In this document: piece after piece, positions 1 to 64,000 of the stretch
How positions within the stretch are numbered: position 1 is the stretch's first letter
How the letters are laid out: each line of letters begins with the position of its first letter
Notes under the pieces: generated by a model
What the model was told of the DNA's origin: nothing
The model's database searches: none
Seen by the model: only the letters and a program-made list of their open reading frames with translations
Made by a program: the position numbers and the translations under genes
Assembly: GCA_963843795.1 (NCBI GenBank)
Contig: CAWJLW010000006.1
Span: forward strand, 992,001 to 1,056,000
Source of the DNA: an uncultured bacterium
Lineage (GTDB): Bacteria; Armatimonadota; Abditibacteriia; Abditibacteriales; Abditibacteriaceae
Direction of reading: 5' to 3'
DNA length: 64,000 nt

Positions 1-3000
1 GCCACAACAGCGTCACGATTTTCAAACCGGCATTGCGGTCGCGCACACGACCGGCGATTTTGCTGAATTGACTCACAGTTTCTCGGTCGCGCGGTGTGTC
101 GAAAGCTAATTCGGGCGCGCGCTGGTCGATAACGTTCAAACGCACGCGCGCGGTTGCCGTGGTTTTGCCATCGCTGATGGCGTAGGTGAACTCATCGACA
201 CCGATTTTTCCGGTGCTGGGCAGGTAAAACAAGGTTCCGTCGTTGCGCAATTGAAAGCGGCCCTTGCTGGGATTATTAAGCGCACGCACTGTCGGTTTGC
301 GACCTGCTGGAAAACTATCGTTGCGCAAAACGCCGGGCGCTTGAATTTGAAAAACGCCGCTGCTGAGCAGCACGATGCCGCTCGCTTGTGCTTGGCCTGG
401 TGCACCCAGAATCAGGCTGAAATCGTCATCGGTCGCGCTCACCGCCGCATCGCCACCGACGGCGATTTCAACGCTGGCCTGCGCGCTTGCTACGCCATCG
501 CTGACGCGGAACGTAAATGCATCCTTGCCAAGAAAACCTGCTTTTGCGCTATAAATCAAGTTCGGAATGTTGCCGGAAAGCGTGCCGTTTTGCGGATTGG
601 CAATGATGTCGAAACTCAGCGTGTCGTTATCAACATCAGTCGCGCCGAGCGTAATTCGCAGTGGTGTCGCGTTATCGGCTGTGAGTTGCTGCCTAATGGC
701 GACCGGCGCATCGTTGACAGCAAGTACTTGCAGCTCGATTGTCGCGAGGTTGGAATCCAGGGCGCCATCGTTGGCGGTGAAAGTGAAGCGATCCGCGCCG
801 TTGAAATTCACATCGGGCGTATAAATCAGGTTTGGCGCTGTTCCCGAAAGCGTGCCATGTTCCGGTGCAGCGACGATGCGCAAATTCAAATTTGCGACCG
901 GAGTCTCAATATCGCTCGCGCTCAACACGATATTCAAGGGCGTATCTTCGTCCGTCGAAAGCTGTTGCGCGTGGGCGATGGGAGCATCGTTGATGGCAAG
1001 TACTTGCAGCGCGATTTGAGCGATGTTGCTATCGGATGCGCCGTCGCTGGCAACGAAGCTGAAAGCGTCCGCTCCATTGAAGTTTGCGCTTGGCGTATAA
1101 ATTAAACTCGGTGCTGTGCCCGACAATGTGCCGTGTGCGGGCGGCGTCACGAGGCGGAAAGTTAAATTGGCAATTGGCGTATCAACATCAGTCGCGCCCA
1201 GAAGGATGTTAAACGGTGTATCTTCGTTCGTCGAAAGGTTTTGAGGTGACGCGACTGGCGCGTCATCAATCGCGTTTACGGTCAAAGTTGCGGTCGCATT
1301 CGCGCTATTTTCGCCCGAGTTGACCGCAAAGACGAGCGTGCGATTGGTGGTGTTGGGCGTGTCGCTGAGGTTGTTGTAACGAACGCTGGCAAGTACTTGC
1401 TGGTAATGCGCGATGCTATCGTTTCCGTTTAAATTCAGAGTGCGCGTCTGGGCGTTGTAATTCGCACTGATTTGCGTGCCGCTGACATTAGCGTTTAAAA
1501 TTTCGCTCGCGTTATCGGGGTTTTGGTTCAGTTGGACGGTCGCGCTACTCAATTCCGCGTTATTGGTGAGGACGATATTGGGCGCGATAACGATTGGCGT
1601 TTGTTCGCTGAAAGCTGTCGTCACATCCTTGCCTTCGGGACTGCCATTCAGGTCGATAGCAAGTGTGCTCACTGGAATTTGTACTTCAAAAGAGCCCGCA
1701 TCGTTATGGCTGCTGGCCGAGCGCGGAAATCCGCGTTGATCGGTCGTGATGGCGGCGAGCGGTGTCGCCAAATTCAAAGCCGGACTATCGGCCATTAAAG
1801 CGTGCGTCAATGTCGGTCCGTCGTTATTGGCCAGCACTTCCAGCCGCGCATCCAGCGGCGCGGCCACAGTTCCGACGCGGTCGTTGGCACCAAAGCCCGT
1901 TGCGCTGCCGACTTTGCCGATGACATTGAAGCCACCCGAAACGTAAGCACCGCGCAAATCGGGATTGCTGTTGGCGCTATTTCCGGCGACTATAGAGCGC
2001 GCCAGGTTGCCGCTGCCCGAGCCGAGATCAATCGCGCCGCCATTCGATGCGCTGTTGTTGGTGAACGTGGTGAATTGAGTAGTGAGCGCCGCATTGCTTT
2101 GGGGAACGCTGAGTGCAATGGCACCGCCGCTGCCGTTCGCTGTGTTGCCCGAAAGCGTGCTGTTGATAAAGCTAAGTGGAGTTGTGCTCCAAACTCCGCC
2201 ACCCGCACTGTTGGCCGCGTTGCCGTTGAGCGTGCAGCCGATGAAGAAGACGCCGCTCGAAGTCGTGGTAGAAACCGCCGCACCTTTGTTGGCGCGGTTG
2301 TTGGATAATGTGCAATTGGTGAGCGTGACGCGCGGACAAAAAAAGACCGAAAGCGCGCCGCCTTCGCCGCTTATGGCCCTGTTGTCGTTGAATGTGCAAG
2401 CGTTGAAATTCACCAGATCGTCGGGATCGGTGTTGAGTTGGATGGCGCCGCCGCGATTGGAGTCCGCCACCGAGTTGCCGTTAAAAACGCAATTGGTCAG
2501 CACGGTTGTGCCGTCGGAATAAATCGCGAGCGCACCGCCTGACGATTGTGCGCTGTTGCCATTGAAAATGCAATCGGTGGCTGATGAAGGCCGATTTTGC
2601 GCATACGAAAAGAATTGCACCGCGCCCTGAAAATTGTCGCTGATGTTGTTAAGAAACTTGCAACGCAGCAAGCGCAAGACGCAGCCGCCATTGATGGCCC
2701 CGGCCTCCGTGGTCGCGTGGTTGCCGCTGAAAACACAATCGGTGACGCTCAGAATTCCCGAACTTTCGAAATCGTTAGCGTTGGGCACGGTTTGAATGGC
2801 GCCGCCTTTGGCCGCCAGTCCATTGGTGAAAGTCAGGCCCGAAACCGCCGCGTTGCCCACGCCATCGGAATAGAAAATGTTGCTTTGTGCGTTGCCGTTT
2901 AAACTCAAGACACCAGCGCCCGGCCCGCTGATAGTCAGACTGCTCCCAACAGGCCGCGAGATATTAAGGTTGCTGCCATTGAGCGTAATTGTGCCGGTTA

Positions 3001-3400
3001 CATGGCTCGCAAAGCTCACGATTGGCGTCTGCGCACTGGGAAAAGTACGCGCGTAATCAATCGCTTCGCGTAAAGTGGTTTCGCCATCGTTGGCTACGAT
3101 ATCAGCGTTGCTGGTTACAATTAGCGAACGTGCTTCGGGCACTTCGGCAGCGGCTGTGACGAAAAAGCTGCGCGCAGAAATCAAACGGTTGCGAAATTGT
3201 GTGGCGAAACCATTGAGGTACGTACCATCGCTCGCGGGCGGATAATCGGCGTGTAACCCGACGGTCAGGCTGTCGCCAATTACGGTGTCTCTTTTGGTTT
3301 GCGCGTGCGCCGGTAACAGAAAAATCACTGCAAATAGACACAGGGCAAGTACTTGCAGGTCGCGCTGTTGCGGCTGCTTTTTCCATCGTCTCATTCCCAT
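1..3400 (-). CDS. Large secreted/surface protein (partial, runs off window start): signal peptide, CSLREA-like motif, beta-helix/polymorphic membrane protein-like repeats, tandem Ig/cadherin-like (Big_9-type) repeats
   Basis: Not in the ORF track because it has no in-window stop. Manual translation from ATG 3400 (GGGAGAG upstream): MGMRRWKKQPQQRDLQVLALCLFAVIFLLPAHAQ...TTLREAIDYA...VNAIDDAPVASPQNLSTNEDTPFNIL...LQVLAINDAP...LQVLAVNDAP. The same frame is still open at the points checked, down to positions 2-60. Confidence 0.85.
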   Translation of the reverse strand, partial: MGMRRWKKQPQQRDLQVLALCLFAVIFLLPAHAQTKRDTVIGDSLTVGLHADYPPASDGTYLNGFATQFRNRLISARSFFVTAAAEVPEARSLIVTSNADIVANDGETTLREAIDYARTFPSAQTPIVSFASHVTGTITLNGSNLNISRPVGSSLTISGPGAGVLSLNGNAQSNIFYSDGVGNAAVSGLTFTNGLAAKGGAIQTVPNANDFESSGILSVTDCVFSGNHATTEAGAINGGCVLRLLRCKFLNNISDNFQGAVQFFSYAQNRPSSATDCIFNGNSAQSSGGALAIYSDGTTVLTNCVFNGNSVADSNRGGAIQLNTDPDDLVNFNACTFNDNRAISGEGGALSVFFCPRVTLTNCTLSNNRANKGAAVSTTTSSGVFFIGCTLNGNAANSAGGGVWSTTPLSFINSTLSGNTANGSGGAIALSVPQSNAALTTQFTTFTNNSASNGGAIDLGSGSGNLARSIVAGNSANSNPDLRGAYVSGGFNVIGKVGSATGFGANDRVGTVAAPLDARLEVLANNDGPTLTHALMADSPALNLATPLAAITTDQRGFPRSASSHNDAGSFEVQIPVSTLAIDLNGSPEGKDVTTAFSEQTPIVIAPNIVLTNNAELSSATVQLNQNPDNASEILNANVSGTQISANYNAQTRTLNLNGNDSIAHYQQVLASVRYNNLSDTPNTTNRTLVFAVNSGENSANATATLTVNAIDDAPVASPQNLSTNEDTPFNILLGATDVDTPIANLTFRLVTPPAHGTLSGTAPSLIYTPSANFNGADAFSFVASDGASDSNIAQIALQVLAINDAPIAHAQQLSTDEDTPLNIVLSASDIETPVANLNLRIVAAPEHGTLSGTAPNLIYTPDVNFNGADRFTFTANDGALDSNLATIELQVLAVNDAPVAIRQQLTADNATPLRITLGATDVDNDTLSFDIIANPQNGTLSGNIPNLIYSAKAGFLGKDAFTFRVSDGVASAQASVEIAVGGDAAVSATDDDFSLILGAPGQAQASGIVLLSSGVFQIQAPGVLRNDSFPAGRKPTVRALNNPSKGRFQLRNDGTLFYLPSTGKIGVDEFTYAISDGKTTATARVRLNVIDQRAPELAFDTPRDRETVSQFSKIAGRVRDRNAGLKIVTLLW

Positions 3401-3723
3401 TCGCTCTCCCAGCCAATTGACTTTTCGTACATCTCTTGCAAAGTTACTTTACCCAAATTTGAACTGTCGCAGCTTTCGAGCCGATTATTTTGCGCTCTTT
3501 TTTACTGGTAAACGCTCGCAATTGTAAAATGCTGTGAAGCAGCGTGTTCAACGGCGCTGCAAGTAACTTGCTTTATAATGTTAGTCAAGGGGATAAGCGC
3601 AGAACGTGGTCGTTTATTGTGTTATGATGGCATCGTAACTTCGCAAAGTGTTTTGAAACCGGCGCTTTGTGGAATAGTGATGTGGAAAGAAATTTCGTTA
3701 ATAGATTGGGGAATAAGATTGTT

Positions 3724-4488
3724 ATGGCAGCAACTTCACAGGCGTTGATTGCTTTTCTGGAAGATCACTCGTTAGAAGTGCTGAAAGATGCGCTCGATGA
3801 TGTGCGTTCGCATGCCGGGCCGAGCTTGAAAAATGCTTCCGACGACGACTTGCAGGTCGCCATGTACACAGTGTTACTCAAAGTGCTGGATGCAATGCGC
3901 GAAAAAGCTGCCGCGCCCGTTGAAAGCACCAAAGACGTGCGTACGCTTTATTTGCGCCATGCACGCGCCCTGATGGAATTCATCGACGCACAAAGCGCTT
4001 ACACTGCGGGCCACACCGCCGCCGTCGTGCGCCACACCGTGCAAATCGCTTCGCGCATGAACCTTTCCGATCCCGAAATCGACGATTTGGAATACGCGGC
4101 CTGGATTCATAATATCGGCCTCATTAATCAATCGCAAAAATTGTCGCTTTTGCCGCGCGCTTTAAGCCAAGACGAACTCAAAGCCGCGCGGAATCACACC
4201 GTTGTCGGCGCGGAAATGATTCGCCCGATTGAATTTTTGTCGCCGATGGTGCCAATTGTGCGTTATCACCATAATCGCTACGATGGCGGCGGACAGGGCG
4301 AATTGCAGGGCCCGAACATTCCGCTCGGCGCGCGCATCATTATGCTGGCCGACGCTTATCAAGCCATGCTCGAACCGCGCGCTTATCGTCCCGCATTGTC
4401 GCGCCATGACGCCCTTACCGAAATCAACAAAGGCGCTGGCTCACAGTTCGATCCCGCGCTGGTGCAATACGCGCACGAACTGACCTGA
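3724..4488 (+). CDS. HD-GYP domain protein with degenerate motifs
   Basis: YTAGHTAAV, AAWIHNIG, HTVVGAEMI, VRYHHNRYDGGG, IPLGARIIMLADAY, GAGSQFDP. Start placed at ATG 3724. Confidence 0.85.
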   Translation: MAATSQALIAFLEDHSLEVLKDALDDVRSHAGPSLKNASDDDLQVAMYTVLLKVLDAMREKAAAPVESTKDVRTLYLRHARALMEFIDAQSAYTAGHTAAVVRHTVQIASRMNLSDPEIDDLEYAAWIHNIGLINQSQKLSLLPRALSQDELKAARNHTVVGAEMIRPIEFLSPMVPIVRYHHNRYDGGGQGELQGPNIPLGARIIMLADAYQAMLEPRAYRPALSRHDALTEINKGAGSQFDPALVQYAHELT

Positions 4489-4500
4489 ATTTTGAAAATC

Positions 4501-4546
4501 AAAAGCGCGCTGCAAGTAACTGCGCAAGTACTTGCAGCGCGCTTTT
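4501..4546. terminator. Hairpin with two tandem palindrome units at its centre and A/T tails (probable intrinsic terminator)
   Basis: AAAAGCGCGCT-GCAAGTAACTGC-GCAAGTACTTGC-AGCGCGCTTTT, just after the HD-GYP stop. Confidence 0.7.
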
Positions 4547-4570
4547 TCGCTATTTAAAGGACGAGATTTT

Positions 4571-5860
4571 ATGATGCAAGATTGGTTCATCGACGCCAAA
4601 TTTGGCGTGTTTCTGCACTGGGGCATTTATTCGGCGGGCGATTGGTCGGAGTCGTGGCCGTTTTTTAATGGCGAAGTGTCTTACGAAACCTACATGGCCC
4701 AGGCCGAACAGTTCACAGCGGAAAATTACGATCCCGATGCGTGGGCACAATTGTTCGCGCGTGCCGGTGCCAAATACGCCGTTCTCACCGCGAAACATCA
4801 CGATGGTTTCGCGCTGTGGCCAACCGCGCAAAGTTCTTTGAACGCGGTCGATGGCTCGCCTGCGGGACGCGATTTAATCGGGCCGTATTGCGAAGCGTTA
4901 CGCCGTCACGGACTCAAAGTCGGTTTGTATTTTTCGCATCTCGATTGGTCGCATCCCGATTATGCTTCGGTTCTTCCCACAGGTGCCAAGGAAGCTGAGC
5001 GCGCCGAGCATTTTTCCAATCGTTTTGGTTATCCACAAGGCGCGATTGAGCCAGAGCGCTGGGAAAAATTTCTGCAATTTCACCGCGCGCAATTGAAAGA
5101 ATTGTGCGAACGCTATCAGCCCGACTTGCTGTGGTTCGATGGCGATTGGGAACGCAGCGCCGAACAATGGCGCTTTGCCGAACTGCGCGAACAGTTGCAG
5201 GAATGGGCGCCCGGCGTCATCGTTAACAGTCGCATGGGCGGTCACGGCGATTACGCGACGCCCGAACAAGCAATTCCCATTGCACAGCCCGATGAAATGT
5301 GGGAGTTCTGTGTCACGGTCAACGATCATTGGGGTTATGTGGCCAATGACCACAACCACAAATCAACCCGCCAGTGCGTTCGGATGCTGGCCGAATGTGC
5401 GGGCATGGGCGGCAATTTACTGCTGGATATCGGCCCTAAAAGCGACGGCTCGTTGCAAGAAGCGCAAATCGAGCGTTTGGAATCCATCGGACGCTGGACG
5501 AAGAAGCACGCCGAAGCAATTTACAACACGCGCGCCGGTTTGCCGCACGGTCATTTTTACGGCGCTTCGACTTTGAACCAAAGCCGCGACACGCTGTATT
5601 TATTCTTGTTTGATCGGCCTTACGATGAAATCGCCGTTAAAGGCATTCGCAACAAAATCAAGCGCGTTTCGGTCGTCGGCTCGGGAACCGAATTGAAGTC
5701 GCACAAAATCGGCGGCGCGCCGTGGGTCGATTTGCCCGGCGTGCTGTGGATCGAAGTGCCTGAAGACGAATTGGACGCCGATGCGACGGTGTTGAAAATC
5801 GAACTTGAAGGTGCGTTGAATTTATACACCGGCAGCGGCCACGCCGTGACGGCGAATTAA
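4571..5860 (+). CDS. Alpha-L-fucosidase (GH29)
   Basis: WFIDAKFGVFLHWGIYS, AGAKYAVLTAKHHDGFALW, LLWFDGDW, GGNLLLDIGP. Confidence 0.92.
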   Translation: MMQDWFIDAKFGVFLHWGIYSAGDWSESWPFFNGEVSYETYMAQAEQFTAENYDPDAWAQLFARAGAKYAVLTAKHHDGFALWPTAQSSLNAVDGSPAGRDLIGPYCEALRRHGLKVGLYFSHLDWSHPDYASVLPTGAKEAERAEHFSNRFGYPQGAIEPERWEKFLQFHRAQLKELCERYQPDLLWFDGDWERSAEQWRFAELREQLQEWAPGVIVNSRMGGHGDYATPEQAIPIAQPDEMWEFCVTVNDHWGYVANDHNHKSTRQCVRMLAECAGMGGNLLLDIGPKSDGSLQEAQIERLESIGRWTKKHAEAIYNTRAGLPHGHFYGASTLNQSRDTLYLFLFDRPYDEIAVKGIRNKIKRVSVVGSGTELKSHKIGGAPWVDLPGVLWIEVPEDELDADATVLKIELEGALNLYTGSGHAVTAN

Positions 5861-5864
5861 AGGC

Positions 5865-5920
5865 AGCGAAAATGTGCACTGCAAGTGCTTGCGCAAGTAC
5901 TTGCAGTGCACATTTTCGCT
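5865..5920. terminator. Hairpin between convergent genes: 16-bp arms around two tandem palindrome units
   Basis: AGCGAAAATGTGCACT-GCAAGTGCTTGC-GCAAGTACTTGC-AGTGCACATTTTCGCT. Confidence 0.7.
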
Positions 5921-5939
5921 ATTAGAGTCAGGAGGAAAG

Positions 5940-6776
5940 TTACAATTCCAAACCCAATTCCGCACCGACTTTGCGCACATGCGCGGCTGCCAAATCGTAT
6001 TCGGCTTCGTTGGGTAAATGTTCCAGCATTAACGGAATATCTTGGTCGAGTTTGGCTAATTCTTCCAGAAAAACGTGATAATCTAAGCCACCCAATCCGG
6101 GCCGCATTTCGTCGAGATGAACGGTGAGGCGCGAGGCCAGCGCGATGTCTTTGGCGTGGCAGCTTTTGAGATGCGGCCCGAGTTTGGCAAAACATTCGCG
6201 GATAAAATTGGCGTTATCGAAAAAACGTTGCGGGCTGGAAATCATGTTCACCGGATCGAGATGAACGCCGAATTGTGGGCGCTCGATGGCTTCGATTAGA
6301 CGTAAATACGCATCGGGCGAATCGGGAAAAATCCACGGCATAGTTTCCAACGCGTAGAACGTGCGTTTGGGCTGCACGGCGTCGATGATTTCGCGCACGC
6401 TTTGGACGATCATTTCAAAAGTTTCTTCGCTTAAGTTGGCCGGATGCGGTCCGTCCCACAGTTCGCCGCGCGAACCGGCGATATTCACACAACTGCGCGC
6501 GCCGCAACGTTCGGCCAATTCCAAGTGCGCTTTGCATTTTTCGAGTGCCGCGCTGCGTTTTTGCGGGTCGGGATCGAGCGGATTGCTCCACGCGCCGACT
6601 TCGGCGATGATTATATCGGCTTCGCGCGCCGCCTGCACGTAACTTTGCAACACGCTATCGGTCACATCGGGAGTTAAGGGACACACAGCGGCGCGATAGC
6701 CGTGTTTTTTCACTGTCTGAATCCAAGTCTCTGGTGTCGAACTATCGCCGAAAGTCGGGCCGCCCAATCGCATCAT
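5940..6776 (-). CDS. Sugar phosphate isomerase/epimerase (xylose isomerase-like TIM barrel)
   Basis: YALETMP, VHLDPVN, CHAKD, PGLGGLDY, LMLEH motifs. Confidence 0.88.
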   Translation of the reverse strand: MMRLGGPTFGDSSTPETWIQTVKKHGYRAAVCPLTPDVTDSVLQSYVQAAREADIIIAEVGAWSNPLDPDPQKRSAALEKCKAHLELAERCGARSCVNIAGSRGELWDGPHPANLSEETFEMIVQSVREIIDAVQPKRTFYALETMPWIFPDSPDAYLRLIEAIERPQFGVHLDPVNMISSPQRFFDNANFIRECFAKLGPHLKSCHAKDIALASRLTVHLDEMRPGLGGLDYHVFLEELAKLDQDIPLMLEHLPNEAEYDLAAAHVRKVGAELGLEL

Positions 6777-6850
6777 CGTTCCTCATAAACTGAAATTTTC
6801 GCTCTGCAAGTACTTGCAGAGCGCCTTGTGTTGGTTAACGAGGAGTTTGC

Positions 6851-9328
6851 ATGAAATTTATCATAGCCGCACTCACGCTTTGCTTGTGCTGTCTTTTCAC
6901 GTTCGCAAGTGATGCACAAACTGCCATCACCGCATCCATTGGCGATTTTATCACGCCAGTCGCAGCAACTGCCTCCAGCGCGCAAAGCGACGCTGGGCGT
7001 GTGGCAACGCGCTTGATCGATGGTTCGGGCTGGGCAGAAAGCGCGCCTGGCAGCGGCGTTTATCTGCATTCGTCCAACGTTTCCGAAGGCGGCGCTTCGA
7101 TGTGGAACGGCGAAATGAAATCCACCTTGAATTTCGATTTGGGTAAAGAATTTTCGACCAACGGCTCTTATATTTGGAACTACAACGAAGGCAACGGCTA
7201 CAATTCGCGCAGCGTGAAGCGGTTGAAAATTCTCAGTTCTTTAGACAATCAAACTTTCGCGCAGGTCGGAGATTTTACACTGGAAATGGCACCGGCTGAT
7301 AATAATTATCGCGGGCAAACCGTGAAGTTTGCCACGCCAGTTCGCGCGCGTTACTTTCGTTTTGAAATCGAGTCGAATTATCGCGGCAACGAACAGTCGG
7401 GCCTCAGCGAAGTGCGTTTCGCCAACGCGGAAAAAAAGTTCGTTCTCGAAAAGTCCAAACCGTGGCAAGCGACTTATCCGCTTCCGCAACACCCGAAATT
7501 GAAACTTGGACAGCCATTGAAGGGTGCGGAAAACGTGCGCTATCCCGACGATGCGGGTGTGATTGATGTCACCAAAGCGCCTTACTTCGCCAAAGGCGAT
7601 GGCGTCAGCGACGATACATTGGCGATTCAAAGGGCGCTGAATGATTATCCCGCTGACCTGGCGATTTTGTATTTCCCTAACGGCGTATATTTGATTTCCG
7701 ACACGCTGCGCTTTTCGCCTGATGACCGCGGTAAGGCCAAGCAAACCGTGTTGCAAGGCCAAAGCGAGCGCGGTGCGATCATTAAATTGCGCGATAATGC
7801 GCCCAGTTTTGGGTCGTCGCGTGCCACGCGCGCTCTGCTCAATACCGGCTACGCGCCAGCGCAGCGTTTCGGCAATGAAGTGCGCGACCTCACTTTCGAT
7901 ACGGGAATTGGCAACGCGGGCGCGACCGGCGTGCAGTTCATAGCCAATAATCAGGGCGGCATTTACAACGTCACGATTGTTTCGGGCGATGGGCAGGGTT
8001 TCGCTGGTCTCGACTTGGGCTACACCAATGAGCAAGGCCCGTGCTTGATTAAAAATTTGCGCGTGCAGGGCTTTGATACTGGCGTGCGTTTGGCGTTTGG
8101 CGTCGCTTCGGCCACGCTTGAACACATTACCGTCGAAGCGCAGAACAAATGGGGCGTGCGCAACGAAGGCCAGCCAATGACGCTGCGCGCTTTGAAATCG
8201 AAAAATGCAGTGCCCGCGCTGGCAGTTGTCGGTGGTTTCACGACTTTAATCGAAGCCGATTTGCAAGGTGTGGGCACTGCCAAAAATCAAGCCGCGATTG
8301 TTAGCGAATCGAACCTGATGGCGCGCGATGTGAAAACAAGTGGCTACGGAAGCGCCTTGAAATCGAATTTGCCTAACGTGAAGGGCGTGGAAGCCGCCAA
8401 TTTCGCGCAATGGCTGAGCAAACCGGTGACGCGCTTGTTTGCTGGCACGGGTGAAGGCTTGCGTTTACCGATTCGCGAGACGCCCGCTTCGCCGCGCGAA
8501 GCCGACGTTTTTAAATGGGTTTCCGTGACGAAGTTTGGCGCGATTGCCAACGATGGCAAAGACGACGCTCCCGCAATTCAGGCGGCAATTGACAGCGGTG
8601 CGCAGACAATCTACTTACCGCGCGGCCATTATGATATTGGCCAAACTATCGTGCTGCGCAGCAAGCTGCAATCGTTAATCGGTTGCAAAGCGTGGCTGCA
8701 AGTACTTGCACCGTTGATTGCAGCCAAAGCGCCGATGTTTCGCGTTGATGAGAACGGCGCGCCGCTGGTGGAAATGGATAACATCGACACCGATTTTTCA
8801 AGTGGCGAACATTTCTTTCTGGAAAACAACAGCGCGCGCACGCTGGTTTTGAGACGAATGCAAATCAACTTTCAAGGCGCGGATGCCTATCGTGGCAGTT
8901 CCAATGCCGACAAGAAGGGCACGGTTTTTCTGGAAGATGTGGTGGGGCGTTGGTTCCAGTTCAACAATCAAAACGTGTGGGCGCGCCAGTTCAATGTCGA
9001 GGGCGATGGCACGCACATTTCCAATAGTGGCGGGCAGATGTGGATTTTGGGCTACAAAACCGAAGGCTACGGCACGCTGCTGGAAACGCGCAATCGCGGC
9101 ATCAGCGAAGTATTGGGCGGTTTAAGTTATACGGTCGGCGATGAGCGTGATGAGCCGATGTTTGTGATCGACCAAAATTCTCGTGCTTCAATTTCGATTA
9201 GCGAAGTCAACTTCACCGGCAAGCCATTCGCGCGCGTCGTGCAGCAAACGCGCGCTGGAGAAACCAAAGTTTTGGTGCGCGACGATGCCGCTTGGCGGCG
9301 CGCTTTTACGTTGTTTGCGTCGAATTGA
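6851..9328 (+). CDS. Secreted Pectate_lyase_3/GH55-like beta-helix protein with N-terminal discoidin (F5/8)-like domain
   Basis: Signal peptide. Discoidin-like LNFDLGK...PVRARYFRFEI...GLSEVRF. Two AKGDGVSDDTLAIQRAL / GAIANDGKDDAPAIQAAI...YLPRGHY motifs. Confidence 0.8.
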   Translation: MKFIIAALTLCLCCLFTFASDAQTAITASIGDFITPVAATASSAQSDAGRVATRLIDGSGWAESAPGSGVYLHSSNVSEGGASMWNGEMKSTLNFDLGKEFSTNGSYIWNYNEGNGYNSRSVKRLKILSSLDNQTFAQVGDFTLEMAPADNNYRGQTVKFATPVRARYFRFEIESNYRGNEQSGLSEVRFANAEKKFVLEKSKPWQATYPLPQHPKLKLGQPLKGAENVRYPDDAGVIDVTKAPYFAKGDGVSDDTLAIQRALNDYPADLAILYFPNGVYLISDTLRFSPDDRGKAKQTVLQGQSERGAIIKLRDNAPSFGSSRATRALLNTGYAPAQRFGNEVRDLTFDTGIGNAGATGVQFIANNQGGIYNVTIVSGDGQGFAGLDLGYTNEQGPCLIKNLRVQGFDTGVRLAFGVASATLEHITVEAQNKWGVRNEGQPMTLRALKSKNAVPALAVVGGFTTLIEADLQGVGTAKNQAAIVSESNLMARDVKTSGYGSALKSNLPNVKGVEAANFAQWLSKPVTRLFAGTGEGLRLPIRETPASPREADVFKWVSVTKFGAIANDGKDDAPAIQAAIDSGAQTIYLPRGHYDIGQTIVLRSKLQSLIGCKAWLQVLAPLIAAKAPMFRVDENGAPLVEMDNIDTDFSSGEHFFLENNSARTLVLRRMQINFQGADAYRGSSNADKKGTVFLEDVVGRWFQFNNQNVWARQFNVEGDGTHISNSGGQMWILGYKTEGYGTLLETRNRGISEVLGGLSYTVGDERDEPMFVIDQNSRASISISEVNFTGKPFARVVQQTRAGETKVLVRDDAAWRRAFTLFASN

Positions 9329-9500
9329 AAAATAAAGCGACTGGTTGTCTGCTGGCTGAAAACGACGAGAAAAGGGCTTTGTATTGTGCTAAGTCGCCGC
9401 TACAATTGGCTACTTTGAGAGAAAACCAAGGTAATAGGAAATTTGAGCGGTGGCTCTGCGGGTACTTGCAGAGCACATTGAGAGAAATGAAAATCACTGC

Positions 9501-10853
9501 ATGAAACATATCTGGCTTTATCTCAATCACGACGACATCCGCACCGAACAACGCCAATGCGCCGAAGAAGGCCGCGATTTATCTTCGCTGGAAAATGAAT
9601 TCGAGCGCGTGCTCGCGCTTGATTTAGAAGATTTGGCGAATCAGCCCGCTGCGCAAGCTTTGCTCGATGCCACGATTCAATTGCCACAACGCGCCAATTA
9701 TCCGTATTACGAGCCGAACGATTTGGCAGAAATTCACAAAGCACGACCAGGAAATCGACCTCAACTCGAAGCATGGAATGGCGATAACACAGATTTGTTG
9801 AATCGATTGCACGGTGCGTGGACGGGGCGTTGTGTGGGTTGTTTGCTTGGGAAGCCGGTTGAAGGCTGGCGGCGACCGCGTATGTGGGGTTACTTAAAAG
9901 AATTAAATCGTTGGCCCTTGAATGATTTTTTTCGTTACGATGTGGCAACTCACGACGCGCGCGAAAAATACGAGTTGGACGGTTGGCACAAGCAGTTTTT
10001 TGCCGATCAAATTTCCTATATGCCCGAAGATGACGACACCAATTACACCATAACCGGTTTCGCGATTTTGGGTCGTTACGGGCGCGATTTCACGCCGAAT
10101 GACGTGGCCAATTTCTGGCTTCAGGAAATTCCGCTTTTGCATCTTTGCACCGCCGAACGCGTGGCGTATCGCAACTTTTCCCTGTTAATCGCGCCGCCAG
10201 CTTCGGCGAGCTTTCGCAATCCATATCGCGAATGGATCGGTGCGCAAATTCGCGCCGATTTTTGGGGCTACGCGTGTCCCGGCAATCCCGAAATCGCTGC
10301 GGATTTCGCGTGGCGCGACGCTTCGATTTCGCACGTCAAAAACGGCATTTACGGCGAAATGTGGGTGGCAGCGATGATCGCAGCGGCCTTTGTGTGCGAT
10401 GATGTGCGAACCATTATCGCAGCCGGTCTGGGCCAAATTCCCGAAAATTGTCGTTTGAGCGAAGACGTGAATTTGGTGTTGCATTGGCACGAGCAGGGCA
10501 TCGTTTACGATGAGGCCGTCGAGAAATTGCATGAAAAATGGGACGAAAATAGCGCTCACGATTGGTGCCACACGATTTCTAACGCGATGATTGTCGCGAT
10601 TGGATTGCTGTGGGGTGAAAATGATTTCGGAAAAACGATTTGCCGCGCCGTTCAGCCGTGCTTCGATACCGATTGCAATGGGGCGACGGTCGGTTCGATT
10701 CTGGGCATTATTCACGGGCAGAAAAATCTGCCCGCGCGTTGGGCCGAACAAATCAACGATACGCTGTACACCGGAGTTAGCGGTTATCATACTGTGAAAC
10801 TGGAACAAATGGCGCGCGAAAGTTTGGAAATTGTCCGCAAAATTGCCGCATGA
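9501..10853 (+). CDS. ADP-ribosylglycohydrolase family protein
   Basis: GAWTGRCVGCLLGKPVEG, PEDDDTNY, IGAQIRAD, SHVKNGIYG, DTDCNGATVGSILG. Start at ATG 9501. Confidence 0.88.
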   Translation: MKHIWLYLNHDDIRTEQRQCAEEGRDLSSLENEFERVLALDLEDLANQPAAQALLDATIQLPQRANYPYYEPNDLAEIHKARPGNRPQLEAWNGDNTDLLNRLHGAWTGRCVGCLLGKPVEGWRRPRMWGYLKELNRWPLNDFFRYDVATHDAREKYELDGWHKQFFADQISYMPEDDDTNYTITGFAILGRYGRDFTPNDVANFWLQEIPLLHLCTAERVAYRNFSLLIAPPASASFRNPYREWIGAQIRADFWGYACPGNPEIAADFAWRDASISHVKNGIYGEMWVAAMIAAAFVCDDVRTIIAAGLGQIPENCRLSEDVNLVLHWHEQGIVYDEAVEKLHEKWDENSAHDWCHTISNAMIVAIGLLWGENDFGKTICRAVQPCFDTDCNGATVGSILGIIHGQKNLPARWAEQINDTLYTGVSGYHTVKLEQMARESLEIVRKIAA

Positions 10854-10882
10854 GCGCGCTGCAAGTACTTGCAGGAATCTTT

Positions 10883-11911
10883 ATGAAATTCAATTTTCGT
10901 TGGGTGGCTGCGGTGTTGGGTTTGGGCTTTTCTCTGGCTCACAACGCAAACGGTCAAGAAACAAATTCGGAAGCCACGACAAAAGAACCAACGGTTTTGG
11001 ACAGCAAATTTTTCACCTACCGCTTGCAGCCACCGATTGGTTTGAGAGGGCATTACACGATTTTCACGCGCTTGAAAGTCACACAAAATTTGCCCGTAAC
11101 CTCCGCGAACGCGCAGCGCATGGAAACTCAGAGCGAGCAAACTTTTCTTATTGACTACGAAACGATTTCGCGCGATTTGCGCGGAGGCACGGTTTCGCGC
11201 CTGATTTATCGCACGCTCCGGCAAACTTCCACCACGAAAATTGATGGCAAATTTGTCCCTTCTAACGCTGCGCAGGCCAAAAAGTGGGAAAAATTATTCG
11301 ACGGCGTGCGCATCGATATCAAACAAGCTCCCGATGGCCGCGTGCTGAACGTGCAAGGTTTGACTGCGCTACGCCGCCGCCTCGACCGCGCTTCTTCCAC
11401 AAGCGACCCGTCTTCCAAAGCGCTGATAAAATCTATTTACAACAGCATTTTTAGTGAAAAAAATCTGCGTCAAACTTGGGACAATTCCGCGTTGTATCTC
11501 GCGAAACCGGTGCGTGTGGGCGATGGTTGGAATTATCTGGCTCCACTGGAAATGATGGGATTGAAAATAGATTTGCACGGCACGCGCCGCCTGATAGATT
11601 TGGATGCCGCGCACGCTACGATCAACGACCGAGCCAATCTCGATCTCAATGTTTTGCCAATGCCGGCATCAAAATCTGCATCCAATGCATCCCAAATTGT
11701 CGTGAATGGTAGCGGAACTACGAAAAGCAAGATTATCGTCAATCGCGAAACCGGCATGGAAACCGAGACTTTTGTTGACCTGCATTTGACGATGAAAACT
11801 AAAGTCAAAACTTTGAAAAACGGACGCATGCTCACAACCGAAATTCCGCAATGGTTGCTGATGCAATCGCACAGGGTGTTTGAAGCCAAGCCCAAAATCA
11901 GCCCATTTTGA
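10883..11911 (+). CDS. Secreted hypothetical protein (possibly DUF6263-like)
   Basis: Signal peptide MKFNFRWVAAVLGLGFSLAHNANGQ, then a beta-rich body with DGRVLNVQG and KPVRVGDGW. Family call is tentative. Confidence 0.6.
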   Translation: MKFNFRWVAAVLGLGFSLAHNANGQETNSEATTKEPTVLDSKFFTYRLQPPIGLRGHYTIFTRLKVTQNLPVTSANAQRMETQSEQTFLIDYETISRDLRGGTVSRLIYRTLRQTSTTKIDGKFVPSNAAQAKKWEKLFDGVRIDIKQAPDGRVLNVQGLTALRRRLDRASSTSDPSSKALIKSIYNSIFSEKNLRQTWDNSALYLAKPVRVGDGWNYLAPLEMMGLKIDLHGTRRLIDLDAAHATINDRANLDLNVLPMPASKSASNASQIVVNGSGTTKSKIIVNRETGMETETFVDLHLTMKTKVKTLKNGRMLTTEIPQWLLMQSHRVFEAKPKISPF

Positions 11912-11917
11912 AACTTC

Positions 11918-11961
11918 ACCGCACAAGTGCGCTGCAAGTACTTGCAGCGCACTTGTGCGGT
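11918..11961. repeat. 44-bp perfect palindrome centred on GCAAGTACTTGC
   Basis: ACCGCACAAGTGCGCTGCAAGT|ACTTGCAGCGCACTTGTGCGGT. Confidence 0.92.
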
Positions 11962-12002
11962 TCAAGTTGTCAGAACTATTCTTGCCGTAGTCTTTCAAAG
12001 TC

Positions 12003-14210
12003 ATGACAATGAACACTCGAACCGCGCGTGGACGCATCTCGATATTACTGCTTGGCGGGCTGATTTCTGGTGCGTTCGCTTCCGACGCTGGTGCCAATGG
12101 AATCGAATATGAAATCGATAATGGCGTTCTTCTGTCCAACGTGGACGCGACGTGTCCGATGATTTACGACAATGATTGGTGGTCGGATACGCCCGACAAA
12201 AATTATCTGTGGGCCAAAGCCAGCCTCGGTCAGGCCGATTTGCGTGCTAACATCGTGACGCGCGATTTGTGGGATTATCCAAAAGGCTATCTGTTCACTC
12301 TGCAACAAGGTTTGGATGATGCCGCTAAATCCATCGACATCGCACGGCGGAGTGGCCTGAAAAATATTCCCGATGCCGTTGCCGGTGCGAATGCCGTGTT
12401 CATGCGACCCGAAAGTGGACGCATCGAGGATACGGTTTTTACGCACAGTGCGGGCAGCGATTTAATTGTGCGCGCAGCGAAAAATGCCACGCCACAAAAA
12501 CCGCTGCTAATTTTCGTTGGCGGGCCACTGAATACGGTCGCAAATGCCTATCTGAGCGCGCCCGAAATCGCCACCAACCTCGTGGTGCTAATGACCGATT
12601 TGCAGGGCTACAACGGTCAGGATAAATGGGCAAATTATATCGTGGCCTCGCGCTGCAAACTGGTGAATTACGGCGCGCGAACTTGGTGGCCGCAGCGCCC
12701 GCAAACGCCCGTGATGCCTTTGGGGAGTTTCGAGCAACTGCCTCGCAGCGAAATGCGCGACGATATTTTTAAAATCGCCAAGAACTTCTGGGAGCGCAGC
12801 ACGCGCGCCGACAAGCCCGACCGCGATGATGGCTTCGCCGACGGCGCGCCAGTTTTCCTGGTCTTTGATCCACAGTGTTGGCGGCGCGTGCAAAAACAGC
12901 GCATCAACGGCGTTTTCGATGTGCAAGATGTGGAAGCCGCGCCCTACGACGTTTTAGACGCTCGCGAGCTGGATTACACCCGCATGGCGAACGAGTTTTT
13001 TCGCACTCTCAGCAACCCCGCATTGTATCAAAAGCCCGACAGCACCACCGCAAGTACCTGCAGGAAAAAACATTCCATGAACAAACTTTTTTCAGCTTTG
13101 TTCCTCGCAATTCCCCTTCTCGTCACGCGCGCTTTTGCCACCACTTATCAGGTTGGCCCGCAGCGCGAAATCAAAACGCTGGGCGCAATTGTTGAGCGGT
13201 TGCAAGCGGGCGACATCGCGGAAATTGATGCGGGCGTTTATCGCGAAGCCGTGAAAATTAGCGCGCAGGGCACGCGCGAAAAACCGATTACGATTCGTGG
13301 CGTTGGCGCGACGCGTCCGCTTTTTGATGCGGAAAATTTGGATGTCAGCGGCAAGGGCGCGGTTCCGCGTGCGATTGTTCAAATCGAAGGCGCGTATATT
13401 ACGCTGGAACATTTGGAATTTAAAAACGCGCGCAATGGGGAAAATGCAGCGGGAATTCGATTGCTCGATTCAACTGATGCGATGATTCGCGATTGCGTCG
13501 TGAGCGCTTGCGATATGGGCATTTTTGGTGGCGACCGCGAAACCGCGCTGATTGAAAATTGCCACGTTTTTGGCAATGGAACCGAGAAATTCAACGGCTA
13601 TTCGCACAATTTTTACATGCAAGGCAATCGCATCGTGGTGCGCGGCTGTTACATTCACGATGCTTTGTGGGGACAAAATTTCAAAAGTCGCGCGCACTAT
13701 AACGAGCTGTGGTGGAATTTGATTCGCGATTCCAACGAAGGAGAAATCGGTTTCGTCGATGCGAACGGCGAAACCGACCGGCCCAATAGCAACGCGCTGA
13801 TGGTCGGCAACACGGTGATGAGCAAAGCCGAGCGCACGGGAAACGGAGCGAAATTTGTGCTGTTTGGCAGCGAAATGCAAGCGCCCGCTGGCGGCGTACA
13901 TAACGGCACGTTGTTTTTGTTTCACAACACGTTCATTGCCGGTAACGAGCGTGTGAATTTCATTACGCTCGATGATCCGCAGGCGAAATTGGTGGCGCAG
14001 AATAATGTTTTTATAGGTAGCAAGAACATTTTGAATTTGGCGCGTCCAGCGGTTGCTGTGAGCGCGCAGCATAATCTTTTGCCCGCCGATGCGAATGTGC
14101 CGGAAAATTGGAGCCCTGAATTTGGCCACGAACTGCTTCAATATGTCGATGGCGAAGGCGTAACGCACACGCTGCAATTGGGGCCAAATGATGCCGAAAC
14201 CAAGCGCTGA
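12003..14210 (+). CDS. Apparent fusion of a nucleoside-hydrolase-like domain and a right-handed beta-helix protein (second signal peptide at 13077; probably two genes)
   Basis: IYDNDWWSDTPD and FVGGPLNTVANAYLSAPEI in the N-terminal half. Internal MNKLFSALFLAIPLLVTRAFATTYQVGP followed by parallel beta-helix repeats. Confidence 0.65.
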   Translation: MTMNTRTARGRISILLLGGLISGAFASDAGANGIEYEIDNGVLLSNVDATCPMIYDNDWWSDTPDKNYLWAKASLGQADLRANIVTRDLWDYPKGYLFTLQQGLDDAAKSIDIARRSGLKNIPDAVAGANAVFMRPESGRIEDTVFTHSAGSDLIVRAAKNATPQKPLLIFVGGPLNTVANAYLSAPEIATNLVVLMTDLQGYNGQDKWANYIVASRCKLVNYGARTWWPQRPQTPVMPLGSFEQLPRSEMRDDIFKIAKNFWERSTRADKPDRDDGFADGAPVFLVFDPQCWRRVQKQRINGVFDVQDVEAAPYDVLDARELDYTRMANEFFRTLSNPALYQKPDSTTASTCRKKHSMNKLFSALFLAIPLLVTRAFATTYQVGPQREIKTLGAIVERLQAGDIAEIDAGVYREAVKISAQGTREKPITIRGVGATRPLFDAENLDVSGKGAVPRAIVQIEGAYITLEHLEFKNARNGENAAGIRLLDSTDAMIRDCVVSACDMGIFGGDRETALIENCHVFGNGTEKFNGYSHNFYMQGNRIVVRGCYIHDALWGQNFKSRAHYNELWWNLIRDSNEGEIGFVDANGETDRPNSNALMVGNTVMSKAERTGNGAKFVLFGSEMQAPAGGVHNGTLFLFHNTFIAGNERVNFITLDDPQAKLVAQNNVFIGSKNILNLARPAVAVSAQHNLLPADANVPENWSPEFGHELLQYVDGEGVTHTLQLGPNDAETKR

Positions 14211-14242
14211 AAGCATGCAGCAAGTACTTGCTGCATGCTTTC
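14209..14242. repeat. 34-bp perfect palindrome centred on GCAAGTACTTGC (terminator-like)
   Basis: GAAAGCATGCAGCAAGT|ACTTGCTGCATGCTTTC. Confidence 0.9.
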
Positions 14243-14262
14243 GTTTCTCTGCAAATTAACTA

Positions 14263-15729
14263 ATGAAATTCAAGAAAACTCAATTTCTTCTCATCGCCGC
14301 GCTTTTTTCAAACGCAGCTTACGGACAAGAAATCAAACCCATCACGATTGATGTCGTGCCCGGCGCGCGCCAGAGTTTCGCTGGTTTCGGTGTCAGTACG
14401 GGCAACTGGGGCGGCGAATATCAGGCGCTACCTCGCGCGCGACAACAAGAATTATCGCGCTTGCTGTGGCACGATTTAAACGTCCAGATTTTTCGGATGT
14501 GGCTTAATACGTATGAATTTCGGCCCCACGCGGGCGCGCACGATTTGTCGCAATTCCGCAAAAATTATGTCGATTCGGGTTTGATTGCCGATGCCAAAGC
14601 TGAGGGAGTCACGACGCTTTTGCTGGCTCCCGATGGTTTGCCGGACGATATGAAAGAAAAAAATGCCGAAGGCAGTTGGCAGTTCAAAACCGGCAGTGAA
14701 GCCGATTACGCGAAATTGCTGGCCGAATTTATTCAACTATTGCATCAGGAAACCGGCGTGTTGTTGGACGCGACTGGCGTGCAGAACGAGCCGAATAACA
14801 ACGAGCGATTTTCGCCGCAGCAGATTGTCGAAGTCGTGAAAAACTTGCGGCGCGAATTGGATGCGCGCGGCTTGCAAAGCGTGAAAATCATCGCGCCCGA
14901 ACAAGCCAGCGTTGATGCCGTGATGCTCGAACAAACCGACGCGCTCAAAGCCGATGCAAACGCGTGGCAAGTACTTGCGGGCATCAGTTCGCATTCTTAT
15001 AACATGGCCGCGACCGAGCCAATCGCTGAACGAATTGCGGCGCCCGATGGTAGTAATCTGAAAGAATATTGGATGACCGAAGCCAGTGATAACGGTAGCG
15101 AAGAGGCTGGCAATGCGATGCGCGCGGCGAGCTTAGCGTCGCGTTTTCTTAACGATATGAACCATCGCGTCACGCACTGGATTCATTTTATCGGGCTGGA
15201 AGTTTCCGATCCCAAAGACAACGCCACGCGCATTATCGCTTATGAAGCCCAAACCGGAAAAGCGCAAATTTTCACCAAATATTGGTATTATCAGCAACTG
15301 AACCAAACTTTCGGCGTGGGCGCAAAATTTCGCGACAGCCAGAGCAGCTTGGATGGAGACATGACGTGGACTTATGGCGTCAAGCCGCACCTGACGGCTG
15401 CGGCTGCGCAAAATGCGGATGGCAGTTGGGGCATTGGTCTGGTCAATTTTACGGCAGACAGCTTTGCCGGTTTGCAAGGCTGGGCCGACGAAAAATGGAA
15501 TCGCGAGCAAAACGGTCACACGCCCGCGCAAACTTTTCGCGTGACCCTGCGCGTGCCAGAACTGAAAAATCGCGCTGCCGTGAAATTCACGGTGCAACGC
15601 AGCGATGCGATGAAAAAGAATGCGAGTTCAGGCGAAGTAACGATGCAGAATGGCGCCGTAGAATTGAATATCGCACCGCTGGAATTGGTGACGTTGCGCG
15701 AAGTGACAGCGAAAAAAGGAACGAAATGA
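14263..15729 (+). CDS. Secreted clan GH-A glycoside hydrolase (GH30-like)
   Basis: Signal peptide, RQSFAGFG, GVQNEP (acid/base), SSHSY, YWMTE (nucleophile). Confidence 0.75.
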   Translation: MKFKKTQFLLIAALFSNAAYGQEIKPITIDVVPGARQSFAGFGVSTGNWGGEYQALPRARQQELSRLLWHDLNVQIFRMWLNTYEFRPHAGAHDLSQFRKNYVDSGLIADAKAEGVTTLLLAPDGLPDDMKEKNAEGSWQFKTGSEADYAKLLAEFIQLLHQETGVLLDATGVQNEPNNNERFSPQQIVEVVKNLRRELDARGLQSVKIIAPEQASVDAVMLEQTDALKADANAWQVLAGISSHSYNMAATEPIAERIAAPDGSNLKEYWMTEASDNGSEEAGNAMRAASLASRFLNDMNHRVTHWIHFIGLEVSDPKDNATRIIAYEAQTGKAQIFTKYWYYQQLNQTFGVGAKFRDSQSSLDGDMTWTYGVKPHLTAAAAQNADGSWGIGLVNFTADSFAGLQGWADEKWNREQNGHTPAQTFRVTLRVPELKNRAAVKFTVQRSDAMKKNASSGEVTMQNGAVELNIAPLELVTLREVTAKKGTK

Positions 15730-17306
15730 ACGGTTTGATTCGCAGCATCGGCAGTTTGGAAACACCCGCGCCCAACGACGTGACGCTTTCTGAAGAAGGG
15801 CAACGCGCGCGGCGCGTGATGGCTTTGCCGATAAATCTGGAAACTTATGTCGTCGGCGAAGAAAAATTTCCCGATTTGTCAGCCGCCGATAAGGCGCAAT
15901 TGGAAACTTTAATCGGCTCGCATCGCGTCGAAATTACTTTTTATGACGCTGAATACAATGTTGTGACACAACCGCAAAAGCCGGGACGTTACGGCGCGGT
16001 AATTGAAATCACACCAGAAAACGGGCGCGTCACGCGACGTTTTCGCACGCTGTTTCGCCCCGCTCAAGAGTTCGCGTGGTGGCGCACTTTCGTGCCGATG
16101 AACCTCGAAATGCCGCCTGAAATCGGGATTAGCGCGCAAGCCATGCAGGCGCATCGCGAAGAAATCAGCAATTACTTGAAAATTCTCTGGCTCAAAAGCG
16201 CGCGCACCGATTGGCAATGTGCGGCACTTTTAGCGGGTTTGTATGAGAATTCTGCCGAAGATGTGTGGGCGCGCGACCGGCAATGGTGGGTCGGTTTGAA
16301 ACGCGTGATTTACAATATGGAGGCCCCACTGCCGTTTGAAGCGCCGCAAGTACTTGCCGGTCAAAACGCGCCAGTTTTACGCGCTGGAACACCTGAAGAA
16401 GCGGACATCCAAAGCGACGCGATTGAAAAATTGGACGCACTTCTGACCCGTTGGGCAAACGACAGCGATCAAGCGTTTTCGGTGTGTTTGGCGCGGCACA
16501 GCGTGGTTTGGTTTGAGCGCGCTTATGGCTCTGGCATGACGACGGAAACGCCGACGTGGATGGCGAGCATTTCCAAACTGTTGGCCGGTTCGCTATTGAT
16601 GATGTTGGTAGATGCCAAACGCGTGAATTTGGATGAGCCGATTGGCGCGTATCTTCCAGTTTGGCGCGATGTGCAAACTTCGCCGCCGCTGACTTTGCGC
16701 CATTTAATGACGCACACGGCGGGCTTGTGGGAGCATCTGGGTGACGAGTTGCACGATTGGGAAGAAATCGTGGCGCAGTTCGCGCCGCATCTGCAAATCG
16801 GCCAGCGCTACGAATATAATGGTGCGAGCTTGGCTTTGGCGGGCAAAATTATCGAAGCCGTCACCGGCAAAGCTCTGCCACAATGTTTCGCGCACCATTT
16901 GTTACAGCCTTTGGGCCTGAAGCACACGACGATTGACACCATGTCTTGGAACACGCAAGGCACGGCGCGCGATTTGGCGACTCTCGGGCAAATGCTGTTG
17001 AATCAAGGGGCGTATGGCGATAAGCGATTTTTCAGCGCGGAAACTTTTGAGATGCTGCTGCCGCAACGCTTGACGAAAACGCTTGGCCCGGAAACCACAG
17101 AAGAATATGGCATCGGTTCGAGCTGGTTCCGCGATGAAGGTTTGGGCACGGGCACTTTTGCGCACGGCGCGGCTTCGTCGGCGACGCTTCGCATTGATCC
17201 AGAAAACGATTTAATCGTGATGATGGCGCGCAACGCTGCGGGTGCAAATTTCGACAAATATCATCCACAATTTCTGCAAGTTATTGGTGAGAGCTTGGTT
17301 GATTAA
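15726..17306 (+). CDS. Serine hydrolase (beta-lactamase/esterase family) with N-terminal extension
   Basis: MASISK (SxxK), LTLRHLMTHTAG, YEYNG, FAHGA. ATGA overlap with the upstream stop fixes the start at 15726. Confidence 0.85.
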   Translation: MNGLIRSIGSLETPAPNDVTLSEEGQRARRVMALPINLETYVVGEEKFPDLSAADKAQLETLIGSHRVEITFYDAEYNVVTQPQKPGRYGAVIEITPENGRVTRRFRTLFRPAQEFAWWRTFVPMNLEMPPEIGISAQAMQAHREEISNYLKILWLKSARTDWQCAALLAGLYENSAEDVWARDRQWWVGLKRVIYNMEAPLPFEAPQVLAGQNAPVLRAGTPEEADIQSDAIEKLDALLTRWANDSDQAFSVCLARHSVVWFERAYGSGMTTETPTWMASISKLLAGSLLMMLVDAKRVNLDEPIGAYLPVWRDVQTSPPLTLRHLMTHTAGLWEHLGDELHDWEEIVAQFAPHLQIGQRYEYNGASLALAGKIIEAVTGKALPQCFAHHLLQPLGLKHTTIDTMSWNTQGTARDLATLGQMLLNQGAYGDKRFFSAETFEMLLPQRLTKTLGPETTEEYGIGSSWFRDEGLGTGTFAHGAASSATLRIDPENDLIVMMARNAAGANFDKYHPQFLQVIGESLVD

Positions 17307-17354
17307 AACACGCAAGCGGGCTGCAAGTACTTGCAGCCCGCTTGCGTGTTTTAA
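17303..17354. repeat. 52-bp perfect palindrome between convergent genes, containing both stop codons
   Basis: TTAAAACACGCAAGCGGGCTGCAAGT|ACTTGCAGCCCGCTTGCGTGTTTTAA. Confidence 0.93.
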
Positions 17355-18256
17355 ACGTTGTCCCACAAAGGTCGTTCGCGCAACAAATCCCAATGCACGC
17401 GGCGCGGCATTGCGGCCCACACGCGCGCGCGCAAGCCCAAACGTTCGGCTTGGGCGCGAATGGCGGTTTTGATTTCAACGTCGGTGTAGCGCGTCGAAAT
17501 GTGGTACAAAACCACATTGGGCACTTCGGCGTCCTGCGCGACTTTCAAGGCATCGAAAACTGTGGAATGGACGTGGCCGACATCTTCGCCAGCGTCCTCG
17601 GCATCGTAATCGGCGGCATCCAAAAAAGTGGCTTCGTGCAGCAAAAGTTGCGTGCCGCGTACTTCATCGGGATTCAGCGGTTGGCCATCGCCGCCAATCG
17701 AAATCCATTTTTCATCGACCGGTGCGGTAATGGCTTCGACGCCATCGCGCAACCGAATTGCGTCCAATTCGGCCTGTGGCAGTTCGCGCAGTTCGGGGCG
17801 TACTTTATTTTTGCGCCACATCAAATGAAAGCCCAGCGAACGCGGTTGGTTTTTAGGTAAATCGTTGGCGTAATGTTGAGTGCGAAAAGCGTGAATCAAG
17901 CGGCCTTCGATGCCGGTTTCAAGCCAATCGCCTTCTTCCAAAGCGTGCCACACGGCTTGCCACGAAGAGCCGGGATTGAATTTGTGGGCAAAAGCAGCCA
18001 GTTGTGCAAAGGAATTGCTGCCGCACGGATGCGCGACGGCGAACGGCCCGGCCTCGCCGCGCTGATTCAGCACTTGCAACAAACCTCCAATGTGGTCGCG
18101 ATGCGCGTGTGTGCATAAAACGGTGTCGATTTTACGGATTTTGTAGCCCAGTTGTTGTGTGGCACCATCGCCTGCGTCTATCAAAACGCGCCAGTCGGGT
18201 ATCCACAGCCATGTCGAAAAGCGCGGTGACGAATGCACCGCCAGTGTGATATTCAT
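17351..18256 (-). CDS. rnz: Ribonuclease Z (metallo-beta-lactamase fold, Thermotoga-type tRNase Z-like)
   Basis: FSTWLW...LIDAGDG, THAHRDHIGG (HxHxDH), short exosite arm, GGDG, HEATF, YHISTRY. Confidence 0.8.
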   Translation of the reverse strand: MNITLAVHSSPRFSTWLWIPDWRVLIDAGDGATQQLGYKIRKIDTVLCTHAHRDHIGGLLQVLNQRGEAGPFAVAHPCGSNSFAQLAAFAHKFNPGSSWQAVWHALEEGDWLETGIEGRLIHAFRTQHYANDLPKNQPRSLGFHLMWRKNKVRPELRELPQAELDAIRLRDGVEAITAPVDEKWISIGGDGQPLNPDEVRGTQLLLHEATFLDAADYDAEDAGEDVGHVHSTVFDALKVAQDAEVPNVVLYHISTRYTDVEIKTAIRAQAERLGLRARVWAAMPRRVHWDLLRERPLWDNV

Positions 18257-18393
18257 AGTTGTGCGCCAAGTTTAGTTATCATATTTGTGCCTGTAACCAT
18301 CCTGCAAGTACTTGCAGGAGAGTTGCGCCCGCATTTGTCGAGCGTTATGGTCAACGATATGGCAAAGATAGAACAGTGTAGCCGCGCGCCGCT

Positions 18394-19992
18394 ATGAACT
18401 CTTCAAATTCCGATGTTTCTATACCCGTCGAAAGCGAAATTTCTGCGCTTTCTCTTCAAGAAAACCCGATTTCACCCAACGCGCTGTCGCGCTGGCGCGA
18501 TCCGATGTGGTGGTGTGGCGTTCTGGTAGTTTTGGCTGCCGCGATGCGCGCCTGTCGTCCGCTTAATGGCGGCGTCGATTTTTGGGCGCACGCTGCTATC
18601 GGGCGCTGGATTTGGCAGAACCAGCAACTGCCTCATGAAACCTTGTTCCTCTGGGGCAGCGCGCCTATCGAATGGATCGCGCATTCGTGGGGCACGCAAC
18701 TGTGGTTTTACGCGCTGATGGCATGGGGCGGCGATTACGGGCCGTCTTTGGCAATTGGCTTCACTATGCTGATGGCGTGCGCACCTTTCGCTTTGTTGTG
18801 GCGCGCGTGGGTCGCGCGTTCATCTCCCGATTTTCTAACGGTGTCGCTTTTTGCCCTCGCAATTATCGTCAGCACGGCGCGCTTCAAGCCGCGCCCGGAG
18901 TTATTCAGCGCCTTCTTTCTCACGTTGGTTCTGCTGCAAGCCAATCGCAGCTTTGTGCCACACGAGCAAAACATGCCCGCAAAAGCGCGCCAAATCTGGT
19001 GGCTGGTGCCGATTTTCGTTTTGTGGGCGAATTTTCATGGCGCGTTTGCGTTTGCGTTCGCGTTGCTGGGTTTGGCGATCATCGCCGACGGCGTTCAATT
19101 TCGCGCCGATAAACGCTGGCGCAATCTACTTTTGGTGACTGTCTGTTGTGTTTTTGCCACAATTGTGAATCCGTATGGAATTACCTTGTGGAAAGCCTTG
19201 GGTGCGGTGCGTTCTTCGACGTTCGCTTCAATTGAAGAATGGAAAGCTCCCTGGCTCAGTCCGCCGCTTTCGCCATGGCTTTTCGGCAGTGCGACGATGC
19301 TGGTTTCGTTCGCGGGGGCGGCTTGGTTAGGCGGCGCACAGCGGCGCTGGGCGCACATCGCGTGGCTGCTTTTTGCATACGTTTCGTTTTTGGGCGCGCG
19401 GCGTTATCTGTGGTTTGTCGCGATTGTGTGCTTGGTGGTTTGCATCGGCAGTACCGAAGCCTTCGAGCGCGTGTCGTTCTGGAGGCGTTGGTCGCCGCCG
19501 CTGTATAAGCATCCGATTTTGCGCTGGAACGGCGTTTTAGTTGCGTTCGTGATGCTGCTAGCCGTAACGCCGGAGGATATTTGGACACAGCACGCGCTCG
19601 ACCGCACTGTGCCCACGCGCCTGAGCGATAAGTTCATCGCCGATGGTTGGGCTGCCACAAAGCCGCGTTTGTTTAACGATTACGAGTATTCTTCGTACTG
19701 GCAGTGGCGTTTCGGCGGTAATCCTGCGCTGTACATCGATTTGCTAAACGCGTATCCCGACCAGTTGCTGGAAAATTATTTCGATATTCTCAAGCAAAAC
19801 GTTAATGGAAAACGTGAACTGGATCGCGCGGATATGATCGTGCTGCGTCCACCCTCGAAGACCGAGCGACTGGCCCAATTCCAAAAATATCTCGATACCA
19901 ATCCGCAAAAATGGCAGCGCTTATATCGTGGCGGAGATGGCAGCATCTGGCGGCGTCGTTCGTTCCATCCCGAACATCCCGCCGCGAAATAA
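18394..19992 (+). CDS. Polytopic membrane protein, putative GT-C glycosyltransferase
   Basis: About 11 hydrophobic segments. DFWAHAAIGRWI...WIAHSWG, RPELFS, LWANFHG, VNPYG, FNDYEYSSY. Confidence 0.7.
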   Translation: MNSSNSDVSIPVESEISALSLQENPISPNALSRWRDPMWWCGVLVVLAAAMRACRPLNGGVDFWAHAAIGRWIWQNQQLPHETLFLWGSAPIEWIAHSWGTQLWFYALMAWGGDYGPSLAIGFTMLMACAPFALLWRAWVARSSPDFLTVSLFALAIIVSTARFKPRPELFSAFFLTLVLLQANRSFVPHEQNMPAKARQIWWLVPIFVLWANFHGAFAFAFALLGLAIIADGVQFRADKRWRNLLLVTVCCVFATIVNPYGITLWKALGAVRSSTFASIEEWKAPWLSPPLSPWLFGSATMLVSFAGAAWLGGAQRRWAHIAWLLFAYVSFLGARRYLWFVAIVCLVVCIGSTEAFERVSFWRRWSPPLYKHPILRWNGVLVAFVMLLAVTPEDIWTQHALDRTVPTRLSDKFIADGWAATKPRLFNDYEYSSYWQWRFGGNPALYIDLLNAYPDQLLENYFDILKQNVNGKRELDRADMIVLRPPSKTERLAQFQKYLDTNPQKWQRLYRGGDGSIWRRRSFHPEHPAAK

Positions 19993-20028
19993 CGCGTTGC
20001 AAGTACTTGCAGGCGATGCCCTGAAAAT

Positions 20029-22518
20029 ATGCTCACAGCTTTTCCCCTCGCGCGCCGCGACGTGCGAAATATCTTGATTTTGTCTGTCCTGTCGCTCTTG
20101 TTTTATACGCCTGCGATTATCGCCGTCGTTCGGGGAGATTGGCCTTTCACCGATGATGCGCCGGGCCTTTTTGCGCCCTGGCACGCTTTCGCCGCGCAGA
20201 ATTTGCGCGCTGGCATCTGGCCGTTTTGGAACCCGCATCTCTTCGCCGGTTCGATTTTTATGGCCAACGGACAAAGCGGCGTGCTTTATGCGCCCAACTT
20301 GCTTTACCTGTTTTTGTCGCCGCGCAGCGGCTTGCTGTGGGACGCGCTGTTTCACCAATTCGTGCTGATTGGGGGGGCCTATTTTCTGGGTCGCGCGCTG
20401 AATTTGCGTCGCAGTTCGTGCGTTTTTCTGGGCCTGACAATGGGACTAGGCGCTTCGGTTTCGGCGCACGTCTACGCTGGTCACGATACCTGGCATGCGG
20501 CGCGAGCGTGGATGCCATGGCAATTGTGGGCGCTGCATAGCTTTGCACAAAATCAGAGACAAACCGATTCTGAAACTTCTCAACGGCCAGGTATGCGTTA
20601 TGCGTGGCTGCTGGGCGCATTTTTCGCGATTCAAGTCGCGGCTGGTTATCCACCGCTGGTCTTGCTGAGCGCTGCTTTGTGTGCGGCTTATGTGATCGCG
20701 CGTACCCTGATCCAGTGGCGAAAAATTGCGAACCGCAATGGCTTAATATGGCCACGAAGCTGGCCGCGCGCGCTGGCGATTGCAGGTTTAGTTGCGGCTG
20801 GTTTGTGCGCAATTATTTTGCTGCCGTTGCGAGAAGCGAGCAGTTTGTCGGTGCACGGTTCGGGCATCGAATGGAGCCAGGCGGTCATGTTGTCGGGCAG
20901 TTGGAAATCGTTTGTGCGCCTGCTGATGCCCGACCTTTTCGGTGGCAATAACCTGCTCGAATGGAGCATCGTTTACGGTGCGCACGAAGAAGCTGCCGCT
21001 ATCGGAATCTTACCCTTTTTTCTGGCTATGGGTGCGCCGTGGTGGACGCGGCGTTATCCGAATTATCAGCGCGCAAGCTGGTGGCTGTTGGCTTTGATGG
21101 TGGGAGCGTGCGCGATGGCGCTGGGCGAAAACACGCCGTTATATCGCTTGGCTTATGAAAATCTGGGCTTGATACGGCAGTTGCGTGTGCCGGTTCGCTG
21201 GGTCGAAGTGTGGTATCTGGCCGCTTCCGTCGCTGCCGCGCTGTCTTTCGATGCTTGGTACCGCACCGCAAGTACTTGCAGAGACTTCCGACGCGATCAT
21301 CGGGTGTTAGCGGGTTTGCTCGTGCTGTTAATGATAGCGGTCGTGGGCGCTGCATGGTGGTTATGGCAACGACCTGTTGATGGTAACTTTTGGCGCATTT
21401 ACGTGCAGCCTTTCGCCTTGTATCGCACGGATGCGGACCGCGCTTCTTACGCGCAGCTTTTGCGCGATACGGCTTTGCAGCAGTGCGCATGGACTCTGGT
21501 TTTGTGCGTTCTGGGATTGGTGTTTTGTCTGCGCGGCGTGCGCGGACAATGGACGCGACAATCCTGGCGACTGGCGATTTTGATATGGGTGACGATGGAT
21601 CTGGGTTTGGTCTTTATCGTAGGCGAACGAACCTGGCAGCCTGGCGCTGGTTCGCAGTGGCCCGCTTCGATGATTGCTCGCTATCGTCCCGGACAGCGCT
21701 GGGATACCAACGCCGATTGGCGCACCGTCAACAACGCGGTGAGGCGTAATATCGACCTGCTTAACGGCTACGATGCGCTCAACTCCAAAAACTTCTGGCA
21801 GTTCGTGCGCGCCGTTGAAGGGCGCAACGATATTTGGACGGATATGTATCAGCCCAGCCATCGCGGCCCGGTTCTGCGAGTCGCTGGCGTCACTCACACG
21901 CTCATCTATACACCCGCCTTGCGCAATTGGAAACCCACAGCAACGATGCGCTTGGTCGCTTCAGATAATGGCTGGCAGTTATGGCAGCACGACAGCGTAT
22001 GGCCGCGCTTTTATCTCACGCGTCGCATCCTGCGCGCCACACCCGAACGTATTCAGAAAGAGCTGCAAGTACTTGCAGCCAGCGCGAACCCGAAAAACGA
22101 CGATTATCCGGTGTTACTGGAAAATTCGGTGAAGTTGCCCTTTTTATCAGAAAATCAAAACGCTGCGCCCGGTCGCGTGCTGAAATGGCAGCGTTCGACC
22201 AACACGATCACGTTGAATGTGCAAAGTCGCGCGCCCGCCGTTCTCTCCATCGCCGATGCTTATGCGCCCGGTTGGCGCGTCTGGGTCAATGGCCGCGAAA
22301 CCGCGCTTTTGAAAGCCAACGCGATGTTCAAAGCCGTTGTTGTTCCTGCGGGAAACTCGCGCGTGCACCTGGTTTACGCACCACAAACTTTCCGATTGGG
22401 CGCATTTTTATCGCTGTGCGCGCTGGCGGCGTGCAGCGGCGCGCTAGTGGTTTATTTCTTAAGTCGTAGAGCTACAAAGGACACGGAGAAAATTTTCACA
22501 TCTCCGCGTCCATTGTGA
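20029..22518 (+). CDS. YfhO-family membrane protein (GT-C-like)
   Basis: WPFWNPHLFAG, LRVPVRW, NGYDAL, C-terminal DAYAPGWRVWVNG...VPAGNSRVHLVYAP. Confidence 0.85.
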   Translation: MLTAFPLARRDVRNILILSVLSLLFYTPAIIAVVRGDWPFTDDAPGLFAPWHAFAAQNLRAGIWPFWNPHLFAGSIFMANGQSGVLYAPNLLYLFLSPRSGLLWDALFHQFVLIGGAYFLGRALNLRRSSCVFLGLTMGLGASVSAHVYAGHDTWHAARAWMPWQLWALHSFAQNQRQTDSETSQRPGMRYAWLLGAFFAIQVAAGYPPLVLLSAALCAAYVIARTLIQWRKIANRNGLIWPRSWPRALAIAGLVAAGLCAIILLPLREASSLSVHGSGIEWSQAVMLSGSWKSFVRLLMPDLFGGNNLLEWSIVYGAHEEAAAIGILPFFLAMGAPWWTRRYPNYQRASWWLLALMVGACAMALGENTPLYRLAYENLGLIRQLRVPVRWVEVWYLAASVAAALSFDAWYRTASTCRDFRRDHRVLAGLLVLLMIAVVGAAWWLWQRPVDGNFWRIYVQPFALYRTDADRASYAQLLRDTALQQCAWTLVLCVLGLVFCLRGVRGQWTRQSWRLAILIWVTMDLGLVFIVGERTWQPGAGSQWPASMIARYRPGQRWDTNADWRTVNNAVRRNIDLLNGYDALNSKNFWQFVRAVEGRNDIWTDMYQPSHRGPVLRVAGVTHTLIYTPALRNWKPTATMRLVASDNGWQLWQHDSVWPRFYLTRRILRATPERIQKELQVLAASANPKNDDYPVLLENSVKLPFLSENQNAAPGRVLKWQRSTNTITLNVQSRAPAVLSIADAYAPGWRVWVNGRETALLKANAMFKAVVVPAGNSRVHLVYAPQTFRLGAFLSLCALAACSGALVVYFLSRRATKDTEKIFTSPRPL

Positions 22519-22529
22519 ACTCGATGGTT

Positions 22530-23384
22530 TTAAGAAAATTCAATTTGCGACACAAAACTTAAGCGTCCGCGCACGGGTAGCGAAAGCTGAAACAGGTTGC
22601 CCGCGTCGTCGCCACCGTCAGGGCCACCGGCGCTGGTGATAAACAACTGGTTCAAATCGGTGGTGCCAAAGGCGCATGAAGTCGCGTTGCGCGTTGGAAT
22701 TTCCACCGTTTCAACAATGACGCCTTCGGGATTGATGCGCCGCACCGCGCCGCCGCCCCAGAACGCGACCCACAAATCGCCAGCGCTATCGACTGTTAAA
22801 CCATCGGGCGCGCCTGTGCCGGGTTCGGCCCGAAAAAAGGTTTCGCGCTCGCCCACCGCGCCGGTTTCGGCATCGTAGGAGAAACGAAAAATCGTGCCGT
22901 GAGAAGTATCGGCCCAGTAAAATTGGCTCAAATCGGGCGAGAAACCCTGGCCATTGGCGCACTCTGTTCCGCTCCACAATTGTTCAATTCCGCCATTTTT
23001 ACGCACTCGGTATAAACCGCCGTTATCTCCGCCACGTCCCATCGTGCCCGCGAAAACTTCACCGTTGGGCGTGGCGATGACATCGTTGAAACGACCGCCT
23101 GCGGGCGCAACGCCTTCGGCAAGTACTTGCAGCGTGCCATCAAGATCGAGCCGCGCGATATTGTGTTCGCGGAACAACAAAAGCGCGCCATCGCTTTGCA
23201 GTGTGAAGCCGCCCACGGTTTCATCATCGTAAAATTGTCGCCACTGACCGCTACTCAAATCGAGTTCAAACAAACGACCGTTGGGAATGTCCGTCCACAG
23301 CACACGGTTGCGCTGGGCGTCGTATAAGGGGTTTTCGCCACAACCGCAGTGTGTGTCGGCGGCTGTTATGAGAGGGTAATTCAT
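22530..23384 (-). CDS. SMP-30/gluconolactonase/LRE family protein
   Basis: CGENP, WTDIP, RFND, ANGQGFSPD, PDGLTVDSAGDLWVA, TSCAFG. Confidence 0.92.
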   Translation of the reverse strand: MNYPLITAADTHCGCGENPLYDAQRNRVLWTDIPNGRLFELDLSSGQWRQFYDDETVGGFTLQSDGALLLFREHNIARLDLDGTLQVLAEGVAPAGGRFNDVIATPNGEVFAGTMGRGGDNGGLYRVRKNGGIEQLWSGTECANGQGFSPDLSQFYWADTSHGTIFRFSYDAETGAVGERETFFRAEPGTGAPDGLTVDSAGDLWVAFWGGGAVRRINPEGVIVETVEIPTRNATSCAFGTTDLNQLFITSAGGPDGGDDAGNLFQLSLPVRGRLSFVSQIEFS

Positions 23385-23486
23385 AAAATCTCCATAATTT
23401 GAATAAAATTAAAATGTGCGAGTGGCGAGTATTGTATAAAATTCAGCGGGCATCCGCGAAAATTTAGAGAATTGGGGAGATTGACG

Positions 23487-24341
23487 ATGATTGCGACATT
23501 AAACGCTGTGACGGCGGGCAGCGGTTTGAAATTGGAAGATTTTGTGTCTTTGGCCGCGCGCTACGGTTTTCGAGGCGTCGAGTTCGGTATCGGTGAAGTC
23601 CACGAAATGGGTGTGGAAAAGGCGCACGAATTATTCGAATCGCACAATGTTCTACCGGTCGCGTTCGGATTGCCGACCGAATGGCGCAAAGATGATGCAC
23701 AATTTGAAAGCGAACTGGAAAAGTTGCCCGCGTTAGCACAAACGGCGCGCGGCGTGGGCGCGCTGCGCTGCACGACTTATGTGCTGCCCGATGGCGGCAC
23801 TTCACGCGAAGAATACTCGGCGCGTTCCAAAAAACGTCTGGGCCGCTGTGCGCAGATTCTAAACGAGCAGGGCATTATGCTGGGACTGGAATTTCTCGGC
23901 CCGCAACATTTCCGTACCAATCCTGAAAATGTTTGGTTTTACGACATCGCGGGCGCCTTGCAAGCCGCCGACGAAATCAATCAGGAGGCCAAAGTCGAAA
24001 ACGTCGGTCTGCTTATCGACGCGTGGCATTGGTACACGGGCGGCGGCAGCGTCATGGATTTGGCTGCCGTGCCACTCTCGCAAATCGTGCACGTTCATGT
24101 CAACGACGCACCGCCTATCGAAGTCGAAGATCAAGTCGATAATATCCGTTTGCTGCCTGGCCAAAGTGGCGTCATCGAAATGCGTGGTTTTCTGCACACG
24201 CTGGACGCACTAGGCTATAAAGGTCCGGTCGCTGTGGAAACTTTCAGCGAAGATTTAAAGAAAGTCACCGCAGACGAAGCGGGTGCGCTGGCTGCTGCGG
24301 CGATGCGGAAAATCTTCGCCGATGCCGATTTGGAATTTTAA
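23487..24341 (+). CDS. Sugar phosphate isomerase/epimerase (TIM barrel)
   Basis: GLEFLGP, LLIDAWHW, VHVHVND, RLLPG, GYKGPVAVE. Confidence 0.88.
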   Translation: MIATLNAVTAGSGLKLEDFVSLAARYGFRGVEFGIGEVHEMGVEKAHELFESHNVLPVAFGLPTEWRKDDAQFESELEKLPALAQTARGVGALRCTTYVLPDGGTSREEYSARSKKRLGRCAQILNEQGIMLGLEFLGPQHFRTNPENVWFYDIAGALQAADEINQEAKVENVGLLIDAWHWYTGGGSVMDLAAVPLSQIVHVHVNDAPPIEVEDQVDNIRLLPGQSGVIEMRGFLHTLDALGYKGPVAVETFSEDLKKVTADEAGALAAAAMRKIFADADLEF

Positions 24342-24360
24342 GTTCGCACCGCTGTGAAAT

Positions 24361-24398
24361 CGAAAAGCGCGCTGCAAGTACTTGCAGTGCGCTTTTCG
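24361..24398. terminator. Near-perfect palindrome centred on GCAAGTACTTGC between convergent genes (bidirectional terminator-like)
   Basis: CGAAAAGCGCGCTGCAAGT|ACTTGCAGTGCGCTTTTCG with one mismatch (G-T). Confidence 0.75.
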
Positions 24399-24412
24399 TT
24401 GAAAGCAAAAAT

Positions 24413-25048
24413 TTAACGTTCCAAACCTTTACCATAGCCAACCAGAAACTCGCGCCATTCGGGGCGACGCACAGCGGAAACAAAGCGCGGGAACGAAATA
24501 TAGGGTGTGTATTGCGGTTTGCGCGGCGGATGGGGCAGGCGCAGACCGGCTTCGCTGGGCGTTCGCGCGCCCTTTTTGTTGTTACAACGCAAACAACAGC
24601 AAACGACGTTTTCCCACGTCGTTTCCCCACCGCGATGGCGCGGAAAAACGTGGTCAATCGTGAGATTCGATTTCGAGCCGCAGTATTGGCATTCAAAGCT
24701 GTCGCGCGCCATCACCGATTTTCGCGAGATTTTCAGTTTTGGTAACGGACGCTTCACCTGTTCGCGCAAGCGCAACACGGAGGGAATTGGAAATTCGTCT
24801 TCGCCCGAGCACATCGTGCGATCAGAAAACTTGATGACTTCGGCGCGGTTCAACACCATTAACACCAAACCGCGGCGCACCGCGCAAATGTTTAGCGGCT
24901 CGAAGTTCAGGTTCAAAACCAGCACGCCATGTTCTTCGGCGTGTTGGTGGGCTTCCAACTCGGATTGGATTTCGGGGTGATGGGATAGCGCTTCGTCCTT
25001 GCGACGCGCTACGCGGCGAGAATTGCGATTGCGGGAATGAGTGCTCAT
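24413..25048 (-). CDS. HNH endonuclease (widespread McrA/HNH_5-like type)
   Basis: VLVLNLNFEPL, PSVLRL, RDSFECQYCG...TIDHVFPRHRGG...WENVVCCCLRCNNKKG. Confidence 0.92.
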   Translation of the reverse strand: MSTHSRNRNSRRVARRKDEALSHHPEIQSELEAHQHAEEHGVLVLNLNFEPLNICAVRRGLVLMVLNRAEVIKFSDRTMCSGEDEFPIPSVLRLREQVKRPLPKLKISRKSVMARDSFECQYCGSKSNLTIDHVFPRHRGGETTWENVVCCCLRCNNKKGARTPSEAGLRLPHPPRKPQYTPYISFPRFVSAVRRPEWREFLVGYGKGLER

Positions 25049-25242
25049 AAATTACTTTGACCTTCGTTCGTTCTTCGAAAGACCTCGATCAAAACCATCC
25101 ACAAAAACCAATTTTTTCGCTTCACTGTGCCTCGCACCGCACATGAAATCATTTTTTACGCCGCAAGTAGTTGTGGCAAGTACTTGCGGGGTTCTTCTTG
25201 GTCAGCTGATGATTCTGCTTGGTGGCTTTTTCTTTTTCAAAT

Positions 25243-26100
25243 TCAAACTCCAAACATATGGCGTCGCCCCGCGTTAGCGCGGGCGGCACCGTTATAGGCA
25301 TCGACGACCGCCAGAATGACGACGAATAACCATGCCAGCATAAAAAACCAAAATCCGAACTTGGCGATTCCGCCCATTTGAGCTATCGCCTGACGCGCTG
25401 TTGCGCCCGAAAGATTGGCCGTCACGCGATTTAAAATCACGTTCCACATCACGAAACTTCCCAGCGCCGCGCCGAAAAAGACGTAGCCGCGCTCGTTGTC
25501 ATCGTTGTAAATTTGCCCCGCGCCGGGCACCAAAAGCGACAGCACACCCGCTACACCAGCTTTGCGATCCTGCCATTGATCGCGGTCGCCGTGCTGCATT
25601 AAATTCATCGAAAAATCGCGGTCGCGCTTCATTTCCTCGATGTCCAGAAGTGCCAGCGCGCTTTTTTCCTCAAACGCGTGGTGACTGGGATGAAATTGCA
25701 AGCCGCGCTCGAATACCTGAATCGCTTTTTCCTGCTGCGCTTCGGCCAAGAAAATGTCGCCCAGCAATTCCAAACCTTCAGCACTTTTAGCATCGATGGC
25801 GAAAATTTCCTTCAATTTCGCTCTCGTGCCGTTGTGATCGCCGTTCAAAGCCAAACGCCGCGCGGCTTTGAGCAAAGGTTCGATCTGTTCGCGTGTTTGG
25901 CGCTCGGCTGCGCTCAAAGGCTGCACGACGACTTTTCCTCTGGCATCGCGCACGCGCGGCTTTTGCCACTGCGGATCGAGCGGATCAAACGCCGCTGCTG
26001 ATGCATTAATTGGCGCGTTGGCTGGCGAATTCGTCGGCACTTTGGCTTTGGCGACGGGCGCGGTTGGTTTTTCGGATTGAATTTCGAGAGGCGCGCTCAT
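25243..26100 (-). CDS. TPR-containing membrane protein
   Basis: TPR-like AEGLELLGDIFLAEAQQEKAIQVFERGL, then AGVLSLLVPGAGQIY and two further TM helices. Start at ATG 26100. Confidence 0.75.
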   Translation of the reverse strand: MSAPLEIQSEKPTAPVAKAKVPTNSPANAPINASAAAFDPLDPQWQKPRVRDARGKVVVQPLSAAERQTREQIEPLLKAARRLALNGDHNGTRAKLKEIFAIDAKSAEGLELLGDIFLAEAQQEKAIQVFERGLQFHPSHHAFEEKSALALLDIEEMKRDRDFSMNLMQHGDRDQWQDRKAGVAGVLSLLVPGAGQIYNDDNERGYVFFGAALGSFVMWNVILNRVTANLSGATARQAIAQMGGIAKFGFWFFMLAWLFVVILAVVDAYNGAARANAGRRHMFGV

Positions 26101-26220
26101 AGTTCGTGGATTGTCGAAAAATCGGCTGTGCAAGTCAAAAATGCGTGGTAGCAAAAACAAAAAAACCGGCAGGGAACTTTGGCCACCGCGCTGCAAGTAG
26201 ACAAATACTTGCGGGCGGAT

Positions 26221-26544
26221 TCAAAGCGTTTCCGTGCCGGGTCGAAGTTCAAGCGTATCACTCGCTTGAAACGCAGGGTAATGCCTGCTCGCAGGAATCA
26301 TCCTGCTCCTTCGCCTTCTCCGGCTCGACCAGCGCCACAAAGCTTTGTCGCGTCCCGCATCCCTATGCTGGCTTTCGACGTACTTTCTTTCACTGCTGTC
26401 ATTGAACAGTTTGTCGCACAAATCTTCCTGGCTCTGCCCCTCATTGCCTTGCACCAAAAGGCGCAATAACTTGGCGACCAACGCGCCCACCGGCAGCGCA
26501 AAAGCGTGCGGAGAGGAAGCGAGATTCAGGGACATTGGTTTCAT
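26221..26544 (-). CDS. Possible small hypothetical protein (107 aa)
   Basis: ATG-started ORF, co-oriented with its neighbours, in an otherwise unexplained gap of about 860 bp. No recognisable motif. Confidence 0.35.
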   Translation of the reverse strand: MKPMSLNLASSPHAFALPVGALVAKLLRLLVQGNEGQSQEDLCDKLFNDSSERKYVESQHRDAGRDKALWRWSSRRRRRSRMIPASRHYPAFQASDTLELRPGTETL

Positions 26545-26890
26545 GAAATTACAGCGAAACGCAAAAGTTCAAATCGCGAAATTTCGAGTCGCGAAAGACT
26601 TGTGGAAAGCAAAATTGAATCGTGGCTCATCGCGTCCACGAAAGAAAATCACGAGTTCGTCAAAATTCAACAGTGACTGATTCACTATGACAGCAGGTGA
26701 AATGCAATGCATTTATTGAAACAATCAAACTGTGTAAGTCACTTGAAAGTTCCCTGTAAATTCATTGCGCCGCGCAGAAAATTCTTCTTTTACGCGAATA
26801 AGACGCTATCGGATTTCTGTGCGCGTCCAACGCCATTTTACACAAATTTTAAAAAGTTGCAAACCACCAAAGCCGGACTCTCGCAACAAA

Positions 26891-26933
26891 AAGCGCCCCG
26901 CAAGTACTCGTGCAAGTAACTTGCGGGGCGCTT
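26891..26933. terminator. Hairpin with two degenerate tandem palindrome units, downstream of rsfS
   Basis: AAGCGCCCC-GCAAGTACTCGT-GCAAGTAACTTGC-GGGGCGCTT with T-rich tails on both strands. Confidence 0.65.
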
Positions 26934-26966
26934 CTGTTTTCTCTTTTGGCTTCGCTTGCAGCGGAT

Positions 26967-27464
26967 TTAATTGTCTTCGTGACTCTGACTTTCTTCGCTG
27001 GGCCAGCGCGAAATGGCAGCTTCGCCCCACAAGCGTTCTAAATCGTAAAATTCGCGCGTGCCTTCGTCGAAAACGTGGACGATGACATCGTTGTAATCCA
27101 AAAGCATCCAGAAACTTTCCGCTTTGCCTTCGGATTTGGCGCGCCGACGCAAGGTTTCGCGCAAATGGTCTTGAATGCCTTCGACAATGGCGTTGATGTG
27201 CGTTGTGCTGGTGCCCGCACAAATCACGAAAAAGTCGGAGACAATGGTTTGGCCGCGCACGTCCAGAACTACGATATCGTGCGCCTTTTGCTGTTCGGCA
27301 GCTTCGCAGACCAGTTGCAGCACAGTTTCCGGATCATCGTTGGACAGTTCTTCAGTGTCGGTGCCGGTTTCATCTTCCATAGCCTCATCGTTAACGAGTT
27401 CATCGTTAATGAGTTCATCGTTTTCGATGGAGGCCGACTGGGTTGAGGTGTTGTTCAAATTCAC
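26967..27464 (-). CDS. rsfS: Ribosome silencing factor RsfS (Iojap) with acidic N-terminal extension; start uncertain
   Basis: KAHDIVVLDV, DFFVICAG, WMLLDYNDVIVHVF, REFYDLERLW. Lies directly downstream of nadD. Confidence 0.92.
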   Translation of the reverse strand: MNLNNTSTQSASIENDELINDELVNDEAMEDETGTDTEELSNDDPETVLQLVCEAAEQQKAHDIVVLDVRGQTIVSDFFVICAGTSTTHINAIVEGIQDHLRETLRRRAKSEGKAESFWMLLDYNDVIVHVFDEGTREFYDLERLWGEAAISRWPSEESQSHEDN

Positions 27465-27549
27465 AATGGGGAAATGCCGTTTGCGGCGCGTCCTCTGTCG
27501 CACCTTTTAATTTTCTAATCTTAAACTTCTAAACGACTAATTTTAATTT

Positions 27550-28146
27550 TCAATTTCGATACAAATTTTGCCGTTCGATTTCCTGTCGCACCGGTTCGGG
27601 CAACAGATAACGAATTGGCAAATTGCGTTGCACACGTTCGCGCAGTTGGCGACTGGCGATGTCGATGCCGGGCACTTGGAGCCACGTCACGCGAGCTTGC
27701 TGTTGGGAGCTGAGCTGATTTTTCGCAGTTTGTAAATCGAAGCCGGGACGGTTGAAAGCGATAAAACGGCAAGTCGCCATCAATTCATCGGCCCGGTGCC
27801 AGGTCGGAAGGTCGCCGATGGCATCGGCTCCCAGAATCCAATAGATTTCGCTATCGGAATATTCAAGTTTCAATTGCGCCAAAGTTTCAATTGCATAGGA
27901 TGGCCCCGCTCGGTCAAGCTCTACACGAGAAAGCTGAAAATCGCGATGGTCGGCAATCGCCAGTTCAACCAACTTCGCGCGCGTTTCCGCTTCGGCATTA
28001 GCAATTTTGCCTTCGCGATGCGCCGGTTGGCGGTTGGGCAACCACAAAACCCGATTCAACTGCACCTGCACACGCGCGGCTTCGGCGATGAACAGGTGCC
28101 CGTTGTGAATCGGATCAAATGTCCCGCCCATCACTCCCAAACGCAC
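27550..28146 (-). CDS. nadD: Nicotinate-nucleotide adenylyltransferase
   Basis: GVMGGTFDPIHNGH, ILGAD, IASRQLRERV. GTG start at 28146. Confidence 0.95.
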   Translation of the reverse strand: MRLGVMGGTFDPIHNGHLFIAEAARVQVQLNRVLWLPNRQPAHREGKIANAEAETRAKLVELAIADHRDFQLSRVELDRAGPSYAIETLAQLKLEYSDSEIYWILGADAIGDLPTWHRADELMATCRFIAFNRPGFDLQTAKNQLSSQQQARVTWLQVPGIDIASRQLRERVQRNLPIRYLLPEPVRQEIERQNLYRN

Positions 28147-28152
28147 ACCTGC

Positions 28153-28182
28153 ATTATAACGAATAATGCAGGCACAAGTCAA
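28153..28182 (-). promoter_or_regulatory. Sigma70-type promoter for nadD-rsfS (likely leaderless)
   Basis: TTGACT (28182-28177), 18-bp spacer, TATAAT (28158-28153), 6 nt before the GTG. Confidence 0.65.
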
Positions 28183-28204
28183 TTGACAGCTCAATTCCAA
28201 AAAG

Positions 28205-28242
28205 CCAAAAGCGCTTTGCAAGTACTTGCAAAGCGCTTTTGG
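28205..28242. repeat. 38-bp perfect palindrome centred on GCAAGTACTTGC, downstream of lon
   Basis: CCAAAAGCGCTTTGCAAGT|ACTTGCAAAGCGCTTTTGG. Confidence 0.92.
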
Positions 28243-28260
28243 ACCAAATTTAATGAATTT

Positions 28261-30873
28261 TCAGCTAACTTTTTTCTTGCCGACTTTCCGCTGGCGCTGC
28301 GCTTCTTCTTCAATTAACGTTTCATCCGTCGCGATGCTTTCGATTTTCGCGACAGGATCGTTTTTATCCGGCATCGCGCGCAAGGCCAAACCAATCGCCT
28401 CGCCCAATTTATCGAGCGGATGAAAGGTGATATCGGCTTTCACTTCTTCCGATAGTTCGTCCAGATCGCGCTCATTTTCGCGCGGCAGCAAAACGTGTTT
28501 GATGCCCGCGCGATGGGCGGCCAGCACTTTTTCGCGCACGCCGCCGACCGGCAAAACGCGTCCGCGCAGCGAAATTTCGCCGGTCACTGCGACATCATTG
28601 CGCACTGCGCGCTTGGTCATTGCGGAAACCAAGGCAATTACAATGGCCACGCCCGCCGATGGGCCGTCTTTGGGCGTCGCTCCGGCGGGAACGTGAATGT
28701 GCGCGTCGTGGCTTTTCGTCCAATCGCCGTCAATGCCCAACTCTGTGGCGTGCGAGCGCGCGTAAGTCATCGCGGCCTCGCACGATTCTTTCATCACGGC
28801 GCCCAAGTTACCGGTCAGCTTCGTTTTGCCTTCGCCCTCGACCAAACTCACTTCAATCGGCAACAATTCGCCGCCAACTTCCGTCCACGCCAAACCTTGC
28901 GCTGTTCCGATTTCGTCGTCTTCGGCGCCGCGCTCATGAATGAACTTGCGTGGTCCCAAGTACTTGGGCAGTGCTTCGACTTCAACCGTAATCGGTTGCC
29001 AAGTCTCAATATCTTCCAAACTGGCGACTTCGCGCGCGATTTTTCGGCAGACGCTGCCAATTTCGCGCTCTAAATTGCGAACGCCCGCTTCGCGCGTATA
29101 ATCGTGAATTGCACCCTCGATCGCTGCGTCCGTCCACGATACTTGTTCGGGCTTTAAACCGTTTTCGCCCAACTGTTTGGGCACCAAAAAACCGCGCCCG
29201 ATGGCGGTTTTTTCGGCTTGGGTGTAGCCCGGAAAATTGATGATTTCCAAACGGTCGCGTAGCGCGGGTGCAATTGGATCGAGCATATTTCCGGTCGCAA
29301 TCCACAGCACTTCGCTCAAGTCGAATGGCACTTCCAGGTAATGATCGCTGAAAGCATTGTTTTGTTCAGGGTCGAGCGCTTCGAGAAGGGCGCTGCTCGG
29401 GTCGCCGCGCATATCGCGCCCGATTTTGTCGATTTCATCCAACAAAAAGACCGGATTTTTGGTTTTGACGCGCTTCAAACCGCTAATAATACGGCCTGGC
29501 ATCGAGCCGATATAAGTACGGCGATGGCCACGAATTTCGGCTTCGTCGTGAACGCCTCCCAGCGACAATCGCAAAAACTCGCGACCCAACGCGCGCGCGA
29601 TAGATTTTCCAATCGAAGTTTTGCCAACGCCGGGCGGCCCCATGAAACACAAAATCGGGCCTTTTCCGGACGGGTTCAGCTTGCGAACCGCTAGAAATTC
29701 CAGAATGCGATCTTTGATTTTTTCCAGACCGTAATGATCTTCATTCAGAATTTTGAGCGCGCGTTCCAAATTTAAATCGTCCTCGCTGCGCTTTTGCCAT
29801 GGCAAATCGCACATCAATTCGATATAAGTGCGGATTACCGAGAATTCGGGCGCAATTGGTGGCATCCGTTCCAATCGCTCCAGTTCCGACAACGCTTTTT
29901 CCAGCGCTTCGCCTTCAATGCCGCACTCTTCAATTTTCAGGCGGAGCTGTTCGACATCACCGCCGCCTTCGCTGCCGTTGAGCTTGTCTTGAATCGCTTT
30001 CAATCGTTCGCGCAGAAAATACTCGCGCTGACTTTCATTTACGCCATCGCGTACCTGCGAATCGAGTTCACGGTCGATTTCTAAGATTTGTAGCTCGTGC
30101 GCCAACATTCCGGCCACCAGACGCGCGCGTTCGAGCGGATCATTAGCCTCCAAGACCTGTTGGCGCGCGTCGCTGGGCACTTCCAAAAACGAAACTACCA
30201 GATCGGCCAACGGGCCCAGCTCTTCGAGGTTCAGCGCGTTGTGCATCGCTTCGGGCGGCACGCTTTTCGACATCGTCACGACTTGCTCGAAACCTTCTTT
30301 TAAACGCCGCAATAAAGCTTCACTTTCGGGTGTTTCAATGGAGGGAACTTCTTCGATAGCTTCGATTTCGGCGACAAAAAATGGAGCTTCGCTGAGCCAA
30401 TCGACCGCGCGCACACGCCCCTGACTTTCGATGACTACGCGCAAATTGCCATCGGGCATTTTCATCATCTGCGCGACTTCGGCTAAGACGCCGATTTCAT
30501 ATAAATCGCTGCGATTGGGATCTTCTTTTTCTTCGTCGCGCTGCGAAACCAGCAAAACCATTTTATCGGTCTCGCTGGCTTTGGCGATGGCTTCAATACT
30601 TTTTTCGCGTCCGATAAAGAGCGGTAACACCATGCCGGGAAAGGCGACCATGCCACGCATTGGCACGGCGGGCACGATCAGTGTCGGCTTGCGCCTTGAG
30701 GCGCGTTTGCGCGCCGGAGGTTTGGTCGCACTTTTTGTTGAACTCTTGGTCGCATTTTTCGCGTTCGTCGCGCTTTTGGTAGAAGACTTTGACGCGGCTT
30801 TTTTCGGCGCCCGCTCTTTGGTTTCAGTTTTCTTTTCGTCAGTTTTGGTTGAGTTTGATTTCGATTGTGTCAT
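28261..30873 (-). CDS. lon: ATP-dependent protease Lon
   Basis: Lon N-domain, GPPGVGKTS, FLLDEIDK, PKDGPSAG (catalytic Ser), GGVREKVLAAHRAG. Confidence 0.98.
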   Translation of the reverse strand: MTQSKSNSTKTDEKKTETKERAPKKAASKSSTKSATNAKNATKSSTKSATKPPARKRASRRKPTLIVPAVPMRGMVAFPGMVLPLFIGREKSIEAIAKASETDKMVLLVSQRDEEKEDPNRSDLYEIGVLAEVAQMMKMPDGNLRVVIESQGRVRAVDWLSEAPFFVAEIEAIEEVPSIETPESEALLRRLKEGFEQVVTMSKSVPPEAMHNALNLEELGPLADLVVSFLEVPSDARQQVLEANDPLERARLVAGMLAHELQILEIDRELDSQVRDGVNESQREYFLRERLKAIQDKLNGSEGGGDVEQLRLKIEECGIEGEALEKALSELERLERMPPIAPEFSVIRTYIELMCDLPWQKRSEDDLNLERALKILNEDHYGLEKIKDRILEFLAVRKLNPSGKGPILCFMGPPGVGKTSIGKSIARALGREFLRLSLGGVHDEAEIRGHRRTYIGSMPGRIISGLKRVKTKNPVFLLDEIDKIGRDMRGDPSSALLEALDPEQNNAFSDHYLEVPFDLSEVLWIATGNMLDPIAPALRDRLEIINFPGYTQAEKTAIGRGFLVPKQLGENGLKPEQVSWTDAAIEGAIHDYTREAGVRNLEREIGSVCRKIAREVASLEDIETWQPITVEVEALPKYLGPRKFIHERGAEDDEIGTAQGLAWTEVGGELLPIEVSLVEGEGKTKLTGNLGAVMKESCEAAMTYARSHATELGIDGDWTKSHDAHIHVPAGATPKDGPSAGVAIVIALVSAMTKRAVRNDVAVTGEISLRGRVLPVGGVREKVLAAHRAGIKHVLLPRENERDLDELSEEVKADITFHPLDKLGEAIGLALRAMPDKNDPVAKIESIATDETLIEEEAQRQRKVGKKKVS

Positions 30874-31005
30874 GAACAAACTATTTTAACAAAGCCGCGT
30901 GGAAATTATTTCAGTTTCGCCCGCAGCTGCACACATTTCGTAGGGCGCAGAGGGTTTTGGGAAGAATTGAGTCTTCGCAAGTACTTGCAGAAACCTCAAA
31001 ACACA

Positions 31006-31039
31006 AAAGCTGCCCTGCAAGTACTTGCAGGGCAGCTTT
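31006..31039. repeat. 34-bp perfect palindrome centred on GCAAGTACTTGC, downstream of clpX (a second bare copy lies at 30977)
   Basis: AAAGCTGCCCTGCAAGT|ACTTGCAGGGCAGCTTT. Confidence 0.9.
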
Positions 31040-31056
31040 CGGTGAACGCAACCAGT

Positions 31057-32409
31057 TTACGCGGCTTCTTTGGCTTCAATTTCTTCGCCGTCCGCGAGTT
31101 CGGCATTGTTGTCTTTGCCTTCGTTGCGGGCGCGGGTTTCGCGCAGTAATTGCTCGCGCGTGACTAAGGTTGGCTCGCTTTTATCGCGAATCGTTTCTTC
31201 GGTAATCAGGCACTGCGCGACGCCTTTCATTGAAGGCACTTCGTACATAACGTTGTTCATCGTGCCTTCCAAAATCGAGCGCAGGCCGCGGGCACCTGTG
31301 CGGCGTTTCATCGCTTCGTGCGCAATCAATTTCAACGAGCCATCAGTGAATTTCAAATCAACGCCATCGGCGCTCATCATTTTCTGATACTGCTTGGTCA
31401 GCGCATTGCGTGGCTGCGTCAGAATCGAAATCATGGTTTCTTCGTCTAGCGGCTCCAGAGTCGCCACAACCGGCAAACGTCCGATGAATTCGGGAATGAA
31501 ACCGTGTTTCACCAGATCGTCTGGCTCGACTTCGGATAACAGCCGCGTCCGTTCGTCGATGTTGGTAATTTTCGAAGTCGGCGTCGATAAAAAGCCCATC
31601 GTGCTCTGGCGCGTGCGTCGTTCGATGATTTTGTCCAAACCTTCAAAAGAACCGCCGCAAATGAACAGCACGCCGGTCGTATCCAGTTGCACATATTCCG
31701 CGTTGGGATGTTTGCGCCCGCCTTGCGGCGGCACGCTGGCAATTGTACCTTCCAAGATTTTCAGTAACGCTTGTTGCACGCCTTCGCCCGAAACGTCGCG
31801 CGTGAGAGAGGGATTGTCGCTTTTGCGGGTGATTTTGTCGATTTCGTCGATATAAATGATGCCGCGACCGGCAGCTTCTGGATCTCCATCGGCGGCCTGC
31901 AACAATTTCAGCAAAATGTTTTCGACATCTTCGCCAACGTAACCGGCTTCGGTAAGTGAAGTCGCATCGGCGACGGCAAAGGGCACATTGATGATGCGCG
32001 CGAGAGTTTTGGCCAAAAGCGTTTTGCCGCTACCGGTCGGGCCGATGAGCAGGATATTGCTTTTTTCCAGTTCCACATCGTCGTAACCGTTGGCGTCTTG
32101 CAGCGCGATGCGTTTGTAGTGGTTGTAAACCGCGACCGAAAGCACGCGCTTGGCCTGATTTTGTCCGATGACGTAATCTTCCAAAACGTCGTAGATTTCG
32201 CGCGGCTTGGGCAAGGCGCGCATTTTCGTCGCTTGTTCCAATTCCGAACCGCGCGGGCGGCTTTCTTTGCCGATGATGTCGTTGCACAAATCGACGCACT
32301 CGACACAAATATAAACGCCCGGCCCGGCGATGAGATTGGCGACCTGTTCGCGGCGCTTGCCACAAAACGAACAACGCAAATTCTCATTTTCTTCTCCAAA
32401 CATCGCCAC
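31057..32409 (-). CDS. clpX: ATP-dependent Clp protease ATP-binding subunit ClpX
   Basis: CSFCGK zinc finger, [33 protein letters not shown] loop, TGARGLR. Confidence 0.98.
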
Positions 32410-32683
32410 AGCAATTCTCCCTCAATGCCAAATTTACTGATTTCTCGCAGATTGTTTCCGCTAAAAGCATAGCAAATACGAACAATTACGCGCCGCGTTC
32501 GCATTGACTAAAGCCCAGCAAGCACCTGCGGGAGGTTTGAGGTTCGAAATGATAAAGAAGTGGGTATGTATCTTTTGAGCAACGTGCCGAAATACGTTTT
32601 GCGAATGGCGCGCGCTGCAAGTACTTGCAGAGGGTTTTTGCGGGGATTTTGCCGACAAACCTTGCAATTTTTGCATCATGATT

Positions 32684-32692
32684 TGCTATAAT
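32684..32692 (+). promoter_or_regulatory. Extended -10 element upstream of the prepilin-like gene
   Basis: TGCTATAAT about 50 nt upstream of AGGAG-n5-ATG (32741). Confidence 0.5.
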
Positions 32693-32740
32693 TGTGGCAG
32701 TTATTAGCAGGTTGTTGAGGATTTGGAAATAGGAGAATTT

Positions 32741-33484
32741 ATGTCAATGGAAGGAAAGAATGTTATCAAGCGCAACCGAGTACGCGGTTTTACGCTGATC
32801 GAACTGCTCGTCGTTATCGCCATTATCGCGATTTTGGCGGCGATTTTGTTTCCGGTTTTTGCCCGCGCCCGTGAAAACGCGCGTCGTGCGAGCTGCCAGA
32901 GCAACCTGAAGCAGATCGGCTTGGCCGTCATGCAATATTCGCAGGATTACGACGAACTGTATCCTTATGCACCCTGGGGCGGTGGCAACGCGGGTACTCG
33001 CGCCTTGGGTCTGCTGACGGAACCCTATCACAAAAGCTCGCAGTTGTGGCGTTGTCCCAGCGATAGCCAGAGCAGCGGCGCCGTGTGGACGCCCAACAGT
33101 GTCCCTGCAGGCAGATACCCGTATCAAAACGTCAGCTACGGTTACAATATCTGGTATTTCAGTGGCCCGTTGAACAACAACAATCCGGTATCTCTGGCTA
33201 AGCCGCAGAATGCCGCCCAATTGGGTTTGGTTATGGGATCATGGGGAGACAACGCTTTCATTATCGACAATGTGGACACGCAAGACTATGCGCCCCCTGC
33301 CCGTATTGAAGGTTCCTTGCAAAGCCCTAATTCTAACGTTCGGGAAGGTCACTTGGGCGGAGGCAACTTCTTGTATGCCGATGGTCACGTTAAATGGGTT
33401 AAGTCGCAGAACTTAATGCTAGAGTTACAGAAAAGCCGTGTCGCGCAGCCAGCGGGGACGACCACCCTGTTCCGCGAATTTTAA
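32741..33484 (+). CDS. Prepilin-type N-terminal cleavage/methylation protein (DUF1559, H-X9-DG C-terminus)
   Basis: [45 protein letters not shown]...CPSD...[15 protein letters not shown]. Confidence 0.93.
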
Positions 33485-33522
33485 TCGCTGCTCAGGCCAA
33501 AGCTGCAGCGACGATAAAACCC

Positions 33523-33557
33523 AAACGGAGAGATGGCGCATGTCATCTCTCCGTTTT
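33523..33557 (+). terminator. Stem-loop with T tail after the prepilin-like gene
   Basis: AAACGGAGAGATGGC-GCAT-GTCATCTCTCCGTTTT. Confidence 0.7.
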
Positions 33558-33606
33558 CGCGTCAGGATTCAATCGTTGGAATCGGTTTCGCCTAAACTGT
33601 TCTCGT

Positions 33607-35466
33607 ATGAAACGTTCTGCCTTTTTTATTGCGCTGGGTTTCGCGGTGCTCGCTGGCTGCGGTGCGCCCAACAGTTCGCCAGAAATTACGAACGATACCC
33701 CACTGAACGCCAACGCGGTCGAAACGCAACTAAATAGCGAATCTTCAGATGTTTCTTTTACCGACATTACACAGAAAGCCGGTATCGGTTTCACGCATAT
33801 CAACGGTGCTTTTGGCGAGCGCATGATGCCCGAAAGCGTGGGCAGTGGAGCGGCGTTTCTCGATTTCGATGGCGACGGGTATCAGGATATTTTTCTGGTC
33901 AATAGTCGCGATTGGACGCGCGAGGAAATCGAAGCTTATAAAAAAGGTAACAATCGCAAGCGCGCCGCTTTGCTGCCCAAAATACTGCCTCAGCGTCGCG
34001 CGATTGGCGCGCTTTATCGCAACAATCGCGATGGCACTTTCACAGACATAACGCGCGGCAGCGGCTTGGATATGGAAATGTTCGGCATGGGCGCAGCGGT
34101 TGGCGATTACGATAACGATGGGCGCGTCGATTTGTATGTTACCGGCTTGAATCGCAGCTACCTGTTTCAAAACCAAAGTTCGGGAGGCGTGGCGCGTTTT
34201 CGCGAGGTTTCAGAGCAAGCTGGTGTGCGCAATAACGGCTGGGGCACTTCGGCGTGCTGGTTCGACTATGATAAAGATGGCAAGCTCGATTTGTTTGTGT
34301 GCCACTACATTGAATGGAAGCCAGCGATTGACGTGTATGCGTCGCGCGATGGCAAAGTGAAATCCTACACCGGGCCGTTATCTTACAAGGCCGAGTCGTG
34401 TCGTTTGTTTCGTAATGTGGGAAATGGACGCTTTCAAGATGTTTCACAGAGCGCGGGCATTAGTCAAACCCTCGACAAAGCTGCGCGCCCGCTGCGTGGT
34501 GGTTCGTTGGGTGTGGCCGTATGCGATTACGACGAAGATGGCTGGCCCGATTTGATCGTAACTAACGATCAGCGACCCAACTTTTTATTCCATAATCGCG
34601 CGGGCAAAGCTTTCGACGAGGTGGCAGTTGAAACTGGCATCGCTTATAGCGAAAGCGGACAGGCGCGGGCGGGAATGGGCGTCGATACCGGCGACATTGA
34701 TGGCAGCGGGCGCACCAACGTTTTAATCGGCAATTATTCGGATGAAATGCTCGGTCTTGTATCAATATCAGAACGGAGTTTTTACCGATACCGCGCCGCG
34801 TTCTTCGGTCGGTCGCGCAAGCCTGAAATTTCTCACTTTCGGTTGCGATTTGCTCGATGTCAACAACGACGGCTGGCTCGATATTTTCGCCGTCAACGGT
34901 CACGTCGATGACGATGAGCGTAATCTCAAAAGCAGCGGCGCAACTTATCGCCAGCGACCTTTGCTGCTGGAAAACGAAGGCGAAGGCCGTTTTCGCGATA
35001 TCGGCGCGCAAAGCGGCGCCGCGATGAGCAAGCCGATCGTCGGGCGCGGCCTGGCCTATGCGGATATGGATTTGGACGGCGATTTGGATGTGCTGATAAC
35101 GGTGAATTCCGGTGCGCCGTTGTTACTGCGCAACGACAGCACGGATGTTAATGGGTCAATTCGCTTGCACCTGCGCGGCGAAAAAAGCAATCGCGATGGA
35201 TTAGGCGCGCGCGTTATCGCGCAGATTGGGACGCAAAAGTTCGTGCGCTGGGTGCGCAGCGGCTCCAGCTATCTTTCGGCCAACGAACTGCCGCTCACGC
35301 TGGGATTGGGCAAAAATGGTAGCGCCGACTATTAATGTCGAATGGCCATCGGGCGCAAAAACTCAATTGAAAGAATGTAGAAGCCAATCAAGTACTTGAG
35401 GTGTCGGAAAGTCAAGGCATCACGAAGCGGCAGCCGTTAGCAATTGTCGCAACTCACAAACAATAA
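33607..35466 (+). CDS. CRTAC1/FG-GAP-repeat lipoprotein with ASPIC/UnbV C-terminus, broken by three apparent +1 frameshifts
   Basis: Lipobox LAGC and DFDGDGYQDIF/GDYDNDGRVDLY repeats. Continues in ORF 34742-35335, then INVEWPSG and NVEANQVLEVSESQG...HKQ* in successive frames (shifts near 34755, 35326, 35372). Confidence 0.8.
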
Positions 35467-35481
35467 AGGTTTGTCACGATT

Positions 35482-36771
35482 ATGGCGCGCGCGCATCACA
35501 AAATTCAATCTACTGTTGGCGAGCGAAACGCGAACTCACCTTTTACCAGCCAGCGTGGCAAGCTGTCTCTATTGTTGCTGGTACTGCTAATTTTGAGCGG
35601 GCTGGCGGTGTGGCTTAACGCCGATGCGCTGCGGCGCTGGCAATATGAAAAAATGCCCACCGCACAGTTGATCGAACAGGCGCGCGCGCAAACGCAAAAC
35701 GCGATTTTGGCTCAGGTCGCCGGTCGGCGTTGTCTACAAGAAAATACGCCCGAAAAGGCCACCGAGTTTCTTGATTCCGCTTTGAAAGCACATCCCCAGA
35801 ATGCCGAATTGAACTTGCTGGCTGGTCGCGTGGCGTGGTTGACTGGTGACCCGCAGCGAGCGGGCACTTTATTGAACACGGCTTTGCAAGCCGACCCGAC
35901 AAATCCCGAAAACCTTTATTGGACGGGCGAACTATTGATTGATCGCGGTCGCAAAACCGAAGCGTTTTCTCTGTGGCACGACGCCATTCGACTCGACCCG
36001 ACGCGTGGCGATATTTGGACGCGCATTGGTCAAATTCAACTCGAAAGTCAAGAATTTCAATCGTCTCTCCAAGCTCTGGACGAAGCCGAAAAGGTTTCGC
36101 CCACTGCGACAGTTGCGCGCTTGCGTGCCGCAACGCTGTTGGAAATGGATCGCGCCGACGAAGCCGAGAAAGCCGCGCGTTTGGCCGTGCAGCGCCAGCC
36201 GAATGCGGCCAGTTATCGTTTGCTAGGCCAAATTATTCAACAAACTGGCGATCAAAATCGGTTGCGCGAAGCTCAAAATAATTTCCAGCGTGCCCTGAAG
36301 GACGAGCCGCACGACGTGGAAACGCTCAGGCTTTTGGCACTCAATTATCGCGCGTTGGGCGAACACGCACAGGCGGTAAAAGTTTTGCGGACATTGTTGC
36401 ACGAAACTCCGGCTTTGACTGAAGGCTACTTGTTGTTGGGACAGTCGTATCAAGCTTTGGGCGACTCCGAACGTGCTGCTCAAGTGCTGCGCATTTTTCG
36501 CCAGTTGCAACCGTTGCAAGAGAAAGTGAATCGCGCCCGCCAGCGCGTTTCGATAGAACACGGCACGCTGGCATCCGAACTGAATTACGCGCGTGCGCTG
36601 TTGGCTCTGGGCCGCATTGATCTGGCGCGCGAGGTTTTGGAGCGCGCTTGGTCGAAAGCGCCACACAACGCCAAAATTCGGGAGTTGGCGAATCAGGCTC
36701 AGGAACCACCGCCGTCAATCCCCGCTTTGCCGTCCGACCCTTCGGCTGAAAAAGGTAAAGCTGGTAATTGA
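35482..36771 (+). CDS. Membrane-anchored tetratricopeptide repeat protein
   Basis: N-terminal TM (LSLLLLVLLILSGLAVWL) and multiple TPR-like helical repeats. Confidence 0.85.
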   Translation: MARAHHKIQSTVGERNANSPFTSQRGKLSLLLLVLLILSGLAVWLNADALRRWQYEKMPTAQLIEQARAQTQNAILAQVAGRRCLQENTPEKATEFLDSALKAHPQNAELNLLAGRVAWLTGDPQRAGTLLNTALQADPTNPENLYWTGELLIDRGRKTEAFSLWHDAIRLDPTRGDIWTRIGQIQLESQEFQSSLQALDEAEKVSPTATVARLRAATLLEMDRADEAEKAARLAVQRQPNAASYRLLGQIIQQTGDQNRLREAQNNFQRALKDEPHDVETLRLLALNYRALGEHAQAVKVLRTLLHETPALTEGYLLLGQSYQALGDSERAAQVLRIFRQLQPLQEKVNRARQRVSIEHGTLASELNYARALLALGRIDLAREVLERAWSKAPHNAKIRELANQAQEPPPSIPALPSDPSAEKGKAGN

Positions 36772-36799
36772 AATTCAAGTTTCAGCTTGAAGCAATACG

Positions 36800-36835
36800 A
36801 AAACGCGCACAGCAAGTACTTGCTGTGCGCGTTTT
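36800..36835. repeat. 36-bp perfect palindrome centred on GCAAGTACTTGC between convergent genes
   Basis: AAAACGCGCACAGCAAGT|ACTTGCTGTGCGCGTTTT. Confidence 0.9.
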
Positions 36836-36847
36836 TCGATTATCAGT

Positions 36848-37648
36848 TTATGATTGCGAGCTTTGAGCACGGGCTTCGCGCGCTGTTGTTTTACGCTCGT
36901 TCCATGGAAACCGTCGGTTGGAATCGCCGTGTTGCGGTGGTGTGCCAAAACCCAAAATATAAGCGCGGCGCGGAATATCGGAATGATTCGGGCCAGCATA
37001 ATGTAGTGTGCGGTTGAGATGAAAAGTCGCGCCTCCTGCGGGTAGCGGGCAGGCAACGGCGCGCGACGGGTCGATTGGTTCGACGGTTTCCAGACCGTGA
37101 ACGCGCGGATCGTTGCCGATGGGTTGATGTTCGACGATGGCGCTTTTGTGGCTTCCGGGCACGAACTGCAAACAGCCATTTTTTAAGGTCGCTTCTTGCA
37201 ACGGCATCCAAACGCTGAGGGCGTTGTATCGGAATTGCGGATTCCAATAGGCTTCGTCTTGATGCCAAGGCGTCGGCGCGCCGTAATGAGCGGGCTTAAA
37301 AATCGCATGCTCGCCCTGACTTGTCGCGTTCTCGCCCAATAATTGTCGCGCGATGTGAAGCGCGTTGGCGCGATATTGCGTGTGCAAAAGTTCGGGCGCG
37401 TATTTGGCTGGATTGAGAATCTGCGGCAAGACCGCGCGCTCGCCTTCTTCATCGCTGCCGCCCAAATCGAACTGATCGCCGTTGCCGCGACCGGCGCGTT
37501 GCGCGAACAAACCGTCGTAAATCTCGCGCAACTTTTCGATTTCTTCGGGTGTTGTAATGGCTTCAATCGCCAAAAAACCGTTGTGATGAAAAAACTCGAT
37601 TTGTTCGGATGAAACGGAAATCGTCGGTTGGAAAATTTCTGTGGTCAT
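36848..37648 (-). CDS. Phytanoyl-CoA dioxygenase (PhyH) family Fe(II)/2-OG oxygenase
   Basis: TPWHQDEAYW, NGCLQFVPGSH, LHYAGPN...RRA. Confidence 0.9.
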   Translation of the reverse strand: MTTEIFQPTISVSSEQIEFFHHNGFLAIEAITTPEEIEKLREIYDGLFAQRAGRGNGDQFDLGGSDEEGERAVLPQILNPAKYAPELLHTQYRANALHIARQLLGENATSQGEHAIFKPAHYGAPTPWHQDEAYWNPQFRYNALSVWMPLQEATLKNGCLQFVPGSHKSAIVEHQPIGNDPRVHGLETVEPIDPSRAVACPLPAGGATFHLNRTLHYAGPNHSDIPRRAYILGFGTPPQHGDSNRRFPWNERKTTAREARAQSSQS

Positions 37649-37705
37649 AAAGGAATTGTCTCACGAAAAGTGTGCTGCAAGTACTTGCAGCGGTGCAGTG
37701 GAATC

Positions 37706-40700
37706 TCAACGATACAAACGATTGCTCAGTGCGCGCGCGATCCATTGTTTTTCGCTGTAGCCAGTCAAGTTTCCGAACGCTTCGTCGATGCTTTCCCCGG
37801 AACCTAAGCGTTGCATAATCTCCGTTACGCCGCCTTCGCCAATTTGTTGATACAAGCGCGGCAACAGCGTGGTGCCGGGATTTTCGGGCACGCCCAGCAA
37901 GGCGAGCTGCGCGCAAGTGGTGAAATAATCGCGGTCGTTGGCCCACCAGATGTCTAATTTGGTGAAGTCGATGTCGATTTCGTTGGGATCGTCCACGTGG
38001 TCGAGGATATTGAAACGAGTATTGACTTTTCCACCTTTCTTCGAGGTGAATTCGACTAATGTGCCAAAGGGAATCGCGCGAAAATAACCGTTGGTGGGAA
38101 AACCGCTGTCGGTCATAGCGCGCGCCATGTATTGGCGCGACAGGCTGACAAAGCCATCGCGCATCCACTGCGGCGGGCGCGTGCCGCCTTCGGTAATCGT
38201 GTTGATCATCACATCGGCGTGCGCTTTGGCCAGCGCGGTCGGAATGCCGATCATCATGCGAATCTGGCGTTTTTGCAGTGCCCGATTAATATCTAATTGT
38301 GGCGCGTCGGGTGCGGTGGGAATCAGGATGCGCGTGCCCACGGCCAAACCTGTGTTGGCGCTGCCGGTGTAGCGCACCTTCGCCAGAGCGACTTGCGGCG
38401 GTAAGTTGGCACGCACACGAGCGAGACGCTCGCGTTCCATTTGTTTCATCAACGAGTATTCGACCCAGGTCGGGCCACCATTTTCGATGGATTTCCCGCT
38501 CACCGCTGCCATTGATGAAGAAAGTGGAGGAGCACGATAAACGCCATTGGCCAGCGAAAGCATGGCTCCAACGCTTGGACAAAAAGTGATGTCTTCGGCA
38601 TCGGTGTTCCAGCCGAAAACGCACGAACCGGAATGCAAGCGCAACGTTTGCGCGACTTGTGTAATGAGTTCAGGACGCGCGCTATTGGAAGCGGGTGGCT
38701 CGTACAATTTATCGACATGTGATTTCGCGACATTCGGATTCATTCCGTTTTGCACCAGAACCGCGGTTCGGTAGGGACGCAGAGAATGCGAATCCTCCAA
38801 CCAGCCGCGCTGAGGAATTTCGGGCAAGCCTCCCATGAGACTTGCCATTAATGGCGCCATGCTACCGCTCGATAAAATTCTTCCGCCGTTCAGGGTAAAT
38901 AATGTCGTGCTTTGCCTGCCCCCTCTGTTTAAAAGCGACGACTTAATTTCGGCGCCCAACGGCGCATCGCGCGCCAGCAGCGAACGCGCGCCCAAAGCAT
39001 CGGCAATCCATCTTACCAATACTTCGCGCGGCACGCCGCCAACCGTTTTGGGAGCCGCTGCAAGTACTTGCGGGGCTTCATCCGCTTGTGCCGCTTCATC
39101 CGCAGCCTGTCGAGCCTGAAGTTCTTGGGCTTGTAAGGTTTTCTCGCGCAGCGCGGTTTCGGCTTCGCCACCAAACAGTTGATAGTCTGCGGGCAAGCTA
39201 TTATCAGCTTCTGGTTCGGGGGCAATCGGTTCTCCGGGCGCGCTTTGCAGTGCGTATTGCCAAGACACGGCGGCATCGCTCAGCGCGTTTAAGCGCAGCT
39301 GCGAATTGACTTTTGTGTCGTCGATTTCGCCCGCTGTGAGCAAGCCGCGCCATAACCAATAAGCAGCGGGTTCCACTCCGACACGGCGCGCGCGTCGCGT
39401 CCAGTCGAGGCTAGAAATTTGCTTGTCGAAATCGCGCTGCGCCGTCGCGTGTGTGTATAAAACAAACATTTGCGCTGCCGCCGCGCGATACGATTGATAC
39501 AAACTTTCATCTTCCGAAAGCTCGTCGCTTTCATCGAATTCTTCGTCGGCGCTTTGCGCACCGAAACCTTCCGCTTCAGACGACAACTCGCCGCTGTCAT
39601 TCATCGCATTGTCGTCATCGGCGTAAAATGGCAATTTGCTGGCGCGCAAGTTTTGTGCGGCCTGTTCGCGCGCGGCGCGGTCGAAAATTGCCAGTGTGCG
39701 CTCGATTTCCGTTTTGGGCATCAGCAATCGAAAGCGCGAGGTGGCCAGAAACAGCAAGCGCCGCCGCTTGCCGCCTTCGGTAGCATTGGCGATGGCTTGG
39801 TAGAAATCGGCTTCTTTGGCGGTGCGCACATCGGATTTGACCTTGCCAAAGCGCGCATCGACTTGCTCGCGGCTTAGAGTTTGGTCGCTATCAAGTTCCA
39901 GCATTTGCGCCACATCTTCGGGCGCGGCTTCGACGTTATCGTCTTGCATCTCACGCCGAATTTCGGCTGAAACGCGCGCCCAGTCGATGCGATAACGTCG
40001 CCGCCAGCGATCATAAGCGCGCTCAATGGGTGGAGTCGGCATGCCAACCCAATTTTTTGCCACCAAACTTTCGATCAGCGTGCCCACATTCTGCTCGAAA
40101 ACCTCTCCGTCGGCGCGTTGGGTTTCAATAAAGCGCGGCAACACCAGAACCCAGCCGCGCCCGTATGGCGCTATCGCTGCTGCGTAACGCTCTTTGAAAC
40201 CCGGCTCATTGCTGCCAGAAATTCCGACTGTCGGACGCGCTAAATCGGTCACGCGCAATAAAGGTACGCCATCGGGATGACCTAAAACTAAACAATCGCC
40301 AGCTCGTAACTGGTAAAAAACAATGCGAACGCCCAGTGCGGCGAAAGTCGCGCCCTCGCTCGAAGCGCTTTTGCCATTCCATAACGCCGGATGCATTCCA
40401 AAATGCAGCGCTGCACGCGCACGACCAAACAATTGACCGGCTTGATCTCGAGTGGCAGAGCGCGCGTAAAGTGTGCGAAAACCGAAGCTTTGCGCGACAT
40501 CGGTGTGCAAAATAAGCACGCCGCCATTGCGCGTCCAGTTTTGCAATTGTTCCAAAAGCGGAGCGCCGTTGGGCGCGCTTTCGTTTTCCCATTCAGACAA
40601 GTTGCCCTCAATGGAAAGCACGCGCGCGGTTTGATTGCGCAGAAGTTCGCGCGCGCCTTCGGGCCGCACCGTAGTGACTTTCAACGCGCCGATGCGCGTT

Positions 40701-40795
40701 TGCGCGATGGGTGGAGAATTTTCTTCCTTGTCTTGCGCTTGGCACCACGATGAAGTCGAAACCAGCAAAGCAATAATCCAAAGAAACTGGCGCAT
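37706..40795 (-). CDS. Large secreted hypothetical protein (1029 aa) with a degenerate peptidase MA-like C-terminus
   Basis: Signal peptide and long ORF. PPQWMRDGF and GEGGVTEIMQRLGSGESIDEAFGNLTGYS resemble gluzincin-like C-termini, but there is no HExxH. Confidence 0.7.
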   Translation of the reverse strand: MRQFLWIIALLVSTSSWCQAQDKEENSPPIAQTRIGALKVTTVRPEGARELLRNQTARVLSIEGNLSEWENESAPNGAPLLEQLQNWTRNGGVLILHTDVAQSFGFRTLYARSATRDQAGQLFGRARAALHFGMHPALWNGKSASSEGATFAALGVRIVFYQLRAGDCLVLGHPDGVPLLRVTDLARPTVGISGSNEPGFKERYAAAIAPYGRGWVLVLPRFIETQRADGEVFEQNVGTLIESLVAKNWVGMPTPPIERAYDRWRRRYRIDWARVSAEIRREMQDDNVEAAPEDVAQMLELDSDQTLSREQVDARFGKVKSDVRTAKEADFYQAIANATEGGKRRRLLFLATSRFRLLMPKTEIERTLAIFDRAAREQAAQNLRASKLPFYADDDNAMNDSGELSSEAEGFGAQSADEEFDESDELSEDESLYQSYRAAAAQMFVLYTHATAQRDFDKQISSLDWTRRARRVGVEPAAYWLWRGLLTAGEIDDTKVNSQLRLNALSDAAVSWQYALQSAPGEPIAPEPEADNSLPADYQLFGGEAETALREKTLQAQELQARQAADEAAQADEAPQVLAAAPKTVGGVPREVLVRWIADALGARSLLARDAPLGAEIKSSLLNRGGRQSTTLFTLNGGRILSSGSMAPLMASLMGGLPEIPQRGWLEDSHSLRPYRTAVLVQNGMNPNVAKSHVDKLYEPPASNSARPELITQVAQTLRLHSGSCVFGWNTDAEDITFCPSVGAMLSLANGVYRAPPLSSSMAAVSGKSIENGGPTWVEYSLMKQMERERLARVRANLPPQVALAKVRYTGSANTGLAVGTRILIPTAPDAPQLDINRALQKRQIRMMIGIPTALAKAHADVMINTITEGGTRPPQWMRDGFVSLSRQYMARAMTDSGFPTNGYFRAIPFGTLVEFTSKKGGKVNTRFNILDHVDDPNEIDIDFTKLDIWWANDRDYFTTCAQLALLGVPENPGTTLLPRLYQQIGEGGVTEIMQRLGSGESIDEAFGNLTGYSEKQWIARALSNRLYR

Positions 40796-41009
40796 AACTT
40801 TCGCTCCCTGTCACGTTGTGCTCACGTTGTGCTGTGGAGAAATCAGTGAAATCAAGATGATTGTAACATAACTTTATGAAATTCTGACAATGCTGGTTGG
40901 GACGCTCCGTAAAGTGATATTTGCGGTTACAATAAACATTGAATTCCCGGCTGCAAGTAACTTGCGGCGCGTGTTGTGCTTGGTGCAGCCCCGATTTGGA
41001 GAAAATTTC

Positions 41010-43656
41010 ATGAGCCAAACTGCCGCCGCCTCGTCTTCGCAAAATTCTGTAGAAAACGCTATTCAAGGTTCCCTGTCGTGTTCGTGGTGTCGCGCCCTCA
41101 ATCGCGGCGATGCCAAAACCTGCGTCAGTTGCGGTGCGCCAGTGCTGGCTCCAGCGCGAACGAATCAGAAAACCTTCGCGAACGTTTTAGCGCCGGGTAC
41201 GCGATTACGCGCTGGCGATTACGAAATTCAGGATGTCATCGGGCAGGGCAGTGGCGGCATTATTTATCGCGCGTTCAATCATCGTTTGCATCGATTGGTG
41301 GCGATCAAAGAATGTTTTCCCGATTCGTGCGAGCGCGATGGCCGGCAATTACTTGCGGATAAAAACGCGACAGAATTTGCCCGCAGCAAGGCGGCTTTCT
41401 TGGAAGAAGCGCGCGCATTGGCGCGTTTCGACCAAGCGGCGATTGTGAGCGTTTTCGCGGTGTGGGAGGAAAATGGCAGCGCTTATATGGAAATGGAGCT
41501 GCTGCACGGGCCGACTCTGGCGCAGATTCTGGAGCGCTTCCACCATTTTCGTGCCGATGATGCGCTGCGCATTTTCGCGCCGCTTTTGCAAGCGTTGCAA
41601 CAGTTGCACGATCAAGATTGGTTGCACCTCGCCATCAATCCGCATCATATCGTGTTGTGTCATGCGGCGTTCGACGCCAAAGATGCCGCGAATTGTGTGC
41701 GTCAGGCGCGCGCCGTGCTAATTGATTTCGGTGCCGCACGCCAGATCAGGACGCAGGCCGCACAGGAAGCTGAGCCACGAGTCGTGCCGGGCTATACGCC
41801 GCTCGAACAATACACTCGAAGCGCACAATGCGGTGTTTATACTGATATTTACGCGCTGTGTGCCACGCTTTATCACACGCTGAGCGGCCAGGTTCCGCCA
41901 CCGGCAGATGAGCGCGCCAACGGTCGCGAACTGATTCCGCTGCGCCAACTCGCGCCCGCTGTGCCCGCAAGTACCTGCGCTGCCATCGAGAGTGGCTTGA
42001 AAATCGAAATCGTACAACGTCCGCAAGCTTGTGCGCACAGTGCAAAATTTGATGTCTATGCCAACGGTTGAGCAAACACAAAATCGGGCGCGGCAAGTAC
42101 TTGTCGCGCCAATTGCAAGCGTGCAACCAGTCGCACACGTGCCGCCAATCGGAAAAGCGCGGCAAGCACTTGCCGCACCTTTGGCCGTCGCACCAACGCC
42201 AACAGCGCCCCAAAAAACTGCGACGGGAGCGAATCGGGCGTGGGTGTTAGCGCCTCTTGCTGTTGCTACGATGTGGGGAGCGCTCAGCACGCAACGTTCG
42301 GCACAACGTTACCAAACGACGCCTGTGAAATGGACTGTCGAACCGCCTTTGGCACCCAATCCAATTTATATGGGGCCAAATAACTCGCCCTCACCTTATG
42401 TTTCCAACGGTCAGATTTTGCAACCCACGCTTTCGCCATTTGGCGTTTTGGCTGGGGTTGATCCTTCAGAAAATCCCGCTCCGTCGATAATTCGTTTGTG
42501 GGAGTCGCAAAGTGGACGAGTGTTGTGCTCGTTGACGACTTTGAGCGCTGGACGCGGTGTGCAAATGAAATTTTCGCCCGACGGAAATTTGTTGGCAATT
42601 CGTGAAGCCTCTATCAACGACATTACCCCTTCGCTATTTTCCGATAACAAATATACGTTTGAAGAAGCGCAGCTATCGAACTTGTCGCCCCGCCAATCGA
42701 CGTTGAGTGTGTGGGAAGTGGCCAGCGGAAAAATCTTGTGGCGTAGGCCGGTGATGGCCGCGACTTTGGACTGGTCGCACGATGGTAATGACTTGATTTT
42801 GCAAAGGTCGCGCAATACGATTGTGTTGTGCGAGGCACGCAGTGGCCAAGTGCGCAACGGCCAAGTGCCTAGCAGTCAAGCGGTTGAATCCATTCCGTCG
42901 AGTCAGATTTCTGCAGACGCGCAGTGGTTTGCCGATGCCGACCAGAGAGAAATTCGCGCGATGCCAACAAGTGGGCGGCGCGGCTGGAAATGGCAATTAT
43001 CATCTTCTGAGCTTTTGGGAACTTTGAGTTTTGCGCCCGATAACAGTTGGCTGATGGCGCTGGGAATTTACGGTGTCAATTCCAAATCCCACACTCAGGC
43101 CAATATTGGCACCGGAGGTCGCGCGCGGTTTTACGACTTGGAAACCGGTAAAGAAATTAATACCTGGAGTGGCAATTCCGAAGATGATAACGGCGCGGCT
43201 TTCTTCACGACGGCTTCGCCGCGCGGTCGTTATTTGGCCATCAAGCGTTTTCCCAACGTACTGCGCATCTGGGAAGTGCGCACCGGTCGCGATTTCGCTT
43301 TTCGCTGGGCGCAGTCAGTAACCAATTCCACACTACAGCAGAATGCGAAGGATGAAAATCCCGATTTGTTTGGCTGGCAAGGCACAGAATTTTCGCCGGA
43401 TGAAAACCTGATTTTGTTATCGGGAGGCCGTGAAAATATGTGGCTGATCGATTTGCGAGCGCGCACTATTCGCCAGACCAGGCCAGTTTTACCAACATCG
43501 TCAAAATACTCGATCAGGGCACGCTTTACTCAGGATAATCAGCACATCGTTTGGTCCGATAGTACAACTGGAAAAATGGGGCGTTTGTCATTGAATGATT
43601 TCAATGGGAAAGTGCCGGTCGAAATTATCGACGGCGCAACCTCGCGTCCCGAATAA
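41010..43656 (+). CDS. Zinc-ribbon + Ser/Thr kinase-like domain + TM + WD40-like beta-propeller, split by one apparent +1 frameshift near 42030
   Basis: CSWC..CVSC, IGQGSGG, VAIKE, LIDFGAAR, GYTPLEQY, TDIYAL. Continues in ORF 42031-43656 with a TM segment and FSPDG/WD-like repeats. Confidence 0.75.
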
Positions 43657-43741
43657 GCGATTTAAATTGCCTTGCAGAGTACTTGTAGGGCATATCATTT
43701 GCGGTAGCGCGCTTCATCGATTTTTAAGAAAGGGGAAATTC

Positions 43742-43909
43742 ATGAAAGCACAATTGAAAGCAGCTCTCACCGTGAGCGTTTTGGTTTTATTAGTGGGATT
43801 GGCCGGATGCGGCAGCAGCGCTCCAACTGAAGAACAGGCGGCCAATCGCAGCGAAACGTCTTCAAGTGGCAGCGGCAGCATGGCAGCCGGCGGCGAACGC
43901 GGCCAATAA
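43742..43909 (+). CDS. Small lipoprotein (55 aa)
   Basis: MKAQLKAALTVSVLVLLVGLAGCGSS (lipobox LAGC), purine-rich RBS upstream. Confidence 0.75.
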   Translation: MKAQLKAALTVSVLVLLVGLAGCGSSAPTEEQAANRSETSSSGSGSMAAGGERGQ

Positions 43910-43931
43910 ATTAACCGTTGCGAGTGAAAAG

Positions 43932-43973
43932 AAAACCAAAGCGCGAAGCCAAATGGCTTCGCGCTTTGGTTTT
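43932..43973. terminator. Bidirectional terminator-like hairpin
   Basis: AAAACCAAAGCGCGAAGCCA-AA-TGGCTTCGCGCTTTGGTTTT between convergent genes. Confidence 0.8.
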
Positions 43974-44005
43974 TTCGCGCTGAAATTTTTCGCACAGGAT
44001 ATTTA

Positions 44006-45766
44006 TTATCCCGGCATTTGTTCGTCTGTAATTCCGTGTCCTTCGGTGAGAGTGTAAAAGCGGTCGGCGTGCAGATTTTTCAATTCTTCGCGTGCGCCGC
44101 TGGGCCAGCGCACAATCAAGTGCTCGATTTTGGCAGCATCGCCCAAACCGAAATAAACGCGGCGATCGCTGGATGACATAAAGCTGGAACCGGAGCGCAC
44201 TTCTGCGGTTTGACGCACGTTACCGGCACGGATTTCAAATTTCGCATGCGCTCCATCACGATTGGATTTGGTGCCAATTGTGCGGAATGAAACCCAGTGA
44301 TTGTCGTTTTGGGTTTGGTTGTGGAACAGTTGCGGCGCGGCATTTTGCGACACGGCCAGAATATCGATGCGGCCATCGTTATCATAATCTCCAGTCGCCA
44401 AACCGCGTCCGACAGTTGGTGTTTTTAAATCGCCTAATTTCGCTGGATCGGTAATTTCGCGAAAGTATAAACCCTTTTCGTTGTGCAAAAGCTGTTTGGG
44501 CTGCTCGTACGCAACACCTGGTTCGCGCTTGTTTTTCCGCATTTGTACATGTCCGTTGTTGGCGATAATATCGGTCCAGCTATCGGCGTCATAATCGAGA
44601 AACTCGCAGCCGAATGACAAGTACTTGAGATGCAAAAAAGCCATGCGGGCTTGCGTGGTGGCGTCTTCGAACGAGCCTCTCAAATTTTTGAACAGAATAT
44701 TGGGGCGTGCTGAAAAATTAGAAATATAAAGGCTCTGCTGGCCCGAATGATCGTAATCGGCGACACCAATTCCCATCGCCGCGATTCCCTGTCCTTCGCC
44801 ATCGTAAGCGACGCCTTTCTGGTTGGCCGCGTTGGAAAAGGTGCCGTTGCCGTTGTTGTGCCACAGCATATTGGGCGTCACATCGTTGGCCACGAAAATA
44901 TCGGGTTTCCCATCATCATCGTAATCTGTCCATGCCACGGCCAAACCGCGACCTTTGGCCTTGGTAATTCCCGCTGCTTCGCTCACATCGATGAAGCCCC
45001 CTTGGGTGTTGTGATACAACCGGTGTGCAACCGGATCGTAAAGTTGTGGGTGACAATAATCCAGAAGCCCTGTTGTTTCGTTGCGACATTCTTTGTCGTT
45101 AGCATGGCTCCAATTCGCATAGTAACAAACGTATAAATCAAGCCGACCATCGCTATCGTAATCGCCCCACGCCGCCGAGGTCGCATAGCCAGTGCCATGA
45201 ACCTTCGCTAACCCGACTTGCTGCGTCACGTCTTCAAATTTCCCCTTGCCCTTGTTGCGCAAAAGATGATTTCCGCCGAAAGCGGTGATAAAAATATCGT
45301 CGCGCCCATCGTTATCGTAATCGCCGACAGAGGCACCCTGAGCGTAGCCCAAATCTTTATCGAAGCCCGAACCCTGCGTGACATCGCGAAAAGTTCCATC
45401 TCCCTGATTGCGATATAACGCACAAAACGGACGATTCTTAACGGTCGCGGCGGGTTCGGACGAACCGGATTGAATGAGGAAAATATCCAGCAAACCATCG
45501 CCATCGAAGTCGATGAAAGCGCAACCCGGAGCCGTGAATTCGACAAAATAAAAGCGTCCCGCATTGCCGAGTTGGTGCTTGAAATTCAAGCCCGCACTCG
45601 CTGCTACATCCCGAAAAAGTGTTTGCGAGGCATCCGCGCTCGCTGTTGTTCTATTGGCAACTGCGCTGTTATTAGCGGTAAGCGTGTCTGGTTTTGAAGT
45701 GCAACTGGCTAAAATTACACAGCACAAGATGGCCTTGAGGGCGAAAAAAAACAGACGAGGAAGCAT
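44006..45766 (-). CDS. CRTAC1/FG-GAP-repeat lipoprotein with ASPIC/UnbV domain
   Basis: Lipobox LASC, DFDGDGLLDIF, GDYDNDGRDDIF, SNRDG, YFGLG...VRWPSG. Confidence 0.9.
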   Translation of the reverse strand: MLPRLFFFALKAILCCVILASCTSKPDTLTANNSAVANRTTASADASQTLFRDVAASAGLNFKHQLGNAGRFYFVEFTAPGCAFIDFDGDGLLDIFLIQSGSSEPAATVKNRPFCALYRNQGDGTFRDVTQGSGFDKDLGYAQGASVGDYDNDGRDDIFITAFGGNHLLRNKGKGKFEDVTQQVGLAKVHGTGYATSAAWGDYDSDGRLDLYVCYYANWSHANDKECRNETTGLLDYCHPQLYDPVAHRLYHNTQGGFIDVSEAAGITKAKGRGLAVAWTDYDDDGKPDIFVANDVTPNMLWHNNGNGTFSNAANQKGVAYDGEGQGIAAMGIGVADYDHSGQQSLYISNFSARPNILFKNLRGSFEDATTQARMAFLHLKYLSFGCEFLDYDADSWTDIIANNGHVQMRKNKREPGVAYEQPKQLLHNEKGLYFREITDPAKLGDLKTPTVGRGLATGDYDNDGRIDILAVSQNAAPQLFHNQTQNDNHWVSFRTIGTKSNRDGAHAKFEIRAGNVRQTAEVRSGSSFMSSSDRRVYFGLGDAAKIEHLIVRWPSGAREELKNLHADRFYTLTEGHGITDEQMPG

Positions 45767-45814
45767 AAAACGATAAGAAACTGTGTAAGGATAAAGCGCA
45801 ATTTTACCTCAGTT

Positions 45815-47167
45815 TTAGCCGGTTGGAATTCTGGTGATAGAGATTTGCTGATCGACCGGCAATTTCTGCACTGCGCTTTCAGTTCTGGGGTCTTCTGGCC
45901 TTAGCACTACGGCGTGATAAAGCTGGTCGCGCGCGATTTGCATATTGTTGGATTGTAGCGCTTTCAAGCCGGCCTGCAAGTACTTGCCATAGGTGGTTTC
46001 CAACTTTTGCTTCATAGCAAGTACTTGCGCGTCTCGTGGGGCGATTTGAAGCAGTTGATCCATGTAATATTGGGGCGGCCCGATCTGTTTTTGCTCATAG
46101 CGATAACGATACAACTCGTAGGCATCACCGTCTTTTTCGACGCTTTTTATCTGCAGCGCAATAAGCTGTAAATAGTTGGCAAGCTCTTTGGGAGAACGTT
46201 CGATACGATCTTTCAGCCCTTGCATCGCCTGATTCTGCTGTTTGAGTGCAGTGAAACGTTCTTGAAGTGCCTGAGCTTTTTGCGGTTCGCCCGCCATACG
46301 ATAAGCTTTGGCCAGTTCGAGGAAATGAGCCGAAGCGTAAGGCCGCCCGCGCCCCACTGCTTGGAAATGTTTGATGGCTTCGCGCGGTTGATTTTCTAAC
46401 AACGCCACACGCGCTAATGAACGATGGGCTTCGAGGTTGTCGGGTTCAAACGTGAGAACTTTTTTCCAATCGGCTTTGGCACGCTGCAAATTTTCTGGCG
46501 TAGGTTCGCTATAAAGCGCTTTGGCGTGCGCGTCCAAAGTGACGATGTTGTCCGGCTCCATCGCTAACGCCTTGTCCAGCAGAGGCTGCGCTTCGGCGTA
46601 GTTATAGCGTTCGGAATATTCCAAGGCCAACGCTAGCATTACCGTTGGGTTTTGCGGCTGCAATTTGTAAAGGCGTTGCAAATAATTAAGATGATCATCG
46701 TTGCGATGTTGAGTGCCTGAAACCGATGAAGCCACACGTAACGCAGGAATATTTTCCGGTTCTTTTTTTAATTCGGCTTCGGCATAAGCTCGCGCAGCTT
46801 CTAAATTACCCAGTTCCAACGCACATTTCGCCAGACGCGCATTCAAATCGCTGGTGTCCGGCTTGATTTGAAGGACGTGCTTGAAGGCTTCTAATGCCGA
46901 CGACCAATTATTCTCTGTCAAATAATAGTCGCCCAGCAAAACCCAGGCATCGGCATTGTTCGGCTCAAGTTTTACTGCTTGGCGCCACTCGATGGCCGCG
47001 GCCATGCTTTGGCCGCTTTCCATTTTTTGCAAGCCCGAATTAATATGACGCTGAGCCGGTGACTGCGCATAGCGCCAAGCCCAACTGCCCAACACAATGG
47101 CCATTAACAAAAGCAGAGCCGCGCTGGTGCGCGTTGAAAGGCGACGAATTATGGTTCGGAGTTGCAT
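45815..47167 (-). CDS. Membrane-anchored tetratricopeptide repeat protein
   Basis: N-terminal TM and TPR repeats (EPNNADAWVLLGDYY...). Start placed at ATG 47167. Confidence 0.85.
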   Translation of the reverse strand: MQLRTIIRRLSTRTSAALLLLMAIVLGSWAWRYAQSPAQRHINSGLQKMESGQSMAAAIEWRQAVKLEPNNADAWVLLGDYYLTENNWSSALEAFKHVLQIKPDTSDLNARLAKCALELGNLEAARAYAEAELKKEPENIPALRVASSVSGTQHRNDDHLNYLQRLYKLQPQNPTVMLALALEYSERYNYAEAQPLLDKALAMEPDNIVTLDAHAKALYSEPTPENLQRAKADWKKVLTFEPDNLEAHRSLARVALLENQPREAIKHFQAVGRGRPYASAHFLELAKAYRMAGEPQKAQALQERFTALKQQNQAMQGLKDRIERSPKELANYLQLIALQIKSVEKDGDAYELYRYRYEQKQIGPPQYYMDQLLQIAPRDAQVLAMKQKLETTYGKYLQAGLKALQSNNMQIARDQLYHAVVLRPEDPRTESAVQKLPVDQQISITRIPTG

Positions 47168-47251
47168 AAAAGTGAAAACAATCGTCACTGTCAAAAACAA
47201 ATCGAAAAGAAGCCATCGAAAAAGTAATTAGCAGCAGTGCAAAAAGCAGAC

Positions 47252-47285
47252 GCCCAGAGCGACGACAGGTGTCGTCGCTCTGGGC
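47252..47285 (-). terminator. Strong stem-loop after the second prepilin-like gene
   Basis: GCCCAGAGCGACGACA-GG-TGTCGTCGCTCTGGGC, with a T run a few nt downstream on the minus strand. Confidence 0.7.
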
Positions 47286-47321
47286 ATCAAGCAGGGCATT
47301 ATCGAGTGTGAAAGCGATTTT

Positions 47322-48137
47322 TTACTGGGGCAGGTCAACGTCCCAGTTGATCCAGGTTCCAACGGTCGGGTTGACCGAAGGGTGACCGGTCAACTGCGTT
47401 ACATTGCCTTTTACGCCACGCGCAGCTTTGACATGACCATCGGTGTACAACACATTAGCAGTACCCAGATGAACCATCGGTTGGCCATTAGCAACCGATC
47501 CAGCAGCCAATTCGAGGTTGCTGCCTTCAGCAGCGGTTTTGTCCATCGCGTCGTAGATGCCGCACAAATACCAATTGCTGTAGTTTGTGCCACCTGCGCC
47601 GCAACCGCGACGCTCGCCCGCGAATACGGTTAGCGCTGGCGAGTTGATGGCGGCCAAACTTGCGCCTTCGCGCGTCCTTTGGCGGCCTCCTCCGTTGGCG
47701 ATATGCACTGCCAGATAGGTCGCAATAGCATAGGAACGGCGCACGTTGGCACCAAAACCGTAGGTCGATAAATCGTAGCGTGGCGAAAGCGTATCGCTGG
47801 GACATTCTAAGGCTTGCATACTTTTAAAATAAGGCTGCATCGCCAAAGACCAGTCGATGGAAAGATGGCCCGGCTCACGATAATAAGCCGCATCCGTAGC
47901 AGGATTGCCGCCCACTTCAAAAAGCGGAAAACGTTCGTCGTAATCTTGAGTGTATTGAATTAAACCCAAACCGATCTGTTTCATGTTACTGGAACAGCTC
48001 GTGCGACGCGCATTTTCGCGCGCCCGTGCAAAAACCGGAAATAGAATCGCCGCCAAAATAGCGATGATCGCTATGACGACTAAAAGTTCGATAAGCGTGA
48101 ACCCTTTGAGGTTACGCTGAGAGGTGAAGCGCTTCAT
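47322..48137 (-). CDS. Prepilin-type N-terminal cleavage/methylation protein (DUF1559, H-X9-DG)
   Basis: [45 protein letters not shown]...CPSD...[15 protein letters not shown]. Confidence 0.93.
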
Positions 48138-48459
48138 AAAAAACTCCTTTGTTCCCTTGCGCTGCCGCGCGAAATACCGTTTAAAGTGCTGGATTAGAAA
48201 TAATTATAACCAATAATTGTGCCAATTTGACAGGAAATCGGCGAAAAAATGAAAATTTAGGCAACTTCATATCAATTTCCTAAGTTGGGCCATTGCTTTA
48301 AGTCTTGCGATTGTGCGTGTTAGCGCTTTAAGTGCATAGCGATTGGTAAATTCGGCTTAGTTTTCTTTTGATCTCGTGCTATCCTTTGATGGGTTTTAAG
48401 TAGCACTCGTGGCGACGGCATTGTCTCGGATGTGCTGCAAGTACTTGCGGGGTGAAACG

Positions 48460-49917
48460 ATGGCGTCGATTACAGAAAACACACTGGCGCAACGCTTGCG
48501 CGCGGCTCTGCGCGTGCCGCCGGGCGATGGTGGCGATTTGGCATTGATCGCCGCGTTGCGTAACAGACATCCCGCCGACATCGCCGAAGCGATGGCGCTG
48601 CTCGAACGCGCCGAAACGCTGGCGGTTTTCAACTGGCTCGATAACGCGCGCGCCGCGCAGGTTCTCGACGAAATCGACCCCGAAGCCTCGCGCTTTCTCA
48701 TCGAAAACGCGCCGCCCGGACGCATCGCCGACTTGTTAGATCGACTTCCGATGGACGATGCTGCCGAACTCGTCGCCGATTTATCGGAAGACGCACCGGA
48801 AAAAGCGTTGGAATTGTTGGCCGATCTGGAAAAGCGTGCGCCCGAAGACGCCGAAGAAATTCGCGATTTGCTGTCTTATCCCAACGGCAGCGCCGGTCGT
48901 TTAATGACCGACAATTTCGTTCGATTAAGTCCGCAGATGACGGTCGAAGAAGCTTTTGCTGCGGTGCGCGATTCCGATCCCGAAGTCGAAACCCTGACTG
49001 AACTTTACGTCGTCGAGCCGATGTCGGAAGACAACACTTTGCCTCCGGTCAATACGCGCCCTGCGCCCGATGCCGACGAGCGTCTGTTGGGCGTAATTCC
49101 CTTGCGTCGTCTGGTGAACGCGCGTTCGGAGCAGCGCATTTCGCAGATTATGATTCGCGAACCGCTGACAGTTGATGTGCAAACCGATCAGGAAGAAGTC
49201 GCCAATATTTTTTCCAAGTATTCGTTTTTGGCCATACCTGTTGTCGATGATCGCGGTGCGTTGCAAGGCATCATCACGATGGACGACATCGTGCAGGTTC
49301 TGGTTGAAGAAGGCACTGAAGATGTGCTCGCACTGGGCGCGGTCGCCGCGCCCGACAATGAAAAACCTTATCTCTCACAAGGCGTGATGTCTTTGGTCAA
49401 ACAGCGCATCGGCTGGCTATTGCTCTTGTTCGTGGCCGAAACCGCGACGTCGAGTGTTGGTCGTCATTTCGAGGGCGAAGTGGCGCGCGTGGCCGCGCTG
49501 GCGACATTTGTTCCGCTGCTTATCGGAACTGGCGGCAACGCGGGCGCTCAAACGGTGACCACGATTACCCGTGCGCTGGCGCTTGGCGAAGTGAAATTTG
49601 CAGATTTGTGGCGCGTTTTGCGGCGCGAACTGGCGACGGCGTTTGTGCTGGGTTCGATTCTGGCGATTATCGGTTTCGCGCGCATCGAATTGTGGCAAGT
49701 TGGGCCGGCGATTTCTCTCGTAGTCGCGCTTTCGATGTTTGTGATTGTGTTGTGGGCGATTACGGTTGGCGCAGTTTTGCCGTTGATATTACGAAGGCTT
49801 AAGCTCGACCCCGCGGTAATGAGCGCGCCGATGATTACCACGCTGGTGGATGCGACCGGCCTGTTCTTTTATTTCACTATCGCGCGCTTGATTTTGCCAC
49901 AACTGCGCGGTGGTTGA
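48460..49917 (+). CDS. mgtE: Magnesium transporter MgtE
   Basis: HPADIA, SAGRLMT, CBS pair, GTGGNAGAQ, DPAVMSAPMITTLVD. Start at ATG 48460. Confidence 0.95.
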   Translation: MASITENTLAQRLRAALRVPPGDGGDLALIAALRNRHPADIAEAMALLERAETLAVFNWLDNARAAQVLDEIDPEASRFLIENAPPGRIADLLDRLPMDDAAELVADLSEDAPEKALELLADLEKRAPEDAEEIRDLLSYPNGSAGRLMTDNFVRLSPQMTVEEAFAAVRDSDPEVETLTELYVVEPMSEDNTLPPVNTRPAPDADERLLGVIPLRRLVNARSEQRISQIMIREPLTVDVQTDQEEVANIFSKYSFLAIPVVDDRGALQGIITMDDIVQVLVEEGTEDVLALGAVAAPDNEKPYLSQGVMSLVKQRIGWLLLLFVAETATSSVGRHFEGEVARVAALATFVPLLIGTGGNAGAQTVTTITRALALGEVKFADLWRVLRRELATAFVLGSILAIIGFARIELWQVGPAISLVVALSMFVIVLWAITVGAVLPLILRRLKLDPAVMSAPMITTLVDATGLFFYFTIARLILPQLRGG

Positions 49918-50021
49918 ATTGGTGTGCAACACAAGAGAAATGAAAATGTTGGAAAATAGGCTCTACAAGTACTCGCTGTAACTACTTAATTAGAGCGAAA
50001 TTGTCAGTTTGTAAGGAATTT

Positions 50022-51362
50022 ATGTCATTGATGTCAAAAAACGCGGCCAAAATTGCCGCACTGTGTTTATTGGCCGTTTTCTTGTTTCACAGTCGCGTTC
50101 TGGCGGCAGGTGGTGAAGGCGGAACCGATGGTGGAGCGAAAATTCTGCTGTCGCTGTTCATCGTTTTCGTGGCGGCACAAATCGGAGCAGAAATCGCTCA
50201 ACGTTTGCAAATGCCCGGCGTCGTTGGCGAGATTGCCGCCGGTTGCGTCATCGGCCCGGCAGCCCTTAACTGGGTGCAAATCAACGAACCTTTGCACGTC
50301 TTAGCTGAAATCGGTGCGGTGCTTTTGCTGTTTTCGGTTGGTTTGGAAACGCGCGTGGGCGATTTGAAAAAGGTCGGACGCGTCGCCACGCAGGTCGGCA
50401 CACTGGGCTTGATTTTACCATTTATTCTAGCAACTGGTTGGGCGCTGCAACGGGGCGCTGATGTGCCCAAATCGCTGTTCGTCGCCGCGGCATTTGTCGC
50501 AACTTCGGCGGGCATCACGGCGCGCGTGTTGAACGATATGGGCGTGCTGGGACGCATTGAAAGCCGAGTGATTCTGGGCGCGGCGGTTATTGACGACATT
50601 TTAGCGATGCTGCTGCTGGGTGTGGTTACAGCGCTTTCCAAAGGTGAAGGCGTCGATATTCTCACGCTCGGTTTGGTAACGGTGCAAGCGATTGGTTTTG
50701 TCGGGTTGATTGCTTTGGTGGGCACGCGCATCGCCGCCAAACGAGGCACTGAGATTCTTGATGCGCCCATTAGCCCGTTTTCACATCTGACAATTGCTTT
50801 GGCTTTTTGTCTGGGTCTGGCAGCGGCGGCGGCATTTTTGGGGCTAGCGGCCATTATCGGGGCGTTTTTGGCTGGAATGGTGGCGGCAGAAACACGACAG
50901 CGCCATCAATTGGAAAAGCAAGTTCAGGTTTTGATGGCGCTTTTAGTGCCGTTCTTTTTCGTGGTGACAGGTGCGCAGGTGCAATTGAAAGAACTGGCCA
51001 ACTGGAGCACAATCGGTACTTTGCTTTTGGTAACAATTTTAGCTATCATCGGCAAACTGGTCGGTTGTGGTTTGGGCGCTAAATCGCTGGGCAAAAGGTC
51101 GGCGATGATCGTGGGTGTGGGCATGGTTCCGCGCGGCGAAGTTGGTATTATCGTAGCGACGTTGGGCTACAATTCGAAAATTTTCACCTCCGAATTGTAT
51201 TCGATTATTATCGCGATGTCGTTGCTGACTTCGGTTGTTGCGCCGCCCGCGCTGAAGATTTTGTTTTCCGGTATTGAACCTGATCCCGATGAAGAATCCG
51301 AAGAACCCTTTTCTTCACTCATTCCAGTCGATATGACCGGCTTCGACTCGCGCAATCCATAA
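50022..51362 (+). CDS. Cation:proton antiporter (CPA2, NapA/Kef-type)
   Basis: PGVVGEIAAG, ATSAGIT, AAVIDDI, GMVPRGEVG. Confidence 0.92.
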   Translation: MSLMSKNAAKIAALCLLAVFLFHSRVLAAGGEGGTDGGAKILLSLFIVFVAAQIGAEIAQRLQMPGVVGEIAAGCVIGPAALNWVQINEPLHVLAEIGAVLLLFSVGLETRVGDLKKVGRVATQVGTLGLILPFILATGWALQRGADVPKSLFVAAAFVATSAGITARVLNDMGVLGRIESRVILGAAVIDDILAMLLLGVVTALSKGEGVDILTLGLVTVQAIGFVGLIALVGTRIAAKRGTEILDAPISPFSHLTIALAFCLGLAAAAAFLGLAAIIGAFLAGMVAAETRQRHQLEKQVQVLMALLVPFFFVVTGAQVQLKELANWSTIGTLLLVTILAIIGKLVGCGLGAKSLGKRSAMIVGVGMVPRGEVGIIVATLGYNSKIFTSELYSIIIAMSLLTSVVAPPALKILFSGIEPDPDEESEEPFSSLIPVDMTGFDSRNP

Positions 51363-51403
51363 AAACGCCTGTGCAAGTACTTGCACAGGCGTTTTTATGG
51401 ATT
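51354..51403. repeat. 50-bp perfect palindrome centred on GCAAGTACTTGC between convergent genes
   Basis: AATCCATAAAAACGCCTGTGCAAGT|ACTTGCACAGGCGTTTTTATGGATT. Confidence 0.93.
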
Positions 51404-51416
51404 AGTCCACAATGCT

Positions 51417-52616
51417 TTAATCGACTGTGCTTTCCTGCGCCACGCGCTTAATGGCCGCGTCGCGCTCAGCTTGCGTCACTAGAAAAGTGTCGGGATCAAT
51501 TCCGACTAAAGCTTGCAGATCGTTGCCTTTTCCATACGAACCCAAAGCCGCAATCGCACGATCTTCGATGCCGTTTTCACGCAAAAATTTGACGACGTCG
51601 CGTTCTAAATTGGGCACATAAGTGCGCAGAAATTCGACTTCGCCCAAATTGGTCAATCCCTGAGGCACGATTTCAACGTCAACGCCTGCTGGAATTAATA
51701 GCGATTCGCCCCGGCGCGCGAAAGTTTCTTCGCCATTGCCACGGAACAAAGCCGCGCCGTTGATGACTGTGATGGTGTTGAAACGTGGAGCCTCGTCGGT
51801 GAATGTGAACGTTTTGAACGCGTTCCATTTTTCCAGCACGAAATAATTGCACGCGCAGCAAAAAGTGCGCTTCAAATCATCGGCTTCCAAAGTCACAGGT
51901 GGCACATTTTGGCGCGCTCCATTTTCATAAGTCGCGGCCTGCACCGCCAAAGTTTTGTGCTTCTCGGCGTCTTCGGGCGTAATTACGCCCGCTTCGACGA
52001 AACCGGCCCAATCCCAGCCAAAACCCGCATCCGAATTCTGCTGAATTTCAAAGACCAGATTGCCCTCATCCAGTGCATGCATCCGTCCGGCAGGCACAAA
52101 AAAGGTGTCTCCCGTTTCGGTGGGAATGAAGTTCATTACCGCGTCGTAGGTGTCGCCTTTTTCAATTGCTTCCGCGAATTTTTCGGGCGTTAGGTTCCAG
52201 GCCGAGCCGATGTAGGCTTGTGCGCCCGGATCAGCGCGCGCGATGTACCACGCTTCGGTTTTGCCCGGATCGCTCATGCCCAATTTGCGCGTGGTTTCGT
52301 CATCCGGATGCAAGTGCGCGGGTAGGCGCTTGTCGCAATCCAAGAATTTGAGCAAAAGCGGAAAATAATCGCCGTAGCGGTCGAAAACCTCGCTGCCCAC
52401 CAGCGCGCGCGCATCTTCTTGCATCAATTGGCGCAGGGTTTTTCCTCCATGCGGCCCATTGATAACGATGGATTGTTCCGGGCCGTGATCGGCGATTTCC
52501 CACGATTCTGCGATATCGCGGTCGCGCGGCATATGCTGCATTTCCAGCACTTCGACAAAACGTCGTCCGCCATAGGGATAAAATTTCAAAAACGGCTTAA
52601 ATTTCAAGGGATACAT
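51417..52616 (-). CDS. manA: Type I phosphomannose isomerase-like cupin
   Basis: AESWEI, FPLLLKFLD, HLHPDD, GKTEAWY, VPAGRMHA, EIQQNSD. Lies downstream of pgi. Confidence 0.75.
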   Translation of the reverse strand: MYPLKFKPFLKFYPYGGRRFVEVLEMQHMPRDRDIAESWEIADHGPEQSIVINGPHGGKTLRQLMQEDARALVGSEVFDRYGDYFPLLLKFLDCDKRLPAHLHPDDETTRKLGMSDPGKTEAWYIARADPGAQAYIGSAWNLTPEKFAEAIEKGDTYDAVMNFIPTETGDTFFVPAGRMHALDEGNLVFEIQQNSDAGFGWDWAGFVEAGVITPEDAEKHKTLAVQAATYENGARQNVPPVTLEADDLKRTFCCACNYFVLEKWNAFKTFTFTDEAPRFNTITVINGAALFRGNGEETFARRGESLLIPAGVDVEIVPQGLTNLGEVEFLRTYVPNLERDVVKFLRENGIEDRAIAALGSYGKGNDLQALVGIDPDTFLVTQAERDAAIKRVAQESTVD

Positions 52617-52641
52617 GGCAATGGAATTAAACGCAGGGCGT

Positions 52642-54249
52642 TTAATCTTGATTCTCCTTATCGTGGATTTTAATTTGATATTCGGCACCTGCGCCATGAC
52701 CTTCGCGCGTCAATTGGCCATTGACTTCTAAATGGCGCAAAATATGAAAAATGTCTTCGGCGCGTTCGGGCATTTGCAAGCGTTGCGCCAGTTCGTCTGC
52801 GGAAAAGCTGCGCGTGAATTCTTCTCGCAGCGCCCCTAGCACTTGATGCTGCAATTCGATGACTTGCTGCGCCGCCTTCTTGCCCGCTTCCACGCCCGGT
52901 TGATGATACGCGTTGATATTGACCAAATACGCATATAAGCCTACCGCACGTTCGTAAAGTGCAATCAAGCGGCCTACCGTGGGCGCATCGACAGTAAGCA
53001 CGGAAATCGTGAGGCTTTCACGCCCATTTTCATATAATGCTGTGCGTGTACCGTAAAGAAAGCCGGACAAAAAATCGCCGCTGCTGGTATCGGGTTCAAC
53101 TTCGATGCGCGAACTCGAATCGCGCCGTGCTTGTAGCACTTCGATGAAGGTCACAAAGAAATTCGCCACGCCCTCGCGCAACTGTTGCACATACGCGTGC
53201 TGATCGGTCGAACCTTTGTTGCCGTAAACCGCGATGCCCTGATGCACAATATTTCCGTCCAAATCGCGTTCCTTGCCCAACGATTCCATTACTAACTGCT
53301 GCAAATAACGCGCGAACAATTCCAAGCGATCTTTATACGGCAAAATTACCATATCTTTCTCGCCCCGCCCGTTCGTCGCGTGATACCAACTCGCCGCCAG
53401 CAGCGCGGCTGGATTGTCTTGGGTGGTGCGATTGCGCGTCACTTCGTCCATTGCGCTCGCGCCCATCAGCATGCCTTCGATATCGAAACCTTGCAACGCG
53501 GCGGGCAAAAGTCCAACTGCCGAAAGCTCGGAGGTGCGGCCACCGACCCAATCGAACATGGGAAATCGTTGGAGCCAGCGCTCGTTTTCTGCCACGTTGT
53601 CCAGCTTGCTGCCGCGTTCGGTAATGGCGACCGTGTGACGGCCAAAGTGCAAGCCCATCTCGTGATAAGCGGATTGTGCTTCAAGCATCGCGTTTCGAGT
53701 TTCTTTGGTGCCACCGCTTTTGGAAATTACAATCGTCAGCGTTTGCGCTAAGCCATCGCCCAGACGCGCTAAAGTGCGCTCGATGCCGTCGGGGTCGGTG
53801 TTGTCGAGAAAATAAACCGCCATTTTGTCGGTTTCGGGATTAGAAAGAGCTTGCGTGACGAATTGCGGGCCCAGTGCGCTACCACCGATGCCAATGAGCA
53901 GCAAGTTGCGAAAACGGTCGCCGCGTTCGGGAATGATGTCGCCATCGTGAATCTGCTGTGCAAATTCTTGAATATCTTTAAGCACATTACGAATCTGCGC
54001 GCTGATGCGACCGGGCGCGATCTCAGGCGCGCGCAGCCAGTAATGGCCGACCATACGATTTTCGTCGGGGTTGGCGATGGCACCGTTTTCCAGTTCGGCC
54101 ATCTTTTCGTAAGCATTTTGTAATTTTGGTTCGATTTCCGCCCAGAAATTGTCGGGGAAATTCAAACGCGAAATATCGACGCTGATATCCAATATGTCAT
54201 TGAAATAGGTCGTTTTCTGGTATCGTTGCCACAATTCCGTTGCCTTCAT
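52642..54249 (-). CDS. pgi: Glucose-6-phosphate isomerase
   Basis: [48 protein letters not shown]. Confidence 0.97.
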
Positions 54250-54326
54250 TGCTATCCTTTTCTCACCAATTTTCGCCTCGACAAGTGTGACCTAATTCGC
54301 TCAGGCGCGCAGACACGAAACGTGTC

Positions 54327-54355
54327 TTGACGTGAGGAGTTGAAAACGGTATAAT
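54327..54355 (+). promoter_or_regulatory. Sigma70-type promoter of tRNA-Leu
   Basis: TTGACG (54327-54332), 17-bp spacer, TATAAT (54350-54355). Confidence 0.8.
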
Positions 54356-54378
54356 TTTTGTTCGCTGTCTCAACAGGC

Positions 54379-54461
54379 GCGCGAGTGGCGGAATGGCAGA
54401 CGCGCTAGATTCAGGTTCTAGTGCCCGCAAGGGCGTGGAGGTTCAAGTCCTCTCTCGCGCA
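54379..54461 (+). tRNA. tRNA-Leu (anticodon CAG)
   Basis: Acceptor stem GCGCGAG/CTCGCGC, D-arm TGGCGGAATGGCAGACGC, anticodon arm CTAGA-TTCAGGT-TCTAG, long variable arm GCCCGCAAGGGC, T-loop GGTTCAAGTCC. Followed by ATCCA, so CCA is not directly encoded. Confidence 0.96.
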
Positions 54462-54464
54462 TCC

Positions 54465-54500
54465 AAAAACCCGAACATCAATTCGATGTTCGGGTTTTTT
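54465..54500. terminator. Bidirectional intrinsic terminator after the tRNA
   Basis: AAAAACCCGAACATC-AATTC-GATGTTCGGGTTTTTT. Confidence 0.85.
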
Positions 54501-55428
54501 CGTGCCAATTTTTTACATTCTCAATTGTGCAATCCAATGCTCGTTTTCTTGATTGTGGCGAAGCCCAGCCCAAATGTGGCGTGATGATACAATTGGGCGC
54601 GCTCAAAAGGGGATTGTCACGCGGCGGCGGTTCGCTGCTCAGCACGTCGGCAGCATAACCGGCAATTTTTTCGTCCTGCAAGTACTTGCACAGCACATTT
54701 TCATCCACTAACGCGCCGCGCGCCGTATTAATCAAAAACGCCGTCGCTTTCATCCAACTCAAACGTTCATCGTTCATCAAATGCCGCGTTTGTTCAGTCG
54801 CCGGACAATGCAACGAAACCACATCGGCACGCTGTAAACCTTCTTTTAATTCCACGCGCGGCCATTGATTTTTGGGAGCGCCCTCGCGTCCCGGCAGAAT
54901 GCCTGCAAGTACTTGCATTCCAAACGCGCGCGCGATTTCGCCCACGCGATTGCCGATATTGCCGGTTCCCAACAGCAACAAAGTTTGGCCGCTGAGTTCA
55001 ACCAGCGGAAATTTCCAAAACGAAAAATATTTTGCGTTCGACCACGCACCTTCGCGCACCATTTCTGAATGTGCGCCACAATGATGCGTCAATTCCAGCA
55101 ACAACGCCCACGTTGTTTGCGCGGTAAATTCGCTCGAATAGCTCGGCACATTCGCCACTTCAATGCCGCGTTCCGCAGTGATTTCCAAATCAATGTTATC
55201 GGTTCCCGTCGCCGTCACTGCGATCATTTTTAACTGCGGCGCGGCATCGAATTGTTCGCTCCGCAGCTGGCATTTATTGGTGATAACAACATCGGCTTCT
55301 CTGATGCGTGCAAGTACTTGCGGCGCATCCGAACGCGCAAAAACTTCGATTTCGCCCAACGATTTCAGCGCGTCCCAATCGCGTTCATTATCGCTGAGCG
55401 GCGAGGCATCCAAGACGACGATTTTCAT
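54478..55428 (-). CDS. D-2-hydroxyacid dehydrogenase (glycerate dehydrogenase/hydroxypyruvate reductase-like)
   Basis: MKIVVLD start at 55428, [34 protein letters not shown]. Confidence 0.9.
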
Positions 55429-56676
55429 GCGCCCGTCCATTTTACAGCTTTCAAGCGCTTGCGCGACTTCGAGGGCGTTGGCGCGCGAATTAAACGCCGA
55501 AATGCGGAAAAAGCCTTCGCCTTGTTTGCCAAAACCCGAACCTGGCGTAATTACCACATTTGCTTCATCAAGCATTTTGTCGAACACGTCCCAACTGCTC
55601 AAACCTTGCGGCGCTTGCACCCAGATATACGGCGCGTGCTCGCCGCCCCATGTTTGCAAGCCGCAGTTCTGCGCCGCTTCGCGCAAGATTTTTGCGTTCG
55701 TCCATGTAGCCATCGACCAAATCACGAACCTGCTTTTTGCCCGCTTCGGAATACAACGCTTCTGCCGCGCGCTGCACCGGATAAGAAACGCCATTAAATT
55801 TTGTCGTCGAGCGGCGCAACCACAGCGGATGCAGCGGCACTTTTTCGCCATCGGCTTTCTGTCCCATCAAGGTTTTGGGCACAACGGTAAAAGCGCAGCG
55901 CACGCCGGTAAAGCCGCCATTTTTCGAGAACGAGCGGAATTCAATCGCGCACTCGCGCGCGCCTTCGATTTCGTAAATCGAGCGCGGCAAATCGGGGTCG
56001 GAGATGTAATCGCCATAGGCCGCATCGAAAAACAAAATCGTGTCGTTTTCGCAGCGCATAATCGACCCATTCTTTGCAGCTGCGCTTTGGTCGCGACTGC
56101 GCCGGTCGGATTGTTGGGAAAACACAAATAAGCGATGTCCACTTTTTGCTGCGGCGGCGATGCGATGAAATCGTTTTCGGGCGTGCAGGGCAGATAAACC
56201 AAACCCTCATAAGCGCCGCCTTCATCGGCCGCGCCGGTGTGGCCGGCCATCACGTTGGTATCCACATAAACCGGATAAACCGGATCGGTGATGGCGATGG
56301 TGTTGTCATTGCCGAAAATATCGAGAATGTTGGCGGTGTCGCATTTGGAGCCATCGGAGACGAAAATCTCGTCATCGGCGATTTCCAAACCGCGCGCGCG
56401 ATATTCGTTTTCGGCGATAGCTTCGCGCAGAAATTCGTAGCCTTGTTCCGGCCCATAGCCGCGAAAAGTGCCGCGCTGCCCAGTTCATCGGTCAGCATTT
56501 TTCAGCGCGTCAATGGCGGCCTGTGGCAGCGGTTCGGTGACATCGCCGATGCCGCAGCGAATGATGTTGTCGGCGGCATCGGGGTTAGCGGCAGCAAATT
56601 CTTTGACGCGGCGCGCGATTTCGGGGAACAGATAACCGGCTTTGAGCTTAAGATAATTTTCGTTGATAGTAGCCAT
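55425..56676 (-). pseudogene. dapL: LL-diaminopimelate aminotransferase, broken by about 6 single-base indels (probably sequencing errors)
   Basis: [76 protein letters not shown], spread over four ORF fragments. Confidence 0.88.
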
Positions 56677-56697
56677 AAAATTGAATGCTGAAACACA

Positions 56698-56735
56698 AAA
56701 TAAAGCGCGAAGCAGATTGGCTTCGCGCTTTATTT
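56698..56735. terminator. Hairpin sharing its core with the 43932 hairpin
   Basis: AAATAAAGCGCGAAGC-AGATTG-GCTTCGCGCTTTATTT. Confidence 0.75.
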
Positions 56736-56766
56736 AATTTATCAAATTCGTTACGGCTGCGGGCTT

Positions 56767-58095
56767 TTAATTGGATTCTCCTGCCACCAGATCGCCATTG
56801 GCTTTCTCTGTGCCTAACGTAGAACCGCCTTCGGGTTCCATCGGCACGCCGCCGTCATCAGAGCCATCAGGGCCGACGCTGTAAAGCATGAATTTTTGAC
56901 CTTGTTTTTGATAAATCAGTGGCGCGTTGGGCGCAAACGGATCGAGCGGCACCCCTTTGAGAAATTGAGGCACCAATTGATTCAAAGATTGCGGGTATTG
57001 ACCGGTGGCTTTGCTAAAGGCTTGCAAGGCCAGCGCGGTCAGCAGCAAACGATTTTCGGCGCGATTTTTTTCGTAATTCAAACGCATACGCGCCAAATTA
57101 GCGCTTCCCGCCAGCAATGCGCTCAGCGGGTCGGCGGCGTCGGGCAACCGCAGCAAATTGGGCGCATAAGGTTCTTGGGCACGCGCGATGTCGGCGTCCA
57201 ATTTGGCTACTAAATTGGCTTCGATCTGCGCATCGGAAGTTTTGCGAAGTTGCTTCTCCCAACCGTCTGTTTTGAAAGCTCTGCTCCAACTGTTCGGCTG
57301 GCCCGCGCGGAATTTCTTCCATTCGGCGTCTTGAAATATTCCCCGCAAGCTGGCCAGCGCGAGCCATTTTTCTTCGCTTTCGATGGCCATCAATTCGGTG
57401 TGCGCGGCTTCGATTCGCTCCAAACGTTGCGCAGCGCGCATTGCTTGCGTCGCAGTCAGATTTTTGCGCCAATGCGCCAATTCTGTACGACCAATTTGTT
57501 CGATGGCAATGCCGACCAGCATATTCATGTGAACCGCGCCATTCTGTATCACCGCGCCGATTTCTATCGCGTCCAAAGCGCTTTGGGTTGCCGCGTTAAA
57601 GTCGCCCGCGTCCGCTTGAACGCGCGCTCGTTCGGTCGCGGCGCGGCCCAAACTGCGCAGTTGCGCGTGATACATTGTGGTGCCCATCAAAGAGCGTTGC
57701 AGCGGTGCCACGATGGGAAGTTGCAACGCTTTTTTCATCAGTTGCAGCGCGCCAGCGTTCTTCGCGACGTGCGCCTTTTGCAAAGCAATGGAACTGTTGG
57801 GCGGCAATTCGGGTTGCAGATTTTTGCCTGCTTGCACCAGCAAATCGTACCCGTTAACTTTGGGGCGCTGCGGATTGGGAATCGCAATGGGTTGCTTAAT
57901 CAACGGTGCTGGTGTCGCGATGATGCGCGGCGGTGCGGGCGTGGGAATAATCGTTGGCTGCGCCGCAGGAGGCGACGTTGGAGCGGGTTGCGCGCTTTGA
58001 GGTGCGCTCGAATGACAGCCCGCGAAATATACCGGCGCGAGAAGACCAAAAGTCATCTGCAAGTACTTGCGAGACGAAAAGGGTGAAGTTTTCAT
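56767..58095 (-). CDS. Lipoprotein with a C-terminal GspG/pseudopilin-like motif (paralog 1)
   Basis: Lipobox FAGC, Pro-rich linker, YPQSLNQLVPQFLKGVPLDPFA...LYSVGPDGSDDGG. Confidence 0.75.
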   Translation of the reverse strand: MKTSPFSSRKYLQMTFGLLAPVYFAGCHSSAPQSAQPAPTSPPAAQPTIIPTPAPPRIIATPAPLIKQPIAIPNPQRPKVNGYDLLVQAGKNLQPELPPNSSIALQKAHVAKNAGALQLMKKALQLPIVAPLQRSLMGTTMYHAQLRSLGRAATERARVQADAGDFNAATQSALDAIEIGAVIQNGAVHMNMLVGIAIEQIGRTELAHWRKNLTATQAMRAAQRLERIEAAHTELMAIESEEKWLALASLRGIFQDAEWKKFRAGQPNSWSRAFKTDGWEKQLRKTSDAQIEANLVAKLDADIARAQEPYAPNLLRLPDAADPLSALLAGSANLARMRLNYEKNRAENRLLLTALALQAFSKATGQYPQSLNQLVPQFLKGVPLDPFAPNAPLIYQKQGQKFMLYSVGPDGSDDGGVPMEPEGGSTLGTEKANGDLVAGESN

Positions 58096-58100
58096 GCTGA

Positions 58101-59489
58101 TTATTCGCGTCCATCGCGCAAGACACCGTAGCCAAATACGATATCGTCGAGCGTTTTTTCGTAAATATTGATGTTGACAATCGGCGCGCCGCCGTTATCA
58201 ATCGCGTCCGGCCCGACGCTGTATAAAACGTAATTATCGCCATTGGGCCGATAATGCAGCGGCAGTTCGGGCGCGAACGGATCGCGCGGAACCTGCGGCA
58301 AGTACTTGCCGCACAATTCGTCCAAAGTTTGGGGAAATTTGCCGTTCTCTTTGTTGAAGGCTTGCAGCGCAAATGCGGTCATCAGCAAGCGATGCAGTGC
58401 GAAATTCTTTGTTCTCGTCATCACGTAGCGATTCAAGCCGTTAATCTTGCCGGAGCTTGTGTAAATCGAAGTCAGATAATCGCTGAATGGGTCGGCAGCG
58501 GGCGCTATTTCTTTGACTTTACGACTGAAAGGCAATTGGGATTGCGCGATGGCTTTATCCATGGTGTCGAGATAATTGCGCTGAATTTGGCTATCAGAAA
58601 ACGTGCGGGTTTTCTTGACGGCTTCGGGCGTGCGAAGAAATTGTCCCATACTTTTTGGATCGCCAGCACGGAATTTCGTCCAATTGTCGCGCATCATAAG
58701 TTGCTGCAATTCCACTAATCCATCCCATTTCGCTTCGGGCGTAACGGCAGAAAACTCGGCCATGCGCTTTTCCAAACTTTCCATGCGTTTGGCGGCGTTC
58801 AATGCGGTTTGCGCATCGCATTTGTTCACCCATTGCGGCATATCTTTGTAACCGTAACTTTGAATCGCTGTGGCGACCAAAGAACCAATCGCGTTGCCAC
58901 CGTTTTGTAATTCAGTTCCCATCTGCACAATGTCCAGAGCGCCATTGATGGCTTCATTCCATTGCTTATCGGCGGCATAAACTCGATTGCGCTGCGTCAT
59001 CAAGCGCATCAGCGAACGCAATTTGGCGTAAGGCGGTTCGGTCGCGTAGAGGCCACGCGCGGACGGGACCATTATTGGCAATTGCAAACCTTGCTGAACT
59101 AAATCAAGCGAACGGGCATTTTTCGCCGTGAACGAACGCTGCCGCTTCAAATCTTCTTCAGGCGACAATTTTTCCATCGCATCCGGCGAGCCTTCGCCGC
59201 CTTGTTGAATGCTTTGCGCGGCTCGCACCAGCAAATCGTAGCCATTGAGCTTGGGCAAATCGACTTTGGGAGCCGGAAATTCTGTGGCGAATTTCGAAAT
59301 ATCGGGCGGCGTTGGCGTGGGACGCAGCGCAATTGCGGGCGTTTTGGCTGGTTGTCGCGCTGCGGACTGACGCGGAATCAAAGCCGGTTCGGCTGGCGTT
59401 GCGGAATTGCAGCCTGCGAAAATTGTGGGCGCGAGAAAGCAAAAACTGAAGTGCAAGTACTTGCGGGACGATGAAGCAAAGCGTGGCAT
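58101..59489 (-). CDS. Lipoprotein with a C-terminal GspG/pseudopilin-like motif (paralog 2)
   Basis: Lipobox FAGC, NGYDLLVRAA shared with its neighbour, FPQTLDELCGKYLPQVPRDPFA...LYSVGPDAIDNGG. Start placed at ATG 59489. Confidence 0.75.
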   Translation of the reverse strand: MPRFASSSRKYLHFSFCFLAPTIFAGCNSATPAEPALIPRQSAARQPAKTPAIALRPTPTPPDISKFATEFPAPKVDLPKLNGYDLLVRAAQSIQQGGEGSPDAMEKLSPEEDLKRQRSFTAKNARSLDLVQQGLQLPIMVPSARGLYATEPPYAKLRSLMRLMTQRNRVYAADKQWNEAINGALDIVQMGTELQNGGNAIGSLVATAIQSYGYKDMPQWVNKCDAQTALNAAKRMESLEKRMAEFSAVTPEAKWDGLVELQQLMMRDNWTKFRAGDPKSMGQFLRTPEAVKKTRTFSDSQIQRNYLDTMDKAIAQSQLPFSRKVKEIAPAADPFSDYLTSIYTSSGKINGLNRYVMTRTKNFALHRLLMTAFALQAFNKENGKFPQTLDELCGKYLPQVPRDPFAPELPLHYRPNGDNYVLYSVGPDAIDNGGAPIVNINIYEKTLDDIVFGYGVLRDGRE

Positions 59490-59647
59490 GAAAAGTTTCC
59501 TTTCGAGGGTTTTATCGACAACACCTGATTTGGGGTGCATCCATTATAACCGACAATTGGCGCATTTTCGGTGGCGAAAGTCGGGACGAAAACTCCAAAA
59601 GCCACCTGCAAGTACTTGCAAGTGGCTTTTCGGGACGAAAATTCGGG

Positions 59648-60550
59648 TTACATTTTCAGGGTTTTGAGATCGATTTCGCCAGTGAAAGCGGTTGTCGCGG
59701 GGCCGGTCATATAAACGTGGTCATTATCGGCCCAGTCGATTTCCAGATCGCCACCGGGCAAATGCACCAGCGCGCGGCGTTTCTCGGCGGGCAACTTTCC
59801 GTTCAAGGCCGCTGCGACCGTCACCGCGCACGCGCCGCTGCCACACGCCAAAGTGTCACCTGCGCCCCGTTCCCATGTGCGCATCCACAGTTTATGCGGG
59901 CCGATAACCTTCACGAAATGCACGTTGGTACGCGCGGGAAACATTTCGTGATGTTCAATGGCGAAACCCAGCTCTTTCAAGGGCACCGATTCAACATCAT
60001 CGACAAAAATGACGACGTGCGGATTGCCCATGGAAACTGCTGTGATGCGGAACTCTTCGCCCTCGACATGCAGCGTTTCATTAATCACATGATGATCGTG
60101 GCCGTTGCCTTCGAGCGAGGCCATCGGAATTTGCGAACGCTGCAAGCGCGGCGCACCCATATCGACGCGCACGCGCAAATCGCGCGCGCCACGCTTTCCG
60201 GCATCTAAAATTTCAACGCTTTGCAAACCTTGCGTGGTCGCGACCGAAACGCTTTGCGCATCGACGTGGCCATTATCATATAAGTATTTGGCGAAACAAC
60301 GAATGCCATTGCCGCACATTTCGCTTTCGCTGCCATCGGGATTGAACATCCGCATTCGATAATCGGCGTGCTCGTCGGGCAGAATCAGAATCACGCCATC
60401 GGCACCAACGCCAAAATGACGAATGCAGACCGCTTCGCTGAACGATTCCAAATGCTCGGTCGGAATGGGTTCTCCTTCAAGGCAATCGATCATCACAAAA
60501 TCGTTGCCCAAACCGTGCATTTTGATAAATTTGACAGTGTCAGTTTTCAT
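59648..60550 (-). CDS. dapF: Diaminopimelate epimerase
   Basis: KMHGLGNDF, GVGADG, NPDGSESEMCGNG, SMGNPH, ERGAGDTLACGSG. Confidence 0.97.
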   Translation of the reverse strand: MKTDTVKFIKMHGLGNDFVMIDCLEGEPIPTEHLESFSEAVCIRHFGVGADGVILILPDEHADYRMRMFNPDGSESEMCGNGIRCFAKYLYDNGHVDAQSVSVATTQGLQSVEILDAGKRGARDLRVRVDMGAPRLQRSQIPMASLEGNGHDHHVINETLHVEGEEFRITAVSMGNPHVVIFVDDVESVPLKELGFAIEHHEMFPARTNVHFVKVIGPHKLWMRTWERGAGDTLACGSGACAVTVAAALNGKLPAEKRRALVHLPGGDLEIDWADNDHVYMTGPATTAFTGEIDLKTLKM

Positions 60551-60586
60551 GATTTGAATTTTGAGTAGTCACTTGAGGCGCTTGCT

Positions 60587-60733
60587 TTAGCGATGGCTGA
60601 GCCAGAAGGCGACGAACGCCATGAATCCGCCAGCACCGCCAACCAGTGCGATCAAGAACAGAAAATTTTTCAAGCCTTCAATGACTTCATCGTCATACCA
60701 ATCGTTTTTGCTTTCGCGTAGAAATTTGAACAT
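60587..60733 (-). CDS. Small single-pass membrane protein (48 aa), below the ORF-track cutoff
   Basis: MFKFLRESKNDWYDDEVIEGLKNFLFLIALVGGAGGFMAFVAFWLSHR*, with GAGGG upstream. Fills the gap upstream of dapF. Confidence 0.65.
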   Translation of the reverse strand: MFKFLRESKNDWYDDEVIEGLKNFLFLIALVGGAGGFMAFVAFWLSHR

Positions 60734-60799
60734 AACTTAAAACCCTCGCAACCAAATTACCCCAAACATTTTAACGCGAAACCAAAGCCGTGCGCACAA

Positions 60800-60829
60800 A
60801 AACGCCCTGCAAGTACTTGCAGGGCGTTT
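60800..60829. repeat. 30-bp perfect palindrome centred on GCAAGTACTTGC (terminator-like)
   Basis: AAACGCCCTGCAAGT|ACTTGCAGGGCGTTT. Confidence 0.88.
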
Positions 60830-60857
60830 GATATGACTGTTTTTCGATGGTCGTTAA

Positions 60858-61928
60858 TTAATTGGTTGGCAAATCGAGCGGCGCGATTTCCAGGATGCTG
60901 CCCAGCTCCTGCGTTTGTTTGATTGGGCCGCCGGTCTGCAAAAACCACTCTGTTTTGGCGACCGGAAGGCGATTTTCCATGCGCACGGTTTTATCAACGC
61001 CCGCATCAATGTTCAATTGCGTGTTGTTGTCGGCCCCGAAACGTGCGCGCGTGAGAGCGAGCCATTGGCCGCTTGAAGCCTGTACCCAACCTTGCCCGAA
61101 GCGCGCGCGCCGCGCTTGCAAGACGCTTTTACCATCGCGCCGGAAATCTTCGATGAACGAATACAAACCGCGAATATCGCGCGAGGTCGAAGGTGCGCGC
61201 AGCGAAGCCATTAATTTCCAATCTTTGATGCCATCGCCGCTAATATAGGCGCTATAAATCACGCGGTCGCGGTCGGAGGTGGCGCGAATCATAAAGCGAT
61301 AAGTGCGACCGGTTTTCCACGAGAACGGCCATACGGTTTTCACTCCGGTGCCTTCGCCGCCAAAACGCGTCGCCTCGACTCCATCGCCCGGAGCTAAAAC
61401 TTCCACACGATAAGGCGCGGTCACGGCGTCGGGATTATCGCCGCGCCAATTGTCCCAGACTGAAAAAATCGCGATTTTGCGCTTGTCTGGTAACTCTTGC
61501 AAACCAAAATATCCGCCGCCAAAGCCCAGCGCCATGAAATAGGAGCCGGGAGTCGAATCGTCAATGGTCATTTCGGTAACGGCGATTTGCGCGGGCGGCG
61601 CGGCCCACCACAAATGTACCGAGCGCGCTGCCTGCGGATTTTGTGCTGGATTGACGGCTGGAGCGGTTTCGGTCGCGCTTTGGGCGCGTGGTGCTTGGAT
61701 TGGAAGCGGCGCGCTTTGACGTTGCTGGTTTTGATGTTGTGGAGAAGTTTGTTGCGGCGGAATCGAATTCACCGGCGCGGGCGGCAATGTGGGCAGAGTT
61801 GTTTCGTATTCGCCGGGGGCAAGATTATCGTCGCGCTGGGCTTGTGCCCACAATGGCGTTGTCGCGGCGAAAAGGGCGCCCGACATCACGCCGAAGCGAA
61901 CTAAATTGCGGTGTAGAAAGCTGTGCAT
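60858..61928 (-). CDS. Secreted DUF3472-like protein
   Basis: Signal peptide, Pro/Gln linker, GGYFGLQE...IFSVWD, RFGGEGTG, YSFIEDF. Confidence 0.75.
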   Translation of the reverse strand: MHSFLHRNLVRFGVMSGALFAATTPLWAQAQRDDNLAPGEYETTLPTLPPAPVNSIPPQQTSPQHQNQQRQSAPLPIQAPRAQSATETAPAVNPAQNPQAARSVHLWWAAPPAQIAVTEMTIDDSTPGSYFMALGFGGGYFGLQELPDKRKIAIFSVWDNWRGDNPDAVTAPYRVEVLAPGDGVEATRFGGEGTGVKTVWPFSWKTGRTYRFMIRATSDRDRVIYSAYISGDGIKDWKLMASLRAPSTSRDIRGLYSFIEDFRRDGKSVLQARRARFGQGWVQASSGQWLALTRARFGADNNTQLNIDAGVDKTVRMENRLPVAKTEWFLQTGGPIKQTQELGSILEIAPLDLPTN

Positions 61929-62006
61929 GGAAAACTCCTGTGTTCTGTGATGAAAGCTGTAAAGTGTGCTGCGTTAATCGTTCGAAAACTATGCCATTGC
62001 GTCGCG

Positions 62007-62807
62007 CTATCTGAAAGCGATACCGAACAATTGTTGCGCGTTGCGCGCAGTTTGCGCGCCCAAGTCTTCAATTGTCACGCCGCGCAATTCGGCCAAAAAT
62101 TGCGCCGTATAGGCCACAAACGCCGGTTCGTTGGTCTTACCACGTTTGGGAACCGGCGCGAGATAGGGCGCATCGGTTTCAATCAGTAAGCGTTCCACAG
62201 GACACCATTTTGCGACTTCGCGCACGATGTGCGAATTCTTGAAAGTCATGATACCGCCGAAACCCAGGTAAAAACCCTGCGCAAGTACTTGCTGAGCCAA
62301 TTCCCTGTCGCCGGTGAAACAGTGCACCACGCCACGCGCACCCGGTACGCTTTTTATTGCGTTCAGTAAGACTTGGTCGGCATCGCGATTGTGTAAAACC
62401 ACTGGCAAATCGAGTTCGCGCGCGATTTGCATTTGCGCGCGCAAAACTTCGATTTGTCGTGCGCGCGTCGCGCCCGGATATTCCGCGTGCGAATCGTCGT
62501 AAAACCAATCCAGACCAATTTCGCCGACCGCCACCATGCGCTGATTTTGCAACAATTCGCGCAATCTTTGCGGCGAACCGTCATCGTCCCACTCCAACGC
62601 GCGCTGCGGATGCACGCCCGCCGACGCATAAATTTCGACGTTATGCGTTGGTTGTTGCAACTGTTGCTGGATAAATGTGGCTGTTTCCAAGCTATCGGCG
62701 ACATTGAGAATCGCGCTGACATTCGCGGCGTGCGCGCGCTGTAAAACCGCGTCCCAATCGGACGCCAACTTTTCATCGGCCAAATGACAATGAGAATCGA
62801 AAAGCAT
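62007..62807 (-). CDS. tatD: TatD-family nuclease
   Basis: FDSHCHL, GVHP, VGEIGLD, LHNR, VHCF, IETDAPYL. Confidence 0.93.
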   Translation of the reverse strand: MLFDSHCHLADEKLASDWDAVLQRAHAANVSAILNVADSLETATFIQQQLQQPTHNVEIYASAGVHPQRALEWDDDGSPQRLRELLQNQRMVAVGEIGLDWFYDDSHAEYPGATRARQIEVLRAQMQIARELDLPVVLHNRDADQVLLNAIKSVPGARGVVHCFTGDRELAQQVLAQGFYLGFGGIMTFKNSHIVREVAKWCPVERLLIETDAPYLAPVPKRGKTNEPAFVAYTAQFLAELRGVTIEDLGAQTARNAQQLFGIAFR

Positions 62808-62848
62808 AAAATCGGCCTGCAAGTACTTGCAAGGTGTAAAACGTAAAA

Positions 62849-64000
62849 TTAGCGGTACCAATCATCGCGCCGCAGCGGCAAATTCAGTTGTCCGCGTTTA
62901 TCTGGCTTGGCCAAAAGGGTTTGAAAAATTGTCACGCGGTTGGTGCTGAAACCATAGGCCGAAGACGCCATATACAAACGCCACACGCGATAAGTCGCTT
63001 CATCGACGCATTGCAGCGCTCGCTCGCGATTGAGTTCCAAATTTTTCACCCAGTGGCGCAGCGTCAAGGTGTAATGTTCGCGCAACGACTCGACATCGCG
63101 CACTTCCCAACCGGCTTCTTCGGCACGCTGCAACGTGAGGTTTATCGGCACGGTTTCGCCATCGGGAAACACATAGGTGTCTATGAAATTGCCCGCTGAG
63201 GGCGGCTGATTGGTCGCGTTATACGCGATGCCATGGTTGAGAAAAACGCCCTGCGGCTGGAGATGCTCCAGAGCGCGCTCGAAATATTCGGCGAGCTTGG
63301 CGCTGCCGACGTGCTCGAACATTCCAATGCTTGCCAGCGCATCGTATTCTTGTCTTGTCTCGATGTCGCGGTAATCGCGTAATTGCACGCGACAGCGTGC
63401 GCTCAATCCGGCTTCTCGAATACGCTGGTGCGCAAGTTCAACTTGCGGCTCACTGAGCGTGATTCCGGTCGCATCGACGCCGTAATATTTGGCGGCGTGC
63501 ATCACCAGAGCGCCCCAACCGCAGCCCAAGTCGAGCAATTTTTGTCCGGGCTTCAAGCGCAACTTGCGACAAATTAAATCTAATTTCGCGGTTTGCGCAC
63601 TATCCAAATCGTCATTTTCGCTGGCGAAATACGCGCAGGAATAAACCATTTGCGCGTCGAGCCACAGACTGTAAAATTCATTCGACGCGTTGTAATGATA
63701 AGCAACGGCTTGCAAATCGCGTTGCGGCGAATGGCGTTCGCCTTTGAGTTGCGCCGGTGCGCGCGGTGTCAGATCGGTTTTGCTGCGCGGCAAGCGCAAC
63801 AATTTGATGGCCGCGCCCAATTTGCGCCCGACGCCTAGACGATTGAGTTCGAGTTCATCGGCCAAGCGCAAAACCGCTTCGATGTCGCCTTCAATGTCGA
63901 ATTCGTCGCGCAAAAAGCCTTCGCCCAAACCGCGTTCATGGCCGGATGCGAAAATCGTGCGCAACGCGCCGGGAAATTTCAAAACGACTGTCGCTGCGCG
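62849..64000 (-). CDS. cfa: Cyclopropane-fatty-acyl-phospholipid synthase family methyltransferase (5' partial)
   Basis: YHYNASNEFY, MVYSCAYF, LDLGCGWG, SIGMFEHVG, YVFPDG. Frame is open to the window end. Confidence 0.9.
   Translation of the reverse strand, partial: RAATVVLKFPGALRTIFASGHERGLGEGFLRDEFDIEGDIEAVLRLADELELNRLGVGRKLGAAIKLLRLPRSKTDLTPRAPAQLKGERHSPQRDLQAVAYHYNASNEFYSLWLDAQMVYSCAYFASENDDLDSAQTAKLDLICRKLRLKPGQKLLDLGCGWGALVMHAAKYYGVDATGITLSEPQVELAHQRIREAGLSARCRVQLRDYRDIETRQEYDALASIGMFEHVGSAKLAEYFERALEHLQPQGVFLNHGIAYNATNQPPSAGNFIDTYVFPDGETVPINLTLQRAEEAGWEVRDVESLREHYTLTLRHWVKNLELNRERALQCVDEATYRVWRLYMASSAYGFSTNRVTIFQTLLAKPDKRGQLNLPLRRDDWYR

Follow-up and report, generated by a model that had tools for sequence, protein, structure and literature searches.

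We describe in an Abditibacteriaceae soil bacterium a 12-bp palindrome, GCAAGTACTTGC, that is repeated in 2,567 exact copies across the genome, approximately one per 1.7 kb and in genes as well as in spacers. In our reading, to which we assign a probability of roughly 50%, it is one dialect of a GTAC-centred, family-level DNA tag that likely marks kin DNA in natural transformation, either at uptake or at recombination. The window, i.e., the whole stretch of 64,000 nucleotides analysed from this genome (G000; 4.3 Mb, 11 contigs), holds 42 exact copies between positions 720 and 62830, while 100 dinucleotide shuffles gave a mean of 0.01 copies and a maximum of 1; an earlier note on this DNA had likewise placed the number far above chance. 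The more than ten near-copies with one or two changes mentioned there were counted as 6 and 11, respectively. By our gene calls, 17 window copies are coding and 25 intergenic. As five of the latter fall within longest open frames, the coding count is 17–22 depending on start codons, a range that includes the 20 coding and 22 intergenic copies given before, and copies indeed flank lon, clpX, mgtE, and tatD.

Exactness and spread hold for the whole genome, where only 506 one-mismatch copies were counted and all 11 contigs carry the motif. Along contig C6, from 0.1 to 3.6 Mb, the density stays between 47 and 83 copies per 100 kb, with even coverage except in acquired DNA: the two longest copy-free gaps (26 kb each) contain IS-like and type I restriction genes. 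Acquired genes in known systems are described as free of uptake sequences in the available text of PMC2817400. Overall, 71% of the copies are intergenic and 29% coding, and the extended consensus reads A-rich tract, GCGCT, 12-mer, AGCGC, T-rich tract. An adapter or assembly artefact, which the earlier note had considered, was ruled out by the spread over the contigs, by short-read contigs of run X1 (possibly the same sample as the assembly) that read through both the 22065 and the 23119 copy and differ in no letter, and by independent assemblies of two distant metagenome species, at approximately 65–78% nucleotide identity, in which the same 12-mer occurs. No published description of the 12-mer was found in the literature searched. 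In Rfam, the single match at gathering score was a tRNA, and hairpin matches were far below the thresholds.

Genome-wide, the coding copies number 744, compared with 2–13 in 20 synonymous shuffles, and thus the 12-mer, like a HIP-type word, is over-represented beyond both codon and composition nulls. The peptides QVLA (14.6-fold) and ASTC (33-fold) are enriched, and the copies alter proteins. Within the window, three minus-strand copies (720..1400) lie in a large gene running off the left end, two of them in the similar peptides IELQVLAVN and IALQVLAIN. The plus-strand copy at 22065..22076 and the minus-strand copy at 23119..23130 are both read as xQVLA, the former without a significant hairpin (fold z −1.4), and two minus-strand copies 41 bp apart (45976..46028) are read in different frames (KYLQ, QVLA). 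Coding sites were kept within one mismatch in 17 of 30 cases in one distant species and 14 of 28 in the other, compared with 10% and 8.5% for control 12-mers; such conservation of positions between divergent genomes is again of the HIP type. Most coding copies are substitutions in place, as only 4 of 23 alignments to motif-less genera were gapped. Finally, if the nearest gap holds a copy, their density within 500 bp of it is roughly half of that beside a copy-free gap, which suggests that coding copies fill in where a spacer copy is not close.

Among 27 genomes of the family, seven contain a hyper-abundant AGTAC-cored word (these genomes are 63–95% complete, and kin are not independent), while most contain no such word. 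Five dialects were distinguished, and in G001, G009, and G012 other dialects take up some of the same codons as the 12-mer. GTAC is the only 4-mer palindrome common to all five dialects, which lends support to the earlier note's hint at this core, as does a methyltransferase/nuclease pair that tracks GTAC abundance in the family. Four dialects are palindromic. The fifth, in G006, is non-palindromic and has 2,412 copies; of 311 sampled, 178 stand in inverted pairs and 133 are single. Single half-sites run 66 with and 67 against the local skew, in stretches of weak skew, so that Chi-like polarity was rejected for this dialect, and neither these unbiased singles nor the palindromic 12-mer shows the strand polarity tied to replication direction that defines Chi and KOPS. 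The name of the cultured relative A. utsteinense was absent among 120 AroB matches.

All seven motif genomes encode a solitary N6/N4 methyltransferase (C6:2517365-2518135 in the host). A nuclease-like partner was found in 13 of 20 motif-less family genomes and in none of the seven with a motif. It matches PADLOC REase_II (E 1e-7 to 6e-12), its structure model resembles restriction nucleases with middling scores (Z 5–6.5), and it mostly has a signal-peptide-like start; viral relatives of the protein were also seen. It adjoins the methyltransferase or lies no more than 3 kb from it in three genomes of the family and at four distant loci, the arrangement of a Type II restriction-modification pair, found in relatives only. 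Nuclease holders avoid GTAC (median observed/expected 0.02), and of 136 4-mers GTAC best separates holders from non-holders. This avoidance is the basis for GTAC as the candidate target, and the relatives that carry this predicted exported GTAC cutter lack the tag, most of them being nearly purged of GTAC. CTAG was rejected as the target, as it is depleted class-wide regardless of either gene. The specificity of the methyltransferase for GTAC is itself a prediction: among relatives of solved structure the best is M.RsrI, and Blow et al. 2016 have six GTAC enzymes, all of the m4C type, whereas the protein here has DPPY; homology searches gave no site specificity for either enzyme. Two profiles over six frames revealed no diverged nuclease in G000, nor did a profile search, run without a positive control, in G000, G006, G009, G012, and G007. 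Two pairs of genomes count against the kin-tag reading: G004 and G007 have the methyltransferase and neither a nuclease match nor a motif, and in G016 and G025 GTAC is scarce although neither of the two genes was found. No motif-specific gene was seen beside the methyltransferase.

Neighbouring copies 16–115 bp apart are phased at 10.3–10.5 bp (R = 0.36 with n = 149, a value that 20,000 jittered sets all failed to reach), as exemplified by two copies 40 bp apart in the clpX-lon gap (30977..31028), and the A-rich flanks are set one helical turn apart as phased A-tracts. Uptake by itself would not predict the phasing of close neighbours, which would suit a chromosome-bound protein and so counts against a kin tag. 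The motif might thus be the site of an abundant dimeric organiser that bends or bridges DNA every 1–2 kb, with dialects following changes in the protein. We consider this unlikely, yet it is the strongest of the rivals. The two-fold symmetry of the motif agrees with it, as do the phased neighbours and A-tracts, the local compensation between coding and spacer copies and the scarcity of long gaps (68 above 4 kb compared with 96–135 under a placement null), and a role in chromosome structure was once proposed for HIP1, as given in the available part of PMC5861425. On the other hand, 133 of the 311 sampled G006 copies are single half-sites, most family members lack such a word, which would be odd for a core chromosome function, and the link to the nuclease is left unexplained. 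The chromosome sites of SlmA, Noc, and MatP are 12–14 bp palindromes bound by dimers, and the SlmA site presumably has the same central hexamer as the 12-mer. However, those proteins have tens of sites rather than thousands, and the exclusion from or restriction to the terminus that marks them is missing here, where copy density is flat across the GC-skew switch near 1.45 Mb. SlmA-like nucleoid occlusion was rejected on this lack of a terminus gap and because the search found no TetR/SlmA-family gene.

More doubtful is an origin of the motif as a side effect of repair or gene conversion coupled to methylation, which would ratchet near-matches around methylated GTAC towards the motif with no beneficial reader; Elhai proposed such a model for HIP1, as far as PMC4390886 is available. 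The common GTAC core, the conserved solitary methyltransferase, and the predominance of substitution in place are in its favour. However, the methyltransferase is the same in genomes with five different flanks and in 14 family genomes with no motif at all, GTAC outside the motif is depleted (observed/expected 0.59) instead of raised, and neither the coding/spacer compensation nor the helical phasing would be expected from a local process.

In spacers, many copies serve as the loop of a long hairpin. At least five extra perfect pairs plus a T run were found for 181 of 287 copies in convergent gaps and 270 of 1,262 in tandem gaps, and in convergent gaps the left and right arms covary, which they do not in coding copies. 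Convergent-gap copies extend into hairpins that resemble terminators. In the window, the copy at 17305..17352 has a 22-bp perfect hairpin with a GUAC loop and A/U tails (RNA fold z −9.3), and that at 51355..51402 also has a 22-bp perfect hairpin (z −11.5); both are predicted two-way intrinsic terminators. Two further convergent gaps contain copies in hairpins: at 36795..36842 the hairpin is long and has A and U tracts (z −7.3), and at 24357..24402 it has 17 bp and adjoins an HNH-domain gene (z −6.4). REP/REPIN elements with RAYT transposases, too, are palindromes that abound in intergenic DNA and fold into hairpins close to the ends of genes, though no convincing RAYT was found here. A third rival, in which a transposase spreads the copies as mobile REP-like palindromes or just as a preferred terminator sequence, is nevertheless very improbable, and for the coding copies largely refuted: besides the intergenic majority and the hairpins, it has in its favour one partial Y1_Tnp match, which is weak (E 4e-7, model positions 40–119 of 121) and whose nearest 12-mer copies lie at ordinary spacing, while REP elements are almost wholly extragenic and spread by insertion, the 744 in-frame copies are mostly ungapped against orthologues, have no insertion signature and sit at positions conserved across species at about 70% identity, and 179 of 337 divergent gaps are occupied, though no terminator is needed there.

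For a kin tag, the proposed mechanism is that tagged DNA would be favoured at uptake or recombination, so that tagged alleles would spread despite a cost to proteins. The solitary methyltransferase would methylate GTAC and would derive from a restriction-modification pair whose nuclease was lost in motif-bearing lineages; a sequence-specific reader would favour tagged DNA, and shifts in its specificity would produce the dialects. Spacer copies may have been co-opted as intrinsic terminators, like DUS and USS. The dedicated genome-wide maintenance of HIP/DUS/USS kind that the earlier note proposed is well supported: copies are exact, alter proteins, keep their sites between species, and are missing from acquired DNA, and the motif comes in dialects. 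Uptake, recombination, repair, and nucleoid binding are all candidates for the mechanism, and no reader protein for the motif was found.

With regards to the Neisseriaceae DUS and Pasteurellaceae USS, the available texts (PMC3630211, PMC12616744, PMC2817400, PMC2397512, 10.1101/2025.10.24.684340) show likenesses in the thousands of exact copies at 1–2 kb spacing, clade-distributed dialects with a constant inner core (here AGTAC), peptide enrichment, and competence genes. They also share a second use as intrinsic terminators and are likewise missing from acquired DNA, judged here by sequence only. The A-rich flanks resemble the AT tracts of USS, and the G006 dialect, with its inverted pairs and strand-unbiased singles, has the layout of DUS and USS given in PMC12616744 as available; its likeness to the Hin-USS in the same source (8 of 9 letters identical) is probably chance across phyla. 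Against a kin tag, characterised DUS/USS cores are non-palindromic, whereas four of five dialects here are palindromic, and 35–65% of copies in DUS/USS genomes are within ORFs (PMC2817400, in part), compared with 71% intergenic here. A ComP/ComN-like receptor was not found, the core is a predicted methylation site, and the uptake role is a prediction. The genome has ComEA, ComEC, DprA, and a type IV pilus locus, as DUS/USS bearers have competence machinery, and so do motif-less relatives. Since the pilus gene set is identical with and without the motif and 29 of 31 class genomes have DprA, the distribution of competence genes does not follow that of the motif, which counts against the kin-tag reading. 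Across 21 genomes, no motif-specific gene was found in the pilus locus, 35 prepilin-like proteins being left out. Broken pilus genes in G000 were rejected, as five frameshifting extra bases are absent from the short-read contigs; other breaks lie outside short-read cover.

As the earlier note had stated, the 12-mer does not match HIP1 (GCGATCGC); the phylum differs too. HIP1 proper goes with GATC/CGATCG methylases in cyanobacteria; no Dam-family or C5 methylase was found in the host, and CGATCG is depleted there. HIP1 and alternate cyanobacterial palindromes (PMC4390886, PMC5861425, PMC13756078, 10.1101/2024.09.10.611283, each as available) are nonetheless alike in being short, exact, and genome-wide, with a core that coincides with the site a solitary methyltransferase is predicted to modify, other words in related lineages, and no known reader. 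The 12-mer differs in its core, its 12-bp length, extended flanks, and phased A-tracts, in its strongly intergenic placement and use as a hairpin centre, in its one non-palindromic dialect, and in its link to the loss of a nuclease-like gene; methylation of its core is predicted. According to the available text of 10.1101/2024.09.10.611283, HIP1 raises transformation, an effect that depends on methylation.

A bolder and tentative extension, which we think rather unlikely, sets two opposite GTAC gates for incoming DNA: an exported nuclease cutting unmethylated GTAC DNA before entry, with genomes purged of GTAC, versus loss of the nuclease with the methylase kept and a reader that prefers methylated GTAC-cored words, giving thousands of dialect-specific tags. 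By the available text of PMC12616744, just two families are established cases of sequence-specific DNA uptake. If the two-gate reading is true, the family would possess an uptake-sequence system of a third, independent origin and would make visible how a restriction-modification site turned into a HIP/DUS-type tag. A restriction-type nuclease that bears an export signal would already be unusual. The Abditibacteriaceae provide a natural experiment, as they combine five dialects and a candidate methylase with relatives that lack the motif and a nuclease-like gene that never occurs together with it; whether such tags arose from a methylation site is testable in this family. For transforming these little-studied soil bacteria, the right dialect and methylation may be required.

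The palindromic 12-mer GCAAGTACTTGC, of which the earlier note had counted 42 exact copies in the window, gave the same number on recounting (average over 100 dinucleotide-shuffled sequences, 0.01), and is accompanied there by 6 near-copies with one mismatch and 11 with two. The proposed genome-wide iteration was borne out as well: the assembly (G000; 4.30 Mb, 92% completeness) holds 2,567 copies distributed over all 11 contigs, and the word is its top-ranking 12-mer, with one-mismatch variants summing to just 506. The copies at 22065 and 23119 were bridged with zero letter differences by short-read contigs of run X1, which may be the source sample of G000. A metagenome scan returned at least 132 loci with the 12-mer; among the matches listed, the majority came from two other species. 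These have 62-67% GC and are approximately 65-78% identical to G000 in nucleotide sequence; the 12-mer occurs in them at a density of roughly 0.2-0.4 per kb, and their loci overlap in part. With all contigs, the short-read contigs and two further species carrying the word, the alternative of an artefact or a contig-restricted enrichment fails, and the enrichment is not an artefact. Four short metagenome contigs of 50-55% GC (L370, L371, L378, L393) carry the motif with G000-like flanks and gave zero BLAST matches to G000; they are perhaps mobile elements or another lineage. The Abditibacterium utsteinense orthologue of one G000 protein is 77% identical, and the named relatives of this protein assign the bacterium to Abditibacteriaceae.

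Gene calling for this analysis gave 3,374 genes (coding fraction 85%) and placed 744 copies within coding sequence, 1,811 between genes and 12 at edges. The coding number compares with 2-13 in 20 synonymous-codon shuffles, and the peptides QVLA and ASTC are enriched 14.6-fold and 33-fold, while control peptides showed no enrichment in the same comparison. In alignments to motif-less genera, amino-acid identity was 0.29 at motif sites and 0.57 in flanks, and 4 of 23 alignments were gapped. At 12 sites with at least two orthologues from relatives without the G000 12-mer, these relatives agreed mutually at 0.56 (flanks 0.73) and with G000 at 0.35 (flanks 0.62). Mutual identity below that of the flanks, and still lower identity to G000, indicates that the coding sites are somewhat permissive and were also changed by the motif. 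Of 120 AroB homologues, 11 and 12 contain the two motif peptides, and almost all of these belong to the closest ones. Of the coding sites compared, with search seeds left out, the two species of the same dialect keep 17 of 30 and 14 of 28 within one mismatch; the values for control 12-mers are 10% and 8.5%, respectively.

We favor a self-DNA tag acting in transformation over three rival explanations, with a probability of roughly 0.5. Coding copies lie a median of 1,054 bp from the nearest spacer copy, compared to 675 bp for random coding positions. Within 500 bp of copy-holding gaps they occur at 0.12 and 0.15 per kb, about half the density beside copy-free gaps (0.25 and 0.27 per kb; p = 0.002 and 0.011, respectively), and three control words gave inconsistent directions in the same test. 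This compensation fits a system in which one tag per fragment is sufficient. Among 149 pairs of close neighbors, separated by 16-115 bp, distances recur with a period of about 10.4 bp (helical-phase R = 0.36, matched by 0 of 20,000 jittered sets), which suggests proteins or DNA bends sharing one helical face. Density on the main contig C6 ranges from 47 to 83 copies per 100 kb across 0.1-3.6 Mb, and it neither drops nor rises where the GC skew switches, near 1.45 Mb. A site that organizes the chromosome is a rather unlikely explanation. The longest internal motif-free gaps, two of 26 kb each, hold IS-like genes and a type I restriction locus. The 38-kb contig end at C6:3585353-3623414 is free of copies, its last 23 kb have 67% GC, and its frames, judged by eye, resemble conjugation (VirB-type) genes; it may be an integrated element or a chimeric join.

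Each of 40 relatives, including G001 of the same genus, contains only 0-3 exact occurrences of the G000 word. A hyper-abundant AGTAC-cored word is nevertheless present in 7 of the 27 family genomes. Besides G000, the word is CAAAGTACTTTG in G001 and TCGAGTACTCGA in G009, G015 and G019; a degenerate 12-mer has 1,624, 2,900, 2,602 and 2,315 genome-wide matches in these four genomes, respectively. G012 uses CGAGTACTCG (4,371 matches to RAGTACTY), and G006 the non-palindromic AGTACGGTCGA (2,412 copies); in 460 kb of the latter genome, 178 of 311 copies stand in inverted pairs and the single copies show no strand bias. At G000 sites, other dialects stand exactly or nearly in 5 of 9 alignments with G001, 1 of 4 with G009 and 1 of 12 with G012, so at least some sites predate the dialect split. 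Among the listed genomes outside the family in a 251-genome phylum sample, none exceeded 356 RAGTACTY matches. In a quick Lon tree, G000 and G001 fall together with one metagenome species; the remaining motif genomes branch, in unresolved order, outside a clade that includes the motif-less genera as well. The motif may be ancestral with several losses.

Clustered words were also seen elsewhere. About 20 copies of the G001 dialect are clustered on a few contigs of G017 (L587-L590), a genome that otherwise lacks the motif; some adjoin genes that share 65-75% identity with genes of G000 contig C2. These clusters were probably acquired from a donor that bears the motif. Two G024 contigs (C98, C508; L494, L495) carry clusters of AGTACT-cored words in a genome otherwise almost without GTAC, and represent acquired DNA or mis-binned contigs. 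The locally abundant, non-palindromic ACACCAGCCACG in G016 (L035, L510, L565) and CACAAAAAATGA in G020 (L567, L568) are perhaps arrays or other repeats. The virus record G043 (L490-L493, with fragments G045 and G046; 68 kb, 39% GC) has 20 exact copies with flanks of their own, RTGCAAGTACTTGCAC, and G044 has 4 in 101 kb. The sole tblastn link of the tested viral loci to G000 was a 26% DNA polymerase match; the G043 copies could be a phage operator, or G043 a phage of a motif-bearing host.

G000 encodes a single PF01555 methyltransferase (C6:2517365-2518135, 256 aa, DPPY). Further N6-type matches are present, one within a type I island, and C5 and Dam-family matches were absent from this genome. 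Of the 26 family relatives, 20 have an orthologue, among them the six further genomes with a motif. A methylation ratchet operating without a reader, the proposed protein recognizing the motif, appears improbable. The methyltransferase lies beside or close to a further gene (about 215 aa) in three genomes of the family and at four distant loci. This gene has no Pfam match and fits a PADLOC model for type II endonucleases; the structure predicted for its product (pLDDT 89) is similar to restriction nucleases, with middling Z scores of 5-6.5. Thirteen of the 26 family relatives, every one motif-less, have this nuclease-like gene (L516-L528); it was found in 0 of 7 motif genomes (completeness 63-95%), with a Fisher p of 0.006 that is overstated because kin are not independent. 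Within genus g6, G017 is both the sole holder and the sole member without a genome-wide motif.

In samples of 12-160 kb per genome, GTAC was the best of 136 4-mers at separating the 13 holders from 7 motif-less non-holders (median observed/expected 0.02 and 0.43; p = 0.0004, uncorrected), and CTAG gave no separation. Exceptions are the holders G017 and G003, only mildly depleted (0.33 and 0.53), and the non-holders G007 and G016, which are depleted (0.16 and 0.13); G004 and G007 also depart from the pattern, carrying the methylase alone and no motif. We infer that the pair recognizes GTAC and that motif genomes retain the methylase alone. Judged from sequence, 10 of 11 readable family copies of the nuclease-like protein have a hydrophobic, signal-peptide-like start, possibly marking an exported restriction nuclease; distant copies beside the methyltransferase (L119, L141, L163, L172) apparently have none. 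At L471 (G020:C88), the methyltransferase shares 75% identity with that of G000 (57-61% for genus-mates) and adjoins a nuclease-like gene without a hydrophobic start, a possible transfer of an intact pair. By one proxy pattern, CTAG is depleted in 31 of 31 class genomes, and in G000 many 6-bp palindromes occur at 0.17-0.24 times the expected frequency. The window also encodes a 211-aa HNH-domain protein (24413-25048), whose Cas9/IscB likeness is confined to the HNH stretch.

Among gaps of up to 400 bp, 1,004 of 2,034 tandem, 253 of 391 convergent and 179 of 337 divergent ones hold a copy. Flanks prefer GCGCT/AGCGC, and A/T tracts follow at distances of 8-11 and 17-22 bases. In convergent-gap copies the arms show strong covariation, with a complementarity of 0.76-0.88 across their first ten positions (0.37-0.71 expected); coding copies lack this covariation. 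At least five extra perfect pairs plus a T run were found for 181 of 287 convergent, 270 of 1,262 tandem, 24 of 267 divergent and 7 of 744 coding copies, and RNA folding gave z values of -6 to -11 for four spacer examples and -1.4 for one coding example. The 12-mer is thus the constant unit, with termination predicted as an additional use. A REP or terminator element is a very improbable explanation of the motif.

ComEA, ComEC and DprA are present in G000, together with a pilus locus of two ATPases, PilC, a prepilin peptidase and four pilins. The locus is common to motif-less relatives too and thus permits but does not show uptake specificity. Its genes look split in the assembly (C6:385800-398700; L489:2800-15700), and five frameshifts, all single extra bases, are missing from short-read contigs, so the G000 assembly has indel errors. 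Genome-wide, 35 prepilin-like proteins were seen, most of which share a single, near-identical N-terminal type; TetR-family matches were absent. For the self-DNA tag, GTAC would be methylated, the nuclease would have been lost from motif-bearing lineages, and a reader would be required as a third component alongside the pair; spacer copies would additionally serve as terminators. No reader was found.

The 12-mer did not appear in the literature searched, from which most subscription papers were absent, and titles and abstract openings on Abditibacteria palindromes or repeats and Armatimonad uptake dialects held nothing on the motif. Parts of the work on iterated palindromes and uptake sequences (PMC13756078, PMC4390886, PMC5861425, PMC2397512, PMC12616744, PMC2817400, PMC3630211 and two preprints) and on methyltransferase specificity (PMC4752239) served for comparison. 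The HIP/DUS-type word family of Abditibacteriaceae is real and apparently unpublished. It combines features of HIP and of DUS, and its tie to a GTAC methylase and nuclease is testable.

Follow-up and report, generated by a model that had tools for sequence, protein, structure and literature searches.

The long palindromes of this genome are probably ordinary intrinsic terminators that carry the 12-base word GCAAGTACTTGC at their tip, and whose arms were perfected and lengthened by general template switching with no enzyme specific to the word. A single word tips about seven in ten of the perfect-stem terminator-like hairpins of the genome, and this layout was not found in the literature searched (on the word, lineage repeats, HIP, DUS and template switching); no literature match to the exact word was found either.

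Palindromes of the window and of the genome

Nine perfect zero-spacer palindromes centred on GCAAGTACTTGC had been claimed by a sequence-only reading of the window (the whole stretch of 64,000 nucleotides that was analysed), and all nine (9/9) were confirmed as exact, correctly placed and far above chance. Three lie at convergent junctions (17303, 36800 and 51354), five between same-strand genes and one at a divergent junction (6800), these classes carrying some error because the gene calls were made with a custom script, and the proposed role as bidirectional terminators therefore fits some of the sites only. The features are as follows.

6800..6823, no strand assigned: 24-bp palindrome between divergent genes, away from gene 3′ ends; probably not a terminator
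11918..11961, + strand: 44-bp palindrome with same-strand genes on both sides and a weak U-tract; the hairpin may stabilise or partly terminate mRNA
14209..14242, + strand: 34-bp palindrome beginning inside the upstream stop codon, sense-strand tail U-rich; predicted terminator
17303..17354, no strand assigned: 52-bp palindrome that takes up the whole space between the stop codons of two convergent genes; predicted to terminate transcription in both directions
28205..28242, − strand: 38-bp palindrome 3′ of lon with a sense-strand U-tract; predicted terminator
31006..31039, − strand: 34-bp palindrome in the clpX/lon spacer; predicted terminator
36800..36835, no strand assigned: 36-bp palindrome where two genes converge; predicted to act as a terminator in both directions
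51354..51403, no strand assigned: 50-bp palindrome at a convergent junction, with the last 9 nt of an antiporter gene in its left arm and their mirror image on the right, beyond the T-run
60800..60829, − strand: 30-bp palindrome 5′ of dapF with a sense-strand U-tract; predicted terminator
720..62831, no strand assigned: 33 more copies of the 12-mer with symmetry of 12-20 bp, 17 of the 33 in coding sequence
43932..43973, no strand assigned: internal control equal in size, a terminator-like hairpin that lacks the motif and has a 2-nt spacer
33523..33556, − strand: internal control, a terminator-like hairpin that lacks the motif and has an 8-nt loop

A bare 12-mer also lies at 30977-30988, near the palindrome at 31006..31039. 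Rfam matches in the window comprised one tRNA and nothing else.

The genome contains 2,567 copies of GCAAGTACTTGC, 71% of them intergenic, and symmetry extends to at least 28 bp in 499; the resulting perfect palindromes (about 500) span 28-78 bp, the longest being 78 bp. At least 28 bp was reached by 490 of 1,815 intergenic copies, against 6.1 expected when flanks were shuffled among sites, and by only 7 of 745 coding copies. Classified by junction, such lengths were reached by 182/287 copies at convergent junctions (shuffle, 7.8), 288/1,262 between tandem genes (2.9) and 20/266 at divergent junctions (0.2). Apart from the 20 divergent and 7 coding cases, the long palindromes lie mostly just 3′ of stop codons, the median distance from stop codon to palindrome centre being 29-35 nt. 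The word itself is evenly spread along the chromosome, within genes as well as between them, and a replication-related bias (matS- or SlmA-like) was rejected, as word density is flat along the 3.6-Mb contig.

Terminator anatomy and motif-free hairpins

The layout of an intrinsic terminator, a GC-rich stem with a small loop followed by a U-tract, is present, and a T-run lies in the arm of 402 of 492 long non-coding palindromes. The palindromes had been called loop-less, which is true of the DNA symmetry, but as RNA a GUAC tetraloop was closed in all 11 strands folded from the nine sites. At 3,394 gene ends, 579 perfect-stem hairpins were detected, of which 401 carry the word (378 of these with a spacer of 0) and 58 a degenerate form. 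The longer T-run at tandem sites was more often downstream (92 vs 59, p=0.009), a sense-strand bias; of the 288 long tandem sites, however, 57 lack any U-tract and 34 have one on the antisense strand only. The same bias is seen in the mismatches at tandem sites, which were G-U in 45 cases and A-C in 22 (p=0.007); another count gave 27 and 24, respectively. The 20 divergent long palindromes have the same terminator-like anatomy, which is partly built in, because the T-runs belong to the word's own flank bias. Position and anatomy support the terminator role that had been proposed for the long palindromes, as predicted from sequence. Loss of rho as a cause was rejected, rho being present in 5/5.

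Motif-free and word-bearing hairpins of the same genome have median spans of 35 and 36 bp and median RNA stems of 11 and 11, and symmetry extends at least 4 bp past the T-run in 21/55 and 72/232, respectively (p=0.34). This equality, which the sequence-only reading had itself named as evidence against its proposal, speaks against a maker of arms that is specific to the motif. The median span of motif-free hairpins is 34-35.5 bp in relatives and 28 bp in E. coli and outgroups, and symmetric loop positions were observed in 50/68 motif-free hairpins against 0.41 by chance (E. coli, 2/10; outgroups, 0/9).

Instead of terminators, the long palindromes could be the best sites of a dimeric protein favouring a complete 34-bp site, A-tracts at either side. 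The flank bias extends in coding copies to a second peak of T, about 10 bp beyond the first, divergent sites share the anatomy, and the strand bias is weak. Such a protein, however, predicts two near-consensus arms and not the site-specific mirror images found (490 vs 6.1 shuffled), and with the strong bias to convergent ends and the similar look of motif-free hairpins this explanation is considered quite unlikely.

Arms, flanks and the origin of the symmetry

The arms had been described as unique at every site, the sites having nothing but the central 12-14 bp in common. Of the 499 full arms in the genome, 430 are indeed distinct, but they are variants of one consensus, AG(C/G/A)GCGC plus a T-run, so that sharing is not confined to the centre: the distance from word to T-run is 7 nt in 229 of 402 arms, AGCGCGC occupies it in 49 of those 229, and AGCGCGCTTT starts 45 of 437 arms. 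A few shared arm families of the REP type, proposed as counter-evidence, were not what was found; fixed shared arms are absent and only the degenerate consensus exists. Coding copies are biased alike, AG(C/G/A)GCGC-n-TTT flanking the word left and right, with TTT at 0.195 vs 0.099 and the two flanks independent (linkage p=0.70). Within genes, the word is formed in place when substitutions occur at permissive, partly conserved positions; in a V-L control the proportions were 9/19 and 37/554 (p=3e-6), with p=0.12 when conditioned on R-V-L.

Spread of a mobile REP-like unit of 34 bp (A4-GCGCGCT-word-AGCGCGC-T4), the arms of which later diverged in concert, is improbable. The modal arm does exceed independence (49 vs 30 of 229), a relative (G006) has a true fixed-arm 24-bp REP-like palindrome starting AGTAC, and the genome gave one Y1_Tnp match. 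This match, however, is weak and partial and lies among restriction-modification-like genes, the 10-nt arms are diverse (273 distinct among 437), the coding copies arose without insertion, a relative being short by at least 3 aa at 3/67 sites only, and 12/93 coding sites coincide with sites of the G009 dialect (0.1 expected).

Several features point to copying between arms. Symmetry continues at least 8 bp past the T-run at 31/232 sites (geometric expectation, about 0.003 per 110), is nearly unbroken there (1 break in 542 pairs) and ends abruptly, none being resumed beyond the end (9 vs 9.7). Breaks numbered 50 in 2,763 inner pairs and 2 in 921 outer pairs; the assembly is error-prone (17/289 long genes look frameshifted), and some inner breaks may therefore be errors. 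The symmetric loop positions of the motif-free hairpins (50/68) point the same way. Copying through the apex, on the other hand, appears slow or rare, because 65 single core changes are unmirrored against 3 symmetric double changes. Local copying by template switching, as proposed, is thus indirectly supported, though as a general process; a motif-specific nick or hairpin-capped break found no support.

That one flank is copied across from a nick or stall located at the word, the products then being kept as terminators, is an unlikely explanation. It would account for the slight surplus of symmetric coding-internal copies (28 vs 10.5 at 20-28 bp), the long divergent copies (20/266 vs 0.2), the 5 of 401 arms that mirror at least 6 nt of a gene end, the 13 adjacent word-word doublets, mostly at the centres of long palindromes, and the abrupt ends of symmetry. 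Motif-free hairpins, however, are equally extended, only 7/745 coding copies reach at least 28 bp, the constant arm length of 6-8 nt suits selection, plain tandem duplication of a palindrome also gives doublets, no triplication signature was seen (4 vs 2.5 of 127), and a dedicated nuclease was not found in this genome (92% complete). For arm copying in general no before/after pair was seen. Among 16 pairs of paralogous copies inside the genome none has a palindrome of at least 28 bp, and in the 1.34 of 3.8 Mb of G009 that were read the ends of orthologous genes were too diverged for such states. The word lies near both orthologous ends in the two genomes with linkage that is not significant (p=0.13), and two orthologous ends have word-centred palindromes in both genomes with different arms (G009, 1.34 of 3.8 Mb).

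Palindromes become dangerous in the presence of SbcCD at roughly 150-200 bp. The suggested paradox of long palindromes in an SbcCD-proficient host is weak, since the longest is 78 bp and sbcD and an adjacent sbcC-like gene, whose presence was to be checked, were found. The palindrome of an SbcCD study was 460 bp in the available text (PMC4245961), and no length threshold is given in that of PMC7999016. The HUH/RAYT and protelomerase genes suggested for the same check gave the single Y1_Tnp match noted above and no protelomerase gene, and no small GIY-YIG (Ssn-type) nuclease gene was found (genome 92% complete). The mutS gene looks frameshifted; a mutator state was rejected, as this look is common to 17/289 genes, and the break is therefore probably an assembly error.

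The preferred explanation, terminators tipped by the word, can be set out in steps. The word is evenly spread with the flank bias on each side. Some protein would read it as DNA, and the word would thereby be kept. When transcribed from either strand it is predicted to give four stem pairs and the GUAC loop, and since GC stem and U-tract would come from its flanks, it should fit best at gene ends. Selection on RNA pairing would maintain the GC stem, and fold-back copying between the arms may clear outer mismatches and carry symmetry past the T-run, in motif-free hairpins alike.

Relatives and known systems

Exact GCAAGTACTTGC occurs in 0-3 copies in each of 40 relatives, dialects being found instead: AGTACT-core words occur by the thousand in 6 of 28 genomes of the order, each with a genome-specific dialect. 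These six were not grouped in FastTree trees of ComEC (26 rows) and ClpX (18 rows). The same hairpin build with other dialects was found in G001 (26-60 bp) and G009 (21/1,083 sites), the word at the apex being rarer in G009 (about 2% vs 19% of sites). It is highly improbable that the symmetry is an artefact of base calling or consensus building. The assembly is error-prone, and among the contigs listed for run X1, which has near-identical DNA at low depth and, as a possible source of the assembly, is not independent, none bridged a long palindrome; however, the same structures with other core words occur in the separately assembled G001 and G009, their position is tied to gene ends, and 65 asymmetric cores persist.

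Bidirectional intrinsic terminators consist of an A-tract, GC stem, 4-nt loop and U-tract after stop codons. The same parts are present here, with a longer span (34-36 vs 28 bp in the E. coli control) and, unlike in those terminators, a single apex sequence shared by 69% of the perfect-stem cases.

In its distribution the word resembles the DUS of Neisseriaceae and USS of Pasteurellaceae, as far as the available text of PMC3630211 and bioRxiv 10.1101/2025.10.24.684340 describes them: a word of 10-12 bases in thousands of copies, dialects that differ by lineage round a fixed core, permissive coding positions with one favoured frame, extensive use in terminators and scarcity in IS-rich stretches; the spread here is likewise even. 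The uptake role is putative, and comEC, present in 28/28 genomes whether word-bearing or not, is not discriminating. In DUS terminators two inverted copies form the stem, whereas here a single self-palindromic copy forms the apex and loop; overlapping dyad DUS pairs are described for Simonsiella and Kingella in the same partial text (PMC3630211). It is possible, though doubtful, that outside both families the word constitutes a third and independent signal for uptake or self-recognition. Being its own mirror image, it would then also seed terminators: its 12 self-pairing bases would prime fold-back replication, by which a full stem is made from one preferred flank, and most terminators of the genome would have been rebuilt around this DNA tag.

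HIP1 and the alternate HIPs of cyanobacteria are, in the available text of PMC4390886, also self-palindromic, very abundant, genome-specific in their palindromic extensions and replaced between lineages; the string 'terminat' is absent from the main text there. Unlike HIP1, the word here has 12 bp, an AGTACT core and 71% intergenic copies. A further, putative, likeness is an orphan N6/N4 methyltransferase (G000 C6:2517365-2518135), found in 22/28 genomes (all 6 word-rich and 16 word-poor); as a cause the enzyme was rejected, since it occurs in word-poor genomes too and GTAC avoidance tracks it only partly.

REP/RAYT and Ssn/NTS systems (the latter in the available text of PMC11893778) share many short intergenic palindromes with this genome, in which, however, arms are not fixed, most copies are bare 12-mers, 745 genic copies arose without insertion, and the small GIY-YIG protein was not found (genome 92% complete). 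Quasipalindrome correction by template switching, as described in the available text of PMC5941160 and PMC7202029, likewise makes imperfect inverted repeats perfect with arms changing in concert; here, by contrast, there are about 500 natural sites with one apex, known from static sequences. With one apex and a fixed geometry, these hairpins constitute a natural test set for template switching versus selection in keeping bacterial inverted repeats perfect.

Word-centred palindromes and their terminator-like anatomy

The perfect symmetry of the nine window palindromes was borne out in 9 of 9 cases, each centred on GCAAGTACTTGC, a self-palindromic 12-mer with an AGTACT core (the word), of which 42 copies were found in the window and 2,567 in the genome (G000; 4.30 Mb, 11 contigs). 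Best matches of Lon and of a methyltransferase point to an Abditibacteriaceae-like lineage. The length of perfect symmetry around the copies was bimodal, with counts that fell between 12 and 28 bp and a second peak at 32-36 bp (longest in the genome, 78 bp). Symmetry of at least 28 bp was found at 490 of the 1,815 intergenic copies, versus 6.1 with right flanks shuffled among sites, and at 7 of the 745 coding copies, both classes resting on our own gene calls. Word-centred palindromes are real, genome-wide and unusual in scale.

Long palindromes were found at 182 of 287 word copies in convergent junctions, 288 of 1,262 in tandem and 20 of 266 in divergent ones, and their centres lay a median of 29-35 nt downstream of a stop. 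They had been described as loop-less, which holds for DNA symmetry only, because RNA folding of 11 strands gave in every case a stem capped by a GUAC tetraloop. At 3,394 gene ends, 579 perfect-stem, T-tailed hairpins were counted (401 with the word, 58 with a degenerate form and 120 with neither). At tandem sites the T-run was longer on the sense strand (92 vs 59, p=0.009), and G-U mismatches exceeded A-C ones, at 45 vs 22 when pooled (p=0.007), 27 vs 15 in word-bearing hairpins alone (p=0.09) and 27 vs 24 by a cruder count. Position, GC stem with loop and sense-strand T-run bias are consistent with the predicted terminator role, although a pure terminator reading is weakened because 57 of the 288 long tandem sites have no U-tract on either strand and the 20 divergent long palindromes share the anatomy of the rest.

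Arms, control hairpins and possible copy-back

The sequence-only reading held the arms to be unique; 430 of 499 full arms were distinct, yet their bases follow AG(C/G/A)GCGC with near-fixed length (6-8 nt from word to T-run in 361 of 402 arms). Because the flanks of coding copies are biased alike, T-runs appearing at a distance of 7-11 nt on the left and right independently, the common arm look is best read as an extended half-site of the word rather than as inheritance from a mobile unit; the commonest arm was somewhat above independence (49 vs 30 expected, of 229).

Terminator-like hairpins without the word (motif-free) were used as internal controls. They matched word-bearing hairpins in span (medians, 35 vs 36 bp), RNA stem (median 11 in both; mean 11.0 in motif-free and 11.7 in word-bearing hairpins, p=0.011) and extension past the T-run, recorded in 21 of 55 motif-free and 72 of 232 word-bearing hairpins (p=0.34). 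This match, which the sequence-only reading had itself named as a refuting outcome, tells against an arm maker specific to the word. A word-linked effect on symmetry may nevertheless exist, since a small excess at word copies inside genes (28 vs 10.5) leaves room for it. The hairpin geometry is family-wide, motif-free spans being 34-35.5 bp in relatives versus 28 bp in E. coli (300 kb, 22 hairpins) and in outgroups (1.1 Mb, 14 hairpins).

In 31 of 232 hairpins, symmetry continued for at least 8 bp beyond the T-run; one break was counted in 542 such pairs, and renewed symmetry beyond the palindrome end did not exceed chance (9 vs 9.7 by shuffle). Single breaks were found in 50 of 2,763 pairs at arm pairs 1-9 versus 2 of 921 at outer pairs; pairs 7-9 alone gave 18 of 921 (p=4e-4 against those further out). 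Bases of the RNA loop that cannot pair were complementary in 50 of 68 motif-free hairpins, versus a fraction of 0.41 expected from composition; the counts were 3 of 7 in the relative G009, 2 of 10 in E. coli and 0 of 9 in outgroups. Several of these patterns demand more than selection on termination, and they are compatible with template switching of the kind described in PMC5941160 and PMC7202029. Of the local arm copying proposed earlier, general template switching has indirect support from extension, abrupt ends and symmetric loops, and a word-specific maker is not supported, motif-free hairpins being alike. The copy-back reading is limited by the core changes (65 single ones unmirrored vs 3 symmetric doubles) and by pairs 10-13, whose symmetry is explained by selection on the stem base. 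No before/after pair of a palindrome was found among the contigs listed for run X1, which contains near-identical DNA at low depth, or among 16 paralogous pairs within the genome, none of which included a palindrome of 28 bp or more. Assembly errors are present (17 of 289 genes frameshift-like); they limit the break counts, and an apparent frameshift in mutS (contig C6:2528840-2529392) is for that reason taken as probably such an error.

Relatives, candidate enzymes and other loci

Exact GCAAGTACTTGC was found in 0-3 copies in 40 relatives, whereas RAGTACTY was found in 2,695-4,371 copies in six of 28 genomes of the order and in 0-117 in the remaining 22. In sampled DNA the genome-specific version (dialect) was CAAAGTACTTTG in G001, TCGAGTACTCGA in G009 (similar in G015 and G019, a few kb only) and CGAGTACTCG in G012. 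Apex-centred palindromes of like build in G001 and G009 argue against an assembly artefact as their source. Coding word sites originated without insertion, and the G009 dialect stood at the exactly matching position in 12 of 93 coding sites versus 0.1 expected (V-L control, p=3e-6; strictest conditioning, p=0.12). These two observations suggest that the word is a signal of ancestral origin that has been maintained. In neither of two single-gene trees, however, did the six word-rich genomes form one clade. In the G000 proteome, QVLA was found 562 times versus 38 expected; the word's codons encode 499 of these occurrences.

As to enzymes, the genome has sbcD with an adjoining 1,057-aa sbcC-like gene. 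Among the HUH/RAYT or protelomerase-like genes that had been suggested, the genome yielded no protelomerase gene and a single partial Y1_Tnp match; GIY-YIG matches were confined to frames of 450 and 672 aa. A predicted orphan N6/N4 methyltransferase was found in 22 of 28 order genomes, including all six word-rich ones. GTAC was nearly missing in sampled loci of G005 (0 vs 28 expected), G008, G013, G014 (3 vs 50), G018, G022, G024 and G041, and near normal in G010, G021 and G023, all without the orphan methyltransferase; G002, G016 and G025 were exceptions.

Other palindromes were also recorded. Locus L059, a Chloroflexota contig, has four perfect zero-spacer palindromes of 72-82 bp within 15 kb, with GGGGTTTT ends in common, a C-run/G-run centre and differing middles, and is a parallel case in another phylum:
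264-343, perfect zero-spacer palindrome
1341-1412, perfect zero-spacer palindrome
8311-8386, perfect zero-spacer palindrome
9526-9607, perfect zero-spacer palindrome

G006, a relative without the AGTACT word, has a fixed-arm 24-bp palindrome, AGTACGGTCGA-WW-TCGACCGTACT (L122, L206-L209; 108 half-site matches in 100 kb). In G000, four perfect palindromes of 28-58 bp with a common GGTATATATACC-type centre lie within 200 bp (C4:10127-10330) beside resolvase- and ParA-like genes, and are possibly the origin of an integrated element. The palindrome at C6:3512716-3512751, which we take to be parS-like, occupies the tip of a terminator-like hairpin; the bin at 3.5-3.6 Mb, which contains the turn in GC skew, has five parS-like words. 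A gene start at 32780-32955 of the window, with dozens of family-wide paralogues, probably encodes a prepilin-type N-terminus, judging from aligned residues. The longest word-free stretches of C6 contain transposase-like, restriction-like and type IV secretion-like genes:
C6:56010-82495, word-free
C6:517680-543429, word-free
C6:3600000-3623414, word-free, last 23 kb, 67% GC, may be foreign or misjoined

Comparison with known systems

Intergenic palindromes are common in bacteria, according to PMC4060949. A REP family was rejected by the fixed-arm test. The word appears to work like DUS/USS in terminators as outlined in PMC3630211 and bioRxiv 10.1101/2025.10.24.684340, the latter placing about half of uptake sequences within predicted terminators; as described there, DUS/USS terminators consist of an inverted pair, whereas here one palindromic copy takes its place, and the likeness is one of layout, uptake aside. 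With HIP1, as presented in PMC4390886, the word shares self-palindromy. Known parts, namely terminators, a DUS/HIP-like tag and template switching, largely account for the word-centred palindromes.
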